From an uncultured Gammaproteobacteria bacterium (lineage in GTDB: Bacteria; Patescibacteriota; Patescibacteriia; UBA9934; GWF2-40-263): 64,000 bases of DNA. The position numbers were made by a program, and so were the translations under genes. Shown here one piece after another: positions 1 through 64,000 of this stretch. The first letter of the stretch is position 1. The number at the start of each line of letters is the position of its first letter. Location: positions 393-64,392 of the forward strand of contig CAZIDX010000001.1 in the NCBI GenBank assembly GCA_964538435.1, given 5' to 3'. The notes beneath the pieces are model-generated. The model was not told the DNA's origin, did no database searches, and saw nothing but the letters and a program-made list of their open reading frames with translations.

Positions 1-370
1 GCGCGAGCTCAAGAAGTACGTGGACGACAAGGGTATCGTCGTGGCTGACCTGATCAGCGCGCGCGAAGAGACCAAGATGAACGAGATGCTGGCCGGCCTC
101 TCCACCAACGAGGACCAGGTCGATCTCTCCGGGGTCTACGATGCTCGTGACCGGGCCCAGGCCCGCGCCGAGATCTCGAGCGCCATGGCTGGCACCGACA
201 CCGGTGCGATCGAGGACGAGCTGGACGCCGCTGCGGCCAGTGCCGGAGTCGCGGACAGTTTCTTCGCCGAACTCGACGCCGACGCCGCGGTCGAGGCCGG
301 GCCCACCAAGCCCGCGACCGACAAGGCCAAGGACTCCGGGTCCATCGACTTCGGTGCCCTGGACGACTAG
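1..370 (+). CDS. 5'-truncated CDS; acidic, Ala/Asp-rich C-terminal fragment of a hypothetical protein
   Basis: Reading frame is open from base 2 to the stop at 368-370 with no start in the window, so the gene begins upstream. GC-rich codon usage matches the downstream operon. Confidence 0.4.
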   Translation, partial: RELKKYVDDKGIVVADLISAREETKMNEMLAGLSTNEDQVDLSGVYDARDRAQARAEISSAMAGTDTGAIEDELDAAAASAGVADSFFAELDADAAVEAGPTKPATDKAKDSGSIDFGALDD

Positions 371-435
371 CGCGTCTGGAAACGTGATACGCGTGGAGTG
401 AGATTCAACCCTCACTCCACATTTCAACGCTCAGA

Positions 436-449
436 GTGGGGAAATCCAC
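436..449 (+). promoter_or_regulatory. Conserved leader hairpin, copy A (GTGG-GGAAAT-CCAC) upstream of the lipoprotein gene
   Basis: GGGGAAATCC core with complementary flanks; same motif at 3669-3684 and 5648-5663; followed by CGAGTGAAAC. Confidence 0.4.
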
Positions 450-552
450 AACGAGTGAAACCCAACCTGTCAATTCCAAGAAAAGGAAACTTGGGAAAGA
501 CTTCAAACCCTCGGTCGCGGGTAAGCGACTAACCCCGAGAAGGAGACACTCC

Positions 553-1731
553 ATGCGTCACTCCCTGATCACCCTGATGGCCTTCGGCCTGCTGATGTCC
601 GCGTGCAACGTCGAGGTCGAGAACCCGCCCGTCGCCAACGACTCCACGAACACCGCCGCGGCGCCCGCCGAGGTCCTGTTCACCCCGGTCAAGGCCGCCG
701 ACGGCACCCCGGACTTCAAGCTCGCCTGGAGCTTCTACACCTCCTGGTCCACCCTCGCCTCCGCCGACGCCTTCCACTACATCGACATCCGCGATGGCTG
801 GCAGGGCAAGTTCGAGGTCGAGCACGGCGTTGACGTGGTCCTGGAGCGCCTGGACTACGTGCCCAGCTTCGGTGTCTACGCCGCAGGCGCGGCCGACGCG
901 GTCACCATCACCAACACCGACGCCATGGCCGTGGCCTTCGAGCGCAAGAAGGGCGTGGGCGACGCCACCGTGGCCGTGTTCCCGACCTCGTGGTCCAACG
1001 GCGCGGACAAGATCCTGGTCGAGAAGGCCATCGGCAACTGGGCCGGCCTCGCCGGCGTGCCGGTCAAGGGCGCCGAGCTCTCCGTGACCCAGTACCTGTT
1101 CTGGCGCTGCAACGCCCTGAACGGCACCATGGACCAGTACGACAAGAGCTACGTGTTCGAGAACCTGGATCCCGTGACCGGCGCGCCCCTGTTCGCCGGC
1201 AAGCAGGATCCCAACCTGCAGGCCTTCGGTGGCTGGTCTCCCGAGACCTTCATCGTCCTGGACGGTCGCAACGGCGACGAGAACAGCGCCAACGACGTCA
1301 TCGACCTGTGCAACTCCGAGGCCCTGGACCGCTACGAGATCACCGACATGATGGTGGTCGGGCAGTCCGTGCTCGAGCGCCCGGGCGGCGTCGAGGGTGT
1401 CAAGGCCCTGGCCGCGGCCATGGATGCCATGGCCTCCCGCGTGGCCAGTCCCACCCAGCAGGGTGAGACCTACCGAGCCATCTCCGTCAACTTCAACGAC
1501 GTGGAGACCGGCTACATCCAGAAGGCCATGACCCTGAGCCCGCTGTCGGCCCCGTCCAAGGACCATGCGATCCTGGACTCGAACGAGATGCGTGCCAACA
1601 TGAAGTACGTGGTCGACTTCAGTCTCGAGCACGACCTGATCGGCGCGGCCAGCGACGTCCCGTACAGCTGGGGCACCAAGGCAGAGGCTCCGGACGCGGT
1701 CCTGCGCTTCGACACCTCGTTCGTCCACTAG
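553..1731 (+). CDS. Secreted lipoprotein of unknown function, possibly the substrate-binding component of the adjacent ABC transporter
   Basis: RBS GAAGGAGA before ATG at 553. N-terminus MRHSLITLMAFGLLMSAC has a signal peptide and a lipobox-like LMSAC. The ORF-track start at 436 would add a non-hydrophobic leader. Confidence 0.55.
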   Translation: MRHSLITLMAFGLLMSACNVEVENPPVANDSTNTAAAPAEVLFTPVKAADGTPDFKLAWSFYTSWSTLASADAFHYIDIRDGWQGKFEVEHGVDVVLERLDYVPSFGVYAAGAADAVTITNTDAMAVAFERKKGVGDATVAVFPTSWSNGADKILVEKAIGNWAGLAGVPVKGAELSVTQYLFWRCNALNGTMDQYDKSYVFENLDPVTGAPLFAGKQDPNLQAFGGWSPETFIVLDGRNGDENSANDVIDLCNSEALDRYEITDMMVVGQSVLERPGGVEGVKALAAAMDAMASRVASPTQQGETYRAISVNFNDVETGYIQKAMTLSPLSAPSKDHAILDSNEMRANMKYVVDFSLEHDLIGAASDVPYSWGTKAEAPDAVLRFDTSFVH

Positions 1732-1805
1732 GACGAGCTTCCTGATCGCACACGCGTGATCAACTCCTGCAGCTAGTTCGCTGGCTGCAGGCTTTCCACT
1801 GGAGG

Positions 1806-2684
1806 ATGAGACACTTCGTCTCGTCAACCAATGAGAAGAAAATGGAGGCTGAGATGCAGCGAGAAAACGGCTGGCGCAAAGCCTTGCGTCAGATGACTAC
1901 CATGCGGGAACCGCTTCCCAAGTGGCAGGAGCACATGTTCTTCGCGCTGGCGATCCTCACGATCCTCAGCGTGTACACCTACATCGCGTACTTCGGCGAC
2001 AACACCACCATCCCGACCTGGACCGAGCTCTTCAAGGGCTTTGGCAAGATGATCACGGACCCACGCAACGGGGAGCACATGATCTGGATGGACTCGATCG
2101 CCTCGTTCTCGCGACTGATCCCAGCTGTGGCAACCGCCTCGCTCATCGGGACCCTCATCGGTCTCTACACCGGTGTGTACGTTGCTGCGGACTCGTTCTT
2201 CAGCAAGATCCTGAGCTTCATGGGCAACATCGTCCCGAACGCTGCCATGGTGGTCTTCCTGACCCTGTTCGGATTTGCGTTCAAGATGTACAACGCCGCG
2301 ATCATCTTCGGTATCCTGCCCATCATCGCTACCCGGGTTCACCAGGCAGTCAGTGAGGTCCACAACGACCACATCTACAGCGCCAAGACCCTGGGAGCGT
2401 CGTCCAGCGAGATCATCTGGACCATTCTGCTTCGGCAGTGCATGCCTCAGATCATCGCTGCGGTTCGCGCATCGATCGGTCTGGCACTGATCCTGCTGGT
2501 CGCCACCGAGTGGGTGGCAGGCAGCTCCGGATTCGGGTACCGCTTCATGCGGCTCTACCGGTCCGCGCGCATGGATGTGATCTTCCCGTACCTGATGTAC
2601 CTCGGGTTCCTGGGAATCATCATCCAGCTCTTCTTCAACCAGATGCAGCGCCTGCTGTGTCCTTGGTACACCAAGGAGGACTAG
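1806..2684 (+). CDS. ABC transporter permease, NitT/TauT (SsuC/TauC-like) family
   Basis: Multi-TM protein with the binding-protein-dependent transport signature region (IIAAVRASIGLALILLVATEW...); start codon uncertain (1806, 1839 or later). Confidence 0.7.
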   Translation: MRHFVSSTNEKKMEAEMQRENGWRKALRQMTTMREPLPKWQEHMFFALAILTILSVYTYIAYFGDNTTIPTWTELFKGFGKMITDPRNGEHMIWMDSIASFSRLIPAVATASLIGTLIGLYTGVYVAADSFFSKILSFMGNIVPNAAMVVFLTLFGFAFKMYNAAIIFGILPIIATRVHQAVSEVHNDHIYSAKTLGASSSEIIWTILLRQCMPQIIAAVRASIGLALILLVATEWVAGSSGFGYRFMRLYRSARMDVIFPYLMYLGFLGIIIQLFFNQMQRLLCPWYTKED

Positions 2685-2686
2685 CC

Positions 2687-3601
2687 ATGACTACTCATGA
2701 GCAAGGCGCCTGCGTGGCACTCGAATGCCAGAACGTCAGCAAGTCCTTCGGAAGCACCCGAGTTCTGACCGACATCAACCTCGAGATCGGAACTGGGCAG
2801 ATTGTGGCCCTGGTCGGTGCGTCCGGCTGCGGCAAGTCCACGCTCCTCAACATGATCGTGGGCACACATCGGCCTTCCACGGGTCTGATCTACACGGTCC
2901 AGGACGGGTCCAAGACCCATGTGCAGACGCACGGTCCTGACCGCGGTATGGTCTACCAGAACTACAGCCTGTACCCGCACCTGACCGCGCTGAGGAACGT
3001 GACGCTCGGGCCCATGCTGCACGAGACGTCCATTCCTGGCCGCTGGCTGGGCTGGATCACGGGTTCGTGGCGCCAGCTGCGACGCGAGCATCAGGGCAAG
3101 GCCATGAAGCTCCTCACCGAGCTCGGTCTGGGTGAGCACGCTCACAAGTACCCGCACCAGCTCTCGGGTGGGAAGCGCCAGCGCGTGGCCATTGCCCGAT
3201 CCCTGATCATGGATCCCCAGATCCTGCTGCTCGACGAGCCCTTCGGAGCGCTCGACGAGGAAACGCGCAATGACGCGCGCCGCCTGTTGCTGGACCTCTA
3301 CGGCAAGGTGACCATCCTGATGGTGACCCACTCGCTCGAAGAGGCTGTGCACGTGGGTGACCGTGTGATCGCGCTTGGGAAGAACTGGAACGGCGGCGAG
3401 CGCGGTGCAACCGTGATCTACGACAAGCCGGCTCCGGTCTACATCTCCAGCGACCCGCTGCAGGACACCAAGATCATCGAGCAGGCCCAAGAGATCTTCC
3501 GGGCCATGTTCGAAAGCCCGAACCTCGACCCTACCGAGTACGTCACCTTCTGGGACGACGTCAAGGCCGGGCGGGTCGAAGGGGTCCTGGCATCGCGCTA
3601 G
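2687..3601 (+). CDS. ABC transporter ATP-binding protein (NitT/TauT family) with a C-terminal extension of about 50 aa
   Basis: RBS AAGGAGGA before ATG 2687; Walker A GASGCGKST, ABC signature LSGGKRQR, Walker B LLLDEPFGALD. The ORF-track start at 2438 overlaps the permease frame. Confidence 0.85.
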   Translation: MTTHEQGACVALECQNVSKSFGSTRVLTDINLEIGTGQIVALVGASGCGKSTLLNMIVGTHRPSTGLIYTVQDGSKTHVQTHGPDRGMVYQNYSLYPHLTALRNVTLGPMLHETSIPGRWLGWITGSWRQLRREHQGKAMKLLTELGLGEHAHKYPHQLSGGKRQRVAIARSLIMDPQILLLDEPFGALDEETRNDARRLLLDLYGKVTILMVTHSLEEAVHVGDRVIALGKNWNGGERGATVIYDKPAPVYISSDPLQDTKIIEQAQEIFRAMFESPNLDPTEYVTFWDDVKAGRVEGVLASR

Positions 3602-3668
3602 GACAAACAAAACGAGCTCAGCTCGAACGAGAGCGAGGCCCACAAAGCCTCGCTCTTTCTACATCAGA

Positions 3669-3684
3669 CTCGGGGAAATCCGAG
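3669..3684 (+). promoter_or_regulatory. Conserved leader hairpin, copy C (CTCGG-GGAAAT-CCGAG) about 35 nt upstream of the AAA+ gene start
   Basis: Same GGGGAAATCC core with covarying flanks; followed by CGATGACCAATCTACAA box shared with copy B. Confidence 0.45.
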
Positions 3685-3719
3685 AACGATGACCAATCTA
3701 CAAACGGAGGATAGACGCG

Positions 3720-5600
3720 ATGAAATTCCGTCATCTCGACTACGAGTTCCGACGTCAGACTGCCAGGATGTTCATGTCCGGGCAGTCGCAGAGCATCATT
3801 CTCCACGGCAACGTGGGGGACTACTTCTACCTGAAGCCCGAGCATTCAGGCAGGGATCCGAAGACCAACGAGATCCTGCACAAGGAAGGCAAGTACGTCA
3901 CCATGCTCGACTACTTGCGTCCGAGGTGGGGGAACGTGGCCAATACCATCCTGCTCGTCTACGAGCTGGGTGGCCCGATCCAGTTCATGTCCAAGGAAGA
4001 CCGCACGCTGTTGCGCGAAGCTTGGCTCAAGTTCCGGACAGAGGAGCTCTGGCAGGAGAACATGAAGGCCGACATCCTGGTCGATCCCAAGGAGGCCGAA
4101 GAACAGGTCGCGTCGCAGTTCAACGAGCTGCTCACTCGAGCCCACAAGGACCCGTCTCAGGCCCTGCGCATTCTGCGCAAGTTCTGCCAGATCTCCCGCT
4201 GGGAACACAAGGACAACCCGATCCGTAATCATCGGATCGTGATCCTGCTCGAGGATGCGGACCTGATCATTCCCGAAGGGGAGATCACGCGCATGAGCGA
4301 CAAGGATCGTCGGCGCATGGTGATCTGTCGGGAGTGGTTCACGGACCCTGGGTTCATGAACGGCGAAGACGCAGTGGTCATGATCGCTGAGTCTGCCAGC
4401 CAGATCAACGGTCGTGTCAGCAAGCTCCCGCAGGTTCTTCGTGTGGCTGTGAACGCTCCTCTGGAGCACGAGCGTGCACACTACATCCGATGGTTCAACG
4501 CCATGCAACCCAAGGATCGCAAGATCAAGCTCTGGGGCACACAGGAAGTACTGGCTGCCTACTCAGCAGGCCTGAACTTGCACGCCCTGCGCCAGATGCT
4601 CGTGGGTGCCACCTACGAGGATCGCAAGCTCGAGAAGAGCGACGTCACTGACCATGTCGAGGCGTACATCATCGCGCAGCTGGGTGAGGGTACGGTCGAG
4701 TTCCATCGGCCACACCACCACCTCAAGGATCTGGTCGGAAACGCAGACGTGATCCGCTTCCTGCGCGAGACCGTGATCCCGCGCATGCTCTCAACCGGCA
4801 AGAGCGCTCTCAGCGGCATTGCTGTCTCAGGCCCTATCGGTGCAGGCAAGACCTTCATCTTCGAGGCTGTGGCTGCCGAACTGGGTATGCCGGTCCTGAT
4901 CCTCAAGAACCTCCGCAGCAAGTGGTTCGGAGGTACGGATGTGATCATGGAGCGGCTCGAGCGCGTGCTCTACAGTCTGTCCAAGGTCGCGATCTTCGTG
5001 GACGAAGCCGACACCGTGTTCGGCGGAGTCGGACAGGACGTACACGCCACCGAGCGCAGGCTCACCGGCAAGATCCAGTCCTGGATGTCAGACCCGCGCC
5101 TCAAGGGCAAGGTGATCTGGATCCTGATGACGGCCCGCGTGCAGAACCTATCCGCAGACATCCGTCGCCCCGGGCGCGTTGGCAACCTGATCATCCCGAT
5201 CCTGGACCCGACCGGCGACGATCGCATTGCGTTCATCAACTGGGCGCTCAAGGGCTACTGCAAGCTTCCTAAGCAGGGGAGCGCAGAATGGATCCGAATC
5301 GAAGAAGCAACCAAGGGTTTCTCGGCCGCGCAGTTCGCTGCACTTCGAGAAGAGCTGGATGCTCAGGTCGAGCTCACAGGCAATGATCTCACCTTCAAGG
5401 ACGCTCTCGAGATCCTAGAAGAACAGCTCTCAGCTGACATCCAGACCGAGCGCCGAGTCCAGGAGCTCTACGCTCTGGTCAACTGCACACGCAAAAGCCT
5501 GCTGCCCGGCGGCAAGGACCTGTCGCGTGCGGATGTCGAGGAGCTGAAGAAGGGGTGGATGAAGGAGATCCACATGCACAAGCGCGCACTCGCCGCTTGA
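3720..5600 (+). CDS. Classic-clade AAA+ ATPase with a degenerate N-terminal AAA-like domain (two-domain architecture)
   Basis: RBS GGAGGA; C-terminal domain has Walker A GPIGAGKT, Walker B IFVDEAD, and an SRH-like RPGRVGN motif. N-terminal half has pseudo Walker A GQSQSIILHGNVGD and Walker B-like VILLEDAD. Confidence 0.75.
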   Translation: MKFRHLDYEFRRQTARMFMSGQSQSIILHGNVGDYFYLKPEHSGRDPKTNEILHKEGKYVTMLDYLRPRWGNVANTILLVYELGGPIQFMSKEDRTLLREAWLKFRTEELWQENMKADILVDPKEAEEQVASQFNELLTRAHKDPSQALRILRKFCQISRWEHKDNPIRNHRIVILLEDADLIIPEGEITRMSDKDRRRMVICREWFTDPGFMNGEDAVVMIAESASQINGRVSKLPQVLRVAVNAPLEHERAHYIRWFNAMQPKDRKIKLWGTQEVLAAYSAGLNLHALRQMLVGATYEDRKLEKSDVTDHVEAYIIAQLGEGTVEFHRPHHHLKDLVGNADVIRFLRETVIPRMLSTGKSALSGIAVSGPIGAGKTFIFEAVAAELGMPVLILKNLRSKWFGGTDVIMERLERVLYSLSKVAIFVDEADTVFGGVGQDVHATERRLTGKIQSWMSDPRLKGKVIWILMTARVQNLSADIRRPGRVGNLIIPILDPTGDDRIAFINWALKGYCKLPKQGSAEWIRIEEATKGFSAAQFAALREELDAQVELTGNDLTFKDALEILEEQLSADIQTERRVQELYALVNCTRKSLLPGGKDLSRADVEELKKGWMKEIHMHKRALAA

Positions 5601-5647
5601 ACACCAGGGTTCGTCAACGACTGACGGACCCATTTCAACACGCAGCG

Positions 5648-5663
5648 CAGGGGAAATCCTGCA
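5648..5663 (+). promoter_or_regulatory. Conserved leader hairpin, copy B (GCAGG-GGAAAT-CCTGC) about 35 nt upstream of the next gene
   Basis: Third copy of the GGGGAAATCC core with compensatory flank changes; followed by GTGTGACCAACTACCA box. Confidence 0.45.
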
Positions 5664-5696
5664 CGTGTGACCAACTACCAGGACCGGAGTGAAACA

Positions 5697-6809
5697 ATGC
5701 CCACCATGCACGCCCGCCTGTGCCGCACGATTCTTCGAAACGCCAGGAAGGCGGGGAAGTTCTACGAGTACGACGATGAGAGCTCGCTCGACGAGCCCAT
5801 CATGTTCTTCTTCCAAGAGTCCGTGGAAGGTCTGGTGCTCTTCATTGTGTACCGCACACTTCCATGCGTCTTCAACGGATGCACCTTCTGCCGTCTGCCT
5901 GGTACATCCACGCTGCGCGAGGTGAACTTCCGTCACGTAATGAATCAGACCAGGTACGTGATGACCCACCCGGACGTGGTGCCGCGCCTGGACGAGATCC
6001 AGAAGCTGATCATCTCCAACCAAGGCTCCATCCTGGACCAACGCACGTTCGACCAGCTCGCGCTCATGGACCTGATCGCTCAGGGTGAGTACAACTTCCC
6101 GAACATGGCTAGCATGTGCCTGGAGACCCGCATCTGCTACGTCGAGGATGAAGAGATTGTGCTACTCGGCCATGCCATGGCTGGCGGTGACACCGTGACT
6201 GTGCTCGAGTTCGGGATCGGGGTCGAGGCCTACAACGACTCAATCCGCAACTCCAGGCTCGGCAAGGGGATGCATCTGCGCGAGAAGCCCAACAGCCTCG
6301 AGCGACTGGCCGAACGGCTCTCGCTCTTGTGTGAGGACATGCTACGCTTCCGCATCAAGTGCTACTTCCTGCAGAAGCCCCACGAGAGCATGACCGACGA
6401 AGAGGCGGTCCAGGACGTCAAGGACATGATCGACTTCATGTCTGGTCTGGTCGCCAAGCATGCGATCCGGATGAACCTCCATCTCAACCCCACCTTCGCG
6501 GCCAAGGAAACCAAGCTCGAGACCGAATTCAAGGCCGGCAGGTTCACACCGCCACGCCTGAGTGATGTCGCGCGCGCGGTTCTCTACGCCGAGGACAAGG
6601 GGGTGAGTGTGTTTGTCGGGCTCGACGACGAGGGGCTTGCCTGCGAAGGAGGTTCCTTCCTGCAGCCTGGCAACGAGCGCATGGTTGCGGCCCTGGATCA
6701 GTTCAACCGTACGCAAGACTTCGATGAGCTGCGCGCAAGGCTGGATGCCTACCTTGGCGATCCGCACTACAATCACGAGACCGACCTGATCGAGGTTCCA
6801 ACGGCCTGA
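5697..6809 (+). CDS. Hypothetical 370-aa protein with a CX4CX2C cysteine cluster (CVFNGCTFC)
   Basis: RBS GGAG before ATG 5697 (ORF track starts at GTG 5667). GC-rich codon usage; sits immediately downstream of the AAA+ gene and shares its leader motif. No family recognised. Confidence 0.55.
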   Translation: MPTMHARLCRTILRNARKAGKFYEYDDESSLDEPIMFFFQESVEGLVLFIVYRTLPCVFNGCTFCRLPGTSTLREVNFRHVMNQTRYVMTHPDVVPRLDEIQKLIISNQGSILDQRTFDQLALMDLIAQGEYNFPNMASMCLETRICYVEDEEIVLLGHAMAGGDTVTVLEFGIGVEAYNDSIRNSRLGKGMHLREKPNSLERLAERLSLLCEDMLRFRIKCYFLQKPHESMTDEEAVQDVKDMIDFMSGLVAKHAIRMNLHLNPTFAAKETKLETEFKAGRFTPPRLSDVARAVLYAEDKGVSVFVGLDDEGLACEGGSFLQPGNERMVAALDQFNRTQDFDELRARLDAYLGDPHYNHETDLIEVPTA

Positions 6810-6837
6810 TCAGCACGTCTCAACGCGCAAACGCAAA

Positions 6838-6868
6838 CGCAGAGCTCGCCTGAGCCCTGCGTTTTCTA
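6838..6868 (+). terminator. Rho-independent terminator of the GC-rich operon
   Basis: CGCAGAG...CCCTGCG stem followed by TTTTCT, then the conserved TTTTCTAATTG linker. Confidence 0.6.
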
Positions 6869-6876
6869 ATTGAACA

Positions 6877-6922
6877 GGTGGATACCATTTAAGTGCCGAT
6901 CGGACCTTATATGGTATCCACC
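6877..6922. repeat. REP-like palindromic repeat, copy 1 (GGTGGATACCATTTAAG-TGCCGATCGGAC-CTTATATGGTATCCACC)
   Basis: 46-bp inverted repeat with a CCGATCGG core; near-identical copies at 31145-31188 and 33693-33735, with outer arms covarying (GGTGG/CCACC vs GGGG/CCCC). Confidence 0.65.
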
Positions 6923-6928
6923 GAGAAT

Positions 6929-7441
6929 CTATTTAATTGTATACAAATAGAGATCAAGTTGCCCCGCGGCTTTGCTTATCTCTTCAGCCTCCCATTCAGG
7001 GATCGGCCAGACATAGCTGATAACCCTAGTTCCAGGTTTGAGCTCTGAGCGAAGCTTTGACTCAATCTTTTCATATGTCTCAGGCATCAGAAACATGTAC
7101 ACCGCATCATATTCATTCAAGTTCTTACCAAACACATTCCCAAATCGATATCGAGCTCGAGAACGCGTTGCTGATGCTTGCAGGGCTGCAACAAGATATT
7201 GCAGTAGAGAAAGCTCAACGCCATGCACTGCGACTCCGGGATTCTTCTGAGCCAAATGTCGACATACACGCCCATTCCCACACCCAAGCTCAACGAACTT
7301 CTCACCATCCTTAAGCTTGAGTAATTTATGTATCCGATCAAGATCTTGCTTCCTGGTAGGCACCCAAGGCGCCCCAGAAGCCGCTGCATACGCAAGCGAG
7401 GCCAGGAGAACCAAGCCAATCCCAGCAAAAACATATAACAT
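6929..7441 (-). CDS. Class I SAM-dependent methyltransferase, small, with an N-terminal TM segment
   Basis: Motif I VELGCGNGRV; about 170 aa. Confidence 0.65.
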   Translation of the reverse strand: MLYVFAGIGLVLLASLAYAAASGAPWVPTRKQDLDRIHKLLKLKDGEKFVELGCGNGRVCRHLAQKNPGVAVHGVELSLLQYLVAALQASATRSRARYRFGNVFGKNLNEYDAVYMFLMPETYEKIESKLRSELKPGTRVISYVWPIPEWEAEEISKAAGQLDLYLYTIK

Positions 7442-7703
7442 ATGGATTGATTATAGCACTGAAACGAATCATCGCCACCTTACTCGACACAAACGTGAGG
7501 ATTTGGAAACGCTATCAAGGCCGCAGGGGACAATTTTTGTGAGAATCCCGCTTGCGGGATCGAACAAAGAATTCGTCCCTGAGGCTACTCTGACAAAACC
7601 CCCACCCGCAGCCAAAAAGAAGACACCCTCCGTTCCAGTCCCCAAGCAAGGGAAAGGGAAGGAGGGTGCTTCGTCGCGACGTTTCGTGCGTCGCGTCAGG
7701 GAG

Positions 7704-8480
7704 CTAGGCCTGTGCCGGCTCCTGGTTGTTCACCACGAGCTGCAGGCCGCTGCCGCGCAGCAGATCACTCATGCTGGCGCTGCCGCCGCTGTCCTGGTGA
7801 ACGACATCCTCACCATCGGCCAGGTCGGCATTGGTCAGGATCTCGCGCACGCGCATGTCGAGGTTGATGCCCTTGCCGCTGACCGGGTTCCAGTCCAGGC
7901 TGCGGGTCGCGAAGGTGCGGGACTCGCCGCCGAACATGAGCGGAGCCGGCCGCGAGTACATCATGCCAGCGGGATCCTTGAGCACGATGCGCTGCTTGGG
8001 CTTGGGATCACCTTCCTCGAGCGGGAAGACATCCAGGAAGAACATGTAGTTCTTCCAGACCTTGAAGTGGGGATCCTGGCGCGTGTCCGCGTCCTTGATG
8101 TGCACGGTGCGCACACCGACCTTGACCCGGCCAGCGACGATCAGGGCGTCATCGCCCTTGGGGCCGCGCAGGTGCACGCTGATGCCGCTGCAGCGGTCGC
8201 CCAGGCGCACGTGATGGTACTCGCCGATGGGGGAGTCGGTCACGGGCGTGTGCTCCGCACCCTTGGGGATCTCGATGATGCAGGGGCCCAGGTCCTCGGC
8301 GTAGAACAGTTCCTGGATCGTGGGGTCGTTGCCCTTGTGTCGGGGCGGCTTCTCGATGGTGGCGATGTGACCCACGCCGTCGGTCTCGACGTTCATCGCT
8401 CGCAGCTCGGCGAGGAAGTCCTCCCAGTGCGCAAGAACGTTCAGTCCTCCGATCGTTCGGACGGTCATGTCGGACATCAT
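7704..8480 (-). CDS. Hypothetical protein, GC-rich gene
   Basis: 258-aa ORF with ordinary amino-acid composition; the overlapping + ORF 7317-8726 looks like an antisense shadow. A TTGACA-N17-TATTTT promoter lies on the minus strand near 8560-8600. Confidence 0.55.
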   Translation of the reverse strand: MMSDMTVRTIGGLNVLAHWEDFLAELRAMNVETDGVGHIATIEKPPRHKGNDPTIQELFYAEDLGPCIIEIPKGAEHTPVTDSPIGEYHHVRLGDRCSGISVHLRGPKGDDALIVAGRVKVGVRTVHIKDADTRQDPHFKVWKNYMFFLDVFPLEEGDPKPKQRIVLKDPAGMMYSRPAPLMFGGESRTFATRSLDWNPVSGKGINLDMRVREILTNADLADGEDVVHQDSGGSASMSDLLRGSGLQLVVNNQEPAQA

Positions 8481-8664
8481 TCACTCCATTGGTTGACGCG
8501 GCCAAGTCGTGGCGGCGTACAGGATTTCCGCTTTAAAAACGGTTCTGACGCAGCGGTCAGACGACGAAAAATACCACAAAATGGTACTTTTGTCAACCTC
8601 TGGAGCCAAAAAACACACAAAAATGGATGCTTTTTATGGATTCGACCCTGGGGAAATCTCTTTG

Positions 8665-8692
8665 TTTACAAAAAAAATACCTTGTGTATAAT
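8665..8692 (+). promoter_or_regulatory. Sigma70-type promoter (TTTACA-N16-TGTGTATAAT, extended -10) for the 8734 gene
   Basis: Read directly from the sequence; a GGGGAAATC motif sits just upstream at 8650-8658. Confidence 0.55.
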
Positions 8693-8733
8693 CCGTTTCG
8701 AAGCATTCATTTCTATTAATCCTTAGGAGGAGT

Positions 8734-9177
8734 ATGGATATCCAAACACTTTTTAAACTCGAGATCGGTGAAACCGTTCGAGTCTCCAACGAGCCACTCA
8801 CGCTCATTGGACGATCTACAATCACATTTGATGGCGGTGACGAGCTTGTCTGGCTCTTTGATGAAGACGAGCGCATTCTCTCAGTCGCACCAGAGGAAGA
8901 AGAGCTTTTCTTGTTTGAAAAACTTGATGAAGAAATCGAGCCAGACGAAGAGGGGATTCTTTACCAAGGAAAAGAGTACGAATTCCACTACAAAGACACA
9001 GGTGTGGTGACAGAGGTAGAGGGCGACGTCATAACCGAGCCAGACGACACCTACTTGTACATGGACTACGAAGCAAAGGATGGGGGTGTGCTGCGCATTG
9101 TCAGCAACGAGAATACAGGTGAAGCAGGTGCCTATGTTGGCCGCACGGTTTCAGAAGATGATCTAAACGAGCTGTAG
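8734..9177 (+). CDS. Small acidic cytoplasmic protein, possibly DUF4178-like
   Basis: RBS AGGAGGAG; 147 aa; family assignment is from memory only. Confidence 0.45.
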   Translation: MDIQTLFKLEIGETVRVSNEPLTLIGRSTITFDGGDELVWLFDEDERILSVAPEEEELFLFEKLDEEIEPDEEGILYQGKEYEFHYKDTGVVTEVEGDVITEPDDTYLYMDYEAKDGGVLRIVSNENTGEAGAYVGRTVSEDDLNEL

Positions 9178-9202
9178 GTTTCAGACAAACGAAAATCTTG
9201 CT

Positions 9203-9236
9203 AAAATAGAGATGGCAAAATGCCGTCTCTATTTTG
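9203..9236 (+). terminator. Rho-independent terminator (13-bp stem AAATAGAGATGGC/GCCGTCTCTATTT + T-run)
   Basis: Near-perfect hairpin followed by TTTTG; the ORF-track start at 9212 lies inside this hairpin. Confidence 0.7.
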
Positions 9237-9244
9237 ATATTCTC

Positions 9245-10450
9245 ATGAAAAAAGCGATCTCATTCATCGTTCTGGGTGTGGTGGTTGTGCTTTCTGTCAC
9301 AGCAGCCACATATATCGTGCTCATGCAGCTGGATCCTGATCTTGAAGTACGTAAAATGATGATAGCAATGGCCAGCCTCGAGACAGTGAGGCAAGACTCA
9401 GGCTTTAGCTGGACGCGCGGAGAAGGCAGTGAGCGCATAAACACAACACTCTACACAACAGGCCAGATAAGCATTGATGATGAGGCTAATCTCCAGCACG
9501 CAACACAGTTTCGGGTTGTGCACATGGGGGCGGATAATTCGTACTCAGACCTCTCAGGCGAATTCCGAATGCTAGAGGATGCAAGCTACCTCACATACAC
9601 ACCTCCAGGCCCAAGCGTAGACGGCGTGTCGTTTGATCAAGAGCAAACCTGGATTGCATTCGCTCAAGATGAGCTGCTCTCCTGGGGGGCTGTGCTACCG
9701 GGTCTTGAGCTTCCAATCGCTTTGAGTGAACAGAAAATATCCTGGACCCCAGACGTATTCGCGCGCCTCCGTTACCTGCTTTCCTCAACAGATGTTTTCA
9801 TCGCCCAAGCAAGTGGACTCACACAGATCGTAGGGAATGCAAACACAAGAATAATTGATGCAACGTTTGACCCAGATGTTGTAGAAGCCTTCCTGCGTGA
9901 CATTGTGCGCGCAAAGCAAGGGCGAGACCCAACAGAAGACGAACGAGAGCTTGTGGCCAAGCAGGCCGAGCAGATTAAGCGATTAACATTCAGGTTCTGG
10001 ATCGGCACACAGGATCATTATCTTTATAAACTACAAGCCGCTGGCGCCTTCTCAGATCCAGAAACAAATGACCTAATCCCAGTTGACATCAAGGTAGAGT
10101 TTGAGGACTTCAACGAACCATTCGACATTGACGAGCCCAATGACCCACTCCTTTTTGAGCAAGTACTCAGGTCAGTGTTTGCTGACCTGCCAGATTCAGA
10201 AGCGCTCACACTGGGAGGGGTAAACAAGGTGCTAGTAACAGATGAAACAGCAAGGCTGCCAGTAGAGGAGGTGGAGGAATCAACCGACCAAGATGAGGAT
10301 GGGCTTAGCAATGTTCTTGAGGCGTTCTACGGCACCAATCCAAACGACCCTGACACAGATGGTGATGGGGTAACAGACGGCGACGAGGTGCGCAAAGGGC
10401 ATAATCCACGAGGAACCGGGTCATTATTCGGATTCGGGCTAGAGAGATAG
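9245..10450 (+). CDS. Membrane-anchored secreted protein with C-terminal acidic Ca-binding-like repeats (DxDxDGxxDxDE)
   Basis: N-terminal TM segment (ISFIVLGVVVVLSV); C-terminus has TDQDEDGLSN...NPNDPDTDGDGVTDGDE, resembling thrombospondin-type-3-like motifs. Start moved to ATG 9245, downstream of the terminator. Confidence 0.5.
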   Translation: MKKAISFIVLGVVVVLSVTAATYIVLMQLDPDLEVRKMMIAMASLETVRQDSGFSWTRGEGSERINTTLYTTGQISIDDEANLQHATQFRVVHMGADNSYSDLSGEFRMLEDASYLTYTPPGPSVDGVSFDQEQTWIAFAQDELLSWGAVLPGLELPIALSEQKISWTPDVFARLRYLLSSTDVFIAQASGLTQIVGNANTRIIDATFDPDVVEAFLRDIVRAKQGRDPTEDERELVAKQAEQIKRLTFRFWIGTQDHYLYKLQAAGAFSDPETNDLIPVDIKVEFEDFNEPFDIDEPNDPLLFEQVLRSVFADLPDSEALTLGGVNKVLVTDETARLPVEEVEESTDQDEDGLSNVLEAFYGTNPNDPDTDGDGVTDGDEVRKGHNPRGTGSLFGFGLER

Positions 10451-10451
10451 A

Positions 10452-12230
10452 ATGACAGCAAAAAAACGAAAACGAGCTTGGCGCCCATCGCGCAAATCAA
10501 ATCCAGACACCCGTCTGGAAGTTTTGCGCATTGGAGCGATCTTATTTGTTTCGGTGATTGTTCTCAAGCTGTTTATCCTCCAGGTGGTCCAGCATGATTT
10601 TTATGATGCGCTTGCAAGTGGGCAGCACGAACTCTTTGAGGAGCTGATTCCAGTCAGAGGTACAGTGTACGTGCATGATTACAAGGATGAAACATTGGTT
10701 CCCGTTGCAACCAATCAAAAACTAGCATTCATCTACGCAGACCCTCGGCTCGTGGAAGATCCAGACGGAACCGCAGAAGACTTGGGGGATATCTTTGATT
10801 GGGATGAAGAAAAAATTGAAGCGCTCGAAGCCAGACTTGAGCAAGAAGACGATCCATACGAGCCAGTCATGAGAAAAGTCGAAGAGGACATGCTTGACGA
10901 GGTGCTTGCGCTTGAGTTGCCAGGCATTTTCTATGTCAGAGAAGCTTCCAGGCTCTATCCAGAGGCTGAGATGAGCGGGCATGTGCTCGGGTTTGTAGGC
11001 TCAAACGAAGACGGTTCGCTCTCTGGAAAATACGGCATCGAAGGATATTTTAACGAGGAGCTCTCAGGTGAAGCAGGATATCTTCTCTCAGAACGAGACA
11101 TTGCAGGTAGGCTCATTGCTGTGGCAGATCGTGTGTATGAGCCAGCGCAAGATGGTGTTGATATCGTGCTAACACTCGATAGGACCGTGCAGTACAAGGC
11201 TTGCTCGCTCTTAAACGAGGCCGTGGAGAAGCATGGTGCTGATGGTGGAAGCGTGGTGATCATCGAGCCGTCAACGGGGCACATTCTTGGGATGTGTGGA
11301 GCTCCAGACTATGATCCAAACGCATACGGCCAAGTGGACAGCATTGATCAGTTTAACAACCCAGCCATTTTTAACGCCTACGAACCAGGTTCGATTTTCA
11401 AGCCTCTCACCATGGGGGCAGCACTTGATGTTGAGGCTGTAACTCCAACAACGCTGTACACAGATCTTGGATATGAAATGGTTGATGGTTGGGATTATCC
11501 AATTAGAAACGCAGAAGACAAGGTGTATGGCGAGGTGAATATGACTCAGGTTCTAGAAGACTCCGTTAACACAGGAATGATTTTTTCCATGCGCGAAACC
11601 GGCATGGATACCTTTGTGGAGTACGTAAAGACGTTTGGTTTTGGGGAGTCTACAGGCATCGAACTTGATACAGAGGCAATTGGAACCATCAGTTCTCTCG
11701 ACATTGGCGCAGAGATCTACGCCGCAACCGCAAGTTACGGACAGGGGATCACAGTCACACCACTCCAGATCGCCATGGCCTACGCAGCAATCGCAAATGG
11801 AGGCGTGCTCAAAAAACCGCTTATTGTTGATGAGGTGCACAATCCAGACGGAACCGTAGAAAAACGAACATCTCAAGACCTGGCGCAAGTCATTCAATCA
11901 TCAACCTCTCGCACGCTCGCTGCCATGCTTGTGTCTGTGATTGAACATGGTCATGGTTCTCGTGCTGGTGTTGAGGGGTATTACATTGCAGGAAAGACAG
12001 GAACCGCCCAGGTGGCTCGATCAGACGCGGTCGGTTACGACGAGGACAACACCATTGGTTCTTTTGCTGGCTTTGGGCCAGTTGAAGACCCTCGTTTTGC
12101 AATGGTGGTTCGTATTGATAATCCAAAAGACGTAGTCTGGGCAGAATCCACGGCCGCCCCGCTCTTTGGGGAGATTGCAGAGTTTCTGCTACAGTACTTT
12201 GAGATCCCTCCAGTTCGCACACTAGAATAA
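10452..12230 (+). CDS. ftsI: Penicillin-binding protein 2 / FtsI-type peptidoglycan transpeptidase
   Basis: N-terminal TM and dimerisation region; active-site motifs SIFKP (SxxK), SVNT (SxN), KTGTA (KTG). Confidence 0.85.
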   Translation: MTAKKRKRAWRPSRKSNPDTRLEVLRIGAILFVSVIVLKLFILQVVQHDFYDALASGQHELFEELIPVRGTVYVHDYKDETLVPVATNQKLAFIYADPRLVEDPDGTAEDLGDIFDWDEEKIEALEARLEQEDDPYEPVMRKVEEDMLDEVLALELPGIFYVREASRLYPEAEMSGHVLGFVGSNEDGSLSGKYGIEGYFNEELSGEAGYLLSERDIAGRLIAVADRVYEPAQDGVDIVLTLDRTVQYKACSLLNEAVEKHGADGGSVVIIEPSTGHILGMCGAPDYDPNAYGQVDSIDQFNNPAIFNAYEPGSIFKPLTMGAALDVEAVTPTTLYTDLGYEMVDGWDYPIRNAEDKVYGEVNMTQVLEDSVNTGMIFSMRETGMDTFVEYVKTFGFGESTGIELDTEAIGTISSLDIGAEIYAATASYGQGITVTPLQIAMAYAAIANGGVLKKPLIVDEVHNPDGTVEKRTSQDLAQVIQSSTSRTLAAMLVSVIEHGHGSRAGVEGYYIAGKTGTAQVARSDAVGYDEDNTIGSFAGFGPVEDPRFAMVVRIDNPKDVVWAESTAAPLFGEIAEFLLQYFEIPPVRTLE

Positions 12231-12240
12231 AACCGCTCAC

Positions 12241-12290
12241 CACGTCATCCTGAGCGCCTGCCTGCCGGTAGGCAGGAAGCGAAGGATCCC
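12241..12290. repeat. Solo copy of the GIY-YIG element terminal repeat (CACGTCATCCTGA-hairpin-GAAGGATCCC) in the murF leader
   Basis: Matches the left ends of the elements at 41448 and 45948, including a covarying internal hairpin (CCTGCC..GGCAGG vs CCCGCC..GGCGG). Confidence 0.55.
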
Positions 12291-12333
12291 ACTCTCAGCA
12301 AGAAACAAGTCAACGAGCAGTATCTAAACTCAC

Positions 12334-13629
12334 ATGAATATGAAAGCGTTTATCCAGGCACAACTTAAGAAAAAGGCACAAAAACTCATTGCAAAGCACA
12401 AGCCGATGGTGATTGGAGTGACAGGTTCTGTTGGAAAGACGTCTGCGCGTAATGTGATCGCTCAGGTTCTGGGAGAAAAGTATCGCGTGCGCACAACCAT
12501 TGACAACTACAACAACGAACTCGGTTTGCCGCTGACGATTCTTGGTGAGAAATCACCTGGACGCTCAGTGCTGGGTTGGCTCAGGGTGCTCACAAAAAAG
12601 ATTGAAGACGTGCCAGAAGTGTTTGTGCTCGAATACGCTGTAGATCATCCAGGCGATATGGCTTACCTGTGCGACATTGCTGAGCCTGACATTGCAGTAT
12701 TCACACGCATCTCTCCAGTGCACGCTGAGAACTTCAGGTCAGTGGAAGAGCTCATCGAAGAGAAAGCTGTCTTGCTCGAGCGAACAAAAGAGGGTGGAAT
12801 GGTTGTGCTCAACGCAGATGATCCACGCGTCCTTGGCGCAAGCAATCACGCAAACGCACCTGCGATTACGTATGGGTTTGCTCAGAACGCAGACGTACGC
12901 GCAACTGATTATGAGCTTGCCACGCGAGAAGACTTCTCTTTTGAGCCTGGCGAGACACTCTCCGAGGTTCGCTTCACCGCCGTCACTGAAAAAACACAGC
13001 TCCCAGTTCGCCTCATCAACCTACTCGGCAGGACCGCCGCCCACGCTGTGCTCCCAGCCATTACTATCGGATGGCACCTAGGGCTAGATCCAGACGAGAT
13101 CACAAAGGGGCTTGCAAAGTCAGAGCTCGAGCCTGGGCGCATGAACCCTGTTCCAGGAATCAAAGGATCACTCATCATTGACTCAAGCTACAATGCAGCA
13201 CCTGCTTCCATGGAGGCTGGGCTCAATGTCCTGCATGAGTTCAAGCCAGTGGAGATAGCAAGACGAATCGCTGTGCTTGGTGTGATGGGGGAGCTTGGTG
13301 CAGACTCAGAGCAAGAGCATAGAATGATCGGGCTCAAGTGCGCAGAGGTTGGTGTCGATGTGCTCGTGACTGTTGGAGAAAAAGCAAGAGACATCCGCTA
13401 CGGCGCCATCGAGGCAGGAATCCCAGAAGACAAATGCGAACACTTTGAACACGCAGTAGAAGCCGGTCGTTGGATGGATGCGCACATCAAAAAGGGTGAC
13501 ATCGTGCTAGTGAAAGGATCACAATCGTCTCGCATGGAAAAGGTGGTAAAAGACATCATGGCTGAGCCACTCAGAGCAAAGGAGCTCCTGGTCAGGCAAT
13601 ATGGGAAGTGGGTGGAGGATGAGGAGTAA
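12334..13629 (+). CDS. murF: UDP-N-acetylmuramoyl-tripeptide--D-alanyl-D-alanine ligase (Mur ligase family; MurF more likely than MurE)
   Basis: Mur ligase P-loop IGVTGSVGKTS; DSSYNAAPASMEAGL motif; position downstream of ftsI. Confidence 0.7.
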   Translation: MNMKAFIQAQLKKKAQKLIAKHKPMVIGVTGSVGKTSARNVIAQVLGEKYRVRTTIDNYNNELGLPLTILGEKSPGRSVLGWLRVLTKKIEDVPEVFVLEYAVDHPGDMAYLCDIAEPDIAVFTRISPVHAENFRSVEELIEEKAVLLERTKEGGMVVLNADDPRVLGASNHANAPAITYGFAQNADVRATDYELATREDFSFEPGETLSEVRFTAVTEKTQLPVRLINLLGRTAAHAVLPAITIGWHLGLDPDEITKGLAKSELEPGRMNPVPGIKGSLIIDSSYNAAPASMEAGLNVLHEFKPVEIARRIAVLGVMGELGADSEQEHRMIGLKCAEVGVDVLVTVGEKARDIRYGAIEAGIPEDKCEHFEHAVEAGRWMDAHIKKGDIVLVKGSQSSRMEKVVKDIMAEPLRAKELLVRQYGKWVEDEE

Positions 13630-13816
13630 CGTTCAAATAGAAGGATTAAAAAGAGTAGTAGGAGTATGAGGATTCGTATTTGCGATTCCTTCTAACCCTA
13701 CTACTCTTTCTATTTGCGAGTTACTCCTTCTAACCCTTCCTATTGACAAAACCCAAAAATCGTGTACGGTCCATCAGTTCAACCGAACAAAACTTTCCTC
13801 GCAGATTCGCTGCGAG

Positions 13817-14683
13817 ATGAATTCCTGTGTGGATGCACAGGTGGTCCCCGCCATCGGCGGGGGGAACGTGAGTGGCAGCACAAATCCTGTCACAGAAAGG
13901 ATCGGATGGATGTCCGACCGTATTCGCCTCAGAGGTCCTTCGCAGAAGTTCAAACCCACAGACGGTCCCAGCAAGATGGACCTGCTCCTCGGAATCGCGG
14001 AGCCGTACGTACACGGTCAGCTCCGGGTCGTGAGTGTCAAGCTCGAGGGCATCGTCGACGAGCTGAACAAGCGATCGCGCAAAGAGCGGTTCGTCGGCTG
14101 TGTAGTGTCCTATGCACCGCTCCGCCTCAAGGACGGCAGCTTCGACCCCGACTACTGCACATTCGTGCTACAGCGAATGGTGGGTACCGGAAGAGCTGGG
14201 GATCCCGAATACCTGATCGTTCGAAGTTACGACACAAACCACCGCCGGGGATTCGAGGCAGTTCTCAGGTTCAAGCAGCCTGGCACCAGTGGTGAGTACG
14301 CACGTCGTCGTTGGGGATATCACCCTCGCATCACCAAGGTGAGCGTGGACTCAGGGCTGAGTCCGTGGAACATCATGAACTGCCTGGGTAACCCACCCGT
14401 CTTGGAAGACAGGCTTCTCGAGTTGTACCTCTCGGCAATCGGGCTCTTCGGAAAGATCGGTCTTTTCGATCCGATCACGGGCACAAGTGTCAATACCGAG
14501 GAGTTCGTGCAGGGGGCAATCGTTCGTTGCGACCTCCATCGTATCGATCGAACCATGCGCATCCGCTACGAGTTCATCGAGTCCCATACCGGAATCGCCT
14601 TCCATGGCGAGTATAACACCAGGACCGGTGAGGCCTGGCTGCGACTCGGCCACGGCTGGGACCCGAAGGATCCCTACTGCTAG
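13817..14683 (+). CDS. Hypothetical protein (start codon uncertain)
   Basis: Long ORF with a coherent composition; no recognisable motifs. Alternative starts at 13910 or 13975. Confidence 0.4.
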   Translation: MNSCVDAQVVPAIGGGNVSGSTNPVTERIGWMSDRIRLRGPSQKFKPTDGPSKMDLLLGIAEPYVHGQLRVVSVKLEGIVDELNKRSRKERFVGCVVSYAPLRLKDGSFDPDYCTFVLQRMVGTGRAGDPEYLIVRSYDTNHRRGFEAVLRFKQPGTSGEYARRRWGYHPRITKVSVDSGLSPWNIMNCLGNPPVLEDRLLELYLSAIGLFGKIGLFDPITGTSVNTEEFVQGAIVRCDLHRIDRTMRIRYEFIESHTGIAFHGEYNTRTGEAWLRLGHGWDPKDPYC

Positions 14684-14684
14684 A

Positions 14685-14750
14685 CCAACGTCTGACTTCC
14701 AACGTCTGACTTCCAAAGTCTGACTTCCAACGTCTGACTTCCAACGTCAG
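14685..14750. repeat. Tandem repeat, 14-bp unit CCAACGTCTGACTT x about 4.7, immediately after a stop codon
   Basis: Units at 14685, 14699, 14713 (one variant base) and 14727, with a partial fifth. Nested GC-rich hairpins and a T-run follow to about 14815. Confidence 0.8.
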
Positions 14751-14985
14751 GCGTCCCCACGAGCCCCGCTCGTGAGACGAAACACTCCGTTTCGCTCGCG
14801 TGCGGGGTGTTTTGTTCAAGCTCAACATCTCAAGCTCAACATCGAACGTCCATAAAAGAAGTCAACCTAGTCATGTTATGTACATCGAACGTCCATTTGT
14901 TGATTTTGAGAAAAAACATTGACAAAACGTTTCAAATAAAGAAAACTTACGTTCTTGCAACCACAGCAAGAGAAAAGGTGGGATT

Positions 14986-15183
14986 GTGACGCACCGATAC
15001 AAGTTCGGATGGAGTCTTTTCGTGGTCTGTACCATTGGTCTGATCAACATGCTGCACTACGGGATCGATGGGAGGTTGTCGGTGTTGCTCGGCCTGCTCG
15101 CAGGGATCGCCTGCTACGCACTCCTGAGCGCCTACCAAGGTCTCACGCGAGGGTCTCAGAACACAACGGGTGCTCAGCAGTGA
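14986..15183 (+). CDS. Small hydrophobic membrane protein (GTG start)
   Basis: RBS AAGGTGG; about 65 aa with two predicted TM helices. Confidence 0.4.
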   Translation: MTHRYKFGWSLFVVCTIGLINMLHYGIDGRLSVLLGLLAGIACYALLSAYQGLTRGSQNTTGAQQ

Positions 15184-15389
15184 CCAGCGAGCACAGGCGA
15201 TGGTTCTGCATCATGATCTTCGTTGCCAACACGATCGTCTACGGGATCATGCTCCTATGCATCGGAGAGCTGAAGTACCTGTGGGTTGCCCCAATCGGTG
15301 GCTTCCTGGCAGCAGTGATCACGCATGCCAGCCTCGATGTGATCACGGTCCAAGAGACAAAACAAAACACCCAACATCGCAAGGTGTGA
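15180..15389 (+). CDS. Small hydrophobic membrane protein, paralog of the preceding gene (GTG start overlapping its stop)
   Basis: About 69 aa; similar VT..HR N-terminus and TM pattern to the upstream paralog. Confidence 0.4.
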   Translation: MTSEHRRWFCIMIFVANTIVYGIMLLCIGELKYLWVAPIGGFLAAVITHASLDVITVQETKQNTQHRKV

Positions 15390-15543
15390 GGGGGTACACA
15401 CGAGTCGTTCGTCACACGAGACGAACGGCCATGCCCGCCATAGCTCGAACAGCGACGGCGGGTTTCTGTTTGCTCACCAATCTTGACAAAAAAAGGATTT
15501 TCCACTAATATTCTGAGCCAACAGCTTGCAAAAGGAGAACGCG

Positions 15544-16140
15544 ATGGAACTACTGCTGGCTGGAATCGCAGGGGGCATCATGATCGCGGTGCTCCTGATC
15601 TACATCCGCAACATCCTCTACGCTGACATCGGCATGAACCTGTCGACCTGGCTGATCGCCACGGTTGGCCTGCTCGTGCAGAACGTCACGTACTACTCGA
15701 CTGTGGACGGCGAGCTGCATCTGCTCGTAGTGCCAACCATCATCTCTGTCGGCCTTATCGTGAACACGACACTGGGCTGGCGCAAGAGTACGTTCGGCAA
15801 GATCAAGTCGTTCGACATCTTCGCCATGGCAGTGACAGCATTCTGCCTGGTCGCCTGGGTGTGGCTCGGTGGGGTCGTGGTCAATGTGATCCTGCAGGTC
15901 GCACTGCTGATGTCCTTCGTCCCAACGATTCGTGACCTGCGCGCCAAGAAGTTCGAGGACGACCCCTTCCCATGGGGGCTCGCAGCTGTCAGCTTCATCT
16001 TCCAGGTCATGGCTGTCTCGATCTCGGTCGAGGTGCTCGCAGAAGACTGGCCCAGGCTCATCAACCCAATCCTAGTCGGCTTCCCCGGCAATGCGCTCGT
16101 CTGCTGGGCCGCGTTCACTGGAAAGAGGAAGCAGGCCTAG
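15544..16140 (+). CDS. Integral membrane protein, about 6 TM, unknown function
   Basis: RBS AAAGGAGAA before ATG 15544; hydrophobic throughout. Confidence 0.55.
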   Translation: MELLLAGIAGGIMIAVLLIYIRNILYADIGMNLSTWLIATVGLLVQNVTYYSTVDGELHLLVVPTIISVGLIVNTTLGWRKSTFGKIKSFDIFAMAVTAFCLVAWVWLGGVVVNVILQVALLMSFVPTIRDLRAKKFEDDPFPWGLAAVSFIFQVMAVSISVEVLAEDWPRLINPILVGFPGNALVCWAAFTGKRKQA

Positions 16141-16225
16141 TACACAGCAACTCCGCAAACGGCGGAGTTTTTCAATTCAAAAACCACCGACTAAAGCCGA
16201 TGATTTGTTTACTGATCAATAACAG

Positions 16226-16996
16226 CTAAAGCTCGCTTTCCATTTTCAGAAGGTAGTTTGTGGCACTGTCACCGCCATCAGCTGTGATGGTTGTGCCGTT
16301 TACAAAAGCAGATTTGTCAGACAAAAGGAAGCTAACAATATTGGCGATGTCTTTATAGTCACCGAGTCTACCCAGTGGGTTAAACGACTTTGCTTCGTCT
16401 AGTAATTCTTGTGGCGACTGCATCCCATCTCCGATCCAACCAGGAGCAATATTGTTTGTTCTGATGCCTTTTGACGAAAGAATATTCGCCATACTCATAG
16501 AAAGGTTTGTGAGAGCAGCTTTGCTCGCAGAGTAGGCAAGTCCTGAGATGGCGCCTGTAAAGGCGTCTGTGCTGGTAATGTTTACAATCGATCCACCTTT
16601 TTGAATGTTACCTTTCAGACCATCAATAAGGAGTAGGGGCGCATGCAGATTCACCTCAAACGTTTTCTCCCAGTCAGACATTTCAAATGCATCGAAGTCG
16701 ATGTCAACAAACACACCCGCGCAGTTCACAATTCCGTGAAGCTCAACGTTGTGTAAATCTGAAATGAGACGAAGTGTATTCTCGCGATCTGAAAAGTTGC
16801 ATTGATAGATCTCAAGATTCTCTAGTTCCTTTTTCATCTGCAAGGCTTCATTTTCGTTTGTGTTGTAAACACCATGCACGAAGTAGCCTTCTTTGATAAG
16901 AGTTTCAGCAGCAGCTTTTCCTATCCCTCTTGAGATGCCTGTGACAAGTATGTTTTTCATATGAGAACATGTTAACACAGCTGATGAAATTCGCAC
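16226..16996 (-). CDS. Short-chain dehydrogenase/reductase (SDR) family oxidoreductase
   Basis: TGISRGIGKAAA cofactor motif; YSASKAAL catalytic YxxxK. Confidence 0.8.
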   Translation of the reverse strand: MRISSAVLTCSHMKNILVTGISRGIGKAAAETLIKEGYFVHGVYNTNENEALQMKKELENLEIYQCNFSDRENTLRLISDLHNVELHGIVNCAGVFVDIDFDAFEMSDWEKTFEVNLHAPLLLIDGLKGNIQKGGSIVNITSTDAFTGAISGLAYSASKAALTNLSMSMANILSSKGIRTNNIAPGWIGDGMQSPQELLDEAKSFNPLGRLGDYKDIANIVSFLLSDKSAFVNGTTITADGGDSATNYLLKMESEL

Positions 16997-17526
16997 GTTT
17001 TTACAACCTCACAAATCTCCCCAACCTCTGCCATTGCACCCATCCCAACATCACCACAAGCAAGACTCTTTTCAATTGGATTGATAGTCTGGAGCCTGTG
17101 CCACTGCCCAAGCTTCTCTAGATGCTCTGCGGTTGCAGGGTGCTCCCACATGTTTGTGTTCATTGCTGGAGCAAGAAGCACGGGCTTCTCTCGGTTCCAT
17201 GCGCGCACAAGGCAGGTGAGCAGATTGTTGCACCGTCCGTGCGCAAGCTTTGCAAGCGTATCCGCACTCAGTGGAGCAATCACAAGCACATCCGCCCACT
17301 TCCCAAGCTCGATATGAGGAATCTCCTGACCTCGCTCATAGCTCTCACCCCACTCGTCTTTATCACGCAAGACAGGCACCTCAACATCCTCGAGCTTAAA
17401 GAAATGTAAGGCCGACTCTGTCGCTGTGACCTTTACTTCACCAATCTCGCTTAATTGCCTCACAAGCTCAGGAGTCTTAATTGCAGCAACCGACCCTGTG
17501 ACTCCGAGCAGTATCTTTGGTTTCAT
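16972..17526 (-). CDS. coaC: Flavoprotein of the phosphopantothenoylcysteine decarboxylase (CoaC/HFCD) family
   Basis: LLGVTGSVAAIK flavin-binding N-terminus; PAMNTNMWEHPAT motif. Confidence 0.65.
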   Translation of the reverse strand: MKPKILLGVTGSVAAIKTPELVRQLSEIGEVKVTATESALHFFKLEDVEVPVLRDKDEWGESYERGQEIPHIELGKWADVLVIAPLSADTLAKLAHGRCNNLLTCLVRAWNREKPVLLAPAMNTNMWEHPATAEHLEKLGQWHRLQTINPIEKSLACGDVGMGAMAEVGEICEVVKTCEFHQLC

Positions 17527-17611
17527 ATACTTAGACTCTACAAATAAGAAAACCGCTTGGCAATACCAAACGGTATTCTATTTGAAAAACCCCGCCTAGT
17601 GGGTCGGGGTC

Positions 17612-17815
17612 TTAGTTGGCTTCCTTCTCCTGGGTTGCAGGAAAGAAGCTGTGCAGCGGCGCGCCAGAGATGCACTCAGCGCGGTCATTGCAGTAACGAA
17701 CGTTCTGGTCGACATCTACTCCGCAGAGTTTTGCCTTGCTCTTGTAGACCGAGATGAACGCATCCGGCCTTTCTTCGCCACAGATATGGCAGGTCCATGT
17801 GGTTCCGGGGAACAT
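17612..17815 (-). CDS. Small Cys-rich (zinc-ribbon-like) protein
   Basis: Strong RBS AAAGGAGGGGG; cysteines arranged CHIC...C...C...C. Confidence 0.5.
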   Translation of the reverse strand: MFPGTTWTCHICGEERPDAFISVYKSKAKLCGVDVDQNVRYCNDRAECISGAPLHSFFPATQEKEAN

Positions 17816-17817
17816 AT

Positions 17818-18093
17818 CTACCCCCTCCTTTCTTCTCTTGGTGAGCGGCTGCGTCTGGCGAGGTACAGACCGGCCAGGAGCTCACCCGCGATGTTGATAG
17901 CAAAGATGCACAGCATGAGCACGAGGAATCCCGCCAGAATCGATTTACCCGCTGGGTCGTGCGTGGTCACTGCATCAAGGTGCAGGACAAGCAATGTAAC
18001 CAGTATCAGAGCAACAGCACCGATCCGCTTGAGCAGCGAAGTGCTCTTGAGCTGAGCGATCAGTTCTTGCTTGAACGTGAGTGTAGATGTCAC
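17818..18093 (-). CDS. Small two-TM membrane protein (GTG start), immediately upstream of the Zn-ribbon gene
   Basis: RBS GAAGGGTGG 5 nt before GTG. Confidence 0.45.
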   Translation of the reverse strand: MTSTLTFKQELIAQLKSTSLLKRIGAVALILVTLLVLHLDAVTTHDPAGKSILAGFLVLMLCIFAINIAGELLAGLYLARRSRSPREERRG

Positions 18094-18440
18094 GCATCCA
18101 CCCTTCTGCTACTTGCATGTAACGAACAGAGTTAAGCAGTTTGCAGCCTGCTTGTCAAGATACCTGGAATCAGAAAAGACTCTCGAAAGAGAGGCTTGCG
18201 ATAACCCAACAACTGTTTCAAAACCCTCACCATAGTGAGAGTTTTGAGTCACATATTTCATTATTCTCAATATTTTTGTTTGGTGAGGTTTCATAACCCT
18301 CACCATTGACGTGATTTTGAAACTTCTTAAACGGTCAATATTGTTTTGAAAGGCTTGATTGAAAAAGTAGAGTATGATATATTTTTCCCGCCGTTTGATA
18401 CGGCCCCATTCCGCTAAGCGCGATAGGGGCCCAAACATGC

Positions 18441-18515
18441 GGCCCCATCGTCTAACGGTCAGGACGCCAGGTTCTCATCCTGGAAATCGGGGTTCGATTC
18501 CCCGTGGGGTCACCA
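18441..18515 (+). tRNA. tRNA-Glu (anticodon CUC), CCA encoded
   Basis: Cloverleaf can be drawn by hand: acceptor GGCCCCA/TGGGGTC, D-stem GTCT/GGAC, anticodon stem CCAGG/CCTGG with loop TTCTCAT, T-arm CGGGG-TTCGATT-CCCCG. Confidence 0.85.
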
Positions 18516-18517
18516 AT

Positions 18518-18550
18518 AAAAACGCTCACCTGAAAGGTGGGCGTTTTTAT
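18518..18550 (+). terminator. Rho-independent terminator after the tRNA (ACGCTCACC/GGTGGGCGT + T5)
   Basis: Hairpin plus TTTTTATT directly after the CCA end. Confidence 0.7.
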
Positions 18551-18708
18551 TGGTACCCGATCGGAGGATGAGAACCTCGCGGGTTCGATGCGTGAGAGAG
18601 CGAGAGTGATAAATGATAGTCGGTATCGGTTCTAAGACTTTCATTTATCACCGAGCGAACAAACGCAATATTGTGTTGGCATCCAACACAATATTCCCCG
18701 TGGGGTCC

Positions 18709-20859
18709 CTACAAAAACAACCTTACCAACCTAAGCTCATCATACCTGTACCTCTCCCCAAGCTGATGATACACCGCAGTAATCGACGTCCCCCCAGACG
18801 CCTTGAACCCAGCCACCATCGCATCAAACGCCTCCTTGTGCGGCTTCAGATGCTCAATATCCTCAAGCTCTCCAGCCCTCACCAGTTTTTCAAGATGCTG
18901 AATGATTGTGCCTTTGCTCAGCTTGCGTTCGTCCGCAACCTGCATAATCGACATCTTCTTTTCAAACAAGGCTTTAGTCTCCTCGAGCGTGCTACTGCTT
19001 CGAGTCGGTCTGCTACTAATCCTCGTTGCTTTCTTTTCAGGAACAGGAATCTCCTCCACATTGTTCTCATCTATATACGCCGCAATGCACTCCAAGAACG
19101 CTTTTCCAAACGCCTCTACTTTTTGCTTTCCAACACCAAAGAGATTTGAAAAGGCTTCCATGCTAGAAGGGAAGTAGTACGCCATTTGGTGCAGTGTGCG
19201 GTCGCCAAAGATGACGAACGGGGGAACATTCTGCTCGTCTGCGATCTCTTTACGCAGCGCACGGAGTTTTTCAAATGCCTCAAGATCGTAATCAAGGTTC
19301 GTCTTTACTTTACTTAGCTTTGTCTTTTTCGCAGGGGTCTGTGCAACCGTTGTCACAGGGAGATGAATAGCTTCCTTATTCGTCAGAGCACGCTTTCCTT
19401 TCGCACTCACACTAAGCGTCGGATACTCTCCCGTGCTTAGCTCCAGATACCCGCGCTTCTTCAGTGCATGCGCATACTCACGCAGCGCGCCCGTAGGAAT
19501 TTCCTTTGCAATACCGTGGACAGAGAGTTTGTCATGCCCGAGCTCGAGCAGACGCTTTCTCTTGGACCCATGGAGCACATCACAAACATGCGCAGCACCA
19601 AAGCGTTCTCCTGTTTTGAGAATCGCTGAGATAATCATCTGAGAGATTTCTGTAGCAACAGCTTCCTCAACAGGCGCCTGAGCACAGTTATCACATGTCT
19701 CGCACTCTGTGGCTGCATCTTGTTCGCCAAAATACATGAGCAGATAAAAGCGTCTGCAGACCTCGTTCTGGCAGTACTCAACAACGTCATCGAGCTTACG
19801 CAAGGCCGTCATCTTTTCATGCTCACTGTCGATGTGATTGATAAAGTACTCCTGCTTACGCCGATCGCCATACGAGTAAAACAAAACGCAATCACTCGGC
19901 AGTCCGTCGCGCCCAGCACGGCCCGTTTCCTGATAGTAACTCTCAATCGTCTTTGGAAGATCCATATGCACAACAAGTCGCACATCAGGCTTATCGATTC
20001 CCATTCCAAACGCAATCGTCGCAACAATAATCTCAGTCTCATCTCGAATAAACCGATCCTGCACACGCACACGCTCTTTCTTAGGAAGCCCAGCATGATA
20101 CGCAGCAGCCTTAAGCCCAACATTCGAGAGTCTGCGAGCTGTGTCCTCGGTGTCCTTCCGCGAAAAGCAATACACAATAATCGACTCTCCCTTGCGAGAC
20201 TTGAGCAGCTTTGCAAGCTCAGTAAATGTATTAAGCTTTGGCCTCACACTGTAATGAAGGTTTTCTCGGTTAAAACTGGAAACAAAAACCTCACCTTTTT
20301 TAATGCTGAGCTGATCCAAAATATCCTTCCGCACAATCGGCGTTGCTGTGGCTGTAAGCGCAATCACCGGAGCGCCTGAGACTCTGCGGCGCAGCATGCT
20401 CAGGTTGCGATACTCAGGTCTAAAATCATGCCCCCACTCAGAAATACAATGTGCCTCATCAATGGCAAGTAGACTCACCTCAAGAGACTCAAGAAACTCA
20501 GTAAACCCAAATGCATTCACACGCTCAGGAGCAAGATACAAAATCTTCAGCTCACCAGAAACTGCTTTCTTCTTCACAGCCTCCCGCTCCATTTTCGTAA
20601 GCGAGCTATTCAAAAACGCAGCAGAGATCCCGTTGGCACAGAGCGCATCCACCTGGTCCTTCATCAGAGCAATAAGAGGGGAGACCACGAGCGTGATTCC
20701 AGGAAGCATCAGAGCCGGTAGCTGAAAACACAAAGACTTACCACCTCCAGTCGGCATCAAAACAAAAGCGTCCTTGCCAGAGAGAACTGTATCAATAACC
20801 TCCTTCTGCAAAGGACGAAACTCATCATAACCAAAATGATCTTTCAAAAGTTTCTCCAT
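18709..20859 (-). CDS. recQ: ATP-dependent DNA helicase RecQ with an extra C-terminal domain
   Basis: DEAD/DEAH helicase motifs (PTGGGKSLCFQLPA, DEAH-box, HRDC region) and about 100 extra C-terminal residues. Start set at MEKLLKDHF (20859) rather than the ORF-track 20943. Confidence 0.9.
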   Translation of the reverse strand: MEKLLKDHFGYDEFRPLQKEVIDTVLSGKDAFVLMPTGGGKSLCFQLPALMLPGITLVVSPLIALMKDQVDALCANGISAAFLNSSLTKMEREAVKKKAVSGELKILYLAPERVNAFGFTEFLESLEVSLLAIDEAHCISEWGHDFRPEYRNLSMLRRRVSGAPVIALTATATPIVRKDILDQLSIKKGEVFVSSFNRENLHYSVRPKLNTFTELAKLLKSRKGESIIVYCFSRKDTEDTARRLSNVGLKAAAYHAGLPKKERVRVQDRFIRDETEIIVATIAFGMGIDKPDVRLVVHMDLPKTIESYYQETGRAGRDGLPSDCVLFYSYGDRRKQEYFINHIDSEHEKMTALRKLDDVVEYCQNEVCRRFYLLMYFGEQDAATECETCDNCAQAPVEEAVATEISQMIISAILKTGERFGAAHVCDVLHGSKRKRLLELGHDKLSVHGIAKEIPTGALREYAHALKKRGYLELSTGEYPTLSVSAKGKRALTNKEAIHLPVTTVAQTPAKKTKLSKVKTNLDYDLEAFEKLRALRKEIADEQNVPPFVIFGDRTLHQMAYYFPSSMEAFSNLFGVGKQKVEAFGKAFLECIAAYIDENNVEEIPVPEKKATRISSRPTRSSSTLEETKALFEKKMSIMQVADERKLSKGTIIQHLEKLVRAGELEDIEHLKPHKEAFDAMVAGFKASGGTSITAVYHQLGERYRYDELRLVRLFL

Positions 20860-21254
20860 AGAAAAATATAAGCAAACAAAAAAACGGCCTGCGGCCGCGT
20901 TCTTCCTACGCAATTCGTAAATTGAGTCTAACGTCGTTTTCACGTTTTGTCAAAAAACGAATCCACACCCTCATCTCCAAACTATTGACAAATCAATACG
21001 CCCACCTTCAGGTCGAGGATCAAGACGAACTCGACTAACCAGAGCACGACACTCTGACCCCCCCAAAAGGGGGTTTTCATTTTCAAACACGTAAAAACGT
21101 AACAAAACGTAACCCGGTTACGGAGTTTTAGCTAAGGTAAGTACTTTTGTCGAGGTCTTAGGCACATATGCGTCGATCGTCGCATATGTGCCTAAACAAA
21201 AAGCTTCGAGCTGAAGTCCGAGGGCCTTCGGTGGAGTATTAGAAAAGAGCAGCT

Positions 21255-22142
21255 CTACGCTGCTCCGTGATAGCTGTCCAAGAAGTCTTGCATGGCCTGG
21301 AAGTACCGCGCAGACACCTGGTAGTCCTCCTTGAACCGCGCATGCTCCCGGAAAGGTGCCATGCAGGTTCTGTAGATGTAGCATTGACGGCAAGCGCTGT
21401 CATCTTGCTCGCTGCTGCCCATCGCCTTGCAGATCGGACAGATGTCGTAGCGGTAGCTGACTCGACCACTGCGCTCGAAGTTGCCAAGCTTGACCCTCAG
21501 GCCCTCCCGCACGACCCTGAGCTGTGCAGGGCTCAGCTTGACAAGCTCAGCGCATGTCAGGTTGTCGAGACAAACATCATCGTCCACGACCAGCATCTTG
21601 AAGACTTTGAGGTCGTCGATGTGGTTAGGGTACAGGGCGAGGTAGACATCGCACGCAGTGCGCTCCTCGTTCGTGATCTCGCGCCGATTGTACGCATGCG
21701 CCTGAAAACCCATCTTGCGCAGGAACTTCCCAAACGCAAACGGCTCAGCATCCCTGTCAGCATCCAGGTAGATCATGCTCTTCAGGTACATGAGGTGGAT
21801 GTCGTCCGGCTTCTCTCCGCTCTTGACCAGATCGTGGTGATGGTTCGCGGCGATGTCTCGCAGCTCTGCCATGAGCCGACGAGCAATACCGCGGCCACGG
21901 TACAGCGGGATCACAGTGAAGTTGCGGAACGTCAGGTGGTACATGCTCAGCGTGTACTGCACCCAACCAACAACCTGGTCGCCCTTGTAGCACACGAGCG
22001 TGCACTCGTCCTTACCAAGAAGCGGGCTAGCCGCGAGCATGGTTTCAAAGTACGGCCCAAACACGTTTTGGAAATGCGGTCGCTTGTGCACACACAGCTC
22101 CAAAGGAAGCGCCTCAGCCCCCTCCAACCGTTCGATTCTCAT
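21255..22142 (-). CDS. GNAT-family N-acetyltransferase fused to a Cys-rich C-terminal domain
   Basis: Acetyl-CoA-binding motif VGWVQY...IPLYRGRGIARRLM; C-terminus contains CPIC...C..C...C cysteines. Confidence 0.6.
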   Translation of the reverse strand: MRIERLEGAEALPLELCVHKRPHFQNVFGPYFETMLAASPLLGKDECTLVCYKGDQVVGWVQYTLSMYHLTFRNFTVIPLYRGRGIARRLMAELRDIAANHHHDLVKSGEKPDDIHLMYLKSMIYLDADRDAEPFAFGKFLRKMGFQAHAYNRREITNEERTACDVYLALYPNHIDDLKVFKMLVVDDDVCLDNLTCAELVKLSPAQLRVVREGLRVKLGNFERSGRVSYRYDICPICKAMGSSEQDDSACRQCYIYRTCMAPFREHARFKEDYQVSARYFQAMQDFLDSYHGAA

Positions 22143-22254
22143 AGGAATCTCCCTTCATGGCTTCACCCGACCATAGGCGAATTTCGAGCTTTTGTCAAGG
22201 CTTGCAGGCACAAATGAAACAAATCTGTTATCATTTTTGTATACATATCTGACT

Positions 22255-22452
22255 ATGCCAAACACAAAACGTAAAAACATCTATCCTGGCCTGTACGTGG
22301 CAATCGTCCAAAAGCATCATCAAAAGACCGGACAGTTGACACAGGGCCTTGTAAAGGATTTACTGACCAATAAAGCTAATCATCCACGCGGAATCAAAGT
22401 CCGTCTCGACACAGGAGAAGTCGGCCGCGTGCAGCATATTTTAGAATCGTAA
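22255..22452 (+). CDS. YwbE-family small protein (DUF2196-like)
   Basis: GLYVAIVQK..QKTGQLTQGLVKDLLT...HPRGIKVRLDTGEVGRVQHI matches my recollection of the YwbE pattern; start at 22255 within the ORF-track ORF. Confidence 0.6.
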   Translation: MPNTKRKNIYPGLYVAIVQKHHQKTGQLTQGLVKDLLTNKANHPRGIKVRLDTGEVGRVQHILES

Positions 22453-22462
22453 ACTCAATCTT

Positions 22463-23284
22463 ATGAAAAACACTCTCGCCATTCTCTTGCTCGCTCTGCT
22501 CGTCTTTGCCGGAGCTGGTTGTGCAGGGCAAGAAGAAACTCAGGAGGAGGTACAAGAACCTCAGGTCGAAGAGGCGGGTCTCTATGAGGAGGCTGACCTC
22601 GATCAGGCCTCGGGGTACGAAGCGCATGCTCCTGGTTACTGGACCTTTAAAATTGTCGTGCCTGGAGAAGGGGAGATCGATTCAAACCTCGCTCTCTTTG
22701 ACGATGGAACCGCGCAAGGGCTCTTTGGCTCTGCAACAGCATATGGAGCCGGCACGCAACACATTAACTACGGAGCAAACGATACAGGTTCATGGGAAAT
22801 GGTTGATGAAAGCACACTCAGATTCGCAGGAGGATCCGTCCAACCGTTCACCGGCACATTCACAAGCGAGACGAGTATGAGCGGATCGCTCATTGACACA
22901 TCAGGATCATCCTGGCCTTGGACAGCAATCAAGACTGGTGAGATCGACAGAGTACTCGAGATTGCAGGTGAGTGGATGCTCAACTTCACTGTGAACGGAC
23001 AGGAGCGATTCGAAGAGCTTCGCTGCGCACCAAACGGTCTGTGTGAAGTTGTGTGGGAGAAGTATCCAGGTGTCTACGAGGGTGCGCCAAGCGAAGAGCG
23101 TTTCTACACATACCACCACGCCGGAGGATATGATTTCCAACTCGAATCCACTGACGGCAGCCTAAGCCTGGACCTCACAGCAGGATGGGAAGATTACTGG
23201 GGAGGATGGGAAGCAGACGGAACAGCAACGAACAACGGGGACGGCTCATCAGATAGCGCCTCTGGAGTAAAAATGGCAAATTAA
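22463..23284 (+). CDS. Secreted lipoprotein, unknown function
   Basis: Signal peptide MKNTLAILLLALLVFAGAGC with a lipobox cysteine. Confidence 0.5.
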   Translation: MKNTLAILLLALLVFAGAGCAGQEETQEEVQEPQVEEAGLYEEADLDQASGYEAHAPGYWTFKIVVPGEGEIDSNLALFDDGTAQGLFGSATAYGAGTQHINYGANDTGSWEMVDESTLRFAGGSVQPFTGTFTSETSMSGSLIDTSGSSWPWTAIKTGEIDRVLEIAGEWMLNFTVNGQERFEELRCAPNGLCEVVWEKYPGVYEGAPSEERFYTYHHAGGYDFQLESTDGSLSLDLTAGWEDYWGGWEADGTATNNGDGSSDSASGVKMAN

Positions 23285-23344
23285 AATTCAAAGATAAAAC
23301 ACCCCATAAAACGGGTGTTTTTGATTTTGCCTGGACCGATAACA

Positions 23345-23373
23345 TTGACAAAATGGCGAAAATCGAGTATTCT
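23345..23373 (+). promoter_or_regulatory. Sigma70-type promoter TTGACA-N17-TATTCT preceding a leader of about 235 nt
   Basis: Read directly from the sequence; a terminator hairpin for the upstream gene lies at about 23297-23323. Confidence 0.5.
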
Positions 23374-23607
23374 CCAATCTTCTTTACCCAATACCAAGGC
23401 AACTATCGCAGCCAAAAATTGCATAGAAACACTCCATGTTCCCTCATGAACAACAACAGCTCAGAGGTTTTTGCAGGGAGTTTTTGTTTTGTGGTCGCTC
23501 GTGCTCAATGGAGGCTTTGCACGGGTTGTCACCGAACAGGTATTACGCCTGAAACGAACAACCTCCCATGCGCTTTTTGCGCTTCCTGTTCATCACAAGG
23601 AGACTTC

Positions 23608-26430
<2,823 letters not shown>

Positions 26431-26442
26431 CCCCAACGCTAG

Positions 26443-26482
26443 GGGTTCACGGAACCGAGTCTCTCTGAGGCTCGGTTCTTTC
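26443..26482 (+). terminator. Rho-independent terminator (GAACCGAG/CTCGGTTC + T-run)
   Basis: Hairpin followed by TTTCGTTTCC after the repeat-protein gene. Confidence 0.55.
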
Positions 26483-26528
26483 GTTTCCAAAAACTTCCAA
26501 TCGTTGTTATGATGAATCAAATAACAAT

Positions 26529-27851
26529 ATGGAAGAAGAAAACAACAAAAACACGAAAGTTCTCGTTACAATGATCGTTTTGCTCGCTGCGCTTCTTGCT
26601 GCTTTTGGCACTTGGGCATATCTGGCTTACGTAGCCCCAGATCAAGAAGAGGTCGTTCAAGACGAGTTGGATATTCAGACGGAAGATGAAGTCTCTGTCA
26701 GCGATGAGACCAGTCGTGCAAACATCGCCTCACCAGCCGGCCTTGATTACAGTGAAGACGAGCTTGTCTACGACGGCAATGCTCCGGTGTACGTGACGCT
26801 TTACTCACACAATGAAGACTCATGGGAGTACAAAGTAAACTCTCCAGACAAGTATTACAGCTATCGCGAGGATCTCATTCACCGCTCAGAAGTCATTGCA
26901 GAATACGGAATCGAGTGGAACTGGCAGACGGATCAGCCAGTTGTCGAAGCAATGGTTGAGTACGAGTTTGATCCAGGGTTTAAGGCCACCTACGAGCTCT
27001 CAGGGGATGCGAACAAAAACGTACTTGAGTACCTAGAAACGCTGGGTGTGCATTTTGATCCACATGCGCACACGAATAACTACGCAGACATCGCCTTTAT
27101 CATGGAGGAATTCCTGGGAGTGGATGCAACACCTGTGATCGGCGGACTCACGCATGTTGAATGCGGGCGTGAGCTTTACGGATTCCTCGACTACATGAGC
27201 TGGCATGAGCAAATCGATCTGCAGCCTGATGGCTATGTGTATGGTGAAGACTATTCAGAAGCCAAGTGGAAGCCAGAGATTCTCTCAGATCCGGGAATGG
27301 GTGGGCATTATTTTGATGACTACAGCATTGGAGTCTGGAAGCCGGGGAACGAGGATAGTTTCTATAATCATTACCCAAACAACGACATTGTCTACATTGG
27401 TGAAGGGTATCCTCACGACACAACGGTTATTGGCACACACCATGCCAGCGGAGCAACAGTTTGGGCAGAGGATGGTGCATACATCAAAGAGCTCGTTGAA
27501 AAAATCGAAAGCAGTGAGCTGCCAACTGGTCTTGTGACCGGAGAAAAGTTTATGTACACCGTGTCGGTTCACATGCGTGACACTGAGACTGTTACAGAGG
27601 GGGGTGGCGAGCCAGTGAACACCGCAGATGGAATTTCAGATTTCCTTGATGAGCTTGCGCCACTTCGAGACGCTGGGAAAATCGTTTACGTTGATTTCGA
27701 AGAGGCAGCGCGCATTTGGCAGGACGAGTTCAACGCACTCCCGTACTTTGTCAGCCTAGAATCGTTTTCATTCTACAACGAGCTTCGATCTGAAGCTGGA
27801 GACTTCTGCGAGGCAAGGCTCGAACTAGAGACTAAGCGACCACAGCGGTGA
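26529..27851 (+). CDS. Membrane-anchored hypothetical protein
   Basis: N-terminal TM helix (VLVTMIVLLAALLAAFGTWAYLAYV) followed by a large soluble domain; no motif recognised. Confidence 0.5.
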   Translation: MEEENNKNTKVLVTMIVLLAALLAAFGTWAYLAYVAPDQEEVVQDELDIQTEDEVSVSDETSRANIASPAGLDYSEDELVYDGNAPVYVTLYSHNEDSWEYKVNSPDKYYSYREDLIHRSEVIAEYGIEWNWQTDQPVVEAMVEYEFDPGFKATYELSGDANKNVLEYLETLGVHFDPHAHTNNYADIAFIMEEFLGVDATPVIGGLTHVECGRELYGFLDYMSWHEQIDLQPDGYVYGEDYSEAKWKPEILSDPGMGGHYFDDYSIGVWKPGNEDSFYNHYPNNDIVYIGEGYPHDTTVIGTHHASGATVWAEDGAYIKELVEKIESSELPTGLVTGEKFMYTVSVHMRDTETVTEGGGEPVNTADGISDFLDELAPLRDAGKIVYVDFEEAARIWQDEFNALPYFVSLESFSFYNELRSEAGDFCEARLELETKRPQR

Positions 27852-27852
27852 T

Positions 27853-28752
27853 ATGAAAAGGATCAAACACATTCTAGACACATTCATGCTTGGAAACATC
27901 AAGCAGGTTAAGGACGTTCCATCAAGCGGGAACGTTCTTTTTGATATTGAATCTGACCAAGGGCGCTACTTCCTAAGATTCAACCCCTCAGGTGGACCTC
28001 GTCACAGAACAGAAGAGGAGGTGCACGCTGAGATCGAGGTGCTTGATTTGCTCAAGGAAAAGGGAATTCCAGTTGAGTCTGCTGTTCAAAACAATGACAA
28101 CCAACGTGTGTTCTCGCATGAAAACGCTTTTGGCTATCTGAGAAATCACATTGAGGGTGAATACAAAAATGATCCAAGCGTTGAGGATGTAAAAAAAGTA
28201 GGGGAGCTGCTTGGAAAGATTCATGCAATCACGCAGGACTATCAAACAAAGCACGAACGCAAACATCGCTGGGATCTAGAAAATGCCAAGCAGTTTCTCA
28301 AAGAAAAGGCCGAGATCATGCCGCTTGGCGTAAAAGCTCGAATTGAAAAAGAGTTTGAGAATATGGAGTTCGGAAGCAATCTGCCAACCGGCATGCTTCA
28401 CGAAGACCTTGGAAAGCGACATGTGCTCTGGAAGGATGATGAGATCGTCGGTGTGATCGACTTTGACCGCATGTACCACGGTCCACTCATCCTAGATGTG
28501 GGGCAAGCGATTCGCGGATGGTGCTTTTACGGAGATTGGGAGGAATTCAGCGAAGAAAGATTTGAGGCATTCCTGAGCGGATATGAGTCCGTGCGCAAAC
28601 TCACATCAGAAGAAAAAGACGTGCTCATGGACGCACTGCGTTTTGCCCTGCTCGAGCGCGCCATGTCATTCATCGTCCGCTTCGCAGAAATGACAGAAGA
28701 CCCAGAAGACAAAAAATTCGCCTACGACACTATGAACTTGGTAGGGAAATAG
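27853..28752 (+). CDS. Phosphotransferase of the APH / homoserine-kinase-like (protein-kinase-like) family
   Basis: Catalytic-loop-like HEDLGKRHVLW and IDFD motif; translationally coupled to the upstream gene (TGATATG). Confidence 0.6.
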   Translation: MKRIKHILDTFMLGNIKQVKDVPSSGNVLFDIESDQGRYFLRFNPSGGPRHRTEEEVHAEIEVLDLLKEKGIPVESAVQNNDNQRVFSHENAFGYLRNHIEGEYKNDPSVEDVKKVGELLGKIHAITQDYQTKHERKHRWDLENAKQFLKEKAEIMPLGVKARIEKEFENMEFGSNLPTGMLHEDLGKRHVLWKDDEIVGVIDFDRMYHGPLILDVGQAIRGWCFYGDWEEFSEERFEAFLSGYESVRKLTSEEKDVLMDALRFALLERAMSFIVRFAEMTEDPEDKKFAYDTMNLVGK

Positions 28753-28769
28753 AAAACACACCCAATCCC

Positions 28770-29354
28770 TCAGGTGTGCGCAAGTGTTTCCGGAAAATAT
28801 TCCAGAAAGGACTCGTAGAACACGGGCCCTTTTTTTGTATACGTAGCTTCCACGATCACAACTCGAGTCCGTGCATGCCCAAGCTGTGTGTAGTCACCTT
28901 CCTCCAAGTGTCTCTGGCCCCAGGCCCTCCGGATCACCCTGTAGACCCCAGGAACGTTTTTCAAGTCCCAAGACTTCCGTGTTCCTCGAAAGCCTCGGTC
29001 AGGCTGCCAGTCATACACACCACGGCTCATCCAGTGCAGACCACGGGACACCCAGAACCGCAAGTGTGTAAGAGCAGGTGCGTGGACGTAGAAGATGAGG
29101 TTGTATTCATCGAGTTGCATGAGCGCCTTGCTGCCGAATGCGTGGATGTCCTCGATGAGCCAGATCGTATCCACATCAGCCGGATCGATGTATCTGGGAT
29201 CGGCTAGGTAAGTGTCAGCAGGATTCCTCTCCCTTGAGTACCCATCCACGTCCACTTGCACAACCTTGTGCCGCTGCGCATGGAGTGTCTTGGCAAGGTG
29301 TCGTCGAAACGAACTCTTCCCAACATTCCCCAGTCCAGTGATCAGAACGAGCAT
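28770..29354 (-). CDS. P-loop NTPase / small kinase-like protein
   Basis: Walker A GLGNVGKSS at the N-terminus; about 194 aa. Confidence 0.55.
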   Translation of the reverse strand: MLVLITGLGNVGKSSFRRHLAKTLHAQRHKVVQVDVDGYSRERNPADTYLADPRYIDPADVDTIWLIEDIHAFGSKALMQLDEYNLIFYVHAPALTHLRFWVSRGLHWMSRGVYDWQPDRGFRGTRKSWDLKNVPGVYRVIRRAWGQRHLEEGDYTQLGHARTRVVIVEATYTKKGPVFYESFLEYFPETLAHT

Positions 29355-29843
29355 TAGCGCCTCCAGTCTTGATTCAGGTATTGACCTTAAGTCTCTTGCA
29401 TAAAAAAGTCAAAAGGAAAACTCAGCCGAGTGGCTGAGTCCGTGACGTTACGCTCCAAGGGTAAGACCCCCGGCAGCGAAATCTGAGGCAATCACTTCAA
29501 TCAGGTTGAGTACTGATAGAAGTGACGTCTCAAGCTGGCCCGCAAGGAGCGGGAAGAAGAGTTGAAGGACCAGCAATGTCATCACGAGCATAAAGAGGCT
29601 TCGCATATGGATCGTTGGTTAGATCCAGGGGCCGCAGAGCTGACTAAGCCCTGAGTCGGATGACGTTTGCATGGTCACCTCATCCCTTGGGGTAATCCGC
29701 CGAAACTCAGCACATCGCTCCAAGAGACAAGAGACATTTGTGGGACATACGATAATAGCAAGAAAACCGTCTTTTGTCAACCCAAAAGATGTCCATGAAT
29801 AACAAAAATGCTCAATCGAAAAACCCCACCGGAGTGAGGTCTG

Positions 29844-30037
29844 CTAGCCAACGCCGTCTTGCGTCAGGCCAGTGTCGTAGGAGAGGTCTTCGAGCTCGCT
29901 GGCAGACTCCTGCGCTTGATGCCAGTGTTTGAAATGAGTATGCATAGAGCGAGCGAAGTACCAGGGGAGTAGCGCGACCACTGCCGCTGCCACCAGGAAA
30001 TCCCAGTTCTTGCGAACCCAGGCGAGTTTAGTGTTCA
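29844..30037 (-). CDS. Small membrane protein (64 aa) overlapping the 3' end of the pilin gene
   Basis: Internal ATG at 30037 gives MNTKLAWVRKNWDFLVAAAVVALLPWYF...; a terminator hairpin lies just downstream near 29813-29843. Confidence 0.35.
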
Positions 30038-30426
30038 TGCGCAAGCACCCTGATTGTCGCCGAACAATACTTCTCGCCATTGAGTCTGTGGCAACACACC
30101 AGGAACGGCTGCTCCTTCTCACGCACATCGAATGCGCGCACGGTGTAGCCTGCCTGCTCACAGCGCTTGCATCCAAGCTGCTTTGCCTCCTCAGTGGTCC
30201 AGGTGTGAGCAACCCAAGCGTCGAAGTAGCCGACTGCCTCCACCGCTTCGATGGCATCCTGCTCCGTGATCTTTCTCGTGTTCACAACTGTCTGCTCACC
30301 ATCCTCAAGCCCCATGGCACGCTCGCGCATGGCAATGAAGCTCGGGATCGCAATAGCAGCAATGATGCCGATCATGGCGATGACGACCATCAGCTCGATC
30401 AGGGTGAATGCGCGCTCGCTACTCAT
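30028..30426 (-). CDS. Type IV pilin-like / pseudopilin protein (prepilin-type N-terminal domain)
   Basis: MSSERA|FTLIELMVVIAMIGIIAAIAIP class-III signal; C-terminal cysteine pairs including FLVCC. Confidence 0.7.
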   Translation of the reverse strand: MSSERAFTLIELMVVIAMIGIIAAIAIPSFIAMRERAMGLEDGEQTVVNTRKITEQDAIEAVEAVGYFDAWVAHTWTTEEAKQLGCKRCEQAGYTVRAFDVREKEQPFLVCCHRLNGEKYCSATIRVLAHEH

Positions 30427-30581
30427 CGGCTGACCTCGGAGGTCTCCTCGACCTGAGCAGGCTCATGCGCGCTGTTCCACTTCTCATTGTATTGATGTGC
30501 GACGTACATGACGATTGCAATCGCGATGATGAACAGCACGATCATGATCTCACCAACACCGAATCCTCTCAGGAATCTCAT
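30423..30581 (-). CDS. Micro-ORF (52 aa) hydrophobic peptide between the two pilin genes, not in the ORF track
   Basis: RBS GGAGAAAGGAGAG; MRFLRGFGVGEIMIVLFIIAIAIVMYVAHQY...; its TGA overlaps the ATG of the pilin gene. Confidence 0.4.
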   Translation of the reverse strand: MRFLRGFGVGEIMIVLFIIAIAIVMYVAHQYNEKWNSAHEPAQVEETSEVSR

Positions 30582-30698
30582 TGAAGGCTCTCCTTTCTCC
30601 AGACAACGACATTACGCAGAAGATGCAGTTTTGTCAAGAATCAGAAAACCCCACCAGCGGCGGGGTCGTTGTCGAATATCTCGGCTTTCTCTACTCGC

Positions 30699-31106
30699 TC
30701 ATCTCTTGAAAAGGATGATGCAAGCCTTGTGTGTGCCAGTGCCTCGGCAGCACACTAGGAAGTTGTGCTCCTCCTCGTGAGAGTCCGAGGCTGTGACTTC
30801 GTACGCACGCAGGTCACGACACGCACAATCACTGTTCCTGAGGTCATGACCCCAGTCCTTGGTTATGATCGGGGAGAGATACCCCGCGTTCGTCATGGTC
30901 ACGAGTGCATCACCAGCCGTGGGATAGCGATCTTCCGTGCTCAGTCCATGATTGACATTGTCGTTCTTGGGTCTCTCTTGCATCGCAATGAAGTTCGGGA
31001 TCACGATCGCTGCCAGCAGGCCCACGATTGCACACACGACCATCAACTCGATCAGCGTCAAGCCGCTACGGCTCTTGTTCATGATTCCCTCCAGGGTCAG
31101 AAGCAA
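30699..31106 (-). CDS. Type IV pilin-like protein (prepilin peptidase site KSRSG|LTLIELMVV)
   Basis: Canonical G|LTLIELMVV prepilin N-terminus; C-terminal Cys pairs and FLVCC shared with the paralog. Confidence 0.7.
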   Translation of the reverse strand: MLLTLEGIMNKSRSGLTLIELMVVCAIVGLLAAIVIPNFIAMQERPKNDNVNHGLSTEDRYPTAGDALVTMTNAGYLSPIITKDWGHDLRNSDCACRDLRAYEVTASDSHEEEHNFLVCCRGTGTHKACIILFKR

Positions 31107-31112
31107 GAGACA

Positions 31113-31141
31113 ATAATAGTCAAAAAACCATCATTTGTCAA
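31113..31141 (-). promoter_or_regulatory. Consensus sigma70 promoter TTGACA-N17-TATTAT driving the pilin cluster
   Basis: Minus-strand reading: ggTTGACAaatgatggttttttgacTATTATtgtc. Confidence 0.65.
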
Positions 31142-31218
31142 CCAGGGGATACCATATAAGTGCCGATCGGACCTTATATGGTATCCCCAAAGAGTATTCA
31201 GCCCAATTAGAAAACCCG
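31116..31218. repeat. 103-bp direct repeat, copy 1 (promoter + 44-bp palindrome + CAATTAGAAAACCC)
   Basis: Near-identical to 33663-33765; contains the palindrome 31145-31188 (GGGGATACCATATAAG-TGCCGATCGGAC-CTTATATGGTATCCCC). Confidence 0.8.
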
Positions 31219-31300
31219 TCTACACTCAACTGAGTATTGACGGGTCGTGACCGTTAATGCACTTCAGACACCGGACCAGCTGGTCCGCAGCTCAAGTACT

Positions 31301-31585
31301 CTAACGCTCTTGTCGTTCGTCCAGGAGCTGTTGCTGCTCCTTCATGCGGTCGTTGAGCTCCTCGAGCTCTTCGAGCACAGCCGGTCCGTTGGCGAACCAG
31401 CGCACGAGCTGCAGGCGCATCTCCGTGCTGCAGTGGCGCAGCAGGTACTCGGCAACAGCCATGGCGATGCCGCGCTTGATCAGCTCGCGGAAGATCAGCA
31501 GGACCGCGATGATGCCGATCAGGCTGATGACCTCGCTGAGGATGCTGATGATCTGAGCGGTTCCGATGAGTCCTTCTTCCATCAC
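31301..31585 (-). CDS. Small membrane protein (94 aa) downstream of the SPFH gene
   Basis: Hydrophobic core IISILSEVISLIGIIAVLLIF; a rho-independent terminator follows on the minus strand at 31206-31247. Confidence 0.45.
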   Translation of the reverse strand: MMEEGLIGTAQIISILSEVISLIGIIAVLLIFRELIKRGIAMAVAEYLLRHCSTEMRLQLVRWFANGPAVLEELEELNDRMKEQQQLLDERQER

Positions 31586-32805
31586 CGACCTCCTTCTTCG
31601 ATGCTCATGTCCAGACCCAGGTCACGGGCGGTCTGCACCGTGAGGAGCTGGATCATGTCCGTGGCCGCGGAGCCAGACACGGTGGGGTCACCACCCATCA
31701 TGACTTCCGGCACCCAGCGCTGCTTGCCGATCTCGGCAGCGTACAGACCGTTGACCTGGACCCACGCTGCGAGCTTCTGCTCGAGCGCGCCGTCGGCCTT
31801 CATGGTCAGACGCTTGCGCTCGGCATCGCCTTCACCGCGCAAGATCTGCTCGGCCTTGTAGAACTCGGCTGCTTCCATCTCGAGCTGCGCGACTTCCTTC
31901 TTCTGCTCGGCCTCGGTGACAGCCTTGGCCTTGAGGACCTCCTGCTGCCACTTGGCACGGGCGGCCTCGGCCTCACCTTGCTTGGCTACGGTCTTGGCCT
32001 GCTGGTCGGCCTTGAGCGCATCCGCGATCGCGGACTGGACTTCCATGGTCGCGTCCTGCTGACGCTGGATCTGCTCCTCGACCTTGGGGTCGTAGTCGAT
32101 GCTGTTGACCGTGAAGTTGAAGGCGCGGATCTGGAACTCGGTCAAGGGAGAGTCTTCCTGGCGCATGTAGCCGCCACTCTCGTTCTCCACGAGTTCCACG
32201 AGGTTGATCACTCGTTCTTCTCCGGTGAGCGAATCCGTCTCCTTCACGCTTCGCGTGCGGGTGCGGTACACACCGTTGCTGACCTGATCACCGACGATCT
32301 GGATCAGCTCGGTGCGTCGGTCCGCGTAGCTCTCCTTGGAGCTCATGAGCGGGCCAGACATGAAGACCGCCTTGTTCACCACCTGTCCGAGCAGGTCTCG
32401 CTCGATCGCGTGCTGCGAACCGTACTTGGTGTGCAGCTTGCGCAGAGCTTCCTCGTTGAGCGGAAGCTCGAAGCGGAGCGAACCTGAGATAGTGGCAGTA
32501 CCACCATCGTTGAAGCGAACAGGGATCGACTGATCCGTGCCGTCGCCAGTCTCAGGGTCCTTGGTGAACCAGTACTGCGAGGACTTCAGGTAGGTCTCGG
32601 TGCCACCCCAACGGGTGAAGTAGAGACCAGGCTCGGTCCAGAAGTGCAGCTCGCCATCGAACGGGTCCTGTTCGATCACGATCTCGTCTGCACCGACGCG
32701 TTCCCACGCCGTGAAGATCGAGATGGTGCCTCCCAGGATCGCCAGTGCGGTGAGGATTCCCACCACAGCCTTGACGACGGAGCCAATCGGGTTTCTGCGT
32801 GCCAT
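31582..32805 (-). CDS. SPFH/band-7 (flotillin/YqiK-like) membrane protein
   Basis: N-terminal TM helix, SPFH core, long Ala/Glu/Lys-rich coiled-coil (flotillin-like) tail; GC-rich codon usage. Confidence 0.75.
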   Translation of the reverse strand: MARRNPIGSVVKAVVGILTALAILGGTISIFTAWERVGADEIVIEQDPFDGELHFWTEPGLYFTRWGGTETYLKSSQYWFTKDPETGDGTDQSIPVRFNDGGTATISGSLRFELPLNEEALRKLHTKYGSQHAIERDLLGQVVNKAVFMSGPLMSSKESYADRRTELIQIVGDQVSNGVYRTRTRSVKETDSLTGEERVINLVELVENESGGYMRQEDSPLTEFQIRAFNFTVNSIDYDPKVEEQIQRQQDATMEVQSAIADALKADQQAKTVAKQGEAEAARAKWQQEVLKAKAVTEAEQKKEVAQLEMEAAEFYKAEQILRGEGDAERKRLTMKADGALEQKLAAWVQVNGLYAAEIGKQRWVPEVMMGGDPTVSGSAATDMIQLLTVQTARDLGLDMSIEEGGR

Positions 32806-32826
32806 CCTTTCTCCCTATGGAAAGGG

Positions 32827-33171
32827 TTAGTGGTCTGTTGACCGGGGTTGCTGCTTGCGGGAACGACTCCCACGAGCAGAAGTTCCAGGAACCCTGCTGC
32901 GCGCACGGTGCGCACGAGCCTGTTCCTGATGGATGTCATCGAGGAGTTCCTCGATCTCGGCTTCCAAGCGCGCGACCTCAGCTTCAGTATGAGCATCAGC
33001 CAGGTCCAGCCTCATCTGCTCGAGACGTTCCTGCGGGGTCAGGGGCTTGGCAGCCCTACGTCGAAGGATCGGAAAGATCCGTTCGTTCCGAAACACGGGG
33101 AGCGTGATCTGTGTCACGACCCCCACCACGAGTAGAACAAATGCCGCGAAAAGCAGGAATTTGATCAGCAT
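32827..33171 (-). CDS. Membrane-anchored coiled-coil protein (109 aa), first gene of the SPFH module
   Basis: RBS GGAGG before ATG 33171; MLIKFLLFAAFVLLVVGVV TM helix followed by a charged helical tail. Confidence 0.5.
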   Translation of the reverse strand: MLIKFLLFAAFVLLVVGVVTQITLPVFRNERIFPILRRRAAKPLTPQERLEQMRLDLADAHTEAEVARLEAEIEELLDDIHQEQARAHRARSRVPGTSARGSRSRKQQPRSTDH

Positions 33172-33344
33172 CGTAGCCTCCTGGGCGAGGGGACACAACC
33201 GAAAAACCTGAGGTTCTGAAGGTTTTCGGAAGTGTCGAACTTAGTACTTTAAAAGAAGTTTGTCAAGCCAATTTGACGACCCGCAATCATTGGGGGTAGA
33301 GTTCAATTAGTTAAGAGGGAAGTCATTTCATAGAAAGGTAGGTT

Positions 33345-33574
33345 ATGACTGACCAGAAGGAGTACCTTTCAGTTTCTGAGTTTCAAGCTAGAATAAAAAC
33401 CTACATCGATGAAAGGGGGGGCTAAGCGTAGAACAGGTCGCTGACATTTGCCGAGTTCATGTAGGAACTGCAAACAGGTGGTACAGGGGCGTGACAGCAC
33501 CCATGCCACTATCCAGGGCAATCGCCGTGGACCACGTTGAACATTACCTGGAGAGACGAACTTCTGTCGGCTGA
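33345..33574 (+). pseudogene. XRE-family HTH transcriptional regulator interrupted by a frameshift in a G7 homopolymer (33415-33421)
   Basis: RBS AAAGGTAGG; frame 1 gives MTDQKEYLSVSEFQARIKTYIDERGG-stop; the +1 frame continues LSVEQVADICRVHVGTANRWYRGVTAPMPLSRAIAV... (HTH). An eighth G would restore a protein of about 77 aa. Confidence 0.5.
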
Positions 33575-33662
33575 CAGAAGTTACAAATCGGCTTTGCAAC
33601 AAGTCGGTTTTCTTTTTGAAAAGCCAAATAGAAAACCGGTCGTCAGAAGCAAGTGGTGGGGA

Positions 33663-33765
33663 ATAGTCAAAAAACCATCATTTGTCAACCAAGGGATACC
33701 ATATAAGGGCCGATCGGACCTTATATGGTATCCCCAAAGAGTATTCAGCCCAATTAGAAAACCCG
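33663..33765. repeat. 103-bp direct repeat, copy 2 (promoter-like TTGACA + palindrome 33693-33735 + CAATTAGAAAACCC)
   Basis: Same orientation as copy 1; the two copies bracket the SPFH module and the HTH pseudogene. Confidence 0.8.
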
Positions 33766-33798
33766 CTAATCTGTTGTAAGACTGCGGGTTCGAGGTGA

Positions 33799-33978
33799 CT
33801 ACGGAGCGTGGAGTTCGTAGTCTTCGGAAAGAGAGGTGGTTTGCTCAGGGGCAGGGCGTTCACCAAGCACCACAGTGATTGCGAGATAAGCCTCGGTCAG
33901 AAGCCATGCTGCAAGAGCGATTCCGATTGCGCTGAGCAGGAGCTCGAGCGCACTCATACGTCGAGATCCGTAACTCAT
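33799..33978 (-). CDS. Small membrane protein (59 aa)
   Basis: RBS GGAGGA before ATG 33978; a minus-strand terminator hairpin (CCCGC...GCGGG + TTTTCT) lies at 33758-33790. Confidence 0.4.
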   Translation of the reverse strand: MSYGSRRMSALELLLSAIGIALAAWLLTEAYLAITVVLGERPAPEQTTSLSEDYELHAP

Positions 33979-34025
33979 AGAATCCTCCATGTGGGACCCT
34001 ATTATCGACAACAAAATGAGTGCTG

Positions 34026-34769
34026 TCAAACCCTCATCGAGATATGTGAGCTCGAATCCAGGTTGAGTCGAATGATCTCCCGTACGATGGGTTCAACTTC
34101 AGGGAGCACATGGAACCCCTTGGGAGGAAATCTGCCACCGCGCTCAGTCGTGATGATCGGCTCGATCCGACGCAGGAACGCTCTGTGCTCAGGTGTACAC
34201 AGAATCTCGTTGCCAAGCGGATCAGCCAGAATACCCTTACGAGGCACAAAATGTTCGCTACGCTCGGTGTCCCAAAACAAGATGTCCCAGTGAATCCCAT
34301 CCACCATCACCTTGGGAGCAATGCCCGCAAACTTCATGCCAGCAAAGCGCGCCAGGAACGAAGCCTTGGAGTGTCCTTGGGTGGCCTCAGTGAACGCTTG
34401 GATGCCAGCAGCGCGCAGGAAGTTCATGCGAGCCATGACCAGAGCCTTGATCCCACCCGTGAATCTGCGATCAGGATCCGACATCAGGCGCCCCAGCTCC
34501 CACAGACCGCTCTCAAGCTGGATCAGAGCCACATGCGCACAGATGCGCAACCGCTCGTCCACGATCACCCACGAGAAGATCGTGTTCTCGATCCAGCCAG
34601 TGAGGATCTCAGTCCTCCAGGTCTCCACTTTGTTGAGAGTAGAGTGGGGGAACATGGTCTGCCCAGTCTTGTGATTCGTCCAGACCTTCTGGGTCAAGCC
34701 AGCCAGTTGAGTATCCCAATTCGGGATCAGTGCAGGGATGCGATCCGACATGATGATCTGAAAGTTCAT
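34026..34769 (-). CDS. Hypothetical protein
   Basis: 247-aa ORF; no motif recognised. Confidence 0.45.
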   Translation of the reverse strand: MNFQIIMSDRIPALIPNWDTQLAGLTQKVWTNHKTGQTMFPHSTLNKVETWRTEILTGWIENTIFSWVIVDERLRICAHVALIQLESGLWELGRLMSDPDRRFTGGIKALVMARMNFLRAAGIQAFTEATQGHSKASFLARFAGMKFAGIAPKVMVDGIHWDILFWDTERSEHFVPRKGILADPLGNEILCTPEHRAFLRRIEPIITTERGGRFPPKGFHVLPEVEPIVREIIRLNLDSSSHISMRV

Positions 34770-35092
34770 TTTTCACTCCATCAGATTATTGACATTCAGG
34801 ACAGTGTGCTATCTGGGTGCGTGGGGAAAACGACGCCGGAGGTGTGCAAGGCGCACATCGACAAGTCGTTGGGGCCCCACAAGCCCAGAGAGTGCCTGTG
34901 CGGGATGTCAAACAAAACAACCGGCTTCCGCCGGCGTTTGCTCTTGGGTTGGTTTACAAGATGAACCTAACTCAAACTACGCACAGCGGAATGCAGTGCG
35001 TAATAATATGAGTTGTGAAGTTGATTCATCATGTATCCCCATACTGTCATGGAATGAACGAGTCGTCAATGCTATACTAAAAACAACTTTCT

Positions 35093-36760
35093 ATGTTGGA
35101 GGAACTGTTTTTTGAAATAGGAATCGTCCTCATCATCGCGGCAGCAATCTCGATGCTGGTTTATCGTTTCAAACAGCCCATCATCATTGCCTACATTCTT
35201 ACAGGTGTGATTGTTGGTCCAGGACTTCTTGCGCTCACACATAATCATTCAGTTTTTGACGTCATGTCCGAGATCGGAGTGGCGTTTTTGTTGTTTACCG
35301 TAGGTCTTGGTCTGGACTGGCGCAATGCAAAAGATGTCGGAGGTATCGCTGCGGTTACTGGTGTTGGACAAGTATTGTTCTCAGGTGGGATAGGTTGGGT
35401 TGTTGGTATTGCCCTTGGTCTGGATCCAATCACCAGCCTCTACCTTGCTATTGCGTTTGCCTTCTCCAGCACAATTGTGATTGTAAAGCTCCTCATGGAT
35501 AAAGAGGACCTGGATTCACTCTACGGCCGTATCAGTGTTGGTTTCCTCCTGGTTCAAGACTTTATTGCCATGATCATCTTGCTCGGCCTCGGTGCCTTTA
35601 CTGGCGGAGCTTCACTTGAGCAAGTTGTTGTACTCACGCTTCTTAAAGCATTTATACTGATTCCGGTTCTTTGGGTCATCTCTGTAAAAGTGGTTCCGCA
35701 AGTGCTCTCCTACGTTGCAAAATCCCAAGAGCTCCTATTCATCTTCTCAATCGCCTGGTGCTTCCTCATTGCAGGCCTGCTTGTTCTCCTAGGATTCGGA
35801 ATGGAACTCGGTGCGCTCATTGCAGGTATCACGCTCTCAAGTACAGTCTACTACCGCGAAATTAACGCGCGCATCCGTCCGCTCCGCGATTTCTTCCTCA
35901 TCATGTTCTTTATCGTTCTAGGAACACGGCTGGGAATCGATTCCATTACCTCACTGCTCTTCCCAACAATTATTTTCAGTATTGTCATTCTTGTTGCAAA
36001 GCCGTTCATTGTCATGGTGATCATGCGTGCACTTGGATATCACCCGCGCACAGGCTTCCTCTCGGGAACATCCATGGCACAGATCTCCGAGTTCTCCTTT
36101 ATTGTAATCGCAGCTGGAATCAGCATCGGACATCTTGATGAGTCTGTGCTTGCGCTAGCAACAGCCATCGGAATCGTAACCATTGCCGTAAGCTCATTCT
36201 TAATCGAGCACAACGAACTCTTTTACGAGAAAATCAAATGGGCCATGCGTCCGCTTGAGCCAAAGAAAACACTTGATATCGAGCAGCTTCAGAATCACAA
36301 GCCAACAGACGTACTCATGATTGGTTACCATCGCTCAGGAGCCATGCTCCTACCAACCATTCAAGGTCTGCGCCGCTCATATACAATTGTTGACTTTGAC
36401 CCAATGGTGATCCGTTCGCTTGCAGAAGAGGGACTCCCAGCGATTTATGGCGATGCCGGTGATGAGAACTTTTTGGAGGAAGTAAAAGCTGACCGCGCAC
36501 GTCTGATTGTGTCTACAGTGCCAGATGTTGTTATAAGTACCGCACTTCTCACATATCTCAAATCAAGAAATTACAAAGGAGTAGTTGTTGTGTCTGTTCA
36601 TAAGCGCAGTGATGCAGAAACATGTTACAACCTGGGTGCAACATACGTCATTGTTCCAAGCGTGCTCAGCGGAACAAAGTTCTCAGAAATTCTGTCTGAG
36701 AAAAAGACAGCAAAAAGATCCTGGAGCGCACTTCAAAAAACTATCCTCAGCAGCAAGTAA
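35093..36760 (+). CDS. Monovalent cation:proton antiporter (CPA2/Kef-type) with a C-terminal TrkA-N (RCK) domain
   Basis: Kef-like N-terminus and about 12 TM helices; C-terminal Rossmann-type VLMIGYHRSG motif. Confidence 0.8.
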   Translation: MLEELFFEIGIVLIIAAAISMLVYRFKQPIIIAYILTGVIVGPGLLALTHNHSVFDVMSEIGVAFLLFTVGLGLDWRNAKDVGGIAAVTGVGQVLFSGGIGWVVGIALGLDPITSLYLAIAFAFSSTIVIVKLLMDKEDLDSLYGRISVGFLLVQDFIAMIILLGLGAFTGGASLEQVVVLTLLKAFILIPVLWVISVKVVPQVLSYVAKSQELLFIFSIAWCFLIAGLLVLLGFGMELGALIAGITLSSTVYYREINARIRPLRDFFLIMFFIVLGTRLGIDSITSLLFPTIIFSIVILVAKPFIVMVIMRALGYHPRTGFLSGTSMAQISEFSFIVIAAGISIGHLDESVLALATAIGIVTIAVSSFLIEHNELFYEKIKWAMRPLEPKKTLDIEQLQNHKPTDVLMIGYHRSGAMLLPTIQGLRRSYTIVDFDPMVIRSLAEEGLPAIYGDAGDENFLEEVKADRARLIVSTVPDVVISTALLTYLKSRNYKGVVVVSVHKRSDAETCYNLGATYVIVPSVLSGTKFSEILSEKKTAKRSWSALQKTILSSK

Positions 36761-36802
36761 AAATCCTGTCACAGTGGCAGGATTTTTTGATATACTAGTT
36801 TT

Positions 36803-38155
36803 ATGAGACAACACTCAACGGCACGAAAATTTGATAGATCAAGCAGAGCGCCAGATCGCCCTGCTCTTGAGGCTGTACGAAACAACGAGAAACGGGAGAA
36901 CATGAATGTGGGTCATGAGCCAATTGCTGCAAGAAAAGAGCTGGGTTCTGAAAAGCGATTGCCTTTACAGACCAGCAAGCTCAATTGTCCTCGCGAAGGT
37001 ATCTTCATGGTCGCGCAAAGCGAGGATGAGCAAATGGGAGCAATCTCGGCCAGGATCGCTGAAGGAGTTTTTGGAAGCATGCTAGGTAAAAGCTTGGACA
37101 ACGAGATTCAGAATCTGAGCCAGACAGATCAGTCGCAAGACCATCAAGTCCATCTTGTTGATACACATGTAAGGACCAGGCTCAAAGAAGCATTCCTGCG
37201 AGTAAGAGACGAGCTTGATAAGCAGGTGTCGTTTATCGACGGGCTCGAAAGGATGTCTGTAAAAACCACTGCAGCAAAAATGGTCGACCTTCCTGGTGGA
37301 CAAAAAAGAATGTATATAGGTCATGTGGGTGATGCGCGTGCATATCTCGTGCGCGGTGATTCCATCTACCAACTCACAAAAGATCAAACTGGACTCAGGC
37401 AACAGGTTGAGTCAGGATTTCTCACAGAAGATGAGTACGAGCAGATTGATCAGGCTGTAGATCCCTCTGGATTAGACAGGGTGAAGCAGCAAATGTTTGG
37501 TATGCGAGATCAAGCTATCTCCATCACTTCAGGTGCAGAGCATCCTGAGCAAATTATTGCCTATGACGTACATCCCGGTGACAAGATCTTGATTACAAAT
37601 GATGGTCTTCATAAAAATACTCTGCAATCCGAGATAGAAGCGGTTTTTCAGGAAGATGTATTTGATGACGCTGGAGCGGAAAAAGAATTACAACAGATGG
37701 GCGACAACCAAACAGGCACCGCACATCCTCGAGGTCGCTCAGAAGCAAAACCCATTGCAGCAGTCGTGTACTCAGTGCCAGAAGGCAGACGCGAAAAAGC
37801 TGTTCAGCAAGAGGTTGTTTCCGTGCATGAGTTAAAACAAAAAATTCGCATGCATGAACTTGAGGTGCGCAACTACCACATGTTGCGACGCGAAATCGAG
37901 GCGCAGCTAGAAGCCTCAAACGTCCCTGCGCTGAGGCGAGAGGTTCTCGAAAAACAACTTCTCGAAGCACGTCGTCACGAAGCGCTTCACAAGCTCAGAT
38001 GCAGCCAAATGAAACTTGCTTACTTTGATGCTCAGATCCCAACAGACAAACTCAATGACATTGCCGCTGAAGAGCGAAAGCGGCTTGTTCAAACACATGA
38101 GGCTGATCAGATGCGCCTGACAAGAGCAGAAGAGCAGATAGGTATCGAAAAATAG
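36803..38155 (+). CDS. PP2C-like serine/threonine phosphatase-related protein (degenerate) with a C-terminal coiled coil
   Basis: IGHVGDARAYLVRGDSIYQLTKDQT and DKILITNDGL match PP2C motifs, but the N-terminal metal-binding DGxGG motif is not evident. Start uncertain. Confidence 0.45.
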   Translation: MRQHSTARKFDRSSRAPDRPALEAVRNNEKRENMNVGHEPIAARKELGSEKRLPLQTSKLNCPREGIFMVAQSEDEQMGAISARIAEGVFGSMLGKSLDNEIQNLSQTDQSQDHQVHLVDTHVRTRLKEAFLRVRDELDKQVSFIDGLERMSVKTTAAKMVDLPGGQKRMYIGHVGDARAYLVRGDSIYQLTKDQTGLRQQVESGFLTEDEYEQIDQAVDPSGLDRVKQQMFGMRDQAISITSGAEHPEQIIAYDVHPGDKILITNDGLHKNTLQSEIEAVFQEDVFDDAGAEKELQQMGDNQTGTAHPRGRSEAKPIAAVVYSVPEGRREKAVQQEVVSVHELKQKIRMHELEVRNYHMLRREIEAQLEASNVPALRREVLEKQLLEARRHEALHKLRCSQMKLAYFDAQIPTDKLNDIAAEERKRLVQTHEADQMRLTRAEEQIGIEK

Positions 38156-38181
38156 GGAAAACAACGTATTGACAGAAATAA

Positions 38182-38208
38182 TTAGCACTCTATAATAGGG
38201 AGTGCTAA
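38182..38208 (+). promoter_or_regulatory. CIRCE operator (TTAGCACTC-N9-GAGTGCTAA) overlapping the TTGACA/TATAAT promoter of hrcA
   Basis: Perfect match to the CIRCE consensus; the -10 TATAAT lies in the spacer; -35 TTGACA at about 38169. Confidence 0.85.
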
Positions 38209-38217
38209 TTTGTTTAT

Positions 38218-38919
38218 ATGCTTAGCGCAAGAACTGAACTCATTTTAAAGCTCGTAATCGAGGATTACATCAAGACGGCCGAGCCGGTTGGTTCAAAGTA
38301 CTTGGGCGATAGCTACAACATCGGCTGCTCACCAGCCACCATCCGCAATGAAATGGCTTGGCTTGAAAAGGAAGGCTACCTACGGGCGCCGCACACATCA
38401 GCAGGGCGCGAGCCAACAGAGAAGGCCTACGAGTACTACCTCAAGCATCTACGCGACAAACAGTTTGTACTCAAAGGAAAGCCGCTCGCAAACGTTCCGC
38501 AAAAAAACGACGATCGGAAAACCTCTATCAAGAACGTGGCGCGTAGACTCTCAGAAGTTTCAGGAGAGACAGCCATCATCGCCTTTGACCAGCGCTGGAG
38601 CTACTACGTCGGAGTCTCAAATCTTTTTCAAAAACCGGACTTCAGAGAACTTGCGCACATGCATGCACTCTCAGAAACCATCGACCAGTTCGACGAAGTC
38701 ATTCGCAAAATCTATAACACGATCCCAGACGAGCCACAAATCCTCATCGGATCAAGCAATCCGTTCGGAAGCCAAATGGCCGCGATCGTAACCAAATACG
38801 AACTAACCGACCAAGAGCACGGGATCGTAGGAATCGTAGGCCCACTTAGAATGGACTATGAACGCAACCTCGCACTCGTAACGCGAGCAAAAGATCTCAT
38901 TAGCGAACTCTATGCCTAA
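38218..38919 (+). CDS. hrcA: Heat-inducible transcription repressor HrcA (short form)
   Basis: N-terminal winged-helix region with GSKYL...SPATIRNEMAWLE..GYL..PHTSAGR; operon position before grpE-dnaK. Confidence 0.7.
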   Translation: MLSARTELILKLVIEDYIKTAEPVGSKYLGDSYNIGCSPATIRNEMAWLEKEGYLRAPHTSAGREPTEKAYEYYLKHLRDKQFVLKGKPLANVPQKNDDRKTSIKNVARRLSEVSGETAIIAFDQRWSYYVGVSNLFQKPDFRELAHMHALSETIDQFDEVIRKIYNTIPDEPQILIGSSNPFGSQMAAIVTKYELTDQEHGIVGIVGPLRMDYERNLALVTRAKDLISELYA

Positions 38920-39424
38920 AGAAAAAAAACCAAAAGAAAAAAAAGAGAAAAAGAAAAAACAGCAAGCTCAAGAATGTGAAAAGTGCAAAGAGCACTTAGA
39001 CGGCTGGAAACGAGCAATGGCTGACTACGATAATCTCAAAAAGGACCTCATTAAAGAACGTGAGCAGATCAGAAAGCATGTCAAAGAAGACATGGCACAC
39101 GAAATCATCACTGTGCTAGATAATTTTGACCAAGCTGTAAAGTTTGTTCCAGAGAATCTCGAGCCAGAAGTCAAAAATTGGATCGCAGGCATCACGCATG
39201 TGCGCGGCCAGCTCGAGAGCGTGCTTACAACGCAAGGTATCGAGCCCTCAGGTGAGGTCGGAGAAATATTTGACCCCAACCTGCACGAAGCAATCGGCGA
39301 GCGAACAGAAGACGATAAGCTCGACCAAGAAATTTTAGAGATTCAATTGCGCGGATGGAAACTAGGAGAAAAAATCATCCGTCCAGCAAAAACAATAATC
39401 AATCAATTAACAACTACTGAATAA
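38912..39424 (+). CDS. grpE: Nucleotide exchange factor GrpE
   Basis: Lys-rich N-terminus and the GrpE C-terminal motif ...[13 protein letters not shown]. Confidence 0.8.
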
Positions 39425-39437
39425 CGTTAAACAAGCT

Positions 39438-41342
39438 ATGCCTAAGATTCTAGGAATTGACCTTGGTACAACAAACTCATGCATGACCGTCATCGAAGGT
39501 GGTCAGCCAAAGGTCCTTGAAAACAAAGAAGGAGCACGCACAACCCCATCGGTTGTGGCTGTCTCAAAAAGCGGTGAGCGCATTGCAGGACTTGCAGCCA
39601 AGCGCCAAGCCATCACAAACCCAAAAGACACACTCTTTTCTATCAAGCGCCTCATTGGGCGACGTTGGAATGACGAAGAGGTAAAGCACGACAAAAACGT
39701 CATGCCTTACGAGATCGTTCAGCGTGGAGAGGGTGTTGCCATCAAAATGCAAGACAAGGAATACACACCAGAGGAAGTCTCAGCCATGATCTTGCAAAAG
39801 CTCAAGGCAGACGCAGAAGAACGACTCGGTGAGACCATCGAAGAGGCTGTGATCACTGTTCCAGCATACTTTGACGACTCACAGCGCGCAGCAACAAAGG
39901 TTGCTGGTGAAATCGCTGGACTCAAAGTCCGCCGCGTCATCAACGAGCCAACTGCTGCGGCTCTTGCCTACGGTTTTGACAAAAAGAAAGGCCAGCAGAT
40001 CGTCGTGTACGACCTAGGTGGTGGAACCTTTGATGTGTCTGTGCTCGACGTAGCAGAAGACACAGTTGAAGTGAAGTCAACAAACGGAGACACACATCTT
40101 GGTGGAGACGACTTTGATCGTGTGATCATTGACTGGATTCTCGAAGAGTTCAAAAAGACAGAGGGAGTAGACTTGCAAAAAGATCCACTCGCGCTCCAAC
40201 GCATCAAGGACGCAGCAGAAAAGGCAAAGATCGAGCTCTCAACAGCTCAGCAAACAGAAATCAACCAACCATTCATCACATCAGACGAAAACGGTCCAAA
40301 GCACCTTGTGATCACAATGACCCGCTCAAAACTCGAAGAGCTTTGCGGAGATCTTGTGCAAAAGACCCTCGAGCCAGTAAAGGCAGCACTCAAAGACGCA
40401 GGCTTCACAAAGGACGAAATCGAAGAGGTGATCATGGTGGGTGGTATGACCCGCATGCCAATCGTGCAAAAGGCTGTCGAAGACTTCTTCGGTAAAAAGC
40501 CAAACGTAAGCATGAACCCAGACGAGGTAGTTGCACTCGGTGCAGCTGTACAAGCTGGTGTGTTCCAAGGAGACGTAAAAGACGTGCTCCTACTTGACGT
40601 CACCCCACTTTCAGTTGGAATCGAAACACTCGGAGGTGTGATGACTAAGCTCATCGAGCGAAACACAACCATCCCATCCTCAAAAACTCAAATCTTCTCA
40701 ACCGCTGCTGACAACCAGACAACCGTAGAAATCCACGTCCTCCAAGGAGAGCGTGAAATGGCAGACGGCAACAAGACTCTCGGACGATTCATCCTCTCAG
40801 GTCTTCCAATGGCCCCAAGAGGCGTCCCACAGGTGGAAGTAAAGTTCGACGTAGACGCAAACGGAATCCTCAACGTCTCAGCCACTGACAAGGCAAGTGG
40901 AAAGAGCCAGAATATCACCATCCAAGGCTCAACCGGACTCTCTGACGAAGAAGTGGAAAAGATGAAGCAAGAAGCAGAGTCACATGCAGAAGAGGACGCA
41001 AAGCGAAAAGAACAAGTCGAGCACCAGAACCTAGCAAATACAATGATCCACACCTCAGAGAAAATGCTGAGTGACGCCGGAGACAAAATCACCGACGAAG
41101 AGCGAAAAGAGGTAGAAGAAAAGATCGAGGCGCTCAAGGCTGTAAAGGATGGCGACGACCACGAAGCAATCAAGAAAGCAGCAGATGAACTAACAGAGTC
41201 TGCACAAAAGGTTGGCGCAAAGATGTACCAAGCAGAGCAAGAAGCAGCCGGAGCTCAAGGAGCAGAAGGTGAAGCAGGATCTGAAGAGAAAAAAGAAGAC
41301 GAGCCGATTGATGCTGAATTCAAAGAGAAAGACTCAGAGTAA
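39438..41342 (+). CDS. dnaK: Molecular chaperone DnaK (Hsp70)
   Basis: [19 protein letters not shown] and the C-terminal lid with an acidic tail. Confidence 0.95.
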
Positions 41343-41447
41343 ACAAAAAACAAACGCGGTTGGGTGCAAACACACTCAACCGCATTGTGGTTTCTTGAAT
41401 GCTGACTAGTTTGGTCTCTGATTCATCTCGTCAAACTTTCACCACAC

Positions 41448-41840
41448 CACGTCATCCTGACCCCGCCGTAGGCGGTGGGAAGGATCCCCCTCGTAGCAAG
41501 AAAAACGTATGGACCGAGAATATTTTGCATACATGATGACGAATACCCACAACACTGTGCTTTACACAGGAGTCACGAACGATCTAATTCGTAGAGTTGA
41601 AGAACATAAAGAAGGCAAAGTGAAGGGGTTCACAAAAAAGTATAAATGCACAAAGCTTGTGTTCGTTGAAAGCACACCAGATGCAATGTCTGCAATCGAG
41701 CGTGAGAAAGAAATCAAAGGATGGAACAGAAACAAAAAGAATGAATTAGTAAATTCTATTAACCCCAACTGGAGCGACCTGTCGTTCGAAATGTAAGAGC
41801 AGGGGATCCCTCAGTCATCACAAACTCCTTCGGGATGACG
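41448..41840. mobile_element. Mini-element of about 390 bp: GIY-YIG nuclease gene bounded by terminal inverted repeats of about 45 bp
   Basis: Left end CACGTCATCCTGA...GAAGGATCCCC; right end GGGGATCCC...GGGATGACGGTGG, its inverted counterpart; a paralogous element lies at 45948-46337. Confidence 0.6.
41509..41796 (+). CDS. GIY-YIG nuclease-domain protein (95 aa, UPF0213/YhbQ-like)
   Basis: YFAYMMTN...VLYTGVTNDLIRRVEEHKEG...REKEIKGWNRNKKNELV matches the GIY-YIG pattern as I recall it. Confidence 0.75.
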   Translation: MDREYFAYMMTNTHNTVLYTGVTNDLIRRVEEHKEGKVKGFTKKYKCTKLVFVESTPDAMSAIEREKEIKGWNRNKKNELVNSINPNWSDLSFEM

Positions 41841-41868
41841 GTGGTGGCGAGAGAGTTAAACAATATCT

Positions 41869-42306
41869 ATGCCAAACTACGAAAAATTTACGGTTAGCCA
41901 GGTGGCTGTCTGGATCAAAGATAGCAAGGTTCTCATTCTCGAGGACGCAGCGAATCCAGGTCGCTGGCTCATTCCAGGTGGTCGCATTGATAAAGAAGAA
42001 GAAGCTGAGCCAGCATTCCGGCGCGAGCTTAAAGAAGAGATCGGGCTCGATAAGTTCGAAGTTGGAGAACTCCTCGACACAGCCATCTGGTACGCAGGAG
42101 TGAAAAAGACTCCGGTGTGCTCTGTCACACGCTTCATCTCAACCGATCAAGAAGAGGTTATGCTCTCAGACGAGCACGCAAGCTATAAATGGATCACAGA
42201 AGATGAAATCGAGGATTACCACTTTATCTGGCCACACGCAGCAGAGATCCTCAAGAAAGGTTTTGAGAAATCAAAAAGCAGGCTCTGTGCCTGCTCTGGT
42301 TGCTAA
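41869..42306 (+). CDS. Nudix hydrolase
   Basis: Nudix box GGRIDKEEEAEPAFRRELKEEIG. Confidence 0.75.
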   Translation: MPNYEKFTVSQVAVWIKDSKVLILEDAANPGRWLIPGGRIDKEEEAEPAFRRELKEEIGLDKFEVGELLDTAIWYAGVKKTPVCSVTRFISTDQEEVMLSDEHASYKWITEDEIEDYHFIWPHAAEILKKGFEKSKSRLCACSGC

Positions 42307-42532
42307 GCAATCTTGAGGACAGCTTTCATGTTCTCAACATCTGCCTCGATTCTCTTGATTCTCTCGAGTGTAAACAACCGCTCCTGATCAAGACGTTGAA
42401 GAATCTGACCTTGTTGATCCAATGCATCATAAATCGGTTCAAGATCAGCCTTTGTTGCCATGATGGACTGCATGCGATCGATCTTCTCGTCCATTTCAAC
42501 GAGCTTGTTGATAATTTTGTCTTCAAGTTCCA
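42303..42532 (-). CDS. Small coiled-coil protein (start at internal ATG 42532)
   Basis: 76 aa, heptad-like MELEDKIINKLVEMDEKIDRMQ...; low information. Confidence 0.3.
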
Positions 42533-42620
42533 TACATCTCAAATATACCAGATCCTCATAAAAAGAAACACCCGCCGTTGCGTAAAGCATTGGCGGGGTC
42601 GTTGTTCCGATCGCGTTTGA

Positions 42621-43211
42621 TCAGAACTCGTGCTTCAGCTCATCGATCTCGGTGAAACCGCCAGGGCACCGGTCGTACACACCTGCGACCATGAAGCCGA
42701 TACCGTACAGGATTCGACCACCCTCGGTGCGGACACTTGCCAGATGGATGTCACGGTCCTGCAGGCCAGGGTAGGTCTTTCTTGCCATGGTCACGAATCT
42801 GAGGATGTGGTTGAGGGTGCTGCGAGGGAAGTCAGAGAAGACCAAATGGACTCCATTGATCGGCAGCGCACCGTCCGCGCACCACTCGGGACCCTTGCCA
42901 GGGAGGAACTCGCAGAAGATCTCGAAGTGCTGCGCCTCGCGAAGCGTCTCCAAGACCACAGGAGCCTCGGACGATCGTGCCCAACCGGCACCCTCGCACA
43001 CATCTGGCCAGTTGCCCCAGCCACCTTCCGGGCTGCGACCGATCCAGAGATCTCCGTCGCAAGGAGATTCGTCATTGCTCTCGAACCCCAATGCGAGTCC
43101 GAGTCTCGCAGCCTCCGCTGCGATCGCGGCCGACTCAGGCAGGTTCATGTCCAGGATGATGCGCTTCACCTCGAAAGGCTTTGCACACCAGGTAATCAAG
43201 GTTACTTTCAT
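42621..43211 (-). CDS. Hypothetical protein, GC-rich
   Basis: 196-aa ORF; no motif recognised. Confidence 0.45.
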   Translation of the reverse strand: MKVTLITWCAKPFEVKRIILDMNLPESAAIAAEAARLGLALGFESNDESPCDGDLWIGRSPEGGWGNWPDVCEGAGWARSSEAPVVLETLREAQHFEIFCEFLPGKGPEWCADGALPINGVHLVFSDFPRSTLNHILRFVTMARKTYPGLQDRDIHLASVRTEGGRILYGIGFMVAGVYDRCPGGFTEIDELKHEF

Positions 43212-43327
43212 TACGTCTCCAGGAAGTCTCGCTAAGGATGTTGATTGCCAGCACCCAAAAAAGACTTGTCAATTCACCACAAAACCCCCATTTTGTCAAC
43301 CAATTCAAGCCTTGCCCTGAGAAAAGT

Positions 43328-43367
43328 GCTGACATTTTCTCACCATGGTGAAGAAATGTCAGCATCT
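43328..43367 (+). promoter_or_regulatory. Near-perfect palindrome of about 36 bp (GCTGACATTTTCTCACC ATGG TGAAGAAATGTCAGC) immediately upstream of dnaJ
   Basis: Inverted repeat centred on CCATGG; distinct from CIRCE. Confidence 0.4.
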
Positions 43368-43371
43368 TTCT

Positions 43372-44436
43372 ATGAGTAAGGACTACTACAACATTCTAGG
43401 AATCGATAAGAACGCTTCGAAAGATGAAATCAAGCGTGCTTTTAGGAAAAAAGCTCATCAATATCACCCTGACAAGGATGGAGGAGATGAAGAGAAGTTT
43501 AAGGAAGCAAACGAGGCGTACCAGGTGCTCAAGGACGACAAAAAGCGCCAGACCTACGATCAGTTTGGATCAGATGCTTTTAGTGGAGCAGGTGCTGGTG
43601 GATTCGGTGGCGGACAAGGTTTTGGAGGCTTCGACTTTTCAGGCTTCCAAGGAGCACATGACTTTGGAGACATCTTTGGAGATATTTTTGGGGGAGGACG
43701 CTCACGCCGTTCTAGGGAGCGTCGCGGGCAAGATATTCAAATCGATATTGATCTAGATTTTAAAGAAGCTGTCTTTGGTGTAGAAAAAGAAATCACTCTC
43801 ACGAAAAACACTAGCTGTGAGCGTTGCTCAGGAAACGGGGCAGAGCCAGGCTCAGGGATGGAAACCTGCTCAGAGTGCTCAGGTCATGGTGTGGTCACAA
43901 AAGCGCATCGAACGATTCTTGGAACCGTACAGAGCAAAGTAACCTGCGATAAGTGTCAGGGGACAGGGGAGACTCCAAAGAAATCCTGCACAACATGTCA
44001 TGGCGGCGGAATCGAAAGCAAAAAAGAAACCAGCACCATCACGATCCCAGCCGGAGTCGATCATGGAAACACGCTCCGGATACGAGAAGAAGGTGAAGCA
44101 ATCAAAGGAGGGAAAAACGGAGACTTGTTTGTACGATTGCATGTCCGCTCAGACAAACGATTCGACCGCGAAGGATTTCACATCTACTCAGAAGCAAAGA
44201 TTGGATTTACTCAAGCAGCGCTCGGAACAATAGTCGATGTTGAGACTGTGGATGGCAAAGTAGAACTCGACATCCCACACGGCACTCAATCAGGAACCGT
44301 CTTTCGCCTCAAAGGAAAAGGTGTGCCATCACGCCGCGGTCGAGGAGATCACTACGTAACCGCAACCGTCCTTACACCAAAAAAACTTTCTCGAAAACAA
44401 AAAAAGCTCCTCGAAGAGCTTGATTTGAAGGAATAA
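43372..44436 (+). CDS. dnaJ: Molecular chaperone DnaJ
   Basis: J domain with HPD, G/F-rich linker, four CxxCxGxG zinc-finger repeats. Confidence 0.9.
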   Translation: MSKDYYNILGIDKNASKDEIKRAFRKKAHQYHPDKDGGDEEKFKEANEAYQVLKDDKKRQTYDQFGSDAFSGAGAGGFGGGQGFGGFDFSGFQGAHDFGDIFGDIFGGGRSRRSRERRGQDIQIDIDLDFKEAVFGVEKEITLTKNTSCERCSGNGAEPGSGMETCSECSGHGVVTKAHRTILGTVQSKVTCDKCQGTGETPKKSCTTCHGGGIESKKETSTITIPAGVDHGNTLRIREEGEAIKGGKNGDLFVRLHVRSDKRFDREGFHIYSEAKIGFTQAALGTIVDVETVDGKVELDIPHGTQSGTVFRLKGKGVPSRRGRGDHYVTATVLTPKKLSRKQKKLLEELDLKE

Positions 44437-44466
44437 GAAAAGCTCTGCTGCGTGCAGAGCAAGTTG

Positions 44467-45931
<1,465 letters not shown>

Positions 45932-45947
45932 AATCACCGTCTTATTT

Positions 45948-46337
45948 TTTGTCATCCTGACCCCGCCAAAGGCGGTGGGAAGGATCTCCTAATCTTTGAG
46001 CATATGAGCAAAGAATATTTCGTCTACATGATGGCAAACAAAAACAATGCCGTGCTTTATACTGGTGTGACGAACTGTATTACAAGCAGGGTTAGGCAAC
46101 ACAAAAAGGGCACCATTGATGGGTTCACAAAGAAATATAAATGTACAAAACTCGTCTTCGCCGAATCAACAAGTGACATCTTGGCTGCTATCGAGAGGGA
46201 AAAAGAGATAAAAGGTTGGAAACGAGAGAAAAAGAACAAACTAGTTGAAACAATAAATCCTAATTGGATGGATCTGTCATCTGAATTATGAATCAGGAGA
46301 TCCTTCCTCCTCGCAACCTTGTCGTCAGGATGACAAA
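45948..46337. mobile_element. Second GIY-YIG mini-element with terminal inverted repeats (TTTGTCATCCTGAC...GGAAGGATCTCC / GGAGATCCTTCC...GTCAGGATGACAAA)
   Basis: Right end is an exact inverted copy of the outer 12-15 nt of the left end; same architecture as 41448-41840. Confidence 0.65.
46004..46291 (+). CDS. GIY-YIG nuclease-domain protein, paralog of 41509-41796
   Basis: About 65% identical by eye (YFVYMMANKNNAVLYTGVTN...REKEIKGWKREKKNKLV). Confidence 0.75.
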   Translation: MSKEYFVYMMANKNNAVLYTGVTNCITSRVRQHKKGTIDGFTKKYKCTKLVFAESTSDILAAIEREKEIKGWKREKKNKLVETINPNWMDLSSEL

Positions 46338-46415
46338 AGTGAGTATGGAAAATCGAAAAACAACCCACAGGCCCCGCGTATGCGGGGTCTTTGAATATGC
46401 TAAAATAGATCTGTT

Positions 46416-46793
46416 ATGAACAAACCAGCGGCATCTCTAGTCGCGCAGTACGTAGTCAAAGACGGCCTCAAGGAGTTCGTCTCTCTTCCGATTTGGTGGT
46501 ACACCACCGGACTATCGCTCGTGCTGGGCTGGACAGGTAAATCAATCAAAGGATCTGTACGTTTTTTCGAGCTTGATGTATGGGCAAAGAACCTGTTTGT
46601 GCCCATGTATGGCGAAACGGGATTCACAGGCCGGGCCATTAGTTTTGGTGTGCGCCTCTTTATGATTGTTGTGCGATCCATTGGGGTTGCTGCGCTTAGT
46701 ATCTTCTCTCTGTTCCTGCTCGCATTGTATGTTCTCGGTCTCCCTGTCTTGCTCATTGGCATTGCAAGCCATCTAATCGGCTTGGTGCTTTGA
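46416..46793 (+). CDS. Membrane protein, unknown function
   Basis: Hydrophobic C-terminal half; 125 aa. Confidence 0.45.
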   Translation: MNKPAASLVAQYVVKDGLKEFVSLPIWWYTTGLSLVLGWTGKSIKGSVRFFELDVWAKNLFVPMYGETGFTGRAISFGVRLFMIVVRSIGVAALSIFSLFLLALYVLGLPVLLIGIASHLIGLVL

Positions 46794-46794
46794 T

Positions 46795-49413
46795 ATGGCT
46801 CAACTAAAACTCACAATCAAAGACAAGGCCTACGCTTGGATTGAATCGCTCAAAGAAGACGATATTCTAAGGCGCACTGCAAAAACAAAAGCCGGCAAGG
46901 TGATTGGTGGCATTGTGTTTGGTTTTTCTGTTCTCCTGCTCCTACTGGCGTTTTTCTTGTTTTTTCTCAGGGGCCTCACATATGCACTTGCAGCAAGCAC
47001 ATGGCTTGGCGGCTCCCTTCCAGTCTTTTTGCTCCTATTGGCTTTGCTGGGTGGCTGCTTTTTGTTCATGCAGCAAGCAAAGCTTCTTTCAAACAAAGTT
47101 CTTATCCCTCGACTTGGTGAAAAAGATACAATTGGCAACCCAGAAGCATTCTCAGGAAGCCCAAACAATATTGCAGAGCTATTCAACGCTGAGGCTCGCG
47201 AGTCAGTTGAGCGCGCATATGCCCTTGCATCAAAGTTCAAGCACGCCCAGCTCGAACCAATTCATTTCTTTGTGGGTACACTCGAGAGCCTAGATGCTTC
47301 AGTTTTTTTTGGGCGGCTTGGTCTACGTTTCGACCAGGTGCAGGACCCAGTTGGACGTCGTCTTGAAACGCGTCAGCGCGCAGATCAGACTCAAGTTGGA
47401 GAGGCTGCAGAAAAGATCCTACTTCAAGCATTCGCCAACACAGTCAAAGAGCGGCTCGACAGCGTGCCATCGCTCGAAATCTTGGTAGCCGCCTACGAGA
47501 GTGATGAGTTCCTACAGGATCTCATGCTTGACCTGGGGGTCGATAAAGATCAGTTTGCAAACATGGCTGAGTGGATAAGAATCCACGAGCGCATGCGCAA
47601 TCAGTACGCGCGCTTCCGAAAAGCCGCTGCGTACAAACCAACCGGCGCAATGAACCGCGCCATGACCTCAGTTGCAACTCCAATCCTCGATGCGTTCTCA
47701 GAAGACCTCACAACAGCTGCAGTGAACGGTCATCTACCAATGCTTATCGGACGCAAGCGTGAGTTAGAAGAAGTATTCCGCATTATCGAAGGCGGAAGGC
47801 AAAGCGCAGTGCTCGTAGGTTCAGAAGGTGTTGGTCGCACGACATTACTTGGAGGAATCGCACAACTTATGGTTGAAGAGCGTGTGCCAAAGGTGCTCCA
47901 GGACAAGCGGCTTGTACGCCTTTCAATTCCACACCTCATCTCTGGCGTGAACCCATCGGATGCTCAAGAAAGGCTTTTACAGCTCTTTATCGAGGTTTCC
48001 AAGTCCCGCAACATCATCCTAGCGGTCACAGACATCGAGCAAATGACCGGGATCTCCTCCGGAGGAGATCAAACAGCAGACCTTGCCTCAACATTTGTAG
48101 ACTTTTTGCGCCGCACAGGTACTTTCACAATCGCAACCACATCGCCGCAAGCCTATGTATCCAGCATTGAGCGTTCCATCTTGGGGCGGGTGTTTGAAAA
48201 AGTTGATGTAAACGAACCAGACCAATCCGAAGCCATTCAGATGCTTGAGTCAAAAATCGGTGGAATCGAATACGAGCACAAGGTTGTCTTTGCTTACAGT
48301 GCTGTAGAAAAGGCTGTGGAGCTCACAGACCGCTACATGCACGAGACCTATCTACCAAAGAAAGCCATCACCGTCGCACGTGAAGCCGCTCAACTTGTTT
48401 CTAAAACACGTGGCGAGGACGCTCTCATCACCGGAGAAGACATAGCAAAGATCGTTACAGAAAAAACAGGAGTCCCAACCGAGAGCGTGAACCGAGACGA
48501 AAAAGACGCACTTCTAAACCTGGCAGAGCGCATGCATGGTCGCGTGATCGGGCAGGACGATGCCGTAACGGCTGTAGCAGCAGCACTCAGGCGAGCGCGC
48601 GCAGAGCTGCGCGCCCAAGACAGGCCAATCGCCACATTCTTGTTCCTGGGATCAACCGGTGTTGGTAAGACCGAGCTCGCAAAGACCGTTGCAGAGGCTT
48701 ACTTTGGAAATGAGGCAGCCATGATCAGACTCGACATGTCAGAGTATCAAGAGCAGTCCAGCATCAACCGACTCATCGGCGTTCCTGGGTCTCGCGACGG
48801 CGGATTGCTAACAGAAGCGGTTCGCAAGAAACCGTTCTCAATCGTGCTCCTCGACGAGCTAGAAAAAGCCCATCCAGACATTCTCAACGTATTCCTCCAG
48901 GTCTTTGACGACGGACGCCTCACTGACGCAGCCGGACGCACAATCGACTTCACAAACACGATCCTCATATCAACCTCAAACGCAGGAACAGCCTACATTC
49001 AAGATGCGGTTGGAAGGGGAGACGAGCTCGAATCCATCAAGACCCACTTGCTCGAAGAAGAGCTCAAAGGAATCTATCGACCAGAGTTCCTCAACCGCTT
49101 TGACGGCATTATTGTATTCAAGCCACTCACCATGGAAGATGTGATCCAGATCGCTGGACTCATGGTCGGAAAGGTTGCAAGCAGACTTGAGCCAAAGGGA
49201 ATCTTTTTCCGAGCTGAGTCTCAGGCAGTGAAAGAGCTTGCAGAAAAGGGATTTGATCCAAAGTTTGGTGCACGACCACTCAGGCGCGTTGTGCAAAATG
49301 AAGTCGATACCGCCATTGCAGATGCGCTTTTGCAAGGAAAAGTACAAAGACGTGATACAATCGTGCTTCAGCCTGGGGGGTCTATCCGTATTGAAAAAGG
49401 TAAGGAATTATGA
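46795..49413 (+). CDS. ClpB/ClpC-like two-domain AAA+ chaperone with N-terminal TM helices and a degenerate first ATPase domain
   Basis: Two N-terminal TM helices; Clp_N-like region; D1 Walker A GSEGVGRTT (Lys replaced by Arg) and Walker-B-like AVTDIEQ; D2 canonical GSTGVGKTELAK and LLDELEKAHPD. Confidence 0.8.
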   Translation: MAQLKLTIKDKAYAWIESLKEDDILRRTAKTKAGKVIGGIVFGFSVLLLLLAFFLFFLRGLTYALAASTWLGGSLPVFLLLLALLGGCFLFMQQAKLLSNKVLIPRLGEKDTIGNPEAFSGSPNNIAELFNAEARESVERAYALASKFKHAQLEPIHFFVGTLESLDASVFFGRLGLRFDQVQDPVGRRLETRQRADQTQVGEAAEKILLQAFANTVKERLDSVPSLEILVAAYESDEFLQDLMLDLGVDKDQFANMAEWIRIHERMRNQYARFRKAAAYKPTGAMNRAMTSVATPILDAFSEDLTTAAVNGHLPMLIGRKRELEEVFRIIEGGRQSAVLVGSEGVGRTTLLGGIAQLMVEERVPKVLQDKRLVRLSIPHLISGVNPSDAQERLLQLFIEVSKSRNIILAVTDIEQMTGISSGGDQTADLASTFVDFLRRTGTFTIATTSPQAYVSSIERSILGRVFEKVDVNEPDQSEAIQMLESKIGGIEYEHKVVFAYSAVEKAVELTDRYMHETYLPKKAITVAREAAQLVSKTRGEDALITGEDIAKIVTEKTGVPTESVNRDEKDALLNLAERMHGRVIGQDDAVTAVAAALRRARAELRAQDRPIATFLFLGSTGVGKTELAKTVAEAYFGNEAAMIRLDMSEYQEQSSINRLIGVPGSRDGGLLTEAVRKKPFSIVLLDELEKAHPDILNVFLQVFDDGRLTDAAGRTIDFTNTILISTSNAGTAYIQDAVGRGDELESIKTHLLEEELKGIYRPEFLNRFDGIIVFKPLTMEDVIQIAGLMVGKVASRLEPKGIFFRAESQAVKELAEKGFDPKFGARPLRRVVQNEVDTAIADALLQGKVQRRDTIVLQPGGSIRIEKGKEL

Positions 49414-50450
49414 ACATTCTTGTGATCTGGGGAGTTGTTGCATTCTGTTTGTCTGCAATTGCCACGGTTTTTGTAAAACAACTTGCTTTGCGAAAAGGTG
49501 CAGTTGATGTCCCAAAAGACAACAGGCGCCTCCATAAACAACCGATTGCCAGGCTGGGCGGCCTTGCAATCTTTTTGTCTGTGTTCATTGTCTTGATCGT
49601 GCTCCTTGCAACATCAGACGCGCTCACAGGCGGGGAGATCACACATGTGCACTACCTTGGAGTGCTGCTGGGAGGATTCATTCTCATGATTGGCGGGTAT
49701 CTTGATGATCGTTTTGATCTGCCTCCAAAGTTCGCAATTGTCGCTCCTGTGCTTGCATCTCTGACAGTAATCTTGTTTGGAGTAGAGGTCGACAAACTTT
49801 CAAATCCATTTGGAGACGTTCTGATTCTCGAGTCATGGCAATCAAACATCCTCGTCTTCATCTGGCTCATGGTGGTCATGTACACAACAAAGTTCCTAGA
49901 TGGTCTAGATGGCCTTGCAACCTCAGTCAGTTCGGTAGGGGTCATCATGGTCATGCTCCTCTCGCTTTCTGTTGCCTACTACCAGCCTGATGTAGCTCTG
50001 CTCAGCGCCATCTCTCTGGGAGCGTTTATGGGATTTCTTTTCTGGAACTTTCATCCTGCAACCATCTTTCTTGGTGAGGGGGGAAGTACGTTTGTCGGAT
50101 TCCTGCTCGGTGTGCTCGCGGTGATTTCCGGAGGCAAGCTCGCAACCGCACTACTCGTACTCGGAATCCCACTTCTGGATGTTATCTGGGTCGTGCTCAG
50201 GCGAATGAAAACAGGAGGAGTCAAACAAGCATTCAAAGGTGATAGAAAGCATCTTCATCACAGACTCTATGACCTTGGACTCAGCCAGCGAGCCATTGTG
50301 TATTTGTACGTATTCATAGCATCAGCATTCGGAGTGACCGCACTCTTCTTGCAGAGTAAAGAAAAGCTCGTCGCGCTTGTGATTCTCTGCGTGATGATGC
50401 TCGCAGCTATTCTCTTTTTCATCCACAAAGAACGATATGACCACTCATAG
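49410..50450 (+). CDS. Polyprenyl-phosphate sugar-1-phosphate transferase, MraY/WecA (GT4) family
   Basis: Multi-TM protein; the LDGLDGLA motif typical of the MraY/WecA family; start overlaps the ClpC-like stop (ATGA). Confidence 0.7.
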   Translation: MNILVIWGVVAFCLSAIATVFVKQLALRKGAVDVPKDNRRLHKQPIARLGGLAIFLSVFIVLIVLLATSDALTGGEITHVHYLGVLLGGFILMIGGYLDDRFDLPPKFAIVAPVLASLTVILFGVEVDKLSNPFGDVLILESWQSNILVFIWLMVVMYTTKFLDGLDGLATSVSSVGVIMVMLLSLSVAYYQPDVALLSAISLGAFMGFLFWNFHPATIFLGEGGSTFVGFLLGVLAVISGGKLATALLVLGIPLLDVIWVVLRRMKTGGVKQAFKGDRKHLHHRLYDLGLSQRAIVYLYVFIASAFGVTALFLQSKEKLVALVILCVMMLAAILFFIHKERYDHS

Positions 50451-50916
50451 CAAGCATGTCATCTTTTTGCTCACAACACTCTTTGTGCTTGTAAGCATTC
50501 TCACAGCCATTTATCTCTGGAACAACTTCGGTAAGATTCCTGTCGAAATCGCAACTATTACAACAGGCGGCGGCGTTGAGCTAGAAGTTGAAGTAGCCCG
50601 AACCTATCCAGAGCGCCAAACAGGACTTTCAAATCGTTCAAGTATGGGAGGAATCGACGGCATGCTCTTTATCCATCCTGATATCGATTTTCACAATTAT
50701 TGGATGAAAGACATGGAATTTGGCCTAGACATCATATGGATCCTGGAAGGGGTGATTGTGGATATCAAGCCAAATTTAGAGCCTGAAGAGCCCCCAGAGA
50801 CGCTCCACGCACCAGAAATGCCCGCAAACATGGTATTAGAGCTAAAAGCAGGAAAAGCAGAGGATTTGGGTCTCAACACAGGCCAGAAACTTGACATAAG
50901 CTTCCCAGGCGAGTAA
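50437..50916 (+). CDS. DUF192-like protein with an N-terminal TM anchor
   Basis: GMLFIHPD...FHNYWMKDMEFGLDIIWI resembles the DUF192 signature as recalled. Confidence 0.5.
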   Translation: MTTHSKHVIFLLTTLFVLVSILTAIYLWNNFGKIPVEIATITTGGGVELEVEVARTYPERQTGLSNRSSMGGIDGMLFIHPDIDFHNYWMKDMEFGLDIIWILEGVIVDIKPNLEPEEPPETLHAPEMPANMVLELKAGKAEDLGLNTGQKLDISFPGE

Positions 50917-50985
50917 ACTCCCTCGCGTATCATTAATTTATCGCAGGTACACTGGCAAAAGCACAGGAACCGCGTGTGAAAATCT

Positions 50986-51306
50986 ATGGCATCACTAGCA
51001 GTAATTGAAACAGGAGGGAAGCAGTACATTGTCCGAGAAGGACAGGTTCTTAAGATTGAAAAGATCTCAGATGATGTTGGGGCAACACTCAATTTTGAGG
51101 TACTTCTGGTTTCAGATGAAGAAGGAACAACAACAAAGGTTGGAACACCAACCGTAAGCGGTGCAAAGGTAATGGCAACCGTACTTGAGCAGGGTCGAGG
51201 AAAAAAGATCCCGATTATCAAGTATAAACCGAAATCACGTTACAGACGTAACGTTGGTCATCGGCAGCCATTCACCAAGATCAAGATTGAAAAGATCACC
51301 GCTTAA
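50986..51306 (+). CDS. rplU: 50S ribosomal protein L21
   Basis: VIETGGKQY...KYKPKSRYRRNVGHRQPFTKIKIEKI. Confidence 0.85.
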   Translation: MASLAVIETGGKQYIVREGQVLKIEKISDDVGATLNFEVLLVSDEEGTTTKVGTPTVSGAKVMATVLEQGRGKKIPIIKYKPKSRYRRNVGHRQPFTKIKIEKITA

Positions 51307-51350
51307 TAGCGGTGTTTTTCTTTCTTGTAACAAAATGGAGAGACAAAACT

Positions 51351-53126
51351 ATGAAATCAAAAATCAATACAAAAGCAATCATGAGGGTGCTTTGGAAGCA
51401 TGTTCGGCCTTACACGCTTCAGGTGACGATTATCACGATCTTGGTGATCGTGGCAAAGATTGCAGACGTCATCATCATGCCGCTCTTTATCAAGAGGTTC
51501 TTTGACCTGCTTGGTGGAGTGATTCCATCGACCGCTGAAGAATTGCCAGGCTTGCTTATCGGCACTTTGGTCTTGATGCTGGGGCTAAGGTTTGTCGGTT
51601 GGCTGTCATGGCGAACACTCTCGTTTGTGAACAACTGGTTCCAGCCACGAGTAATGACAGATTTGATTCAGACGGCTCATGAGTATATCCACAATCATTC
51701 TTATCGATTCTTCTCAAACAGCTTCACTGGCTCACTTGTTCGTAAAGTGAATCGACTCAGTCGCTCGTTTGAGGTCCTAGCCGATCAGATGCAGTTCGTC
51801 TTCATTCCGTTGTTTGTAACGATTGTCGGGTCGCTCGTGGTGATCTGGATGCGGAGCCCTCTGCTTGCAATCATGTTGCTAGCCTGGGTAATCTTCTATC
51901 TTGCATTCAACATCATGTACGCAACCTGGAAGACAAAGTACGACTTTGAAAAGGCAAAGATCGATTCAGAAACAACAGGAGTCCTTGCGGATTCCATTAG
52001 CAACTCAACGACCGTGAAACTCTTCACTGGTCACGCGCATGAAAAAGGACTCTACAAAGAAGTAACAGAGCGACTCAGGCGCGCACGCACCTTTACATGG
52101 AATATCGCAGAAATCATGGATGCCTCACAGGCGCTGCTCATGACACTCATTGAGTTTGTCATGATGTACTACGCTGTCAGGTACTACCAGCAAGGTCTGC
52201 TCACCATTGGTGACTTTGCGCTCATCCAGGCATATCTCATCAGTTTCTTCATGGTGCTCTGGGACATTGGTCGAGCCATTCGACACACCTACGAAGCACT
52301 GGCAGATGCAGACGAGATTGTAGAGATCCTTGAAGAACCTCTCGAGATCCAGGATGTGCGAAGCGCAAAGAAGCTCGACGTGCAAACCGGTCGCATTGAG
52401 TTTAAGAATGTCTACTTCAGCTTCCAGAAGACAAGGCGCGTGCTCAAGGGCTTCAACCTTCAGATCAAGCCAGGTGAAAAGATCGCGCTCGTTGGGCCGT
52501 CTGGTGCTGGTAAGTCTACGGTGACAAAGCTCCTCTTCCGCTTCTACGACGTAGAGCGCGGAAAGATCTACGTAGGCAACCAGAACATCGCCAAGGTCAC
52601 GCAGGAAAGCCTGCGAGAGCAGATCGCCCTTGTGCCACAAGAGCCAATCTTGTTCCACCGATCAATCATGGACAACATTCGCTACGGCCGAAGGGGTGCA
52701 ACGGATGAAGAGGTTGTCGAGGCAGCCAAGAGGGCGCACGCGCACGAGTTCATCGAAGAGCTTCCAGACGGCTACGAAACATTCGTAGGTGAACGCGGAG
52801 TCAAGCTCTCCGGCGGAGAACGCCAGCGCATCGCAATCGCACGCGCAGTGCTCAAGGACGCACCAATCCTCGTGCTCGACGAGGCAACATCCAGCCTGGA
52901 CTCAGAGTCAGAAGCGCTCATCCAGTCAGCGCTCGAAGACCTGATGAAGAACAAGACCACGATCGTGATCGCTCACCGACTCTCAACCATCATGAAGATG
53001 GACAGAATCGTAGAGATCGACAACGGTCAGGTAACAGACACAGGCTCACACAAGCAACTTCTGCGAAAGAAAAACAGCATCTACAAGAAGCTCTGGGACA
53101 TCCAAGCAGGAGGATTCATCCAGTGA
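51351..53126 (+). CDS. ABC exporter, fused permease/ATPase (MsbA-like type I exporter)
   Basis: Six-TM domain followed by Walker A GPSGAGKST, signature LSGGERQR and Walker B ILVLDEATS; start at ATG 51351 with RBS GGAGAGA. Confidence 0.85.
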   Translation: MKSKINTKAIMRVLWKHVRPYTLQVTIITILVIVAKIADVIIMPLFIKRFFDLLGGVIPSTAEELPGLLIGTLVLMLGLRFVGWLSWRTLSFVNNWFQPRVMTDLIQTAHEYIHNHSYRFFSNSFTGSLVRKVNRLSRSFEVLADQMQFVFIPLFVTIVGSLVVIWMRSPLLAIMLLAWVIFYLAFNIMYATWKTKYDFEKAKIDSETTGVLADSISNSTTVKLFTGHAHEKGLYKEVTERLRRARTFTWNIAEIMDASQALLMTLIEFVMMYYAVRYYQQGLLTIGDFALIQAYLISFFMVLWDIGRAIRHTYEALADADEIVEILEEPLEIQDVRSAKKLDVQTGRIEFKNVYFSFQKTRRVLKGFNLQIKPGEKIALVGPSGAGKSTVTKLLFRFYDVERGKIYVGNQNIAKVTQESLREQIALVPQEPILFHRSIMDNIRYGRRGATDEEVVEAAKRAHAHEFIEELPDGYETFVGERGVKLSGGERQRIAIARAVLKDAPILVLDEATSSLDSESEALIQSALEDLMKNKTTIVIAHRLSTIMKMDRIVEIDNGQVTDTGSHKQLLRKKNSIYKKLWDIQAGGFIQ

Positions 53127-53325
53127 TCGTCCAAAATTCGCGAGCTTGCCTCTCACAGGACCCTGTTGGATTGTCGACGTACGTTTAAGTACGCCTCTGG
53201 CGCCAATATCCCGTTCAAGGCAATCTCATCGAATTTAGAACGATCGAAATTATGTAAAGGAAAAACCACTCGAGGCTATCCCGGGTGGTTTTTTAAATCG
53301 AAAAAGGACCCGGGGGTCCTTTGCG

Positions 53326-53895
53326 TCAGATGTTGAGGATCCCTGTGCCGTGGTGTAGTGACACACCAACACTGTGAATCTCCCTTGACCACACGCCGCG
53401 TGAGGCGTTTTGGAACGCAAGCATGAGAGCTTGACGGTCCCTGTGGTTCATCTGGTTGCGGAGAATCAGGAAGGTGACCAGCATCTGCCGGTTCATCTTG
53501 TAGATCAGCTGCCATGCCCAGAGCACGATGTTGATCAGCAGAATGATCGGGCTGAGCAGAATCACAGTAGGTAGGCCCATCAGGAACATCACCCACAGTC
53601 CAGCAGGTTTGTGATCTCTGCCGATGAGAAAGCTGCTCGTGTTGAGTTCTATCAGAACAGCTCTTCCACCCTCATCAGCGATCGAGATGTAGCTGTCCGG
53701 CAGCCCATGGTTTCCCCACTGGTTGCCATTTTTGTACCACACCTCGATCACATGGCCCTTCTCACCCTCGTGAACCTTGTGCACTCTGATGTGAGGAAAG
53801 CTAGCTCCCAGCGCCATTGCAACCGCCATGATCTGCGAGACCAGGAGGGTGCCGATGACAGGCACGTCTTCTAGCCAATCGATGAATCGTTCCAT
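53326..53895 (-). CDS. Hypothetical protein with a central TM hairpin
   Basis: 189 aa; a minus-strand terminator GGACCC-CCGG-GGTCC + T-run lies at about 53292-53325. Confidence 0.45.
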   Translation of the reverse strand: MERFIDWLEDVPVIGTLLVSQIMAVAMALGASFPHIRVHKVHEGEKGHVIEVWYKNGNQWGNHGLPDSYISIADEGGRAVLIELNTSSFLIGRDHKPAGLWVMFLMGLPTVILLSPIILLINIVLWAWQLIYKMNRQMLVTFLILRNQMNHRDRQALMLAFQNASRGVWSREIHSVGVSLHHGTGILNI

Positions 53896-53987
53896 GCGTC
53901 CACCGCCTTTCTGTATTCAAAAACGTTACCCAACAAAACCGGTTCTGTCAAGACTCCAAACTAAAACACCGCACTTTTTGCGGTGTT

Positions 53988-54590
53988 TTAACTCTTCTTT
54001 CTATGCTTAAGCGCGTCTCCCAGCGTAACCTCATCTGCAAACTCCAGTGTCGCTCCCATGGGCAGTCCTCGAGCAAGACGTGTGAACGAGACATCAAGCG
54101 GGGCAAACAATTTCGTCAGGTACATAATCGTTGTCTCACCATGAGCAGTCGGGGAGAGAGCCAAGATGACCTCCTTAATCTCCGGATTCTTCTCCAGTCG
54201 ATCTCTAAGCTCACGGATCCTAATCACATCCGGCGTGATTCCCTCGATTGGGTTCAGGTTGCCGCCCAGTACGTGGTAACAACCTCTGTACGCATCTGTT
54301 GATTCTATCGTTGCAATGTCACGCGACTCCTCAACCACGCACAGCACAGACTCGTCACGTTTTGGATCAGTGCAGATCTCGCACAGCTCATGCTCAGTGT
54401 AAGTAAAACACTTTGGACACACACCAATCTTCTCACCAAGCTCACGCAGCGCCCGCGCCATGACTTCCAGGTCATGCTTTGGTTGCTTGAGTAGATAGAA
54501 AACATAGCGCAGGGCCGTTTTGGGCCCCACGCCGGGTAGCCGCGCAAACGCAGCAACTAAATTCGCAATTGGTTCAGGAAAGCGGCGCAT
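53988..54590 (-). CDS. recR: Recombination protein RecR
   Basis: HhH motif, Cys4 zinc finger CPKC...CEIC, Toprim domain. Confidence 0.9.
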   Translation of the reverse strand: MRRFPEPIANLVAAFARLPGVGPKTALRYVFYLLKQPKHDLEVMARALRELGEKIGVCPKCFTYTEHELCEICTDPKRDESVLCVVEESRDIATIESTDAYRGCYHVLGGNLNPIEGITPDVIRIRELRDRLEKNPEIKEVILALSPTAHGETTIMYLTKLFAPLDVSFTRLARGLPMGATLEFADEVTLGDALKHRKKS

Positions 54591-54599
54591 GTTGCCAGG

Positions 54600-54902
54600 T
54601 TAGCCTCCAAGCCCCTTGAGCATATCCATCCCACCCATGTCCTGCATCTTCTTTGCAAGCTTCATCTGGAACTTCATGCCTGTAGCGTCCTTAAACGCAT
54701 CCTTAATCGCAGCACCGAGCTTTTCAGCGTCCTTGAGGGCTTCTGGGTCAATAGTCACGTCAACGATCTCACGGTTTCCATTCACAACAATCTTTACCTT
54801 GCCCCACATAGCAGAGCCTTCATGAATAACCGTTGCAAGTTCATTTTGCATTTCCTTGCCTTGTTTCTTGAGATCCTTGATGTTTTTGAGTTTGTTGAAC
54901 AT
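54600..54902 (-). CDS. ybaB: Nucleoid-associated protein YbaB/EbfC
   Basis: About 100 aa with the typical MFNKLKNIKDLKKQGKEMQ... and a C-terminal GGMDM tail. Confidence 0.85.
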   Translation of the reverse strand: MFNKLKNIKDLKKQGKEMQNELATVIHEGSAMWGKVKIVVNGNREIVDVTIDPEALKDAEKLGAAIKDAFKDATGMKFQMKLAKKMQDMGGMDMLKGLGG

Positions 54903-54932
54903 AGTTTTTTGAATTGATTATCACGGGCTACA

Positions 54933-56438
54933 TCATACCTTAGCCTCGGGTGCTTCATCAACCGGAGGAGTCTCCTTGCCAGATGGGTTTGGATCAACCG
55001 GCGGCGGCGCCATTGGAGCATTTGGTTGTGCCAGCGGAGCAAAGCCAGAGCTGTCTTGCTCAGAAGCTGGAGGGGTTTGAGGAGTGAAGCCTTTTTGTAA
55101 GTTTTGAAATGACGCACGTTTCTTGTCAAAGTACAGTCTAAGCATTCCAGTTGGTCCATTACGATGCTTTCCAATGTGGATCTCAGTGACATTCTGCTCT
55201 TCAGGCGGAATGTCTTCAGGACGATAGTTTTTATCAGCACCCTTACGATAAATAAAGAGAACAACGTCAGCATCCTGCTCAATCGAACCAGAGTCTCGAA
55301 GATGAGAGAGGCGAGGGATTGCAGGTTTGTTCTGCTCCACAGCACGGGAGAGCTGAGCCAGAGCGAACACAGGCACATCAAGCTCCTTAGCAATCTGCTT
55401 AAGACCACGAGAAATCTCAGACACCTCCTGCACACGGTTGTCACTCTTGTTTGAGCGGCCTTCCATCAGCTGGAGGTAGTCAATCATGATGAGCCCCAGC
55501 CCATGTTCTGTTTTTAGTCGCCTAGCCTTAGTTCTCAGCTGCATGATATTCAGGTTCGCGCTGTCATCAATGAAGATAGGGGCCTCTGAAAGTTCACCAA
55601 GCGCCTGACCGATGCGAGGGAAATCATCGTCGCGATCAGAGAGTCGTCCTGTGCGCAGCTTCCACAAATCAACATTAGCCTGGGCACAAATCATGCGGTC
55701 AACAAGCTGTTCTTTACTCATTTCCAGAGAGAAGAATCCAACAGGAGCTTTTTGAGCAACGCCCACATGACGCATAATGTCTAGCGCAAGCGAAGTTTTA
55801 CCAACAGAAGGTCGGGCTGCCAAAATGACAAGGTCAGACTTTTGCAACCCTGCCAGGAGCGCATCAAGATCAGTAAACCCAGTCGGCACACCACGCATTT
55901 TCCCACGATCACGATGAAGCTCGTCAATGCGATCAAACGCTCCATCCAAAACAGACCGTATTGAAACAAAGGTGTTCTTGTTAAACTTCTCACTCACTTC
56001 AAACAGCGACCGCTCAGCGCGATCAAGTGTGACATCAATCTCTTCGTCCTCATCATAACCCATGGTTGTGATATCAGACGCAGCAGAAAGAAGTCGTCTA
56101 AGCGTCGCTTTCTTTTGGATGATCTCTGCGTAGTGAACGACGTTGGCCGAAGTAGGTACAACATTCGAGAGTTCAACGAGGTACGCACGCCCACCAACTT
56201 GCTGGAGCCAACCTTTTTCTTCAAGTCGATTTCCAAGCGAGAGGATGTCAATCGGATCATGCCGTTCGTAAAGCTCAATCATGGTCTCAAAGATCTTCTC
56301 ATGTGAGTCACGATAGAAATCATCTGAGCGAACCTTGTCCGCGATCTTGATCATGGACTGCTTGTCAATCAAAAGACAGCAAAGCGCTGATTGTTCAGCC
56401 TCAAGGTTCTGTGGAGGGATGCGAGATTCATTTGCCAT
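54933..56438 (-). CDS. dnaB: Replicative DNA helicase DnaB with a Pro-rich C-terminal tail
   Basis: N-terminal domain (QNLEAEQSALCCLLID), Walker A ILAARPSVGKTSLAL, RecA-like core. Start taken at MANESRIPPQ (56438). Confidence 0.9.
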   Translation of the reverse strand: MANESRIPPQNLEAEQSALCCLLIDKQSMIKIADKVRSDDFYRDSHEKIFETMIELYERHDPIDILSLGNRLEEKGWLQQVGGRAYLVELSNVVPTSANVVHYAEIIQKKATLRRLLSAASDITTMGYDEDEEIDVTLDRAERSLFEVSEKFNKNTFVSIRSVLDGAFDRIDELHRDRGKMRGVPTGFTDLDALLAGLQKSDLVILAARPSVGKTSLALDIMRHVGVAQKAPVGFFSLEMSKEQLVDRMICAQANVDLWKLRTGRLSDRDDDFPRIGQALGELSEAPIFIDDSANLNIMQLRTKARRLKTEHGLGLIMIDYLQLMEGRSNKSDNRVQEVSEISRGLKQIAKELDVPVFALAQLSRAVEQNKPAIPRLSHLRDSGSIEQDADVVLFIYRKGADKNYRPEDIPPEEQNVTEIHIGKHRNGPTGMLRLYFDKKRASFQNLQKGFTPQTPPASEQDSSGFAPLAQPNAPMAPPPVDPNPSGKETPPVDEAPEAKV

Positions 56439-56518
56439 AAGTCTGTGGCATCTTAGCACTACTACGCCCCAAATCAAGCCCGGGTTGTGGTATAATTGGG
56501 GAGAACAGGAGGAAAACC

Positions 56519-57679
56519 ATGATTCATCCGAACATTAAGTTCCTTAGATCAATCGGAATGATGATCGGCGCCATCGTTGGGGTCGGAGTTTTGGGTCTTC
56601 CATACGCATTTTCCCAGAGCGGTGTTGCTATTGGAATGCTCGAATTGCTCATCATTGTCACGCTTTTGACCTTCCTGCAGCTCATGTTTGCAGAAGTGTG
56701 TCTTCAAACGCCTGGAAAACAAAGGCTCGTTGGTCTTGTGGGAACCCATGTGGGCAAAAAGTGGCGATGGGTTGCCCTAAGTGCCATGGCAATCGGTATT
56801 TGGGGTGCAATGATTGCGTACATGATTGTTGGGGGAAGATTCCTTCATATTCTCCTTGAGCCAATTCTTGGTGGCCCAGAAATTGTCTACTCAATCGCTG
56901 TTTGGGTAATCGGCGTTGCTCTCATATCTCAGGGCTTGAAATTCGCCTCAAAGATAGAGGTCCCTATCGTGATCGCACTACTTTTCTTGTTCGTGTTCAT
57001 TATCCTTGCTAGCACAACCGAGATCACACCAGAGCACTACTTCACCATGGATATTTCCAAATCCTTTGTTCCATACGGAGTGATTCTCTTCTCGGCTGCC
57101 GGGGTGGGGATTGTGCCAGAAATGGCAGATGTGCTTGGTAAAAAGCTCGGCCGCAAGTACTTGGGCCTCTCCATCATGATTGCCATGGCTATCATCCTTC
57201 TGCTTTACACAGGCTTTGCGCTTGCTGTTGTGGGGGTAACAGGTCCTGAGACATCACAAACAGCTTTTGATGGACTCGTTCCGTTTTTTGGAGGAGGATT
57301 CAAAGTGCTAACGCTACTGCTCGGATCAATCACAATTCTGTCCATCTTTCTCATTATCGGAATCGAGCTCTTGGATACGTTTAAGTTTGATTTCAAGCTC
57401 AAGCACAATACCTCATGGTTTCTTGTTGCCATCGTTCCGATCGTGTTGTTCCTTCTTGGGGTAAGGGAGTTTATCTCGCTTGTTGGGTTTATTGGTGGAG
57501 TGTTCGGAGGCGGAATCGGTATCCTGATTGCACTCTCATACTGGAACCTAAAACGATCAAAAATCTGCAGAGATCATCATTGCATCAACTTCCCATCATT
57601 TCTCACATGGGCGATCATTACTCTGTTTGCCTGCGGAGTTGTCTGGCAGATCTCTGATGCAATCATAAATTTGTTATAG
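56519..57679 (+). CDS. Amino-acid permease, HAAAP (TnaB/Mtr/SdaC-like) family
   Basis: Extended -10 promoter TGTGGTATAAT and RBS AGGAGGAAAA upstream; about 11 TM helices; family assignment tentative. Confidence 0.55.
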   Translation: MIHPNIKFLRSIGMMIGAIVGVGVLGLPYAFSQSGVAIGMLELLIIVTLLTFLQLMFAEVCLQTPGKQRLVGLVGTHVGKKWRWVALSAMAIGIWGAMIAYMIVGGRFLHILLEPILGGPEIVYSIAVWVIGVALISQGLKFASKIEVPIVIALLFLFVFIILASTTEITPEHYFTMDISKSFVPYGVILFSAAGVGIVPEMADVLGKKLGRKYLGLSIMIAMAIILLLYTGFALAVVGVTGPETSQTAFDGLVPFFGGGFKVLTLLLGSITILSIFLIIGIELLDTFKFDFKLKHNTSWFLVAIVPIVLFLLGVREFISLVGFIGGVFGGGIGILIALSYWNLKRSKICRDHHCINFPSFLTWAIITLFACGVVWQISDAIINLL

Positions 57680-57685
57680 AAAATT

Positions 57686-58129
57686 ATGGAGGGAACATAC
57701 ATCACAAAAAGATGGTTCATCTACTTCCTGCTGTACTTTCTGGTTTCTTACGTAGGAATGACCTTTCTGATTACAGGATTTCAAATCACAGAAAGCGGAA
57801 TCTTCTTTGTTGCCATAAAAATCTTTCACCCAATTGTTGCGCTGGCCGCTGCCTATCTCTACTTCAGAAAAGCCCATAACGATTGGCAAGCAAGGTTTAT
57901 CACAGCAATCGGCTGGACAGCTCTGTATTACGTGCTTGTAATCGCGCTCCTTGAGCCTGTGTGGGGGGTTGCATGGAAACAAGGATTCACATGGAGCATG
58001 ATCGTACCGCACTGGCTCTACATTGTTGGTATCATTGTCGGAGCAACAGCCGCCCACAGATCAACAGACGAAATCGCCCGAGCTTTAAAAGAAGAGCCAT
58101 CAGCGCTAGAAAAACAGTTCAGAAAATAA
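57686..58129 (+). CDS. Membrane protein, unknown function
   Basis: 147 aa, four TM segments; a bidirectional terminator hairpin lies at 58139-58170. Confidence 0.45.
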   Translation: MEGTYITKRWFIYFLLYFLVSYVGMTFLITGFQITESGIFFVAIKIFHPIVALAAAYLYFRKAHNDWQARFITAIGWTALYYVLVIALLEPVWGVAWKQGFTWSMIVPHWLYIVGIIVGATAAHRSTDEIARALKEEPSALEKQFRK

Positions 58130-58181
58130 TCAATAAGAAAGACCGGTCTCCGTGGAGGCCGGTCGTTTTTCGTTTGGCTGA

Positions 58182-58538
58182 TCAGGCCAGTGCGCAGAAT
58201 CCCGGAGTCTCCGGTAGTGTCCTCAGCATCTCGCTGCCGAGCCACCCCACCGAAGGTGAGACACCTTCACGGCGGATCTGACGAAGAGTTGTGTGCTCCT
58301 CGCGCACGAGTCTCACGAGCTTGCCCTTCTCACCCCAGCAGAGCTGGAAGTTGTTGAGCCACTGACGCACGCTCACGAGCACATCGTTGATGTACTGCTC
58401 ATCGAAGCGGTTGCATCCGATGACCTGTCCGTTCTGCTCGATCACGATGCCGAGCGCTTGCTCTCCTCGCTCGATGAAGACGCGTGCCTGCATCTCACCG
58501 AGTTCTGTCTGGATCTGGACCACCCTCTTCCTCCTCAT
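58182..58538 (-). CDS. Hypothetical basic protein (about 119 aa from MRRKRVVQ)
   Basis: The ORF-track 58182-58616 has been trimmed to an internal ATG; GC-rich; no motif recognised. Confidence 0.35.
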   Translation of the reverse strand: MRRKRVVQIQTELGEMQARVFIERGEQALGIVIEQNGQVIGCNRFDEQYINDVLVSVRQWLNNFQLCWGEKGKLVRLVREEHTTLRQIRREGVSPSVGWLGSEMLRTLPETPGFCALA

Positions 58539-58612
58539 CCGTTTTGTGCGGGGTTTCTGCCCACATCCCTTGGGATGCAGACACATCAACCTACACAAAG
58601 AAACGTTTGGTG

Positions 58613-59446
58613 TCAAGCGTTTTGAAGCGAATAAGCTTTGAGAATGTTTACAAGCAGCATAGCCACAGTCATGGGCCCCACACCTCCTGGAACAGGGGTC
58701 AAAGCACTTGCAACAGGCTCAACTGAGTCAAAGTCAACATCGCCCTCAAGATGATCATCACGCTTTGTGGTTCCAACATCAATCACAATTGCTCCAGGCT
58801 TCACATGCTCTGCTTTTATAAGCCCTGGGATCCCCTCAGCAACAACAATCACATCAGCATCGCGAGTCTTTTCAATCAAATCAGGATCTTCGGCTTGAGT
58901 AACAACCACCTTTGCCTTCTCCTGTCTGAGCATGATCTCAAGCGGCTCTGCAAAAAGAGGAGACGCAACAACAGTTGCCGTCTTTGGGTACTCACTGCCA
59001 AGCGCAGCAACCTGGATCAGTTTCATCACACCAAGCGCAGTCGCAGAGACAATCGAAAACTCACCACGCTTGAGCTTCTCCACATTCTCTCTGTGAAACC
59101 CATCAACATCTTTAAGTGGGTCGATCTCAGGGATCACTTTATTTGCATCTTGGTTGGGGAGGGGGAGTTGCACAAGAATGCCTGTGACCTCCTCGCTAGT
59201 ATTGAGCTCGCGCACTTTATCGATAATGACCTGCTCATCCACACTAGCTTCATACAAATTCAAATCAAATCCAATTCCAGCTTCCTCGCAGGCAATACGT
59301 TTTAACTCAACATACTTATGCGATGCCGGATCATCTCCTACCAAAATAACCGCCAGTCCAGGCGGGTTCGGCAGATTAGCCACGCGAATCGCAACTTTTT
59401 CACGAATTGTCTTGGCAATTGCCTTGCCATCTAAAACATGTGCCAT
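58613..59446 (-). CDS. folD: Bifunctional methylenetetrahydrofolate dehydrogenase/cyclohydrolase FolD
   Basis: MAHVLDGKAIA...TGILVQLPLP...GGVGPMT motifs. Confidence 0.9.
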   Translation of the reverse strand: MAHVLDGKAIAKTIREKVAIRVANLPNPPGLAVILVGDDPASHKYVELKRIACEEAGIGFDLNLYEASVDEQVIIDKVRELNTSEEVTGILVQLPLPNQDANKVIPEIDPLKDVDGFHRENVEKLKRGEFSIVSATALGVMKLIQVAALGSEYPKTATVVASPLFAEPLEIMLRQEKAKVVVTQAEDPDLIEKTRDADVIVVAEGIPGLIKAEHVKPGAIVIDVGTTKRDDHLEGDVDFDSVEPVASALTPVPGGVGPMTVAMLLVNILKAYSLQNA

Positions 59447-59576
59447 AACGCCAAAATACTAGCATGGATAAAGGTTTTGTTCAATGTTGGGCCTTGACAA
59501 ATCAAGCAAAAATGGTCATTTTAATCTGCTCGAAGTTTCCTCAAACACAACCCAAGACGGGTTGGAAGGCAGCAAG

Positions 59577-60410
59577 ATGCATCGAGCCTTCAAAATCTTC
59601 TTCGCCAGCACCCTTGGTGCAGGCGTTGGCGCAGCCATCGCGCTCTCACTCCACCCGTACCTGTGGTGGATCGGGCTGCTCATCGGTGGTCTCACAGGCT
59701 ACCTCTCGTTCGAGTACAAGACCGTCATCAGCGCGCTCCGCCGCGCATCGATCAGGTCCTACCTCAAGAACCTGGCCCGGCTGCGACCGTCAAAGAGTTT
59801 CTACTGGAAGACGCTCAAGGCAGGAGCAGTCTGCATTGTGGGGGCAACCTGGGCCCTGGGAATCATGTGCTACGCGTTCTCAGATGAAGGGCACTGGAAA
59901 GTCGCTCTTGCCTGGTGGATTGTCTCAGGTCTTCTGGCAGGCGCCTACTGGGTGTTGGGAGGATTCCTGGATCGTCCTGAGCCTGGATGGGGCAGAGACA
60001 TGAATGATCTCATGTTCATCTTCTTCTTCAGTGCCCCTGTCTGCTGTGGGACCGTCGTCTATGGGCTTGTGATCGCACTGGTGCTCCAAGTCCTTATTGC
60101 GGTCTGGGAGATTGGTGGGGAAATCATCTTCGGGGTCATCCCTTGGGTGGTTTGCGACGCAATCCCGGCGGTCGCTCGCTTCGTGCGAGATACCACCATC
60201 TTCCTCATCCTCGAGATCCACTCGGACGTCCGTCTCATCTGCGGAACGGACGCTGCCATCGGGGCTGGAATCGGGTACTTCACCGGATCCGTGCTCATCG
60301 GCGCTCTTGCCGGCGGCCTGCTGGGCGTCCTCAACTACGAGATCGTGACCCGCCGCTGGCTCATTCCACGCGGTCACATCCAGAGCTCGAACCTCACGCT
60401 CGAGGCCTAG
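59577..60410 (+). CDS. Integral membrane protein, unknown function
   Basis: Multiple TM helices; GC-rich; start could be 59484 or 59577. Confidence 0.45.
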   Translation: MHRAFKIFFASTLGAGVGAAIALSLHPYLWWIGLLIGGLTGYLSFEYKTVISALRRASIRSYLKNLARLRPSKSFYWKTLKAGAVCIVGATWALGIMCYAFSDEGHWKVALAWWIVSGLLAGAYWVLGGFLDRPEPGWGRDMNDLMFIFFFSAPVCCGTVVYGLVIALVLQVLIAVWEIGGEIIFGVIPWVVCDAIPAVARFVRDTTIFLILEIHSDVRLICGTDAAIGAGIGYFTGSVLIGALAGGLLGVLNYEIVTRRWLIPRGHIQSSNLTLEA

Positions 60411-60472
60411 CCTCACACGGACGGTAAGCGCAAGCTGCCGTCTTTTCTGTTATAGAGACTATGTAACAAAAT

Positions 60473-60486
60473 TTCGTACGTACGAA
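60473..60486. repeat. 14-bp palindrome TTCGTACGTACGAA (site 1)
   Basis: The identical core recurs inside the 30-bp palindrome at 60541-60570. Confidence 0.6.
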
Positions 60487-60540
60487 CTAAAATTACATTC
60501 TACTCTTCACACACCCTCAGCTTTTCGCTGAAACAAGTAT

Positions 60541-60570
60541 GACTTTTTTTCGTACGTACGAAAAAAAGTC
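60541..60570. repeat. 30-bp perfect palindrome GACTTTTTTTCGTACGTACGAAAAAAAGTC adjoining the CAATTAGAAAACCC-terminator unit
   Basis: Read directly; followed on the minus strand by the terminator of the 60618-61637 gene. Confidence 0.65.
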
Positions 60571-60617
60571 GCAATTAGAAAACCCGTCCTTCCGAAGAAA
60601 AACGGGGTCGTTGCAGT

Positions 60618-61637
60618 CTAGGTTTCGAATCCGTAGCCCAGCGCCGTGCACCAGGTCTCCAGTTCAGGTCGTCTGGAGGAGTGAATGACCAGGATCTCGT
60701 AGTCCCTCTCGTACCTCTCTCGAACCGGCTTGGGGTCCATCAGAGCGAAGCATTGGTTCTGGACATCGATCATCCAGAACTCGAACCCCAGCTTGAGGCT
60801 CATCCCAATGATCGGGTTGCTGTCCCAGGGGGTCTCGCCACCAGCCGAGAGCACATAGCCTCCGCGCTCACCCTTCCACAGTTGCGCCATGGAAATGCCG
60901 ATGGAGTTCCCGTCGACATGCGTTTCATCGAACAGGCCTTCATCCACCATGGACTGCACCATATACGAGAGCTTGTGAGGCATTTCGCGCAAGTGCAGAC
61001 GTTGGTCGATCAGGCATAGATCCGTGTCGATGACCATCCGCTCCGGAATGTCGTCCTCGATCCGCCAGACTTTGTCAGAGTCCGGTCGGTAGAAGTAGCA
61101 CTCCCGGGTCATGATGTCGTAGATACACACACAGATGATCTCATCGTTGCAGATGATTGCACCCATGCTACCGATACCGTGCGATTGACGACGTACATAG
61201 GCGCTCGTCCCATCGATTGGATCGATCACGACCCAGATGTCCAGTGTCGGATGCGTGCACGGGATGATGAGGGGCTGTCCCTTGATCTTGCTCTCCTCAG
61301 CAATGATGCCGAACAACTTGAACTGATTCTGCAGGTCTTCGACCACATCGTCCTGGACGTCTTCGTCGATGTCTGTGACCTTGTCAGTGTGACCATCAGC
61401 CTTGATACCCTTGATGCTCACCTTGGCGTGCCTTCGCATGATGTGGGCTGTACGTGCAGCGCGTCGCAGGATCTCCTTGAAGATCGTGCCGATGTTGTAC
61501 GAGTTCAAGTCGACCCCATAGTCTCTCGTTTGTGTCGTCACGACGTCCTCCTTTTGTATCCCTTCGGGGTGGGTTACAATAGGCCCCGCAAGGGGATGTG
61601 TCAAGGTTTTACCCCTCAATCTTGACAAAAACCACAC
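60618..61637 (-). CDS. Inositol monophosphatase / FBPase-family (IMPase-like) phosphatase
   Basis: DPIDGT and VTDIDEDVQ metal-binding motifs. Confidence 0.65.
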   Translation of the reverse strand: MWFLSRLRGKTLTHPLAGPIVTHPEGIQKEDVVTTQTRDYGVDLNSYNIGTIFKEILRRAARTAHIMRRHAKVSIKGIKADGHTDKVTDIDEDVQDDVVEDLQNQFKLFGIIAEESKIKGQPLIIPCTHPTLDIWVVIDPIDGTSAYVRRQSHGIGSMGAIICNDEIICVCIYDIMTRECYFYRPDSDKVWRIEDDIPERMVIDTDLCLIDQRLHLREMPHKLSYMVQSMVDEGLFDETHVDGNSIGISMAQLWKGERGGYVLSAGGETPWDSNPIIGMSLKLGFEFWMIDVQNQCFALMDPKPVRERYERDYEILVIHSSRRPELETWCTALGYGFET

Positions 61638-61673
61638 TTTCAGTCATTATCCATTGCTCACTGAGGGAGAAGT

Positions 61674-62285
61674 ATGAAAGAACTCGTATTTGCAACGCAC
61701 AATCCAGGCAAAACCGAGGAGATGCGACAGATCCTTGGAGACCTGGGAATCAGCATCCTATCACTCGAGGATCTCGGTATCGATCACGACACCGTGGAGG
61801 ATCAAGACACCTTCAAGGGTAATGCGCTCAAGAAGGCTCGTGAAGCCGCTGAGCTCACAGGCAAGTGGGCCGTAGCTGACGATTCCGGCATCTGCATCGA
61901 CGCACTCAAAGGTCGCCCCGGAGTCTTCTCGGCTCGCTGGGCCCAGATGGAAGCTCCTGGCACAGGCGTTGTCGAGCACACGCTCAACCAGCTCAAGGGC
62001 GTGCCCGAAGCAGAGCGCCAAGCTCAGTTCGTCTCGGTTGCAGCGCTCGTGGCTCCAGACGGGCGTGAGTGGGTGTTCCGCGGCGAAGCAAAGGGCGAGA
62101 TCCTCCTGGCCCCTGTCGATGGAGGTCACAAACCCAAGCTGCCCTACGACATCATCTTCAGGCCAGAAGGTCACAAGCAGACCTTCTCCCAGATGACTGA
62201 CGAGCTCAAGAACGAGCTCAGCCACCGCGGAATCGCATTCCGCAAGCTCGCTGCGTTCCTCACCGAGAACCGCGACCAGCTCTAG
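61674..62285 (+). CDS. rdgB: Non-canonical purine NTP pyrophosphatase (RdgB/HAM1, dITP/XTPase)
   Basis: KELVFATHNPGKTEE...ALKKAREAA...ADDSGICIDALKGRPGVFSARW. Confidence 0.8.
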   Translation: MKELVFATHNPGKTEEMRQILGDLGISILSLEDLGIDHDTVEDQDTFKGNALKKAREAAELTGKWAVADDSGICIDALKGRPGVFSARWAQMEAPGTGVVEHTLNQLKGVPEAERQAQFVSVAALVAPDGREWVFRGEAKGEILLAPVDGGHKPKLPYDIIFRPEGHKQTFSQMTDELKNELSHRGIAFRKLAAFLTENRDQL

Positions 62286-62293
62286 ACTGCACG

Positions 62294-62350
62294 CCTCGTC
62301 CACCAGGACGGGGTTTTTCCAATCAGAAAACCAGGCCCTGAGCCTGGTTT
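62294..62350. terminator. Tandem, convergent rho-independent terminators between rdgB and glyA
   Basis: CCTCGTCC-ACCAG-GACGGGG + T5, then AACCAGGC-CCTG-AGCCTGGTT + T5. Confidence 0.7.
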
Positions 62351-62357
62351 TTGGTTT

Positions 62358-63596
62358 CTAGTACTTCAGATCAGGATACAGAGGAAACTCCAGCGCCAGC
62401 TCTTTCACTTCCTCGTGAATACGCTCAAGTACAGCATCTTCCTCATGGTTTTCAATCACCTCATCAATCCACGCAGCAATCTTCTTCATCTCACCCTCTT
62501 TCATTCCACGAGTGGTAATCGCCGGCGTTCCCAGTCTGATCCCTGACGGATCCATAGGCCCACGCTCATCATCTGGAATCGCGTTCTTGTTCACAGTAAT
62601 TCCAGCCCTATCAAGTGCTTCCTCTGCTTGTTTTCCAGTCACACCCTTTGGCGTCACATCAATCAGTAAGAGGTGGTTATCAGTTCCGCCAAACATCAGG
62701 TTGTAATCAAGAGATCGAAATGCATTCTCAAGTGTTTTGGCATTTGCTTTGATCTGGCGCGCATATTCCTTGAAACTCGGCTCAAGCGCTTCTTTAAACG
62801 CAACCGCCTTTGCAGCAATCACATTCTCATGCGGGCCGCCTTGCAGCCCAGGGAATACGGCCTTGTTTACGGCCTTACGATGTTTTTTCTTGCAAAGAAT
62901 CATTCCACCTCGTGGACCTCGCAGGGTCTTGTGTGTGGTGGTTGTCACAATGTCAAAGATGGGAACCGGGTTGTTCATCTCACCTCCAGCGATCAATCCA
63001 GCAATGTGAGCCATATCAGCCATGGTAAGCGCACCAACCTCATCAGCGATTCGCTTAATCCGCTCGTAATCAATCTCTCGTGAGTACGCACTGTAGCCAA
63101 CCAAGATGAGCTTTGGCTTATGTTCACGAGCCTTTGCCTCAATGTCGTTGTAATCAATGAGTCCTTCTGTTGTTGTCTTGTACCGCACAAAGTTCCAGAT
63201 CTTACTCATGAACGTGACAGGGTGCCCATGCGTAAGATGCCCACCGTGGGAGAGGTCCATTCCTAAAATCGTCTCTCCAGGCTCAACAAGTGCAACATAG
63301 GCAGCAAGATTGGCTGGAGCACCAGAAAGAGGCTGGACATTCACATGCTCTGCACCAAAGAGCTCCTTTGCACGCTCAATAGCAAGATTCTCCATCACAT
63401 CAATCTCTTGGCATCCACCATAATAACGTTTACCAGGATAGCCTTCAGAGTACTTATTCGTAGCAACAGATCCCAGGGCTTCCAGCACAGCAGAAGAAAC
63501 AAAGTTTTCAGACGGAATAAGCTCCAGTCCTTCTTGTTGGCGAGTTAGTTCCCGCTGCATCGCTTCGCTAAGTTGTGGATCGTATGTACTGATCAT
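62358..63596 (-). CDS. glyA: Serine hydroxymethyltransferase
   Basis: ELIPSENF, the PLP-lysine region [14 protein letters not shown]. Confidence 0.9.
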
Positions 63597-63806
63597 ATTA
63601 AATGCTAGTAGCCGCAGGCTTCAGCCTGCGTTGAATGAAACGCGTCTATTCCTGTATTTTTCATCAGCTACAACATACGAAGCAGATATTAGTGAAATAC
63701 TTAGTATGTACATTCTACGTGGCCCCATTGCTATTGACAACCTGGGAAAATATGGCTAAGTTACGTCAACCACGTTGCTTCATCGTGTGTGTGGACTTAG
63801 GAGGTC

Positions 63807-64000
63807 CAGATGTATACAGATGTGACCTCCCGGATTCCTCTCGAGCTAGACTCAGGCCTCATGCGAGGGTCTGCTCGATACCTGCTACGCCTACCTGAAG
63901 AACCCGACATGCAGCAGTTGACTAGGTTGATCGCCGGGGATCAGCTCGCAGTGAGCAGTGACGGTCATCAGGTGGCAGCAGTGGTGCCAGAAGCGTCTGG
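63807..64000 (+). CDS. 3'-truncated CDS; hypothetical, with a weak resemblance to Phd/YefM-type antitoxins
   Basis: RBS TTAGGAGG; the ORF runs off the window end; GC-rich. Confidence 0.3.

Follow-up and report, generated by a model that had tools for sequence, protein, structure and literature searches.

A short extragenic near-palindrome that behaves like a REP/MITE-type mobile repeat at terminator-promoter junctions in Candidatus Uhrbacteria

The DNA analysed here, a 64-kb stretch (the window) that is Candidatus Uhrbacteria (CPR) chromosome, carries a near-palindromic repeat that we take, with modest confidence and from sequence comparison, to be a small non-autonomous REP/MITE-like insertion element, 56-61 bp long, lineage-restricted and low in copy number. 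As terminator-promoter junctions filled in one of two sister genomes are empty in the other, it behaves like a mobile repeat of the REP/MITE type, and not like the binding site of a regulator or the marker of foreign gene modules. The occupied junctions are not the same in the two genomes, the element can point either way with respect to the terminator beside it, and the third copy in the window arose from a 123/124-bp segmental duplication flanking a lineage-specific 2.4-kb SPFH operon insertion. The copies and the junctions first needed here are as follows.

6833-6872, plus strand: intrinsic terminator of the ABC/AAA operon, hairpin plus tail TTTTCTAATTG
6873-6928, plus strand: element copy 1, AACA followed by a 46-bp near-palindrome (6877-6922) and GAGAAT
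31143-31203, plus strand: element copy 2, CA followed by a 44-bp near-palindrome (31145-31188) and AAAGAGTATTCAGCC
33690-33750, plus strand: element copy 3, a duplicate of copy 2 carried within the repeat unit R3 given below
30632-30648, minus strand: site 3, an empty junction in the window, tail TTTTCTGATTC running directly into a -35 box TTGACA

The three copies announced in the preliminary description are real and far beyond chance: a 40-nt consensus matches the 64-kb window with no more than one mismatch at 6880-6919, 31147-31186 and 33694-33733, and 100 dinucleotide-preserving shuffles yielded no match at all. Copy 2 (L014) and copy 3 (L011) are also recovered in independent Logan assemblies of run SRR8146440. 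The palindrome is not perfect, as had been claimed, with 20 of 23, 20 of 22 and 20 of 21 positions paired in copies 1, 2 and 3 (87-95%, one to three mismatched pairs), and all three share a G.A mismatch at pair 5 in the same strand arrangement. Of the covariation proposed for the outer arms, one compensatory change is real, copy 1 having T:A at pair 21 where copies 2 and 3 have G:C, and this change maintains the symmetry. The core is a zero-loop near-palindrome of 42-46 bp, in which two inverted arms of ~21 bp, starting GGGGATACC / GGTGGATACC, abut without a spacer around CCGATCGG, with a short asymmetric flank of 6-15 nt; within each arm there is only a 10-nt pseudo-dyad (CCATATAAGG) and not a stem-loop. 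As DNA hairpins, the copies fold at -14.4, -16.2 and -18.2 kcal/mol (z = -6.8, -6.7 and -7.2 for copies 1, 2 and 3). Size and internal asymmetry are alike at independent sites, and all three copies, as well as a relative in the sister genome, are intergenic. Copy 1 lies between the tail of a plus-strand operon terminator and the stop codon of a convergent methyltransferase gene (6929-6931), 6 nt from that codon and with no promoter, and copy 2 between a minus-strand terminator tail (31204-31214) and the -35 box of a pilin-like gene promoter. The strands first assigned (plus for copy 1, minus for copies 2 and 3) are correct for the terminators but not for the element, which against a profile scores 62-77 bits on the plus strand and 38-45 on the minus in all three copies and is thus inverted relative to the terminator at site 1 as compared with site 2. 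Likewise, the gap of about 15 nt said to separate linker and palindrome is found at copies 2 and 3 (15 nt), but is 4 nt at copy 1.

A different perspective is needed for the linker itself, which had been described as conserved and tied to the palindrome. While TTTTCTAATTG occurs 4 times (6862, 31214, 33761 and 60582) against 0.02 expected, the pattern TTTTC[TG]nAT[TA] ends 10 terminators in the window, 6 of them without a palindrome of this family (the GGATACC family), and it is the generic terminator tail of the organism. The report of a different palindrome beside the same tail, at about 60538-60573, proved correct, and a second identical copy of the 14-mer that it contains lies at 60473-60486.

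60538-60582, minus strand: site 4, generic terminator tail, then an unrelated zero-loop palindrome of 30-36 bp containing TTCGTACGTACGAA

The evidence for mobility comes from orthologous junctions in the sister genome GCA_900089805.1 (uncultured Uhrbacteria, loci L015 and L017), of which 43 kb were covered, and from an outgroup (locus L024). Both independent sites of the window are empty in the sister. At site 1 the window is ~52-56 bp longer than L017 ~6422-6439, where the tail TTTTCAATTTG is followed by the convergent stop codon within 4 nt; at site 2 it is 61 bp longer than L015 8600-8617, where the tail abuts the -35 box directly (TTTTCTTATTG|GTTGACA). Site 3 is the reverse case, with the sister 56 bp longer (L015 8067-8122, containing CTTAAGGGCCGATCGTGCCTTAAG) and both the window and the outgroup (L024 ~731-744) empty. 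The sister insert is a decayed relative, detected by nhmmer at L015 8077-8102 (E = 0.008), which has lost its outer-arm symmetry and folds at z = -0.7, against -6.7 to -7.2 for the window copies; the core TAAG-nn-CCGATCG-nnn-CTTA is the part best conserved between the two. The window and GCA_900089805.1 are polymorphic for the insert at three orthologous junctions, and the outgroup confirms the empty state as ancestral, and excludes precise deletion of an ancestral palindrome, at site 3 only. The empty junctions are clean and functional-looking, the tail either abutting a -35 box or lying no more than 4 nt from a convergent stop codon. Comparison of filled and empty states at the three junctions revealed no target-site duplication beyond an ambiguous 2 nt (CA) flanking the insert, and no consistent target sequence beyond the terminator tail. 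Of the three options first offered, a REP/BIME-like repeat is accordingly the best fit, in that the element is an extragenic palindromic insert polymorphic at three junctions.

Copies 2 and 3 require separate consideration. They are held in a direct repeat with 98% identity over 104 nt, which reaches 123/124 nt (31096-31218 and 33642-33765) when an 8-nt divergent patch is allowed, and since both lie inside this one duplication they are not independent and represent one event.

31096-31218, minus strand: repeat unit R2, 123 nt, comprising CGGG, tail TTTTCTAATTG, element, promoter and the first ~12 transcribed nt CTTGCTTCTGAC
31219-33641, minus strand: lineage-specific 2.4-kb insertion with the SPFH operon, absent from the sister and from outgroup locus L024
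33642-33765, minus strand: repeat unit R3, 124 nt, a duplicate of R2 in which the 8-nt divergent patch turns the -10 box into TATTCC

The R2 promoter (-35 TTGACA at 31141-31136, 17-nt spacer, -10 TATTAT ending at 31113) is predicted to drive the pilin-like gene at 30699-31082 and is orthologous to L015 8560-8606 in the sister; R3 follows the terminator of a 76-aa gene. Between them, the insertion holds a non-coding leader of ~380 nt, a 123-aa ORF, an SPFH/Band_7 gene (31582-32805, by Pfam), a 94-aa ORF and a terminator stem, and has a promoter of its own (-35 at 33266-33261, -10 at 33243-33238). In the sister it is missing, positions 8608/8638 of L015 corresponding to 31144/33795 of the window.

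The family appears to be narrowly distributed. A pattern demanding both 12-nt arm cores exactly, run against collections that did not include the source genome, found no member in 185,579 species genomes, 241 million metagenome records and 2.9 million viral contigs, so the case for mobility is built on three indels between two genomes. The outgroup loci and the other Uhrbacteria loci fetched also lack it, and the count stands at 3 copies in the 64-kb window (2 independent insertions and 1 duplication) plus a single decayed copy in the sister's 43 kb, far fewer than is usual for classical REPs. No transposase, Y1_Tnp, RAYT, integrase or recombinase turned up when about 65 ORFs of the window were scanned against Pfam, and neither the window nor the fetched loci contain a parent insertion sequence with matching inverted repeats. 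At the gathering threshold, Rfam 15 has no match at the element, its only match in the window being tRNA-Glu at 18441-18512. Other small insertions with inverted ends also distinguish the window from the sister genome, which indicates that such elements are active in this lineage.

Among known systems, the closest likeness is to the RAYT-mobilised REP/REPIN repeats of Enterobacteria and Pseudomonas (PMC3337134, PMC3116915), as the element is a short, imperfect, non-coding palindrome confined to extragenic space, can form a long single-strand hairpin, follows genes and terminators without a visible target-site duplication, and is lineage-restricted and polymorphic between relatives. There are also differences. 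A REPIN consists of two REP stem-loops and a spacer, whereas the element is one continuous zero-loop palindrome of 44 bp without a conserved head of the GTAG type; it occurs about once per 20-30 kb in the sequence read, against tens to hundreds of copies per genome; and RAYT genes are typically flanked by their repeats, but no RAYT gene was seen in the window. Correia elements, the MITEs of Neisseria, are 100-155 bp long, with internal sequence and a TA target duplication. The element resembles them in being small and intergenic beside promoters and terminators, with terminal inverted repeats, and from that position could alter neighbouring transcription and act as portable homology; its arms, however, meet without internal sequence, its flank is asymmetric, and no target duplication is visible at the three junctions. 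The IS200/IS605 family (including PATEs) transposes by a single-strand, hairpin-guided route; its two ends are subterminal hairpins that differ from each other, and it inserts with one polarity on the 3' side of a tetra- or pentanucleotide. Derivatives of this family share with the element the lack of target-site duplication, a recognisable hairpin-forming DNA and insertion at a fixed position by a defined sequence, but with respect to the terminator tail the element is found either way round, and no TnpA was seen. A relation between IS200/IS605 and REPs has been described (PMC3337134). The niche directly downstream of an intrinsic terminator hairpin and T-run is shared with a known element that has ribozyme domains and a reverse transcriptase ORF, neither of which is present in these 56-61 nt. 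Integron attC sites have an R''-L''...L'-R' structure with RYYYAAC / GTTRRRY cores, extrahelical bases and an integron integrase. Like these and the Vibrio cholerae repeats, the element is an imperfect palindrome at the 3' ends of gene units, with direct repeats bracketing a module, but there are no R''/R' core sites or extrahelical bases, and the bracketing repeat includes a complete promoter and terminator tail. Identity with attC was rejected, the flanks TGTCAACCA / AAAGAGT and AATTGAACA / GAGAATC having no GTTRRRY and the Pfam scans no integrase.

The preliminary description also raised the possibility of an operator, and a site for a dimeric or tetrameric regulator acting on the pilin-like and SPFH promoters has some attraction, although we consider it unlikely. 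The palindromes of copies 2 and 3 end 3-4 bp upstream of the -35 box, spanning roughly -39 to -82; the promoter adjoining copy 2 (TTGACA-17-TATTAT, 31141-31113) is strong; the sister relative, too, immediately precedes a TTGACA box within this pilin cluster; the core is what the two genomes conserve best; and on inspection three dyad boxes (CCATATAAGG, CCGATCGG and CCTTATATGG) are exactly 10 bp apart. From the same perspective, however, every copy should be positioned at a promoter and retained at orthologous promoters, and neither was observed. Copy 1, between convergent genes, has none, and copies 2 and 3 count as one observation; the sister's orthologous pilin promoter appears to use the same -35/-10 region without the site, and the window orthologue of the promoter occupied in the sister is empty. 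Moreover, the outer arms are lost in the sister copy, 44 bp is long for a single operator, and no regulator gene close by is a candidate, the only regulator found being HrcA, which has its own CIRCE site.

That the palindrome is an attachment site at which operon-sized cassettes such as the SPFH module integrate by site-specific recombination is, in our view, improbable. Copies 2 and 3 are direct repeats around a true lineage-specific insertion, so this part of the recombination-site proposal stands, and SPFH homologues in other Uhrbacteria have other genomic contexts, consistent with a module that moves over evolutionary time. But the duplicated DNA passes the palindrome by 15-30 nt on the tail side and about 50 nt on the promoter side; there is thus no sign that the crossover took place at the palindrome itself, and homologous (Campbell-type) recombination or segmental duplication fits the 123/124-bp extent better. 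Further, no recombinase or integrase gene appeared in the window, the attC signature (RYYYAAC ... GTTRRRY, extrahelical bases) is absent on inspection, and the palindrome was not found at the SPFH loci of other genomes. Nor is copy 1 at a module border, both of its flanking genes being conserved and palindrome-free in the sister. The wider notion that the palindrome marks the borders of GC-rich modules found no support: the 6.8-kb operon (about 78% identity in the sister, and found in a 75%-PBP2 outgroup also) is equally GC-rich and palindrome-free in both genomes and, by this comparison, is ancestral, and SPFH genes in other Uhrbacteria exceed the DNA around them by 8-10 GC points, so that high GC is no sign of acquisition.

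It is just as improbable that the palindrome is a structure selected by the host, whether a back-up or bidirectional terminator, an mRNA-stabilising hairpin or an insulator after weak terminators, even though it always directly follows an intrinsic terminator, forms a very stable DNA hairpin (-14 to -18 kcal/mol, z about -7), would in copy 1 come first among the 3' structures of the convergent methyltransferase mRNA, and has precedent in REP elements co-opted for roles of this type (PMC3337134): some copying mechanism is needed anyway to put one sequence at unrelated sites, no U-tract follows the hairpin in either orientation, the sister and outgroup manage the same junctions without it, and 6 of 10 terminators with the same tail lack it.

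If the repeat is a mobile element, the enzyme that moves it would act in trans from a gene at another place in the genome and would recognise either the inverted arms or the hairpin into which they fold as single-stranded DNA. The lack of target-site duplication and the position of every copy beside a hairpin-forming terminator weakly favour a single-strand mechanism like that of IS200/IS605 or RAYT; a DDE transposase working by cut-and-paste fits less well. Targeting may explain why the element sits exactly at the 3' edge of the tail, but survival is an equally good explanation, this being the sole position in such compact junctions where an insert leaves both terminator and promoter intact. 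The host is probably little affected: the element would shift the A/T-rich tail 61 bp from the -35 box, add a hairpin of ~20 bp to the methyltransferase 3' UTR and to transcripts that read through, and supply portable homology for recombination. A more far-reaching possibility, which we hold only tentatively, is that this is a previously undescribed CPR (Uhrbacteria) family of hairpin-type mobile elements whose specific target is the 3' edge of the tail of an intrinsic terminator. A single-strand enzyme, HUH-like or of another kind, would move it, and the copies and the stereotyped tail-promoter junctions would serve as portable homology for the insertion of whole operons, as for the SPFH module.

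The window is a segment of a bacterial chromosome, with dnaB, recR, recQ, glyA, folD, murE/F-like, PBP2 and hrcA-grpE-dnaK-dnaJ genes, and its CPA2 antiporter and PBP2 have homologues assigned by name to Candidatus Uhrbacteria or Patescibacteria. The palindromic repeat within it is real, and what the preliminary description had observed is largely correct. A 40-nt consensus of the palindrome (arms GGGGATACCATATAAG, centre CCGATCGG) matches with 0-1 mismatches at 6880-6919, 31147-31186 and 33694-33733 and finds a match in 0 of 100 dinucleotide-preserving shuffles. Copies 2 and 3 were each recovered in an independent Logan assembly of run SRR8146440 (L014 and L011, respectively), whose contigs end inside the repeat, as expected of a true repeat. 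The settings of the copies are as follows.

Copy 1 (6873-6928): between convergent genes, past the plus-strand ABC/AAA operon (last position 6809) and the terminator of that operon; no promoter is found there
6929-7441, minus: methyltransferase gene, stop codon 6 nt from the copy 1 palindrome
Copies 2 (31143-31203) and 3 (33690-33750): on an axis of minus-strand transcription, each with a terminator tail on one side and a strong sigma-70-type promoter on the other
31141-31113, minus: copy 2 promoter, TTGACA-17-TATTAT, driving a type-IV-pilin-like gene

The palindromes had been called perfect, but they are near-perfect only, with 20/23, 20/22 and 20/21 positions paired in copies 1, 2 and 3, and a G.A mismatch at pair 5 is kept on the same strand in all three. 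The reported covariation of the outer arm bases comes down to one pair, pair 21 (T:A in copy 1, but G:C in the other two). The reported distance of about 15 bp beyond terminator and linker holds for copies 2 and 3 (15 nt from linker to palindrome), but not for copy 1 (4 nt). Moreover, a profile of the three copies gives 62-77 bits at each of them on the plus strand, versus 38-45 on the minus strand. The element therefore has one orientation throughout, although copy 1 had been placed on the plus strand and the others on the minus; what differs is its orientation to its own terminator, which in copy 1 is the reverse of that in the other two.

The 11-mer TTTTCTAATTG, which occurs 4 times in the window against 0.02 expected, had been taken for a conserved linker belonging to the palindrome, and this part of the description has to be given up. 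Hairpin terminators ending in TTTTC[TG]nAT[TA] number 10 in the window, at sites including 17552, 18177, 21246, 30648, 44441 and 62330 (minus) and 6862 (plus), and 6 of the 10 have no palindrome of the GGATACC family. Since the tail occurs at palindrome-free junctions, the 11-mer lies outside the repeat family and is a generic terminator tail. The tail is unusually stereotyped, and similar ones are seen in the sister genome (locus L015) and at the outgroup locus L024. At unoccupied junctions the -35 box of the next promoter begins straight after the tail:

Window, 30648-30632: TTTTCTGATTC running directly into TTGACA
Sister L015, 8617-8600: TTTTCTTATTG running directly into GTTGACA
Outgroup L024, about 731-744: TTTTCTGATTGACA

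The T-tract running into the GTTGACA of the next promoter may have a double role as an UP-like element.

The window was compared with the closest accessible relative, the sister GCA_900089805.1 (contig FLOH01000142.1, loci L015 and L017), which is collinear with window positions 763-47957, its orthologous proteins being 91-94% and its DNA about 70-88% identical. An intermediate relative, with proteins 88-89% identical, is represented in JGI sample 3300072015. Clean indels separate the two at three junctions.

Site 1, window: between the tail (6862-6872) and the stop codon, 56 nt made up of AACA, palindrome and GAGAAT
Site 1, sister: terminator, TTTTCAATTTG, and the methyltransferase stop codon at most 4 nt on
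Site 2, window: 61-bp insert (GGCTGAATACTCTTT, palindrome, TG; minus strand) between tail and -35
Site 2, sister: GTTGACA of the orthologous pilin promoter directly abuts the tail
Site 3, window: empty
Site 3, sister: an additional 56 bp (L015 8067-8122), separating the tail from the -35 of the promoter that follows in the pilin cluster

The sister's insert at site 3 contains GAACCACTTAAGGGCCGATCGTGCCTTAAGCGACC and retains the family's centre and left arm, with the outer-arm symmetry gone (nhmmer E = 0.008; fold z = -0.7). Site 3 is also empty in the more distant L024 (antiporter identity 72%), and the sister's copy is therefore a derived insertion. No target-site duplication is seen at any of the three sites beyond an ambiguous CA.

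The repeat is most likely a palindromic insertion element of the REP/MITE kind, non-autonomous, low in copy number and restricted to its lineage; an outgroup distinguishes insertion from precise deletion at one of the three sites. This reading follows from the polymorphism at the three junctions, the constant size and internal asymmetry of the insert, its occurrence in both orientations relative to the terminator, the one promoter-less location and the one decayed copy; the earlier term "REP-like" is thus borne out by presence and absence at orthologous junctions. The enzyme that moves such an element would act in trans, from a gene elsewhere. The absence of a target duplication and the niche beside terminators hint, weakly, at a single-strand, hairpin-guided movement; REPINs are thought to move as hairpins via RAYTs (PMC3337134), and group IIC introns share the niche next to terminators (PMC1702495). 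Selection alone could also explain the exact position, since in fused junctions the boundary between tail and -35 is the sole place where an insert breaks nothing.

That the palindrome is instead an operator bound by a regulator is unlikely. It does stand just upstream of a -35 box in two lineages, and its centre is conserved, but copy 1 does not fit, orthologous promoters do without the site, and the sister's copy has decayed.

A different role, as an attachment site for cassettes, has to be weighed against the SPFH unit, a 2.4-kb insertion bracketed by copies 2 and 3. These copies lie inside a direct repeat (98% identity over 104 nt) that extends to 123/124 nt (31096-31218 and 33642-33765) and comprises the terminator tail, the element, the -35, the spacer, an 8-nt divergent patch covering -10 and start site, and the initial 12 nt of the transcript. 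The sister lacks the inter-repeat DNA together with one repeat copy (L015 8608/8638 = window 31144/33795), and the unit is also missing at the outgroup locus; it was therefore gained in the window lineage and is flanked by duplicated native DNA. The duplicated segment goes well past the palindrome at either end, so that homologous (Campbell-type) integration or segmental duplication is no worse an explanation than site-specific recombination at the palindrome. With copy 1 not fitting either, and no recombinase to go with it, an attachment site is improbable; of the earlier suggestion of a recombination site, what stands is that copies 2 and 3 bracket a lineage-specific gain. A palindrome travelling with the module was likewise rejected, as none is present at the homologous loci L020 and L023; homologues of the unit, 75-76% identical, lie in unrelated contexts in other Uhrbacteria and are palindrome-free. 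The unit has its own minus-strand promoter (-35 33266-33261, -10 33243-33238), separated from the duplicated promoter in the repeat at 33642-33765 by a non-coding stretch of ~380 nt (33270-33641, minus), which starts with another tail-like GGTTTTCTATTTGG and an A/T-rich hairpin (33605-33638), has no Rfam match or credible ORF, and might be left over from the donor locus.

As a marker for the borders of GC-rich modules the palindrome fails at copy 1: the sister (GC 0.59 vs 0.51) and outgroup L025 (0.62 vs 0.52) also have the 6.8-kb ABC/AAA operon, just as GC-rich but with no palindrome. SPFH genes of other Uhrbacteria have a GC of 0.50-0.51 vs 0.42 for their surroundings. A foreign origin of the GC-rich modules is rejected on these values, and high GC is an intrinsic property of SPFH genes in the Uhrbacteria group. 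The GC peak at 24-26 kb is explained by the repeats of a 1025-aa protein (23353-26430), which number 10 and are of the MopE type, Cys/Asp-rich and putatively metal-binding (PF11617, E = 8e-90); the peak is therefore a compositional feature and no sign of foreign DNA.

A host structural hairpin is also improbable: it leaves the same sequence at unrelated sites unexplained, and no U-tract follows the hairpin.

In the collections and loci covered, the family was not found beyond the window and the sister. The pattern ATACCATNTAAG-N6-20-CTTANATGGTAT was run over public genome, metagenome and viral contig collections that do not include the source genome, and its matches (5 genome, 5 metagenome and 0 viral contigs) were rejected as unrelated A/T-rich hairpins from Clostridia, Saccharibacteria and other taxa, leaving no family member there. 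None is present at outgroup loci L024 and L025 or at the other Uhrbacteria loci L019-L023, and nhmmer over the window and 25 loci, run for more diverged copies, returned only the known ones and the sister's decayed one. No known RNA matches the element in Rfam at gathering thresholds, a HIP1-like iterated palindrome was rejected (neither CGATCG nor other 6-nt palindromes are in excess in the window), and literature searches on CPR small repeat elements or MITEs gave nothing relevant.

Other small insertions and palindromes were seen as well. An insertion of ~430 bp relative to the sister (L015 16133-16242) and L024, at 41333-41866, encodes a 95-aa GIY-YIG nuclease (41509-41796; PF01541, E = 3.5e-17) between inverted repeats (left CACCACACCACGTCATCCTGA...GGATCCCCC, right GGGGATCCC...TCGGGATGACGGTGGTGG) and resembles a small mobile cassette, set between dnaK and a NUDIX gene. 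The two genomes also differ by another kind of small insertion, ~190 bp of extra sister DNA upstream of the antiporter gene (L015 9769-9999 = window 35050-35091), which has an internal hairpin and ends that look like TIRs (GTTGTCATCTCGA...TCGAGATGACAAC). The zero-loop 38-bp palindrome TTAGGCACATATGCGTCGATCGTCGCATATGTGCCTAA at 21158-21195 (19-nt arms, 1 mismatch, CGATCG centre; DNA hairpin -16.7 kcal/mol, z = -7.2) lies ~40 nt past the terminator tail TTTTCTAATAC, in the interval from a GNAT gene to the recQ promoter. It was rejected as a family member (arm match ~10/19 by hand alignment; not recovered by nhmmer) and could represent a palindromic element of its own that occupies the same niche. 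Another 38-bp zero-loop palindrome, TGCTGACATTTTCTCACCATGGTGAAGAAATGTCAGCA (43327-43364), covers the dnaJ start and the bases just before it; the canonical CIRCE upstream of hrcA (38180-38210), conserved in L015 and L024, is a different element. Two exact copies of the 14-bp palindrome TTCGTACGTACGAA, absent from all fetched comparison loci, stand 76 bp apart (60473-60486 and 60549-60562) in the 207-bp spacer after the terminator of an inositol-monophosphatase-like gene, one of them inside a 30-bp A/T-armed perfect palindrome; they could be an operator pair or another element, and alternative ORFs (59484-60410, plus, or 59925-60416, minus) lie downstream. Five tandem copies of the 14-nt unit CCAACGTCTGACTT (14685-14756) follow just past an ORF ending at 14683.

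The genomes of CPR/Patescibacteria are tiny and tightly packed. At this locus, short palindromic inserts have been gained at the sole insertion-tolerant position of a fused terminator-promoter junction, and the resulting ~120-bp repeats flank an operon-sized gain. One caution is that neither the elevated GC of neighbouring operons nor a shared TTTTCTAATTG is evidence of foreign modules. If the family is numerous in the full genome, it would provide a strain-typing marker for these uncultured organisms and a route to the enzyme that moves the element; the main interest lies in its CPR host and in the clean anatomy of its junctions.

Follow-up and report, generated by a model that had tools for sequence, protein, structure and literature searches.

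A 2.4-kb block that carries a minus-strand p114-SPFH-p94 operon and a divergent small HTH gene lies just upstream of the type IV pilin-like gene pilinA in an uncultured member of the Uhrbacteria (candidate phyla radiation, CPR). The two near-identical repeats flanking this block, R1 and R2, are probably a scar left where DNA recently entered the chromosome between p63 and pilinA, in a history of three steps. This reading is based on the structure of the repeats, on a sister species with a single copy of the region, on an additional palindromic element in both copies, and on a broken -10 hexamer in one of them. The stretch analyzed, hereafter the window, comprises 64,000 nucleotides, and all coordinates refer to it. 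The features of the locus, together with one distant copy of the palindrome, are as follows.

30699..31082, minus strand: pilinA, type IV pilin-like, left-hand neighbour of the insertion (N_methyl, TIGR02532)
31096..31218, minus strand: repeat copy 1 (R1), from the repeat search and sequence reading
31113..31141, minus strand: predicted pilinA promoter, TTGACA-17-TATTAT (promoter scan, 11/12 matches)
31143..31203, no strand: 61-nt palindromic element in R1, consisting of the palindrome 31145-31188 and an asymmetric 15-nt arm, between terminator tail and -35
31210..31248, minus strand: predicted SPFH operon terminator of the ACGACCC...GGTTTTC family, its 5' half in the block and its last GGG and T-tract in R1
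31301..31582, minus strand: p94, small membrane protein of coiled-coil-like appearance, whose start and the stop codon of SPFH overlap (TGATG)
31582..32805, minus strand: SPFH/Band-7 protein of 407 aa (PF01145), with a hydrophobic segment at its N-terminus and a charged tail rich in Ala, Glu, Lys and Gln
32827..33171, minus strand: p114, small membrane protein of coiled-coil-like appearance, the conserved partner that precedes SPFH in this family
33238..33266, minus strand: putative own promoter of the SPFH operon, TTGACA-17-TAAGTT, read from the sequence and below the 4/6 rule of the scan
33345..33574, plus strand: HTH-like gene, frameshifted at the G7 run 33415-33421; one more G restores the frame
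33603..33641, no strand: hairpin at the right end of the block, holding a third terminator-tail-like motif (33624-33641)
33642..33765, minus strand: repeat copy 2 (R2), from the repeat search and sequence reading, downstream of p63
33660..33688, minus strand: R2 promoter remnant, TTGACA-17-TATTCC, read from the sequence
33690..33750, no strand: 61-nt palindromic element in R2 (palindrome 33693-33734)
33759..33791, minus strand: p63 terminator hairpin, with its last GGG and T-tract in R2
33799..33990, minus strand: p63, small membrane protein to the right of the insertion, which has a promoter of its own at 34029-34001 and adjoins pilinA in the sister species
6877..6922, no strand: third palindrome copy, 46 nt, between convergent genes and 6 nt past a terminator tail, with no promoter

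Two direct copies of a terminator-promoter unit flank the block

A repeat search of the window paired 31115-31218 with 33662-33765 (104 nt, 98% identity, spacing 2547), the two cores differing by two substitutions, at 31149 and 31162. The preliminary description had reported near-identical direct repeats of 103 bp at 31116-31218 and 33663-33765; these are real, measure 104 nt, and belong to a unit that is longer still. On the promoter side, the likeness is interrupted by a divergent patch of 7 nt in R1 (31108-31114) and 8 nt in R2 (33654-33661), and resumes beyond it with 12 identical nucleotides, GTCAGAAGCAAG (31096-31107 and 33642-33653). The whole duplicated unit measures 123 nt in R1 and 124 nt in R2. 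Along the minus strand, each unit contains the terminator T-tract and tail, the 61-nt palindromic element, a TTGACA-N17 promoter segment and the first bases of the transcript, with R1 ending in the first ~12 nt of the pilinA transcript. The CAATTAGAAAACCC terminator unit and the 44-bp palindrome previously attributed to each repeat are likewise present: the former, at 31204-31217 and 33751-33764, is the reverse complement of the T-tract plus tail, and the latter measures 44 nt at 31145-31188 (two mismatches) and 42 nt at 33693-33734 (one mismatch). Shuffled sequence gave no match to the palindrome or to the promoter segment.

In Logan contigs L084, L001 and L083, assembled independently from SRR8146440 at k=31, the region is identical at each base, and the G7 frameshift is present there too. 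The Logan contigs stop at a 56-nt stretch that is identical in both copies (L084 ends at 31191, L001 covers 31189-33738, and L083 starts at 33736), and a k=31 graph cannot separate the inserted form from an empty site plus a 2,547-bp circle. Such a graph would also permit an assembly artefact or a population mixture, in which the chromosome carries a palindrome-bearing empty site and the 2,547-bp unit is a separate circle or belongs to a co-occurring strain. We consider this very unlikely: independent contigs join each copy, recognizable by the two differences and the patch, to the unique flank that belongs to it, the ambiguous 56 nt are below ordinary read length, the deposited contig extends over 285 kb, and the 2,547-bp unit contains no replication gene.

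A sister species carries a single terminator-promoter region

A congeneric metagenome contig, FLOH01000142.1 (L096/L121), is colinear with the window over about 22 kb (~45.5 to 23.4 kb in window coordinates). Nucleotide identity is ~78%, and amino-acid identity is 94% for the antiporter, 88% for HrcA, 83% for APH, 81% for p247, 69% for p63 and 63% for pilinA. Its gene order is p247-p63-[96 nt]-pilinA, with one terminator-promoter region and with neither the SPFH block nor the palindrome. The blastn alignment skips from window position 33795 to 31144 over a 30-nt gap in the sister contig, where the intergenic sequence reads TAG..GGTGGGGTTTTCTTATTG and continues directly into GTTGACA-17-TAATCT-CTTCTCTTGCTTCTGACCCTAAGGAGGGGCCATG. 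We read this site as the empty site. A single-copy empty site in a relative is what the preliminary description had proposed to look for, and its presence backs the earlier suggestion that an insertion or duplication had copied the pilin promoter region.

Because this only close relative is a different species, the polarity rests, with no outgroup, on the youth of the repeats and on the absence of the palindrome from the sister: R1 and R2 differ at 2/104 positions against about 22% between the species, and both carry the palindrome. Uhrbacteria at greater distance (50-72% antiporter identity) showed neither pilins nor SPFH near the antiporter and are therefore too remote to supply an empty site. 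The Mur-ligase/antiporter interval is a plasticity hotspot across Uhrbacteria, with a length of 0.2-8 kb and variable content in eight other Uhrbacteria contigs and of 20 kb in the window. No donor locus of the SPFH block was found, and the protein database held no SPFH orthologue from the sister species (best match 76%). At the loci of the nearest SPFH homologues (P0002, P0003 and P0004), a p114-like partner is kept and the neighbours differ; p94, the HTH gene and flanking repeats were not found there.

One promoter copy is intact and the other is broken

The perfect minus-strand TTGACA-N17-TATTAT described for copy 1 was found at 31141-31113. The claim that each repeat carries a minus-strand promoter holds for R1 but not for R2, whose -10, TATTCC, is produced by the 8-nt patch and was not called by the promoter scan, which requires 4/6 matches in the second hexamer. 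Nor do both copies read outward, as had been proposed; both are on the minus strand, so R2 points into the block, where the hairpin at 33603-33641 is reached within about 10-50 nt. Of the features expected for sigma-70 (-35/-10 hexamers, 16-18 nt between them, and a -10 with A as its second and T as its sixth base), R1 is predicted from its sequence to have the full set (11/12, conserved in the sister species), whereas R2 is not. Because R1 and the sister species share their spacing in the -10 area, while R2 has one extra base and a different sequence, the R2 -10 is best read as the derived state. R2 is an orphan, decayed promoter copy and is probably silent.

R1 most likely drives pilinA, in line with the role in pilin-cluster transcription first ascribed to it. 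The sister species has its counterpart, GTTGACA-17-TAATCT, in the same place and shares with R1 the -35, the 17-nt spacing, the first part of the 5'UTR and the RBS. Both pilinA and pilinB match PF07963 and TIGR02532, the prepilin N-terminal cleavage/methylation motif.

The palindromic element behaves like a separate unit

Three copies of the palindrome were found within 64 kb against none expected, all intergenic and 6-15 nt from a terminator tail. The 61-nt element is missing at the sister site, where the tail abuts the -35 directly, and is thus a presence/absence polymorphism. It behaves like a unit independent of the promoter, REP- or MITE-type, because the promoterless third copy carries a paired change in both arms (GGGG..CCCC to GGTGG..CCACC) and because the other two pilin-cluster promoters, with a tail 0 or 30 nt from the -35, have no palindrome. 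That the palindrome is a separate 61-nt insertion was overlooked in the first reading of the sequence.

The third copy borders a compositionally distinct block (436-6809, GC3 0.74-0.91). A 2-nt target-site duplication (CA/TG) is possible at copies 1 and 2 and inconsistent with copy 3. Another family of extragenic hairpin repeats is located after genes in the same genome. The palindrome pattern gave 0 matches in a metagenome contig collection that includes the sister contig, and its half-site gave 0 matches in viral contigs and was absent from all 119 loci of other organisms. Rfam returned one tRNA only in the whole window and, with E raised to 1, no match between 29.3 and 34.2 kb. No RAYT, Y1 or other transposase was present among 10 candidate small ORFs scanned in the window. 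At pilinA, the palindrome spans about -39 to -82 with its center ~61 nt upstream of the predicted start, which we take to be the classic (class I) activator position, and it may have a regulatory role at this promoter.

Genes, terminators and composition of the block

The block had been described as encoding a membrane coiled-coil protein, an SPFH/band-7 protein, a small membrane protein and a frameshifted HTH regulator, and this content was recovered: PF01145 in the 407-aa protein, two small transmembrane proteins of coiled-coil-looking sequence, and an HTH-like ORF broken at G7. PF01145 matches residues 51-263 of the SPFH protein with 35.4 bits (cut-off 23.6). Its homologues number more than 1,700, the named ones being from Uhrbacteria or Patescibacteria and the nearest having 76, 75 and 61% identity. 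In three other genomes, the gene that precedes SPFH is 37-45% identical to p114. Neither p114 nor p94 matched a Pfam or NCBIfam family at E up to 10, and the SPFH protein has no NfeD-type partner. All profile matches of the HTH gene were sub-threshold (HTH_23, HTH_17 and HTH_3 in Pfam; the VC1465 family in NCBIfam), and a protein search found no homologue of the repaired protein. Viral loci yielded only a 31% fragment for the block, PADLOC detected no defence system, a PDB sequence search with the SPFH protein was empty, and nothing relevant was found in the literature on Patescibacteria SPFH or on the run accession.

The terminator tail GGTTTTCTNATTG occurs nine times (0.3 expected) and the ACGACCC..GGTTTTC terminator family has three matches (0.02 expected). 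The block is bounded by tail motifs, the one at 33624-33641 equaling the repeat tail at 16/18 positions; the hairpin that holds it is predicted to end the HTH gene and to block readthrough from R2. The block may have been relocated within the lineage or transferred from another Uhrbacterium, and relocation is favoured because the block's terminator belongs to this genome's own family.

The block is GC-rich, as first noted (GC 0.59-0.66 across 31300-33200). GC3 in the window is bimodal, at about 0.45-0.55 for core genes, 0.81 for SPFH and 0.84 for p94. In two Uhrbacteria of 41-42% GC, SPFH orthologues have a GC3 of 0.52-0.54 versus about 0.29 for their neighbours, and ribosomal genes are not elevated; the excess therefore travels with the gene family. 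GC-richness was accordingly rejected as a sign of horizontal transfer.

All five proteins of the block and its flanks were compared with Pfam and NCBIfam, and none matched a recombinase or integrase; no integrase was found among the window ORFs scanned. No mobility genes, attC or phage signature were found in the block; by inspection, the near-perfect hairpin has neither attC cores, R''(RYYYAAC)/R'(GTTRRRY), nor extrahelical bases. End repeats and a single-copy empty site, by which an integrase element is recognized, are found here and are equally expected from homologous insertion-duplication. The idea of a cassette-like module placed into the pilin locus, in the sense of a dedicated mobile cassette, thus stays unproven: recombinase, transposase and attC-like core are lacking, and in other Uhrbacteria the SPFH pairs are not flanked by repeats.

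Proposed history and alternatives

Based on these data, we propose a plausible history of the locus. In the ancestral state, which the sister species would have retained, the p63 terminator abutted the pilinA promoter. The 61-nt palindromic element would have entered between the terminator tail and the -35. A 2.4-kb segment would then have arrived with the self-sufficient p114-SPFH-p94 operon and the divergent small HTH gene, an orphan that is frameshifted, and its arrival would also have duplicated the ~123-nt regulatory unit, which spans the terminator tail, the promoter and about 12 nt beyond the predicted transcription start, so that the new DNA would be flanked by R2 and R1. Thereafter, R1 next to pilinA would have kept the consensus promoter, by which pilin expression would be preserved, and R2, which faces the 3' end of the HTH gene, would have had its -10 destroyed by a short patch of substitutions and would probably be silent. 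Judging from the junction sequences, homology at the join was most likely supplied by the conserved terminator-tail motif, either through a template switch or unequal recombination re-entering upstream of the exit point, or through a single crossover of a circular intermediate carrying the ~123-nt unit. No dedicated recombinase appears to have been involved.

Two genomes give no direction by parsimony alone, and 104-nt direct repeats are good substrates for deletion. The two-copy state could therefore be old, the sister having lost the block by R2 x R1 deletion and gene conversion having kept the copies alike; the SPFH-p114 pair is, moreover, widespread and apparently core in CPR bacteria. We regard this as unlikely, since such a deletion would leave the 61-nt element, of which the sister has none, and conversion would have to spread the palindrome to both copies yet spare the 8-nt patch; in addition, no other Uhrbacteria locus has SPFH beside pilins or flanked by repeats. 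It is similarly improbable that a transcription factor binds the palindrome as an operator at the pilin promoter and that the second copy is functional, as a decoy or in control of neighbouring genes, with no scar involved. Its class I position, the symmetry preserved by the paired change in the third copy and the HTH gene adjoining copy 2 would suit an operator, but the sister species uses the same promoter without a palindrome, the third copy has no promoter and is placed between convergent genes, and the HTH gene is frameshifted and has no homologues. A perfect-type palindrome of 44 nt is also long for an operator, and the other extragenic hairpin family of this genome, after genes, fits a REP-like class.

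The palindromes at both junctions, with a third at the border of the block 436-6809, could instead mark a dedicated mobile cassette, the palindrome unit serving as attachment site for a recombinase encoded elsewhere (integron-like, Xer/IMEX-like or IS200/IS605-type hairpin recognition). The repaired HTH protein has a very weak match, of 19 bits (cut-off 70) and E = 9e-4, to the Xer-activation factor family VC1465. This reading appears quite improbable to us. The duplicated unit is host sequence, since the pilinA promoter and the start of the 5'UTR are both in the sister species; besides the lack of a recombinase or transposase in the block and in the ORFs scanned, and of attC features, the inner spacing of the palindrome is by inspection unsuited to a 28-nt dif site, and neither viral nor metagenomic copies of it occurred in the collections searched. 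An insertion with duplication of the terminator-promoter unit remains our preferred reading.

Comparison with known systems

The locus is reminiscent of the insertion-duplication scars left by a Campbell-type single crossover or a template switch. Direct copies of a ~123-nt host segment flank the insert, a relative has a single-copy empty site, one copy would still serve the neighbouring gene, the other being an orphan, and the block could be deleted again by homologous recombination between the repeats. In contrast to such scars, there is no vector- or phage-like backbone, integrase or tRNA target; the segment duplicated is a terminator-promoter unit, and one boundary lies inside a terminator stem, shared only as the genome-wide tail motif.

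The 61-nt element shares with REP/BIME sequences and small MITEs (Neisseria Correia elements, ERIC, RUP) its shortness, its near-perfect palindrome and its intergenic location. It lies beside terminators in either orientation, forms a very stable hairpin, recurs three times in 64 kb and is absent from the orthologous sister site. It differs from them in having only these three copies in the window and a target-site duplication that is uncertain and of 2 nt at best, in the lack of a cognate transposase (RAYT or IS) in the window, and in resembling neither an Rfam family nor sequence from the other metagenomes searched.

Integron gene cassettes likewise place genes between similar hairpin-forming repeats (attC) in variable regions. 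A cassette of this type is a promoterless single ORF with the IntI integrase and attI nearby, whereas the block here has four genes with their own TTGACA-type promoters (three co-transcribed and one divergent), and its repeats include a host promoter. With SPFH/Band-7 scaffold operons (stomatin-NfeD, HflK/C, flotillin-like YqiK/FloT), the block shares the N-terminal membrane anchor, the SPFH domain, a long charged coiled-coil-like tail and predicted co-transcription with small membrane proteins. The family here is divergent, however, with no NfeD partner and no sequence match to solved structures, and its conserved partner p114 belongs to no family.

Significance

It would be possible to see in the 61-nt element a new non-autonomous mobile or recombinogenic CPR element aimed at terminator-promoter junctions, its hairpin or flanking tail being the recombination site that captured the SPFH operon. 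We hold this to be quite improbable; if true, palindrome-associated gene capture with a trans-acting enzyme would shape the hypervariable Mur-ligase/antiporter hotspot of Uhrbacteria. The locus is a well-documented but ordinary insertion scar and no new kind of element.

CPR bacteria have small, repeat-poor genomes, and gene gain and movement in them are little known. The sister species and this genome provide a clean before/after pair, with the empty site in one and the filled site in the other. The pair offers an example of a recent block insertion beside a pilin gene whose promoter would have been preserved by its own duplication, of a redundant promoter copy that has decayed, and of a small palindromic element that would have inserted between a terminator and a promoter. 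No new mechanism is required; the value of the locus lies in a well-resolved example and in a pointer to REP/MITE-like repeats in CPR genomes.

Genomic setting

The window belongs to Candidatus Uhrbacteria and is chromosomal, with genes for DnaK, ClpB, RecQ, PBP2 and tRNA-Glu; among GTDB representatives, the best match to its antiporter (35093–36760) reaches 72% identity, and the matched genomes are almost exclusively Uhrbacteria. Eight Uhrbacteria contigs (L008, L012, L016, L018, L019, L023, L025 and L027) carry the order g8734–g9212–PBP2–Mur ligase, then 0.2–8 kb of variable DNA, then (p247)–antiporter–PP2C–HrcA–GrpE–DnaK. In the window, the Mur ligase gene ends at 13629 and p247 at 34026, and the pilins and the SPFH block lie within the ~20-kb filling. 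The stretch from Mur ligase to p247/antiporter forms a hypervariable hotspot in Uhrbacteria generally, with its own content in each genome examined; neither pilins nor SPFH occur there in the more distant Uhrbacteria genomes examined. The window's hotspot (13630–34025) holds tRNA-Glu, RecQ, a MopE-repeat protein, APH, pilins and SPFH. The MopE-repeat protein (23353–26430, 1025 aa) consists of MopE-type metal-binding repeats, ~10 in tandem with a period of ~200 nt; within its gene, L084, a contig of an independent assembly, departs from the window at two positions (25644 and 25647), probably through repeat-related variation.

The repeat pair and its promoters

A repeat search paired 31115–31218 with 33662–33765 over 104 nt, with two mismatches (31149 and 31162 in copy 1) and a start-to-start spacing of 2547 nt, bearing out the near-identical repeats placed at 31116–31218 and 33663–33765 in the preliminary description. 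Shuffled sequence gave zero matches to the promoter part of the repeat or to its palindrome. The promoter side of the repeats meets a divergent patch, AGACAAT at 31108–31114 in copy 1 (R1) and TGGTGGGG at 33654–33661 in copy 2 (R2; also written TATTCCCCACCA), past which GTCAGAAGCAAG is common to both (31096–31107 and 33642–33653). Because similarity resumes beyond the patch, the duplicated unit is longer than first described:

31096–31218, minus strand: R1, 123-nt unit, on the pilinA side
33642–33765, minus strand: R2, 124-nt unit, on the p63 side

An independent k=31 assembly of SRR8146440 matches the region exactly, the HTH frameshift included. Its contigs break within the repeats (L084 ends at 31191, L001 spans 31189–33738 and L083 starts at 33736), as 56 nt identical in R1 and R2 would lead one to expect of the graph.

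Both units were read on the minus strand, which carries all local genes except HTH. Each begins with the last GGG of an intrinsic-terminator stem, its T-tract and a tail (GGGTTTTCTAATTG), followed by a 15-nt arm and a 42–44-nt near-perfect palindrome, GGGGATACCATATAAG..CCGA/TCGG..CTTATATGGTATCCCC, whose pattern is written GGATACCAT.TAAG...CTTA.ATGGTATCC and whose RNA is predicted to form a ~20-bp hairpin (region z-score −5 to −6). Two nucleotides past the palindrome stand the −35 hexamer TTGACA and a 17-nt spacer, then the −10 hexamer and ~12 nt of transcript. The −10 of R1 is TATTAT; the promoter predicted at 31141–31113 scores 11/12 in the promoter scan and is followed by an RBS and pilinA (30699–31082), which has a prepilin N-methylation motif. 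Owing to the patch, the −10 of R2 is TATTCC, and the scan calls no promoter there. R2 faces the block interior and the 3′ end of the convergent HTH gene, with a hairpin (33603–33641) reached ~10–50 nt past the promoter remnant. Since R2 points into the block on the minus strand, the earlier claim that each repeat has an outward-reading promoter is wrong for this copy.

Genes of the SPFH block

The block (31219–33641) contains a minus-strand operon of three genes and a divergent gene, in keeping with the SPFH protein, the two membrane proteins and the frameshifted HTH regulator first described:

32827–33171, minus strand: p114, transmembrane segment and coiled-coil-looking region
31582–32805, minus strand: SPFH/Band-7 protein, 407 aa; PF01145, 35.4 bits against a cut-off of 23.6
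31301–31582, minus strand: p94, start on the SPFH stop codon
31210–31248, minus strand: operon terminator, 5′ half in the block, last GGG and T-tract in R1
33345–33574, plus strand: HTH-like gene, 76 codons, divergent from the SPFH operon

A candidate operon promoter, TTGACA-17-TAAGTT (33266–33238, minus strand), was read from the sequence and lies below the rule of the scan. No family match was obtained for p114. The HTH gene is broken at a G7 run (33415–33421), where one additional G restores the frame; the run is the same in the independent assembly of the same reads. The repaired protein matches HTH_23, HTH_17 and HTH_3, all below threshold, and has no homologues among 5.8 billion proteins. 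No recombinase, transposase, defence-system or phage signature was found in the block.

The SPFH protein has over 1,700 homologues; a source is named for few of them, and these are Uhrbacteria or Patescibacteria proteins. The three nearest matches (76, 75 and 61% identity) all keep a p114-like partner but differ in setting, and p94, HTH, pilins and flanking repeats are missing around them. In the species of one of them, P0003 (contigs L085–L090), strains are polymorphic ~90–120 nt past the SPFH stop, right after the SPFH terminator: some contigs read ...CTCTTAGATCAG/TTGACA into the L27 promoter, and many others read /GGCTCTATGTCAAACAAGG... from the same point and end within ~140 nt, as expected of a multicopy IS-like insertion just upstream of the −35.

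GC3 has a bimodal distribution over the window (core genes ~0.45–0.55, SPFH 0.81, p94 0.84, pilins ~0.70). By class, housekeeping genes span ~0.43–0.55 and a second class 0.68–0.91; the latter comprises 436–6809, 7704–8480, 15526–16140, 21255–22142, the MopE protein, the pilins, SPFH and 59484–62285. High GC3 was rejected as a sign of transfer: SPFH orthologues in two Uhrbacteria of 41–42% GC are also elevated (0.52–0.54 versus ~0.29 for their neighbours, ribosomal genes included). The same gene class is GC3-elevated in the congeneric species described below. Given the excess in SPFH orthologues elsewhere, it appears to be a property of the gene family and, for SPFH, not simply a mark of recent transfer.

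An empty site in a congeneric species

A metagenome scan with pilinA found FLOH01000142.1 (202,636 bp; assembly GCA_900089805.1; loci L096 and L121), from a congeneric species, hereafter the sister. Nucleotide identity to the window is ~78% over 8.3 kb.

Table. Amino-acid identity between sister and window proteins
Protein: identity
Antiporter: 94%
HrcA: 88%
APH: 83%
p247: 81%
p63: 69%
pilinA: 63%
pilinB: 56%

Window positions ~45.5 kb down to ~23.4 kb are colinear with this contig (DnaJ, DnaK, antiporter, p247, p63, pilinA, tm52, pilinB, small52, p194, APH, p440 and the MopE-repeat protein), with only two large differences. One is a 547-aa ORF in the sister between pilinB and small52. This ORF (L096 7296–8945, equal to L121 12254–13897) matches no Pfam family; at that place the window has just a 64-aa ORF (29844–30038), a second indel in the pilin cluster. 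The other is window 31145–33794, which is missing from the sister: blastn aligns L096 4935–5908 with window 34769–33795 and L096 5938–6801 with window 31144–30315. After the p63 stop, the sister gap reads TCACGACCCTGCCGCAAGGTGGGGTTTTCTTATTG/GTTGACA-AACCTCTGTTTTTCGAC-TAATCT-CTTCTCTTGCTTCTGACCCTAAGGAGGGGCC-ATG; it holds a single terminator and a single promoter, and the SPFH block is lacking. The search for an empty site in related genomes thus succeeded, and the reading of the arrangement as an insertion or duplication is supported. The conservation in the sister of the −35, the 17-nt spacing, the first 5′UTR bases (CTTGCTTCTGACCCT) and the RBS of R1 is evidence that R1 is the promoter pilinA uses, the role first proposed for it.

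Palindromic element

The terminator tail abuts the −35 in the sister; in the window copies 61 nt lie between them (31143–31203 and 33690–33750). Two other pilin-cluster promoters have gaps of 0 nt (30606–30650) and 30 nt (29749–29830) and no palindrome. A third palindrome copy (6877–6922) lies between convergent genes: the gene ending at 6809 has its terminator tail 6 nt before it, and the stop codon of a methyltransferase gene (6929–7441) is immediately adjacent. No promoter is present. This copy carries a paired change, GGGG..CCCC to GGTGG..CCACC, that keeps the symmetry. The pattern had no occurrence in the metagenome collection (sister contig included), viral contigs or 119 loci of other organisms, and no Rfam family matched; the small ORFs scanned included no transposase. 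A possible 2-nt CA/TG target duplication is inconsistent across copies. Given the extra 61 nt, the promoterless third copy, the paired change and the absence from the collections searched, the element has the behaviour of a REP- or MITE-type extragenic palindrome specific to this lineage, and it appears to be a separate insertion predating the block.

An unrelated second hairpin-repeat family follows three other genes, suggesting that REP-like repeats are general in this genome. Its copies, GTCATCCTGA-(GC-rich hairpin)-GAAGGATC, lie at 12238–12277, 41445–41489 and 45951–45989, just after PBP2, the DnaK region and the gene ending at 45931. Two palindromes with a common core (TTTCGTACGTACGAA; 60461–60498 and 60541–60570) lie between convergent genes, one of them a perfect 30-nt palindrome, adjoining a terminator tail (60572–60585); the Logan contig starting at 33736 is 26.7 kb long and hence ends near them. 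A 14-nt tandem array (14685–14756; unit CCAACGTCTGACTT, ~5 copies) directly follows the gene ending at 14683.

Proposed order of events

Between R1 and R2 there are 2 differences in 104 positions, and between the species the divergence is ~22%; the palindrome is in both copies and absent from the sister. A four-step history is the simplest. The ancestral site would have been p63–terminator–promoter–pilinA. The palindromic element would then have inserted, after which the block would have arrived with the whole regulatory unit duplicated alongside. Finally, the orphan −10 would have decayed; the −10 of R2, with one extra base in the patch, is taken as the derived state because R1 shares the sister's spacing.

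Each repeat has its right end within a terminator stem, where the GGG and the T-tract tail lie. The window has 9 copies of the tail motif GGTTTTCTNATTG (0.3 expected), and the block end right after R2 has a tail-like motif (GACCGGTTTTCTATTTGG, 33641–33624; 16/18 positions match). Judged from sequence, these boundaries point to a recombination substrate. A template switch or unequal exchange might have exited past the 5′UTR start and, after copying the block, come back in at the terminator tail; the same structure would also result if a circular intermediate bearing the unit integrated by a single crossover. The block terminator belongs to a family (ACGACCC..GGTTTTC; 3 in the window versus 0.02 expected) also present at the sister's p63, and this lineage-style terminator favours relocation of the block within the lineage rather than distant transfer. 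Look-alike intrinsic terminators, ACGACCC(C)G...CGGGGTTTTCTNATTG, lie at 30644–30669, 31210–31248, 60578–60611 and L096 5905–5938, and their tail often abuts the −35 of the next promoter.

An old duplication homogenized by gene conversion, with the block deleted in the sister, is disfavoured, as the deletion product should keep the palindrome. Nor is a dedicated cassette system with the palindrome as attachment site supported: what was duplicated is promoter sequence of the host, and neither a recombinase nor an attC/dif-like core turned up in the block or the window ORFs scanned. On that scope, the cassette-like module of the preliminary description is without support and improbable. The palindrome is centred near −61, where it could act as an operator of the pilin promoter; its absence at the same promoter in the sister and its presence at a promoterless site make this role unlikely. 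Misassembly or strain mixture is less probable still: the k=31 graph permits an empty site plus a 2,547-bp circle, but R1 and R2 can be told apart, each with a flank of its own attached, and the ambiguity spans only 56 nt.

With the four-step history as the simplest account, the locus is a well-resolved example, in a CPR genome, of known processes: an insertion that duplicates its target, the decay of a promoter copy made redundant and a small palindromic repeat between genes. The palindromic element could gain interest if a genome-wide survey showed mobility or other bracketed gene blocks.

Follow-up and report, generated by a model that had tools for sequence, protein, structure and literature searches.

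Two short reading frames meet at a run of seven G residues

The window, that is, the whole stretch of 64,000 nt analyzed here, contains two short plus-strand reading frames between positions 33345 and 33574 that meet at a homopolymer. The ATG at 33345 opens a frame of 26 codons (ORF part 1, 33345–33425, product MTDQKEYLSVSEFQARIKTYIDERGG), which, as read directly from the sequence, is closed by the TAA stop codon at 33423–33425. The G run is exactly 7 nt long (33415–33421), has an A and a C as neighbors, lies at codons 24–26, and has the TAA directly on its 3′ side. The −1 frame is shut by a TGA at 33410–33412 and open from 33413 to the TGA at 33572–33574; it begins with KGGLSVEQVADICRVHVGTANRWYRGVT, and its 53 codons (ORF part 2, 33413–33574) encode the product KGGLSVEQVADICRVHVGTANRWYRGVTAPMPLSRAIAVDHVEHYLERRTSVG. 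Given these limits, the two open frames overlap by only 10 nt, which contain the G tract. The tract is a simple repeat within an ORF, and its length sets the reading frame: one G more (G8) joins the two parts to a product of 76 aa, and two fewer (G5) to one of 75 aa. The initial annotation had described a ribosome-binding site and an ATG opening a 26-codon ORF that ends at the G7, which direct reading of the sequence bears out; the product restored by one extra G, which had been put at about 77 aa, has to be corrected to 76 aa. Separate translation of ORF part 2 was rejected, as the earliest start codon in the −1 frame is the GTG at 33491, downstream of the helix-turn-helix (HTH) described below.

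Predicted signals for expression bracket the full-length gene. A sigma-70-like promoter, TTGACG-18-TAGAGT (33273–33302 (+)), was recovered in a consensus scan with 9 of 12 matches, although the promoter type of CPR bacteria may differ. A Shine-Dalgarno-like motif, AAGGTAGG (33335–33342 (+)), can be read 3–6 nt 5′ of the ATG. The 3′ structures (33559–33618 (+), z = −1.9) consist of a perfect 10-bp stem (33559–33568/33573–33582) that spans the stop codon of the full-length gene, and of a terminator-like hairpin at 33585–33610 followed by a T-run. Apart from the frame junction, the gene is free of any second lesion and its expression signals are intact. When the C-terminal segment was shuffled, it stayed open over 50 codons in just 10% of the trials. 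A perfect 8-bp inverted repeat (33333–33340/33363–33370) pairs the Shine-Dalgarno region with codons 7–9 and could sequester the ribosome-binding site; however, chance alone would give about 0.3 such repeats in the region, so that this one is not significant. The region from 30500 to 34500 matched no Rfam family.

The joined product resembles XRE/Cro-type HTH proteins

Several independent HTH profiles cover the same residues of the joined product with E values of 1e-5 to 1e-3, each of them below its curated Pfam or NCBIfam threshold. For Pfam HTH_3 (PF01381), the G5 product scored 21.6 bits and the G8 product 16.9 bits, both missing the cut-off of 23. The match of the G5 product comprises residues 17–53, and position 1 of the profile falls on residue 17, inside ORF part 1, whereas ORF part 2 alone scored 16.9 bits with a match beginning at profile position 8. 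HTH_23 (22.3 bits, cut-off 24.6) and HTH_17 (20.5 bits, cut-off 27) likewise stayed below their thresholds; with the G8 product the three Pfam models gave 17–21 bits, and their E-values of 1e-4 to 1e-3 nonetheless exceed the chance level. PHROG 2328, annotated as "transcriptional repressor", matched residues 1–53 with 26.3 bits for G5 and 20.6 bits for G8. Among the NCBIfam models, residues 12–55 also matched VC1465/XafT, a Xer recombination activation factor (19 bits, cut-off 70), and RstR phage repressors (about 16.5 bits); both matches probably represent generic HTH similarity.

A full HMMER pass of the 76-aa query against 1.84 billion representative proteins gave 16 matches, five of which were unrelated surface-protein repeats, while the rest were tandem arrays of XRE-like units. 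The whole-protein E-values of this search are sums over weak tandem repeats, and the top score of a single stretch was 27.5 bits (i-E 0.33); therefore, the hits served as alignment partners and not as proof of homology. How far such sums can reach is illustrated by repeat proteins with the motif ...VADL.ATGT.I.WY...PL... (P0002, P0003, P0006, P0009, and P0012), for which E against the 76-aa query fell between 1e-11 and 1e-4 and which call for caution with whole-protein E-values in the representative search. The nearest XRE-like units align from residue 9–16 on, that is, across the frame junction.

With 21 XRE-like units as alignment, AlphaFold (AF2) returned a model with a pLDDT of 91 and a pTM of 0.79. 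The predicted helices comprise residues 10–24, 29–36, 40–47, and 55–75, with helices 2–3 (residues 29–47) forming the helix-turn-helix, which is the arrangement of the four- to five-helix bundles of the XRE family. In this model, ORF part 1 would supply the N-terminus and helix 1, ORF part 2 the helix-turn-helix and helix 4, and the G tract the turn between helices 1 and 2, as Arg-Gly-(Gly). Because the alignment had been chosen by similarity to the fused sequence, the model is supportive but does not constitute independent evidence; prediction from the single sequence gave a pLDDT of 57 and was unusable. In a Foldseek comparison of the model with the PDB, essentially all of the top 50 matches belonged to the XRE family (prob 0.97–0.99, TM 0.5–0.62, E about 0.1), among them at the top DdrO, ClgR, C.BclI, C.Esp1396I, SinR, lambda cI, 434 Cro, and HipB. 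A sequence search of the PDB with the HTH product found nothing under E = 0.5.

The predicted protein is of similar size to small XRE/Cro-CI repressors of 65–80 aa (C.BclI/C.Esp1396I/C.AhdI, the N-domain of SinR, 434 Cro, the N-domain of DdrO, HipB/HigA), shares with them the four-helix fold with the HTH at helices 2–3, and is likewise encoded divergently beside a putative target operon. It differs from them in that the identity is just 12–27%, every Pfam and NCBIfam cut-off is missed, orthologs were not found, and no partner toxin, restriction-modification, or phage genes lie near the gene.

Relatives of the gene were sought in several collections. Querying a word index of 5.8 billion proteins with the in-frame product gave no match, the HMMER pass over the 1.84 billion representatives contained no true relative, and neither did scans of genome, metagenome, and viral contigs with back-translated patterns. 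The lone genome match, in Sulfuricurvum (L013), was spurious, as it lies antisense within a 261-aa hydrolase-like ORF. No paralogs are present in the 64-kb window. The comparison with orthologs that the initial annotation had proposed as a check thus came back empty for the protein and contig collections searched.

These results also bear on the possibility that there is no gene at all, but a pair of ORFs that arose by chance and carry an accidental HTH-like motif in a long 5′ region of the neighboring SPFH operon. Every family match is under its curated cut-off, the best single stretch among the 1.84 billion proteins reaches 27.5 bits with an i-E of 0.33, the significant whole-protein E-values are repeat sums with five unrelated proteins among the 16 matches, and orthologs were not found. 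Nevertheless, we regard this possibility as extremely improbable: independent HTH profiles fall on the same residues, the homology crosses the frame junction, the fold is modeled with confidence and matched by XRE structures only, the promoter, ribosome-binding site, and terminator are correctly placed, and an antisense ORF of 77 aa at the locus has no family match. Because the sub-threshold family matches, the fold model, and the flanking expression signals agree, we conclude from sequence and modeling that the two ORF pieces represent one putative XRE-type regulator gene with a single frameshift. The initial annotation had already proposed an XRE-type HTH gene broken at the G7, and the frame geometry, the profiles, and the fold matches uphold this.

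The gene lies on a recent insertion in an uncultivated Uhrbacteria genome

By its sequence, the host is an uncultivated groundwater-type Candidatus Uhrbacteria (Patescibacteria/CPR). The housekeeping genes of the window encode PBP2, a Mur ligase, RecQ, HrcA-GrpE-DnaK-DnaJ, Tgt, and ClpB, and the named relatives of its DnaK are all Uhrbacteria. The nearest relative that was found via DnaK is GCA_900089805.1 (94% identity), the locus of which (L014) shares synteny with the window over an APH gene, pilin-like genes, a 209/247-aa gene, a Na+/H+ exchanger, PP2C, and hrcA-grpE-dnaK. In this relative hrcA is represented by two ORFs (8598–9299; 126 aa with the winged-helix part and 86 aa with the HrcA C-domain), whereas the window has a single gene of 233 aa; the split may reflect a frameshift in the relative or faulty assembly of that MAG.

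The HTH gene is oriented divergently to an operon on the minus strand (31301–33198) that comprises genes for a small TM/coiled-coil protein (32827–33171/33198), an SPFH/Band-7 protein (31582–32805), and a 93/94-aa protein (31301–31585). Both units are enclosed by direct repeats. Copy 1 (104 nt, 31115–31218) includes a palindrome (31146–31187) and, on the minus strand, the promoter TTGACA-17-TATTAT that belongs to the pilin-like gene at 30699–31106, while copy 2 (33662–33765) is 98% identical, with its palindrome at 33693–33734 and the −10 element degraded to TATTCC. The position claimed in the initial annotation, divergent to the SPFH module and inside the direct repeats, agrees with these ORF and repeat coordinates.

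Alignment with the relative shows that window positions 30315–31144 correspond to 3499–4362 of its locus and positions 33795–34769 to 4392–5365, whereas the intervening segment 31145–33794 is represented by about 30 nt (4362–4392). In a second relative (L017, DnaK 85% identical), both the HTH and the SPFH gene are missing. Since the block is missing from the syntenic locus of the nearest relative, the HTH gene and the SPFH operon constitute a lineage-specific insertion of 2.55 kb. It contains the 93-aa, SPFH, small-TM, and HTH genes together with one repeat copy, and no integrase. The 98% identity of the direct repeats indicates that the insertion is recent. It may have arisen by homologous integration of the Campbell type or with the help of a recombinase acting in trans, or the relative may have undergone a deletion. 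A circular, excised form of the block was considered on account of the ends of two Logan contigs (L001 and L003) and found unsupported, because these ends lie exactly at the places where the k = 31 graph should branch for the integrated form with two slightly different repeats.

Each repeat copy carries one near-perfect 42-nt palindrome, GGGATACCATATAAGGGCCGATCGGACCTTATATGGTATCCC, which does not occur at the locus of the nearest relative and had no match in the JGI metagenome contigs; from its sequence, it could act as a terminator in both directions or represent a small mobile element of palindromic type. On the minus strand, similar promoter modules (TTGACA-17-TATTAT) are found at 29749–29782, 30606–30639, and 31110–31143, 5′ of tandem pilin-like (N_methyl) genes. 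From the further copy at 33657–33690 (−), with the degraded −10 element TATTCC, transcription would run antisense across the HTH gene and on into the SPFH operon. The GC3 value is 0.81 for the SPFH gene, 0.51 for the HTH gene, and about 0.45–0.55 for housekeeping genes. Values of 0.74–0.79 were also observed for three other genes of the window (3720–5600, 23353–26430, and 60618–61637), and the GC content per kb varies from 45% to 65% within the window. This heterogeneous composition suggests mosaic acquisition.

Homologs of the SPFH protein with 75–61% identity were found at nine loci (L004–L012) with unrelated neighborhoods. The pair of small-TM and SPFH genes is kept there and no HTH gene lies nearby; thus, the HTH gene is not a conserved partner of the SPFH module. 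In the window, the regulator may act as a repressor or autoregulator of the 146-nt divergent intergenic region. Directly 5′ of the start of the small-TM gene, this region contains an imperfect 21-nt inverted repeat (33192–33236, 76% complementary), a candidate operator or 5′-UTR hairpin. A motif TTGTCAA/TTGACGA is also present in the region, at the −35 element.

The G7 tract is probably real

Homopolymers are the classic place of length miscalls, and the initial annotation had offered a sequencing error as one way to account for the break; the true genome would then have G8 and an intact gene. The proteins of the window recur on a 285-kb NCBI contig and in the Logan assemblies of SRR8146440/SRR8146441, the only two runs in which the lineage was detected. 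A Logan contig from SRR8146440 (L001) is identical base for base to window positions 31189–33738, the G7 included, and two further Logan contigs (L002 and L003) likewise show no difference from the window. Two different assemblers thus arrived at G7, but the MAG and the Logan contigs are probably built from the same reads and are therefore not fully independent. Moreover, almost all of the roughly 60 other homopolymers of at least 6 nt lie inside intact long ORFs. Runs such as A8, T8, A7, and G6 are found in uninterrupted conserved genes (those for PBP2, RecQ, GrpE, DnaJ, and ClpB, the genes for GrpE and ClpB containing runs of A8 and T8), so that miscalls are not characteristic of this assembly. 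The window has six G6 tracts (9684, 13859, 27599, 49375, 50078, and 57963). In addition, the word search of 5.8 billion proteins revealed no G8 product called in any collection. The G7 is therefore probably real, and an artefact of sequencing or assembly appears quite improbable.

Recoding and phase variation as alternatives to inactivation

Stops flank the tract closely in both frames, a geometry that is also typical of recoding sites. A low level of full-length regulator could be made from the G7 template either by a −1 slip of the ribosome on G_GGG_GGC beside the TAA, or by an RNA polymerase that stutters and adds a G. The zero-frame sequence G GGG GGC (33416–33422) formally matches the pattern X XXY YYZ with the TAA directly after it, and because the −1 frame opens three codons upstream, the window for a productive slip coincides exactly with the G tract. 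The run AGGGGGG additionally resembles a Shine-Dalgarno sequence. In bacteria, −1 frameshifting is efficient at heptamers of the A AAA AAG kind, and bacterial transcriptional slippage mainly requires A/T runs of at least 9 nt. As in dnaX (A AAA AAG) and orfAB of IS3/IS1, the −1 ORF overlaps on a slippery-looking heptamer with the zero-frame stop close by; in contrast to them, the heptamer is not A/U-rich, no hairpin or pseudoknot follows, and the upstream product is not functional alone. A precedent for slippage on G strings exists in the thymidine kinase of herpes simplex virus, where a run of 7–8 G with a 1-nt indel in the coding sequence is compensated by low-level frameshifting (PMC5009743). 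That gene is eukaryotic viral and its G-run slippage yields some full-length protein, whereas a full-length product of the HTH locus would be hypothetical. When four windows downstream of the heptamer were folded, no stimulatory RNA structure emerged (z = −0.13 to −0.91 relative to shuffled sequences). No function can be recognized in the 26-aa product of the zero frame, and orthologs that could reveal conservation were not found. Recoding is very improbable as an explanation for the locus.

Evolved phase variation, which the initial annotation had raised as a possibility, would make the G tract a contingency site that turns the regulator reversibly on (G8 or G5) and off (G7 or G6); slipped-strand gain or loss of one G would then toggle expression of the divergent SPFH operon among members of the population. 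In favor of this, the homopolymer is situated near the start of the ORF and encodes a turn in which an additional Gly is tolerated, there is no other lesion, and the expression signals are intact. The tract also consists of minority codons: AGG accounts for 11% of the Arg codons and GGG for 16% of the Gly codons, and AGGGGG does not occur among the 31 Arg-Gly dicodons counted for 24 genes, so that a G tract is not expected from codon usage. Furthermore, G/C tracts of 7 nt are the accepted lower limit for switching, as exemplified by glpK of Mycobacterium tuberculosis (PMC10334774). However, the rate measured for a 7G tract in M. smegmatis is about 3e-8 per generation (PMC10334774), far below that of classical contingency loci.

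The G/C 7-mers of the window are not enriched, either. GGGGGGG was seen twice in total when both strands of the 64 kb were counted, compared with an expectation of 3.46 ± 2.25 (about 3.5), and the over-representation of G/C tracts that characterizes contingency loci is therefore lacking in the 64 kb counted. The non-random aspect is that the G7 coincides with a frame junction inside a recognizable HTH domain. The other G/C 7-mer is a C7 at 21058–21064 (+) in an intergenic region, about 115 nt upstream of the start of RecQ (20943, minus strand); by its position, it could be a promoter-region tract.

No variant of the tract length was encountered in the assemblies and protein collections examined, and the sole other assembly that runs across the tract also has G7. 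Orthologs that could show conservation of the tract were not found. In addition, the HTH profiles and 20 of the 21 aligned XRE-like units fit a G5 spacing better than a G8 spacing, which suggests that the ancestor had a plain AGG-GGG Arg-Gly dicodon to which two G were added, and not a long, pre-adapted tract. Taking both sides together, we consider evolved phase variation unlikely, albeit worth keeping in view.

A recent inactivating slip as the favored explanation

We lean towards the view that an orphan or accessory regulator was inactivated soon after its acquisition by a slipped-strand frameshift of recent date, and hence towards an ordinary mutation and not an evolved switch. A gene for an XRE/Cro-type regulator of 75–76 aa would have arrived with its own promoter-like site, ribosome-binding site, and terminator on the recent 2.55-kb insertion, together with the small-TM/SPFH operon. 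A slipped-strand change in length would then have hit the G run that encodes the turn between helices 1 and 2. With G7, translation from the ATG at 33345 would halt after 26 residues, and as there is no separate route to translation of the DNA-binding helices, the sampled population would carry a null allele of the regulator. The inactivation would be slowly reversible at best. The lack of a second lesion, the intact expression signals, and the near-identical repeats argue that the break is recent. A decaying gene had been named as an alternative in the initial annotation; it is the reading with the best support, provided that the decay is taken to be recent. Against it speak that an otherwise pristine gene would also fit a locus maintained for switching between ON and OFF, and that the tract is composed of minority codons.

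The locus shares with known phase-variable tracts (glpK of M. tuberculosis, poly-G genes of Neisseria and Campylobacter, and rmpA of Klebsiella) the location of a G/C run in the 5′ part of the coding region, where a change of ±1 truncates the product; in principle, the same tract could restore the HTH gene. It is set apart from them by the absence of observed length polymorphism, by a tract of the minimum defining length, and by the lack of genomic enrichment. Poly-G tracts in regulator genes are reportedly already known from a preprint study (bioRxiv 10.1101/2025.09.12.675794). The lesion is of the well-known homopolymer-frameshift kind, in a new instance and in a phylum without described switching; no paper that connects "Patescibacteria" with phase variation came up when the literature was searched.

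As it stands, the finding is unexceptional: a small orphan regulator carries a frameshift at a homopolymer. Its main value is for annotation, since the locus deserves the label of a frameshifted HTH gene and should not be left as empty intergenic DNA. A firmer by-product is the 2.55-kb insertion itself, flanked by 104-nt direct repeats with palindromes in an Uhrbacteria genome, for which the states before and after can be compared cleanly. It is decidedly unlikely that the tract acts as a true contingency switch in a CPR/Patescibacteria genome, with an XRE repressor that is turned reversibly ON and OFF, arrived with the newly acquired small-TM/SPFH module, and gates it. An extension of this reading is more speculative still: the block has no integrase, its direct repeats bear palindromes, and the HTH faintly resembles Xer-activating and RstR-type factors, all of which hints at a miniature integrative element in which the tract would toggle the regulator. 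If the tract were such a switch, this would be the first phase-variable regulator described in the episymbiotic CPR radiation, and heterogeneity of the tract would link an XRE repressor to the control of a horizontally acquired SPFH/stomatin-like membrane module.
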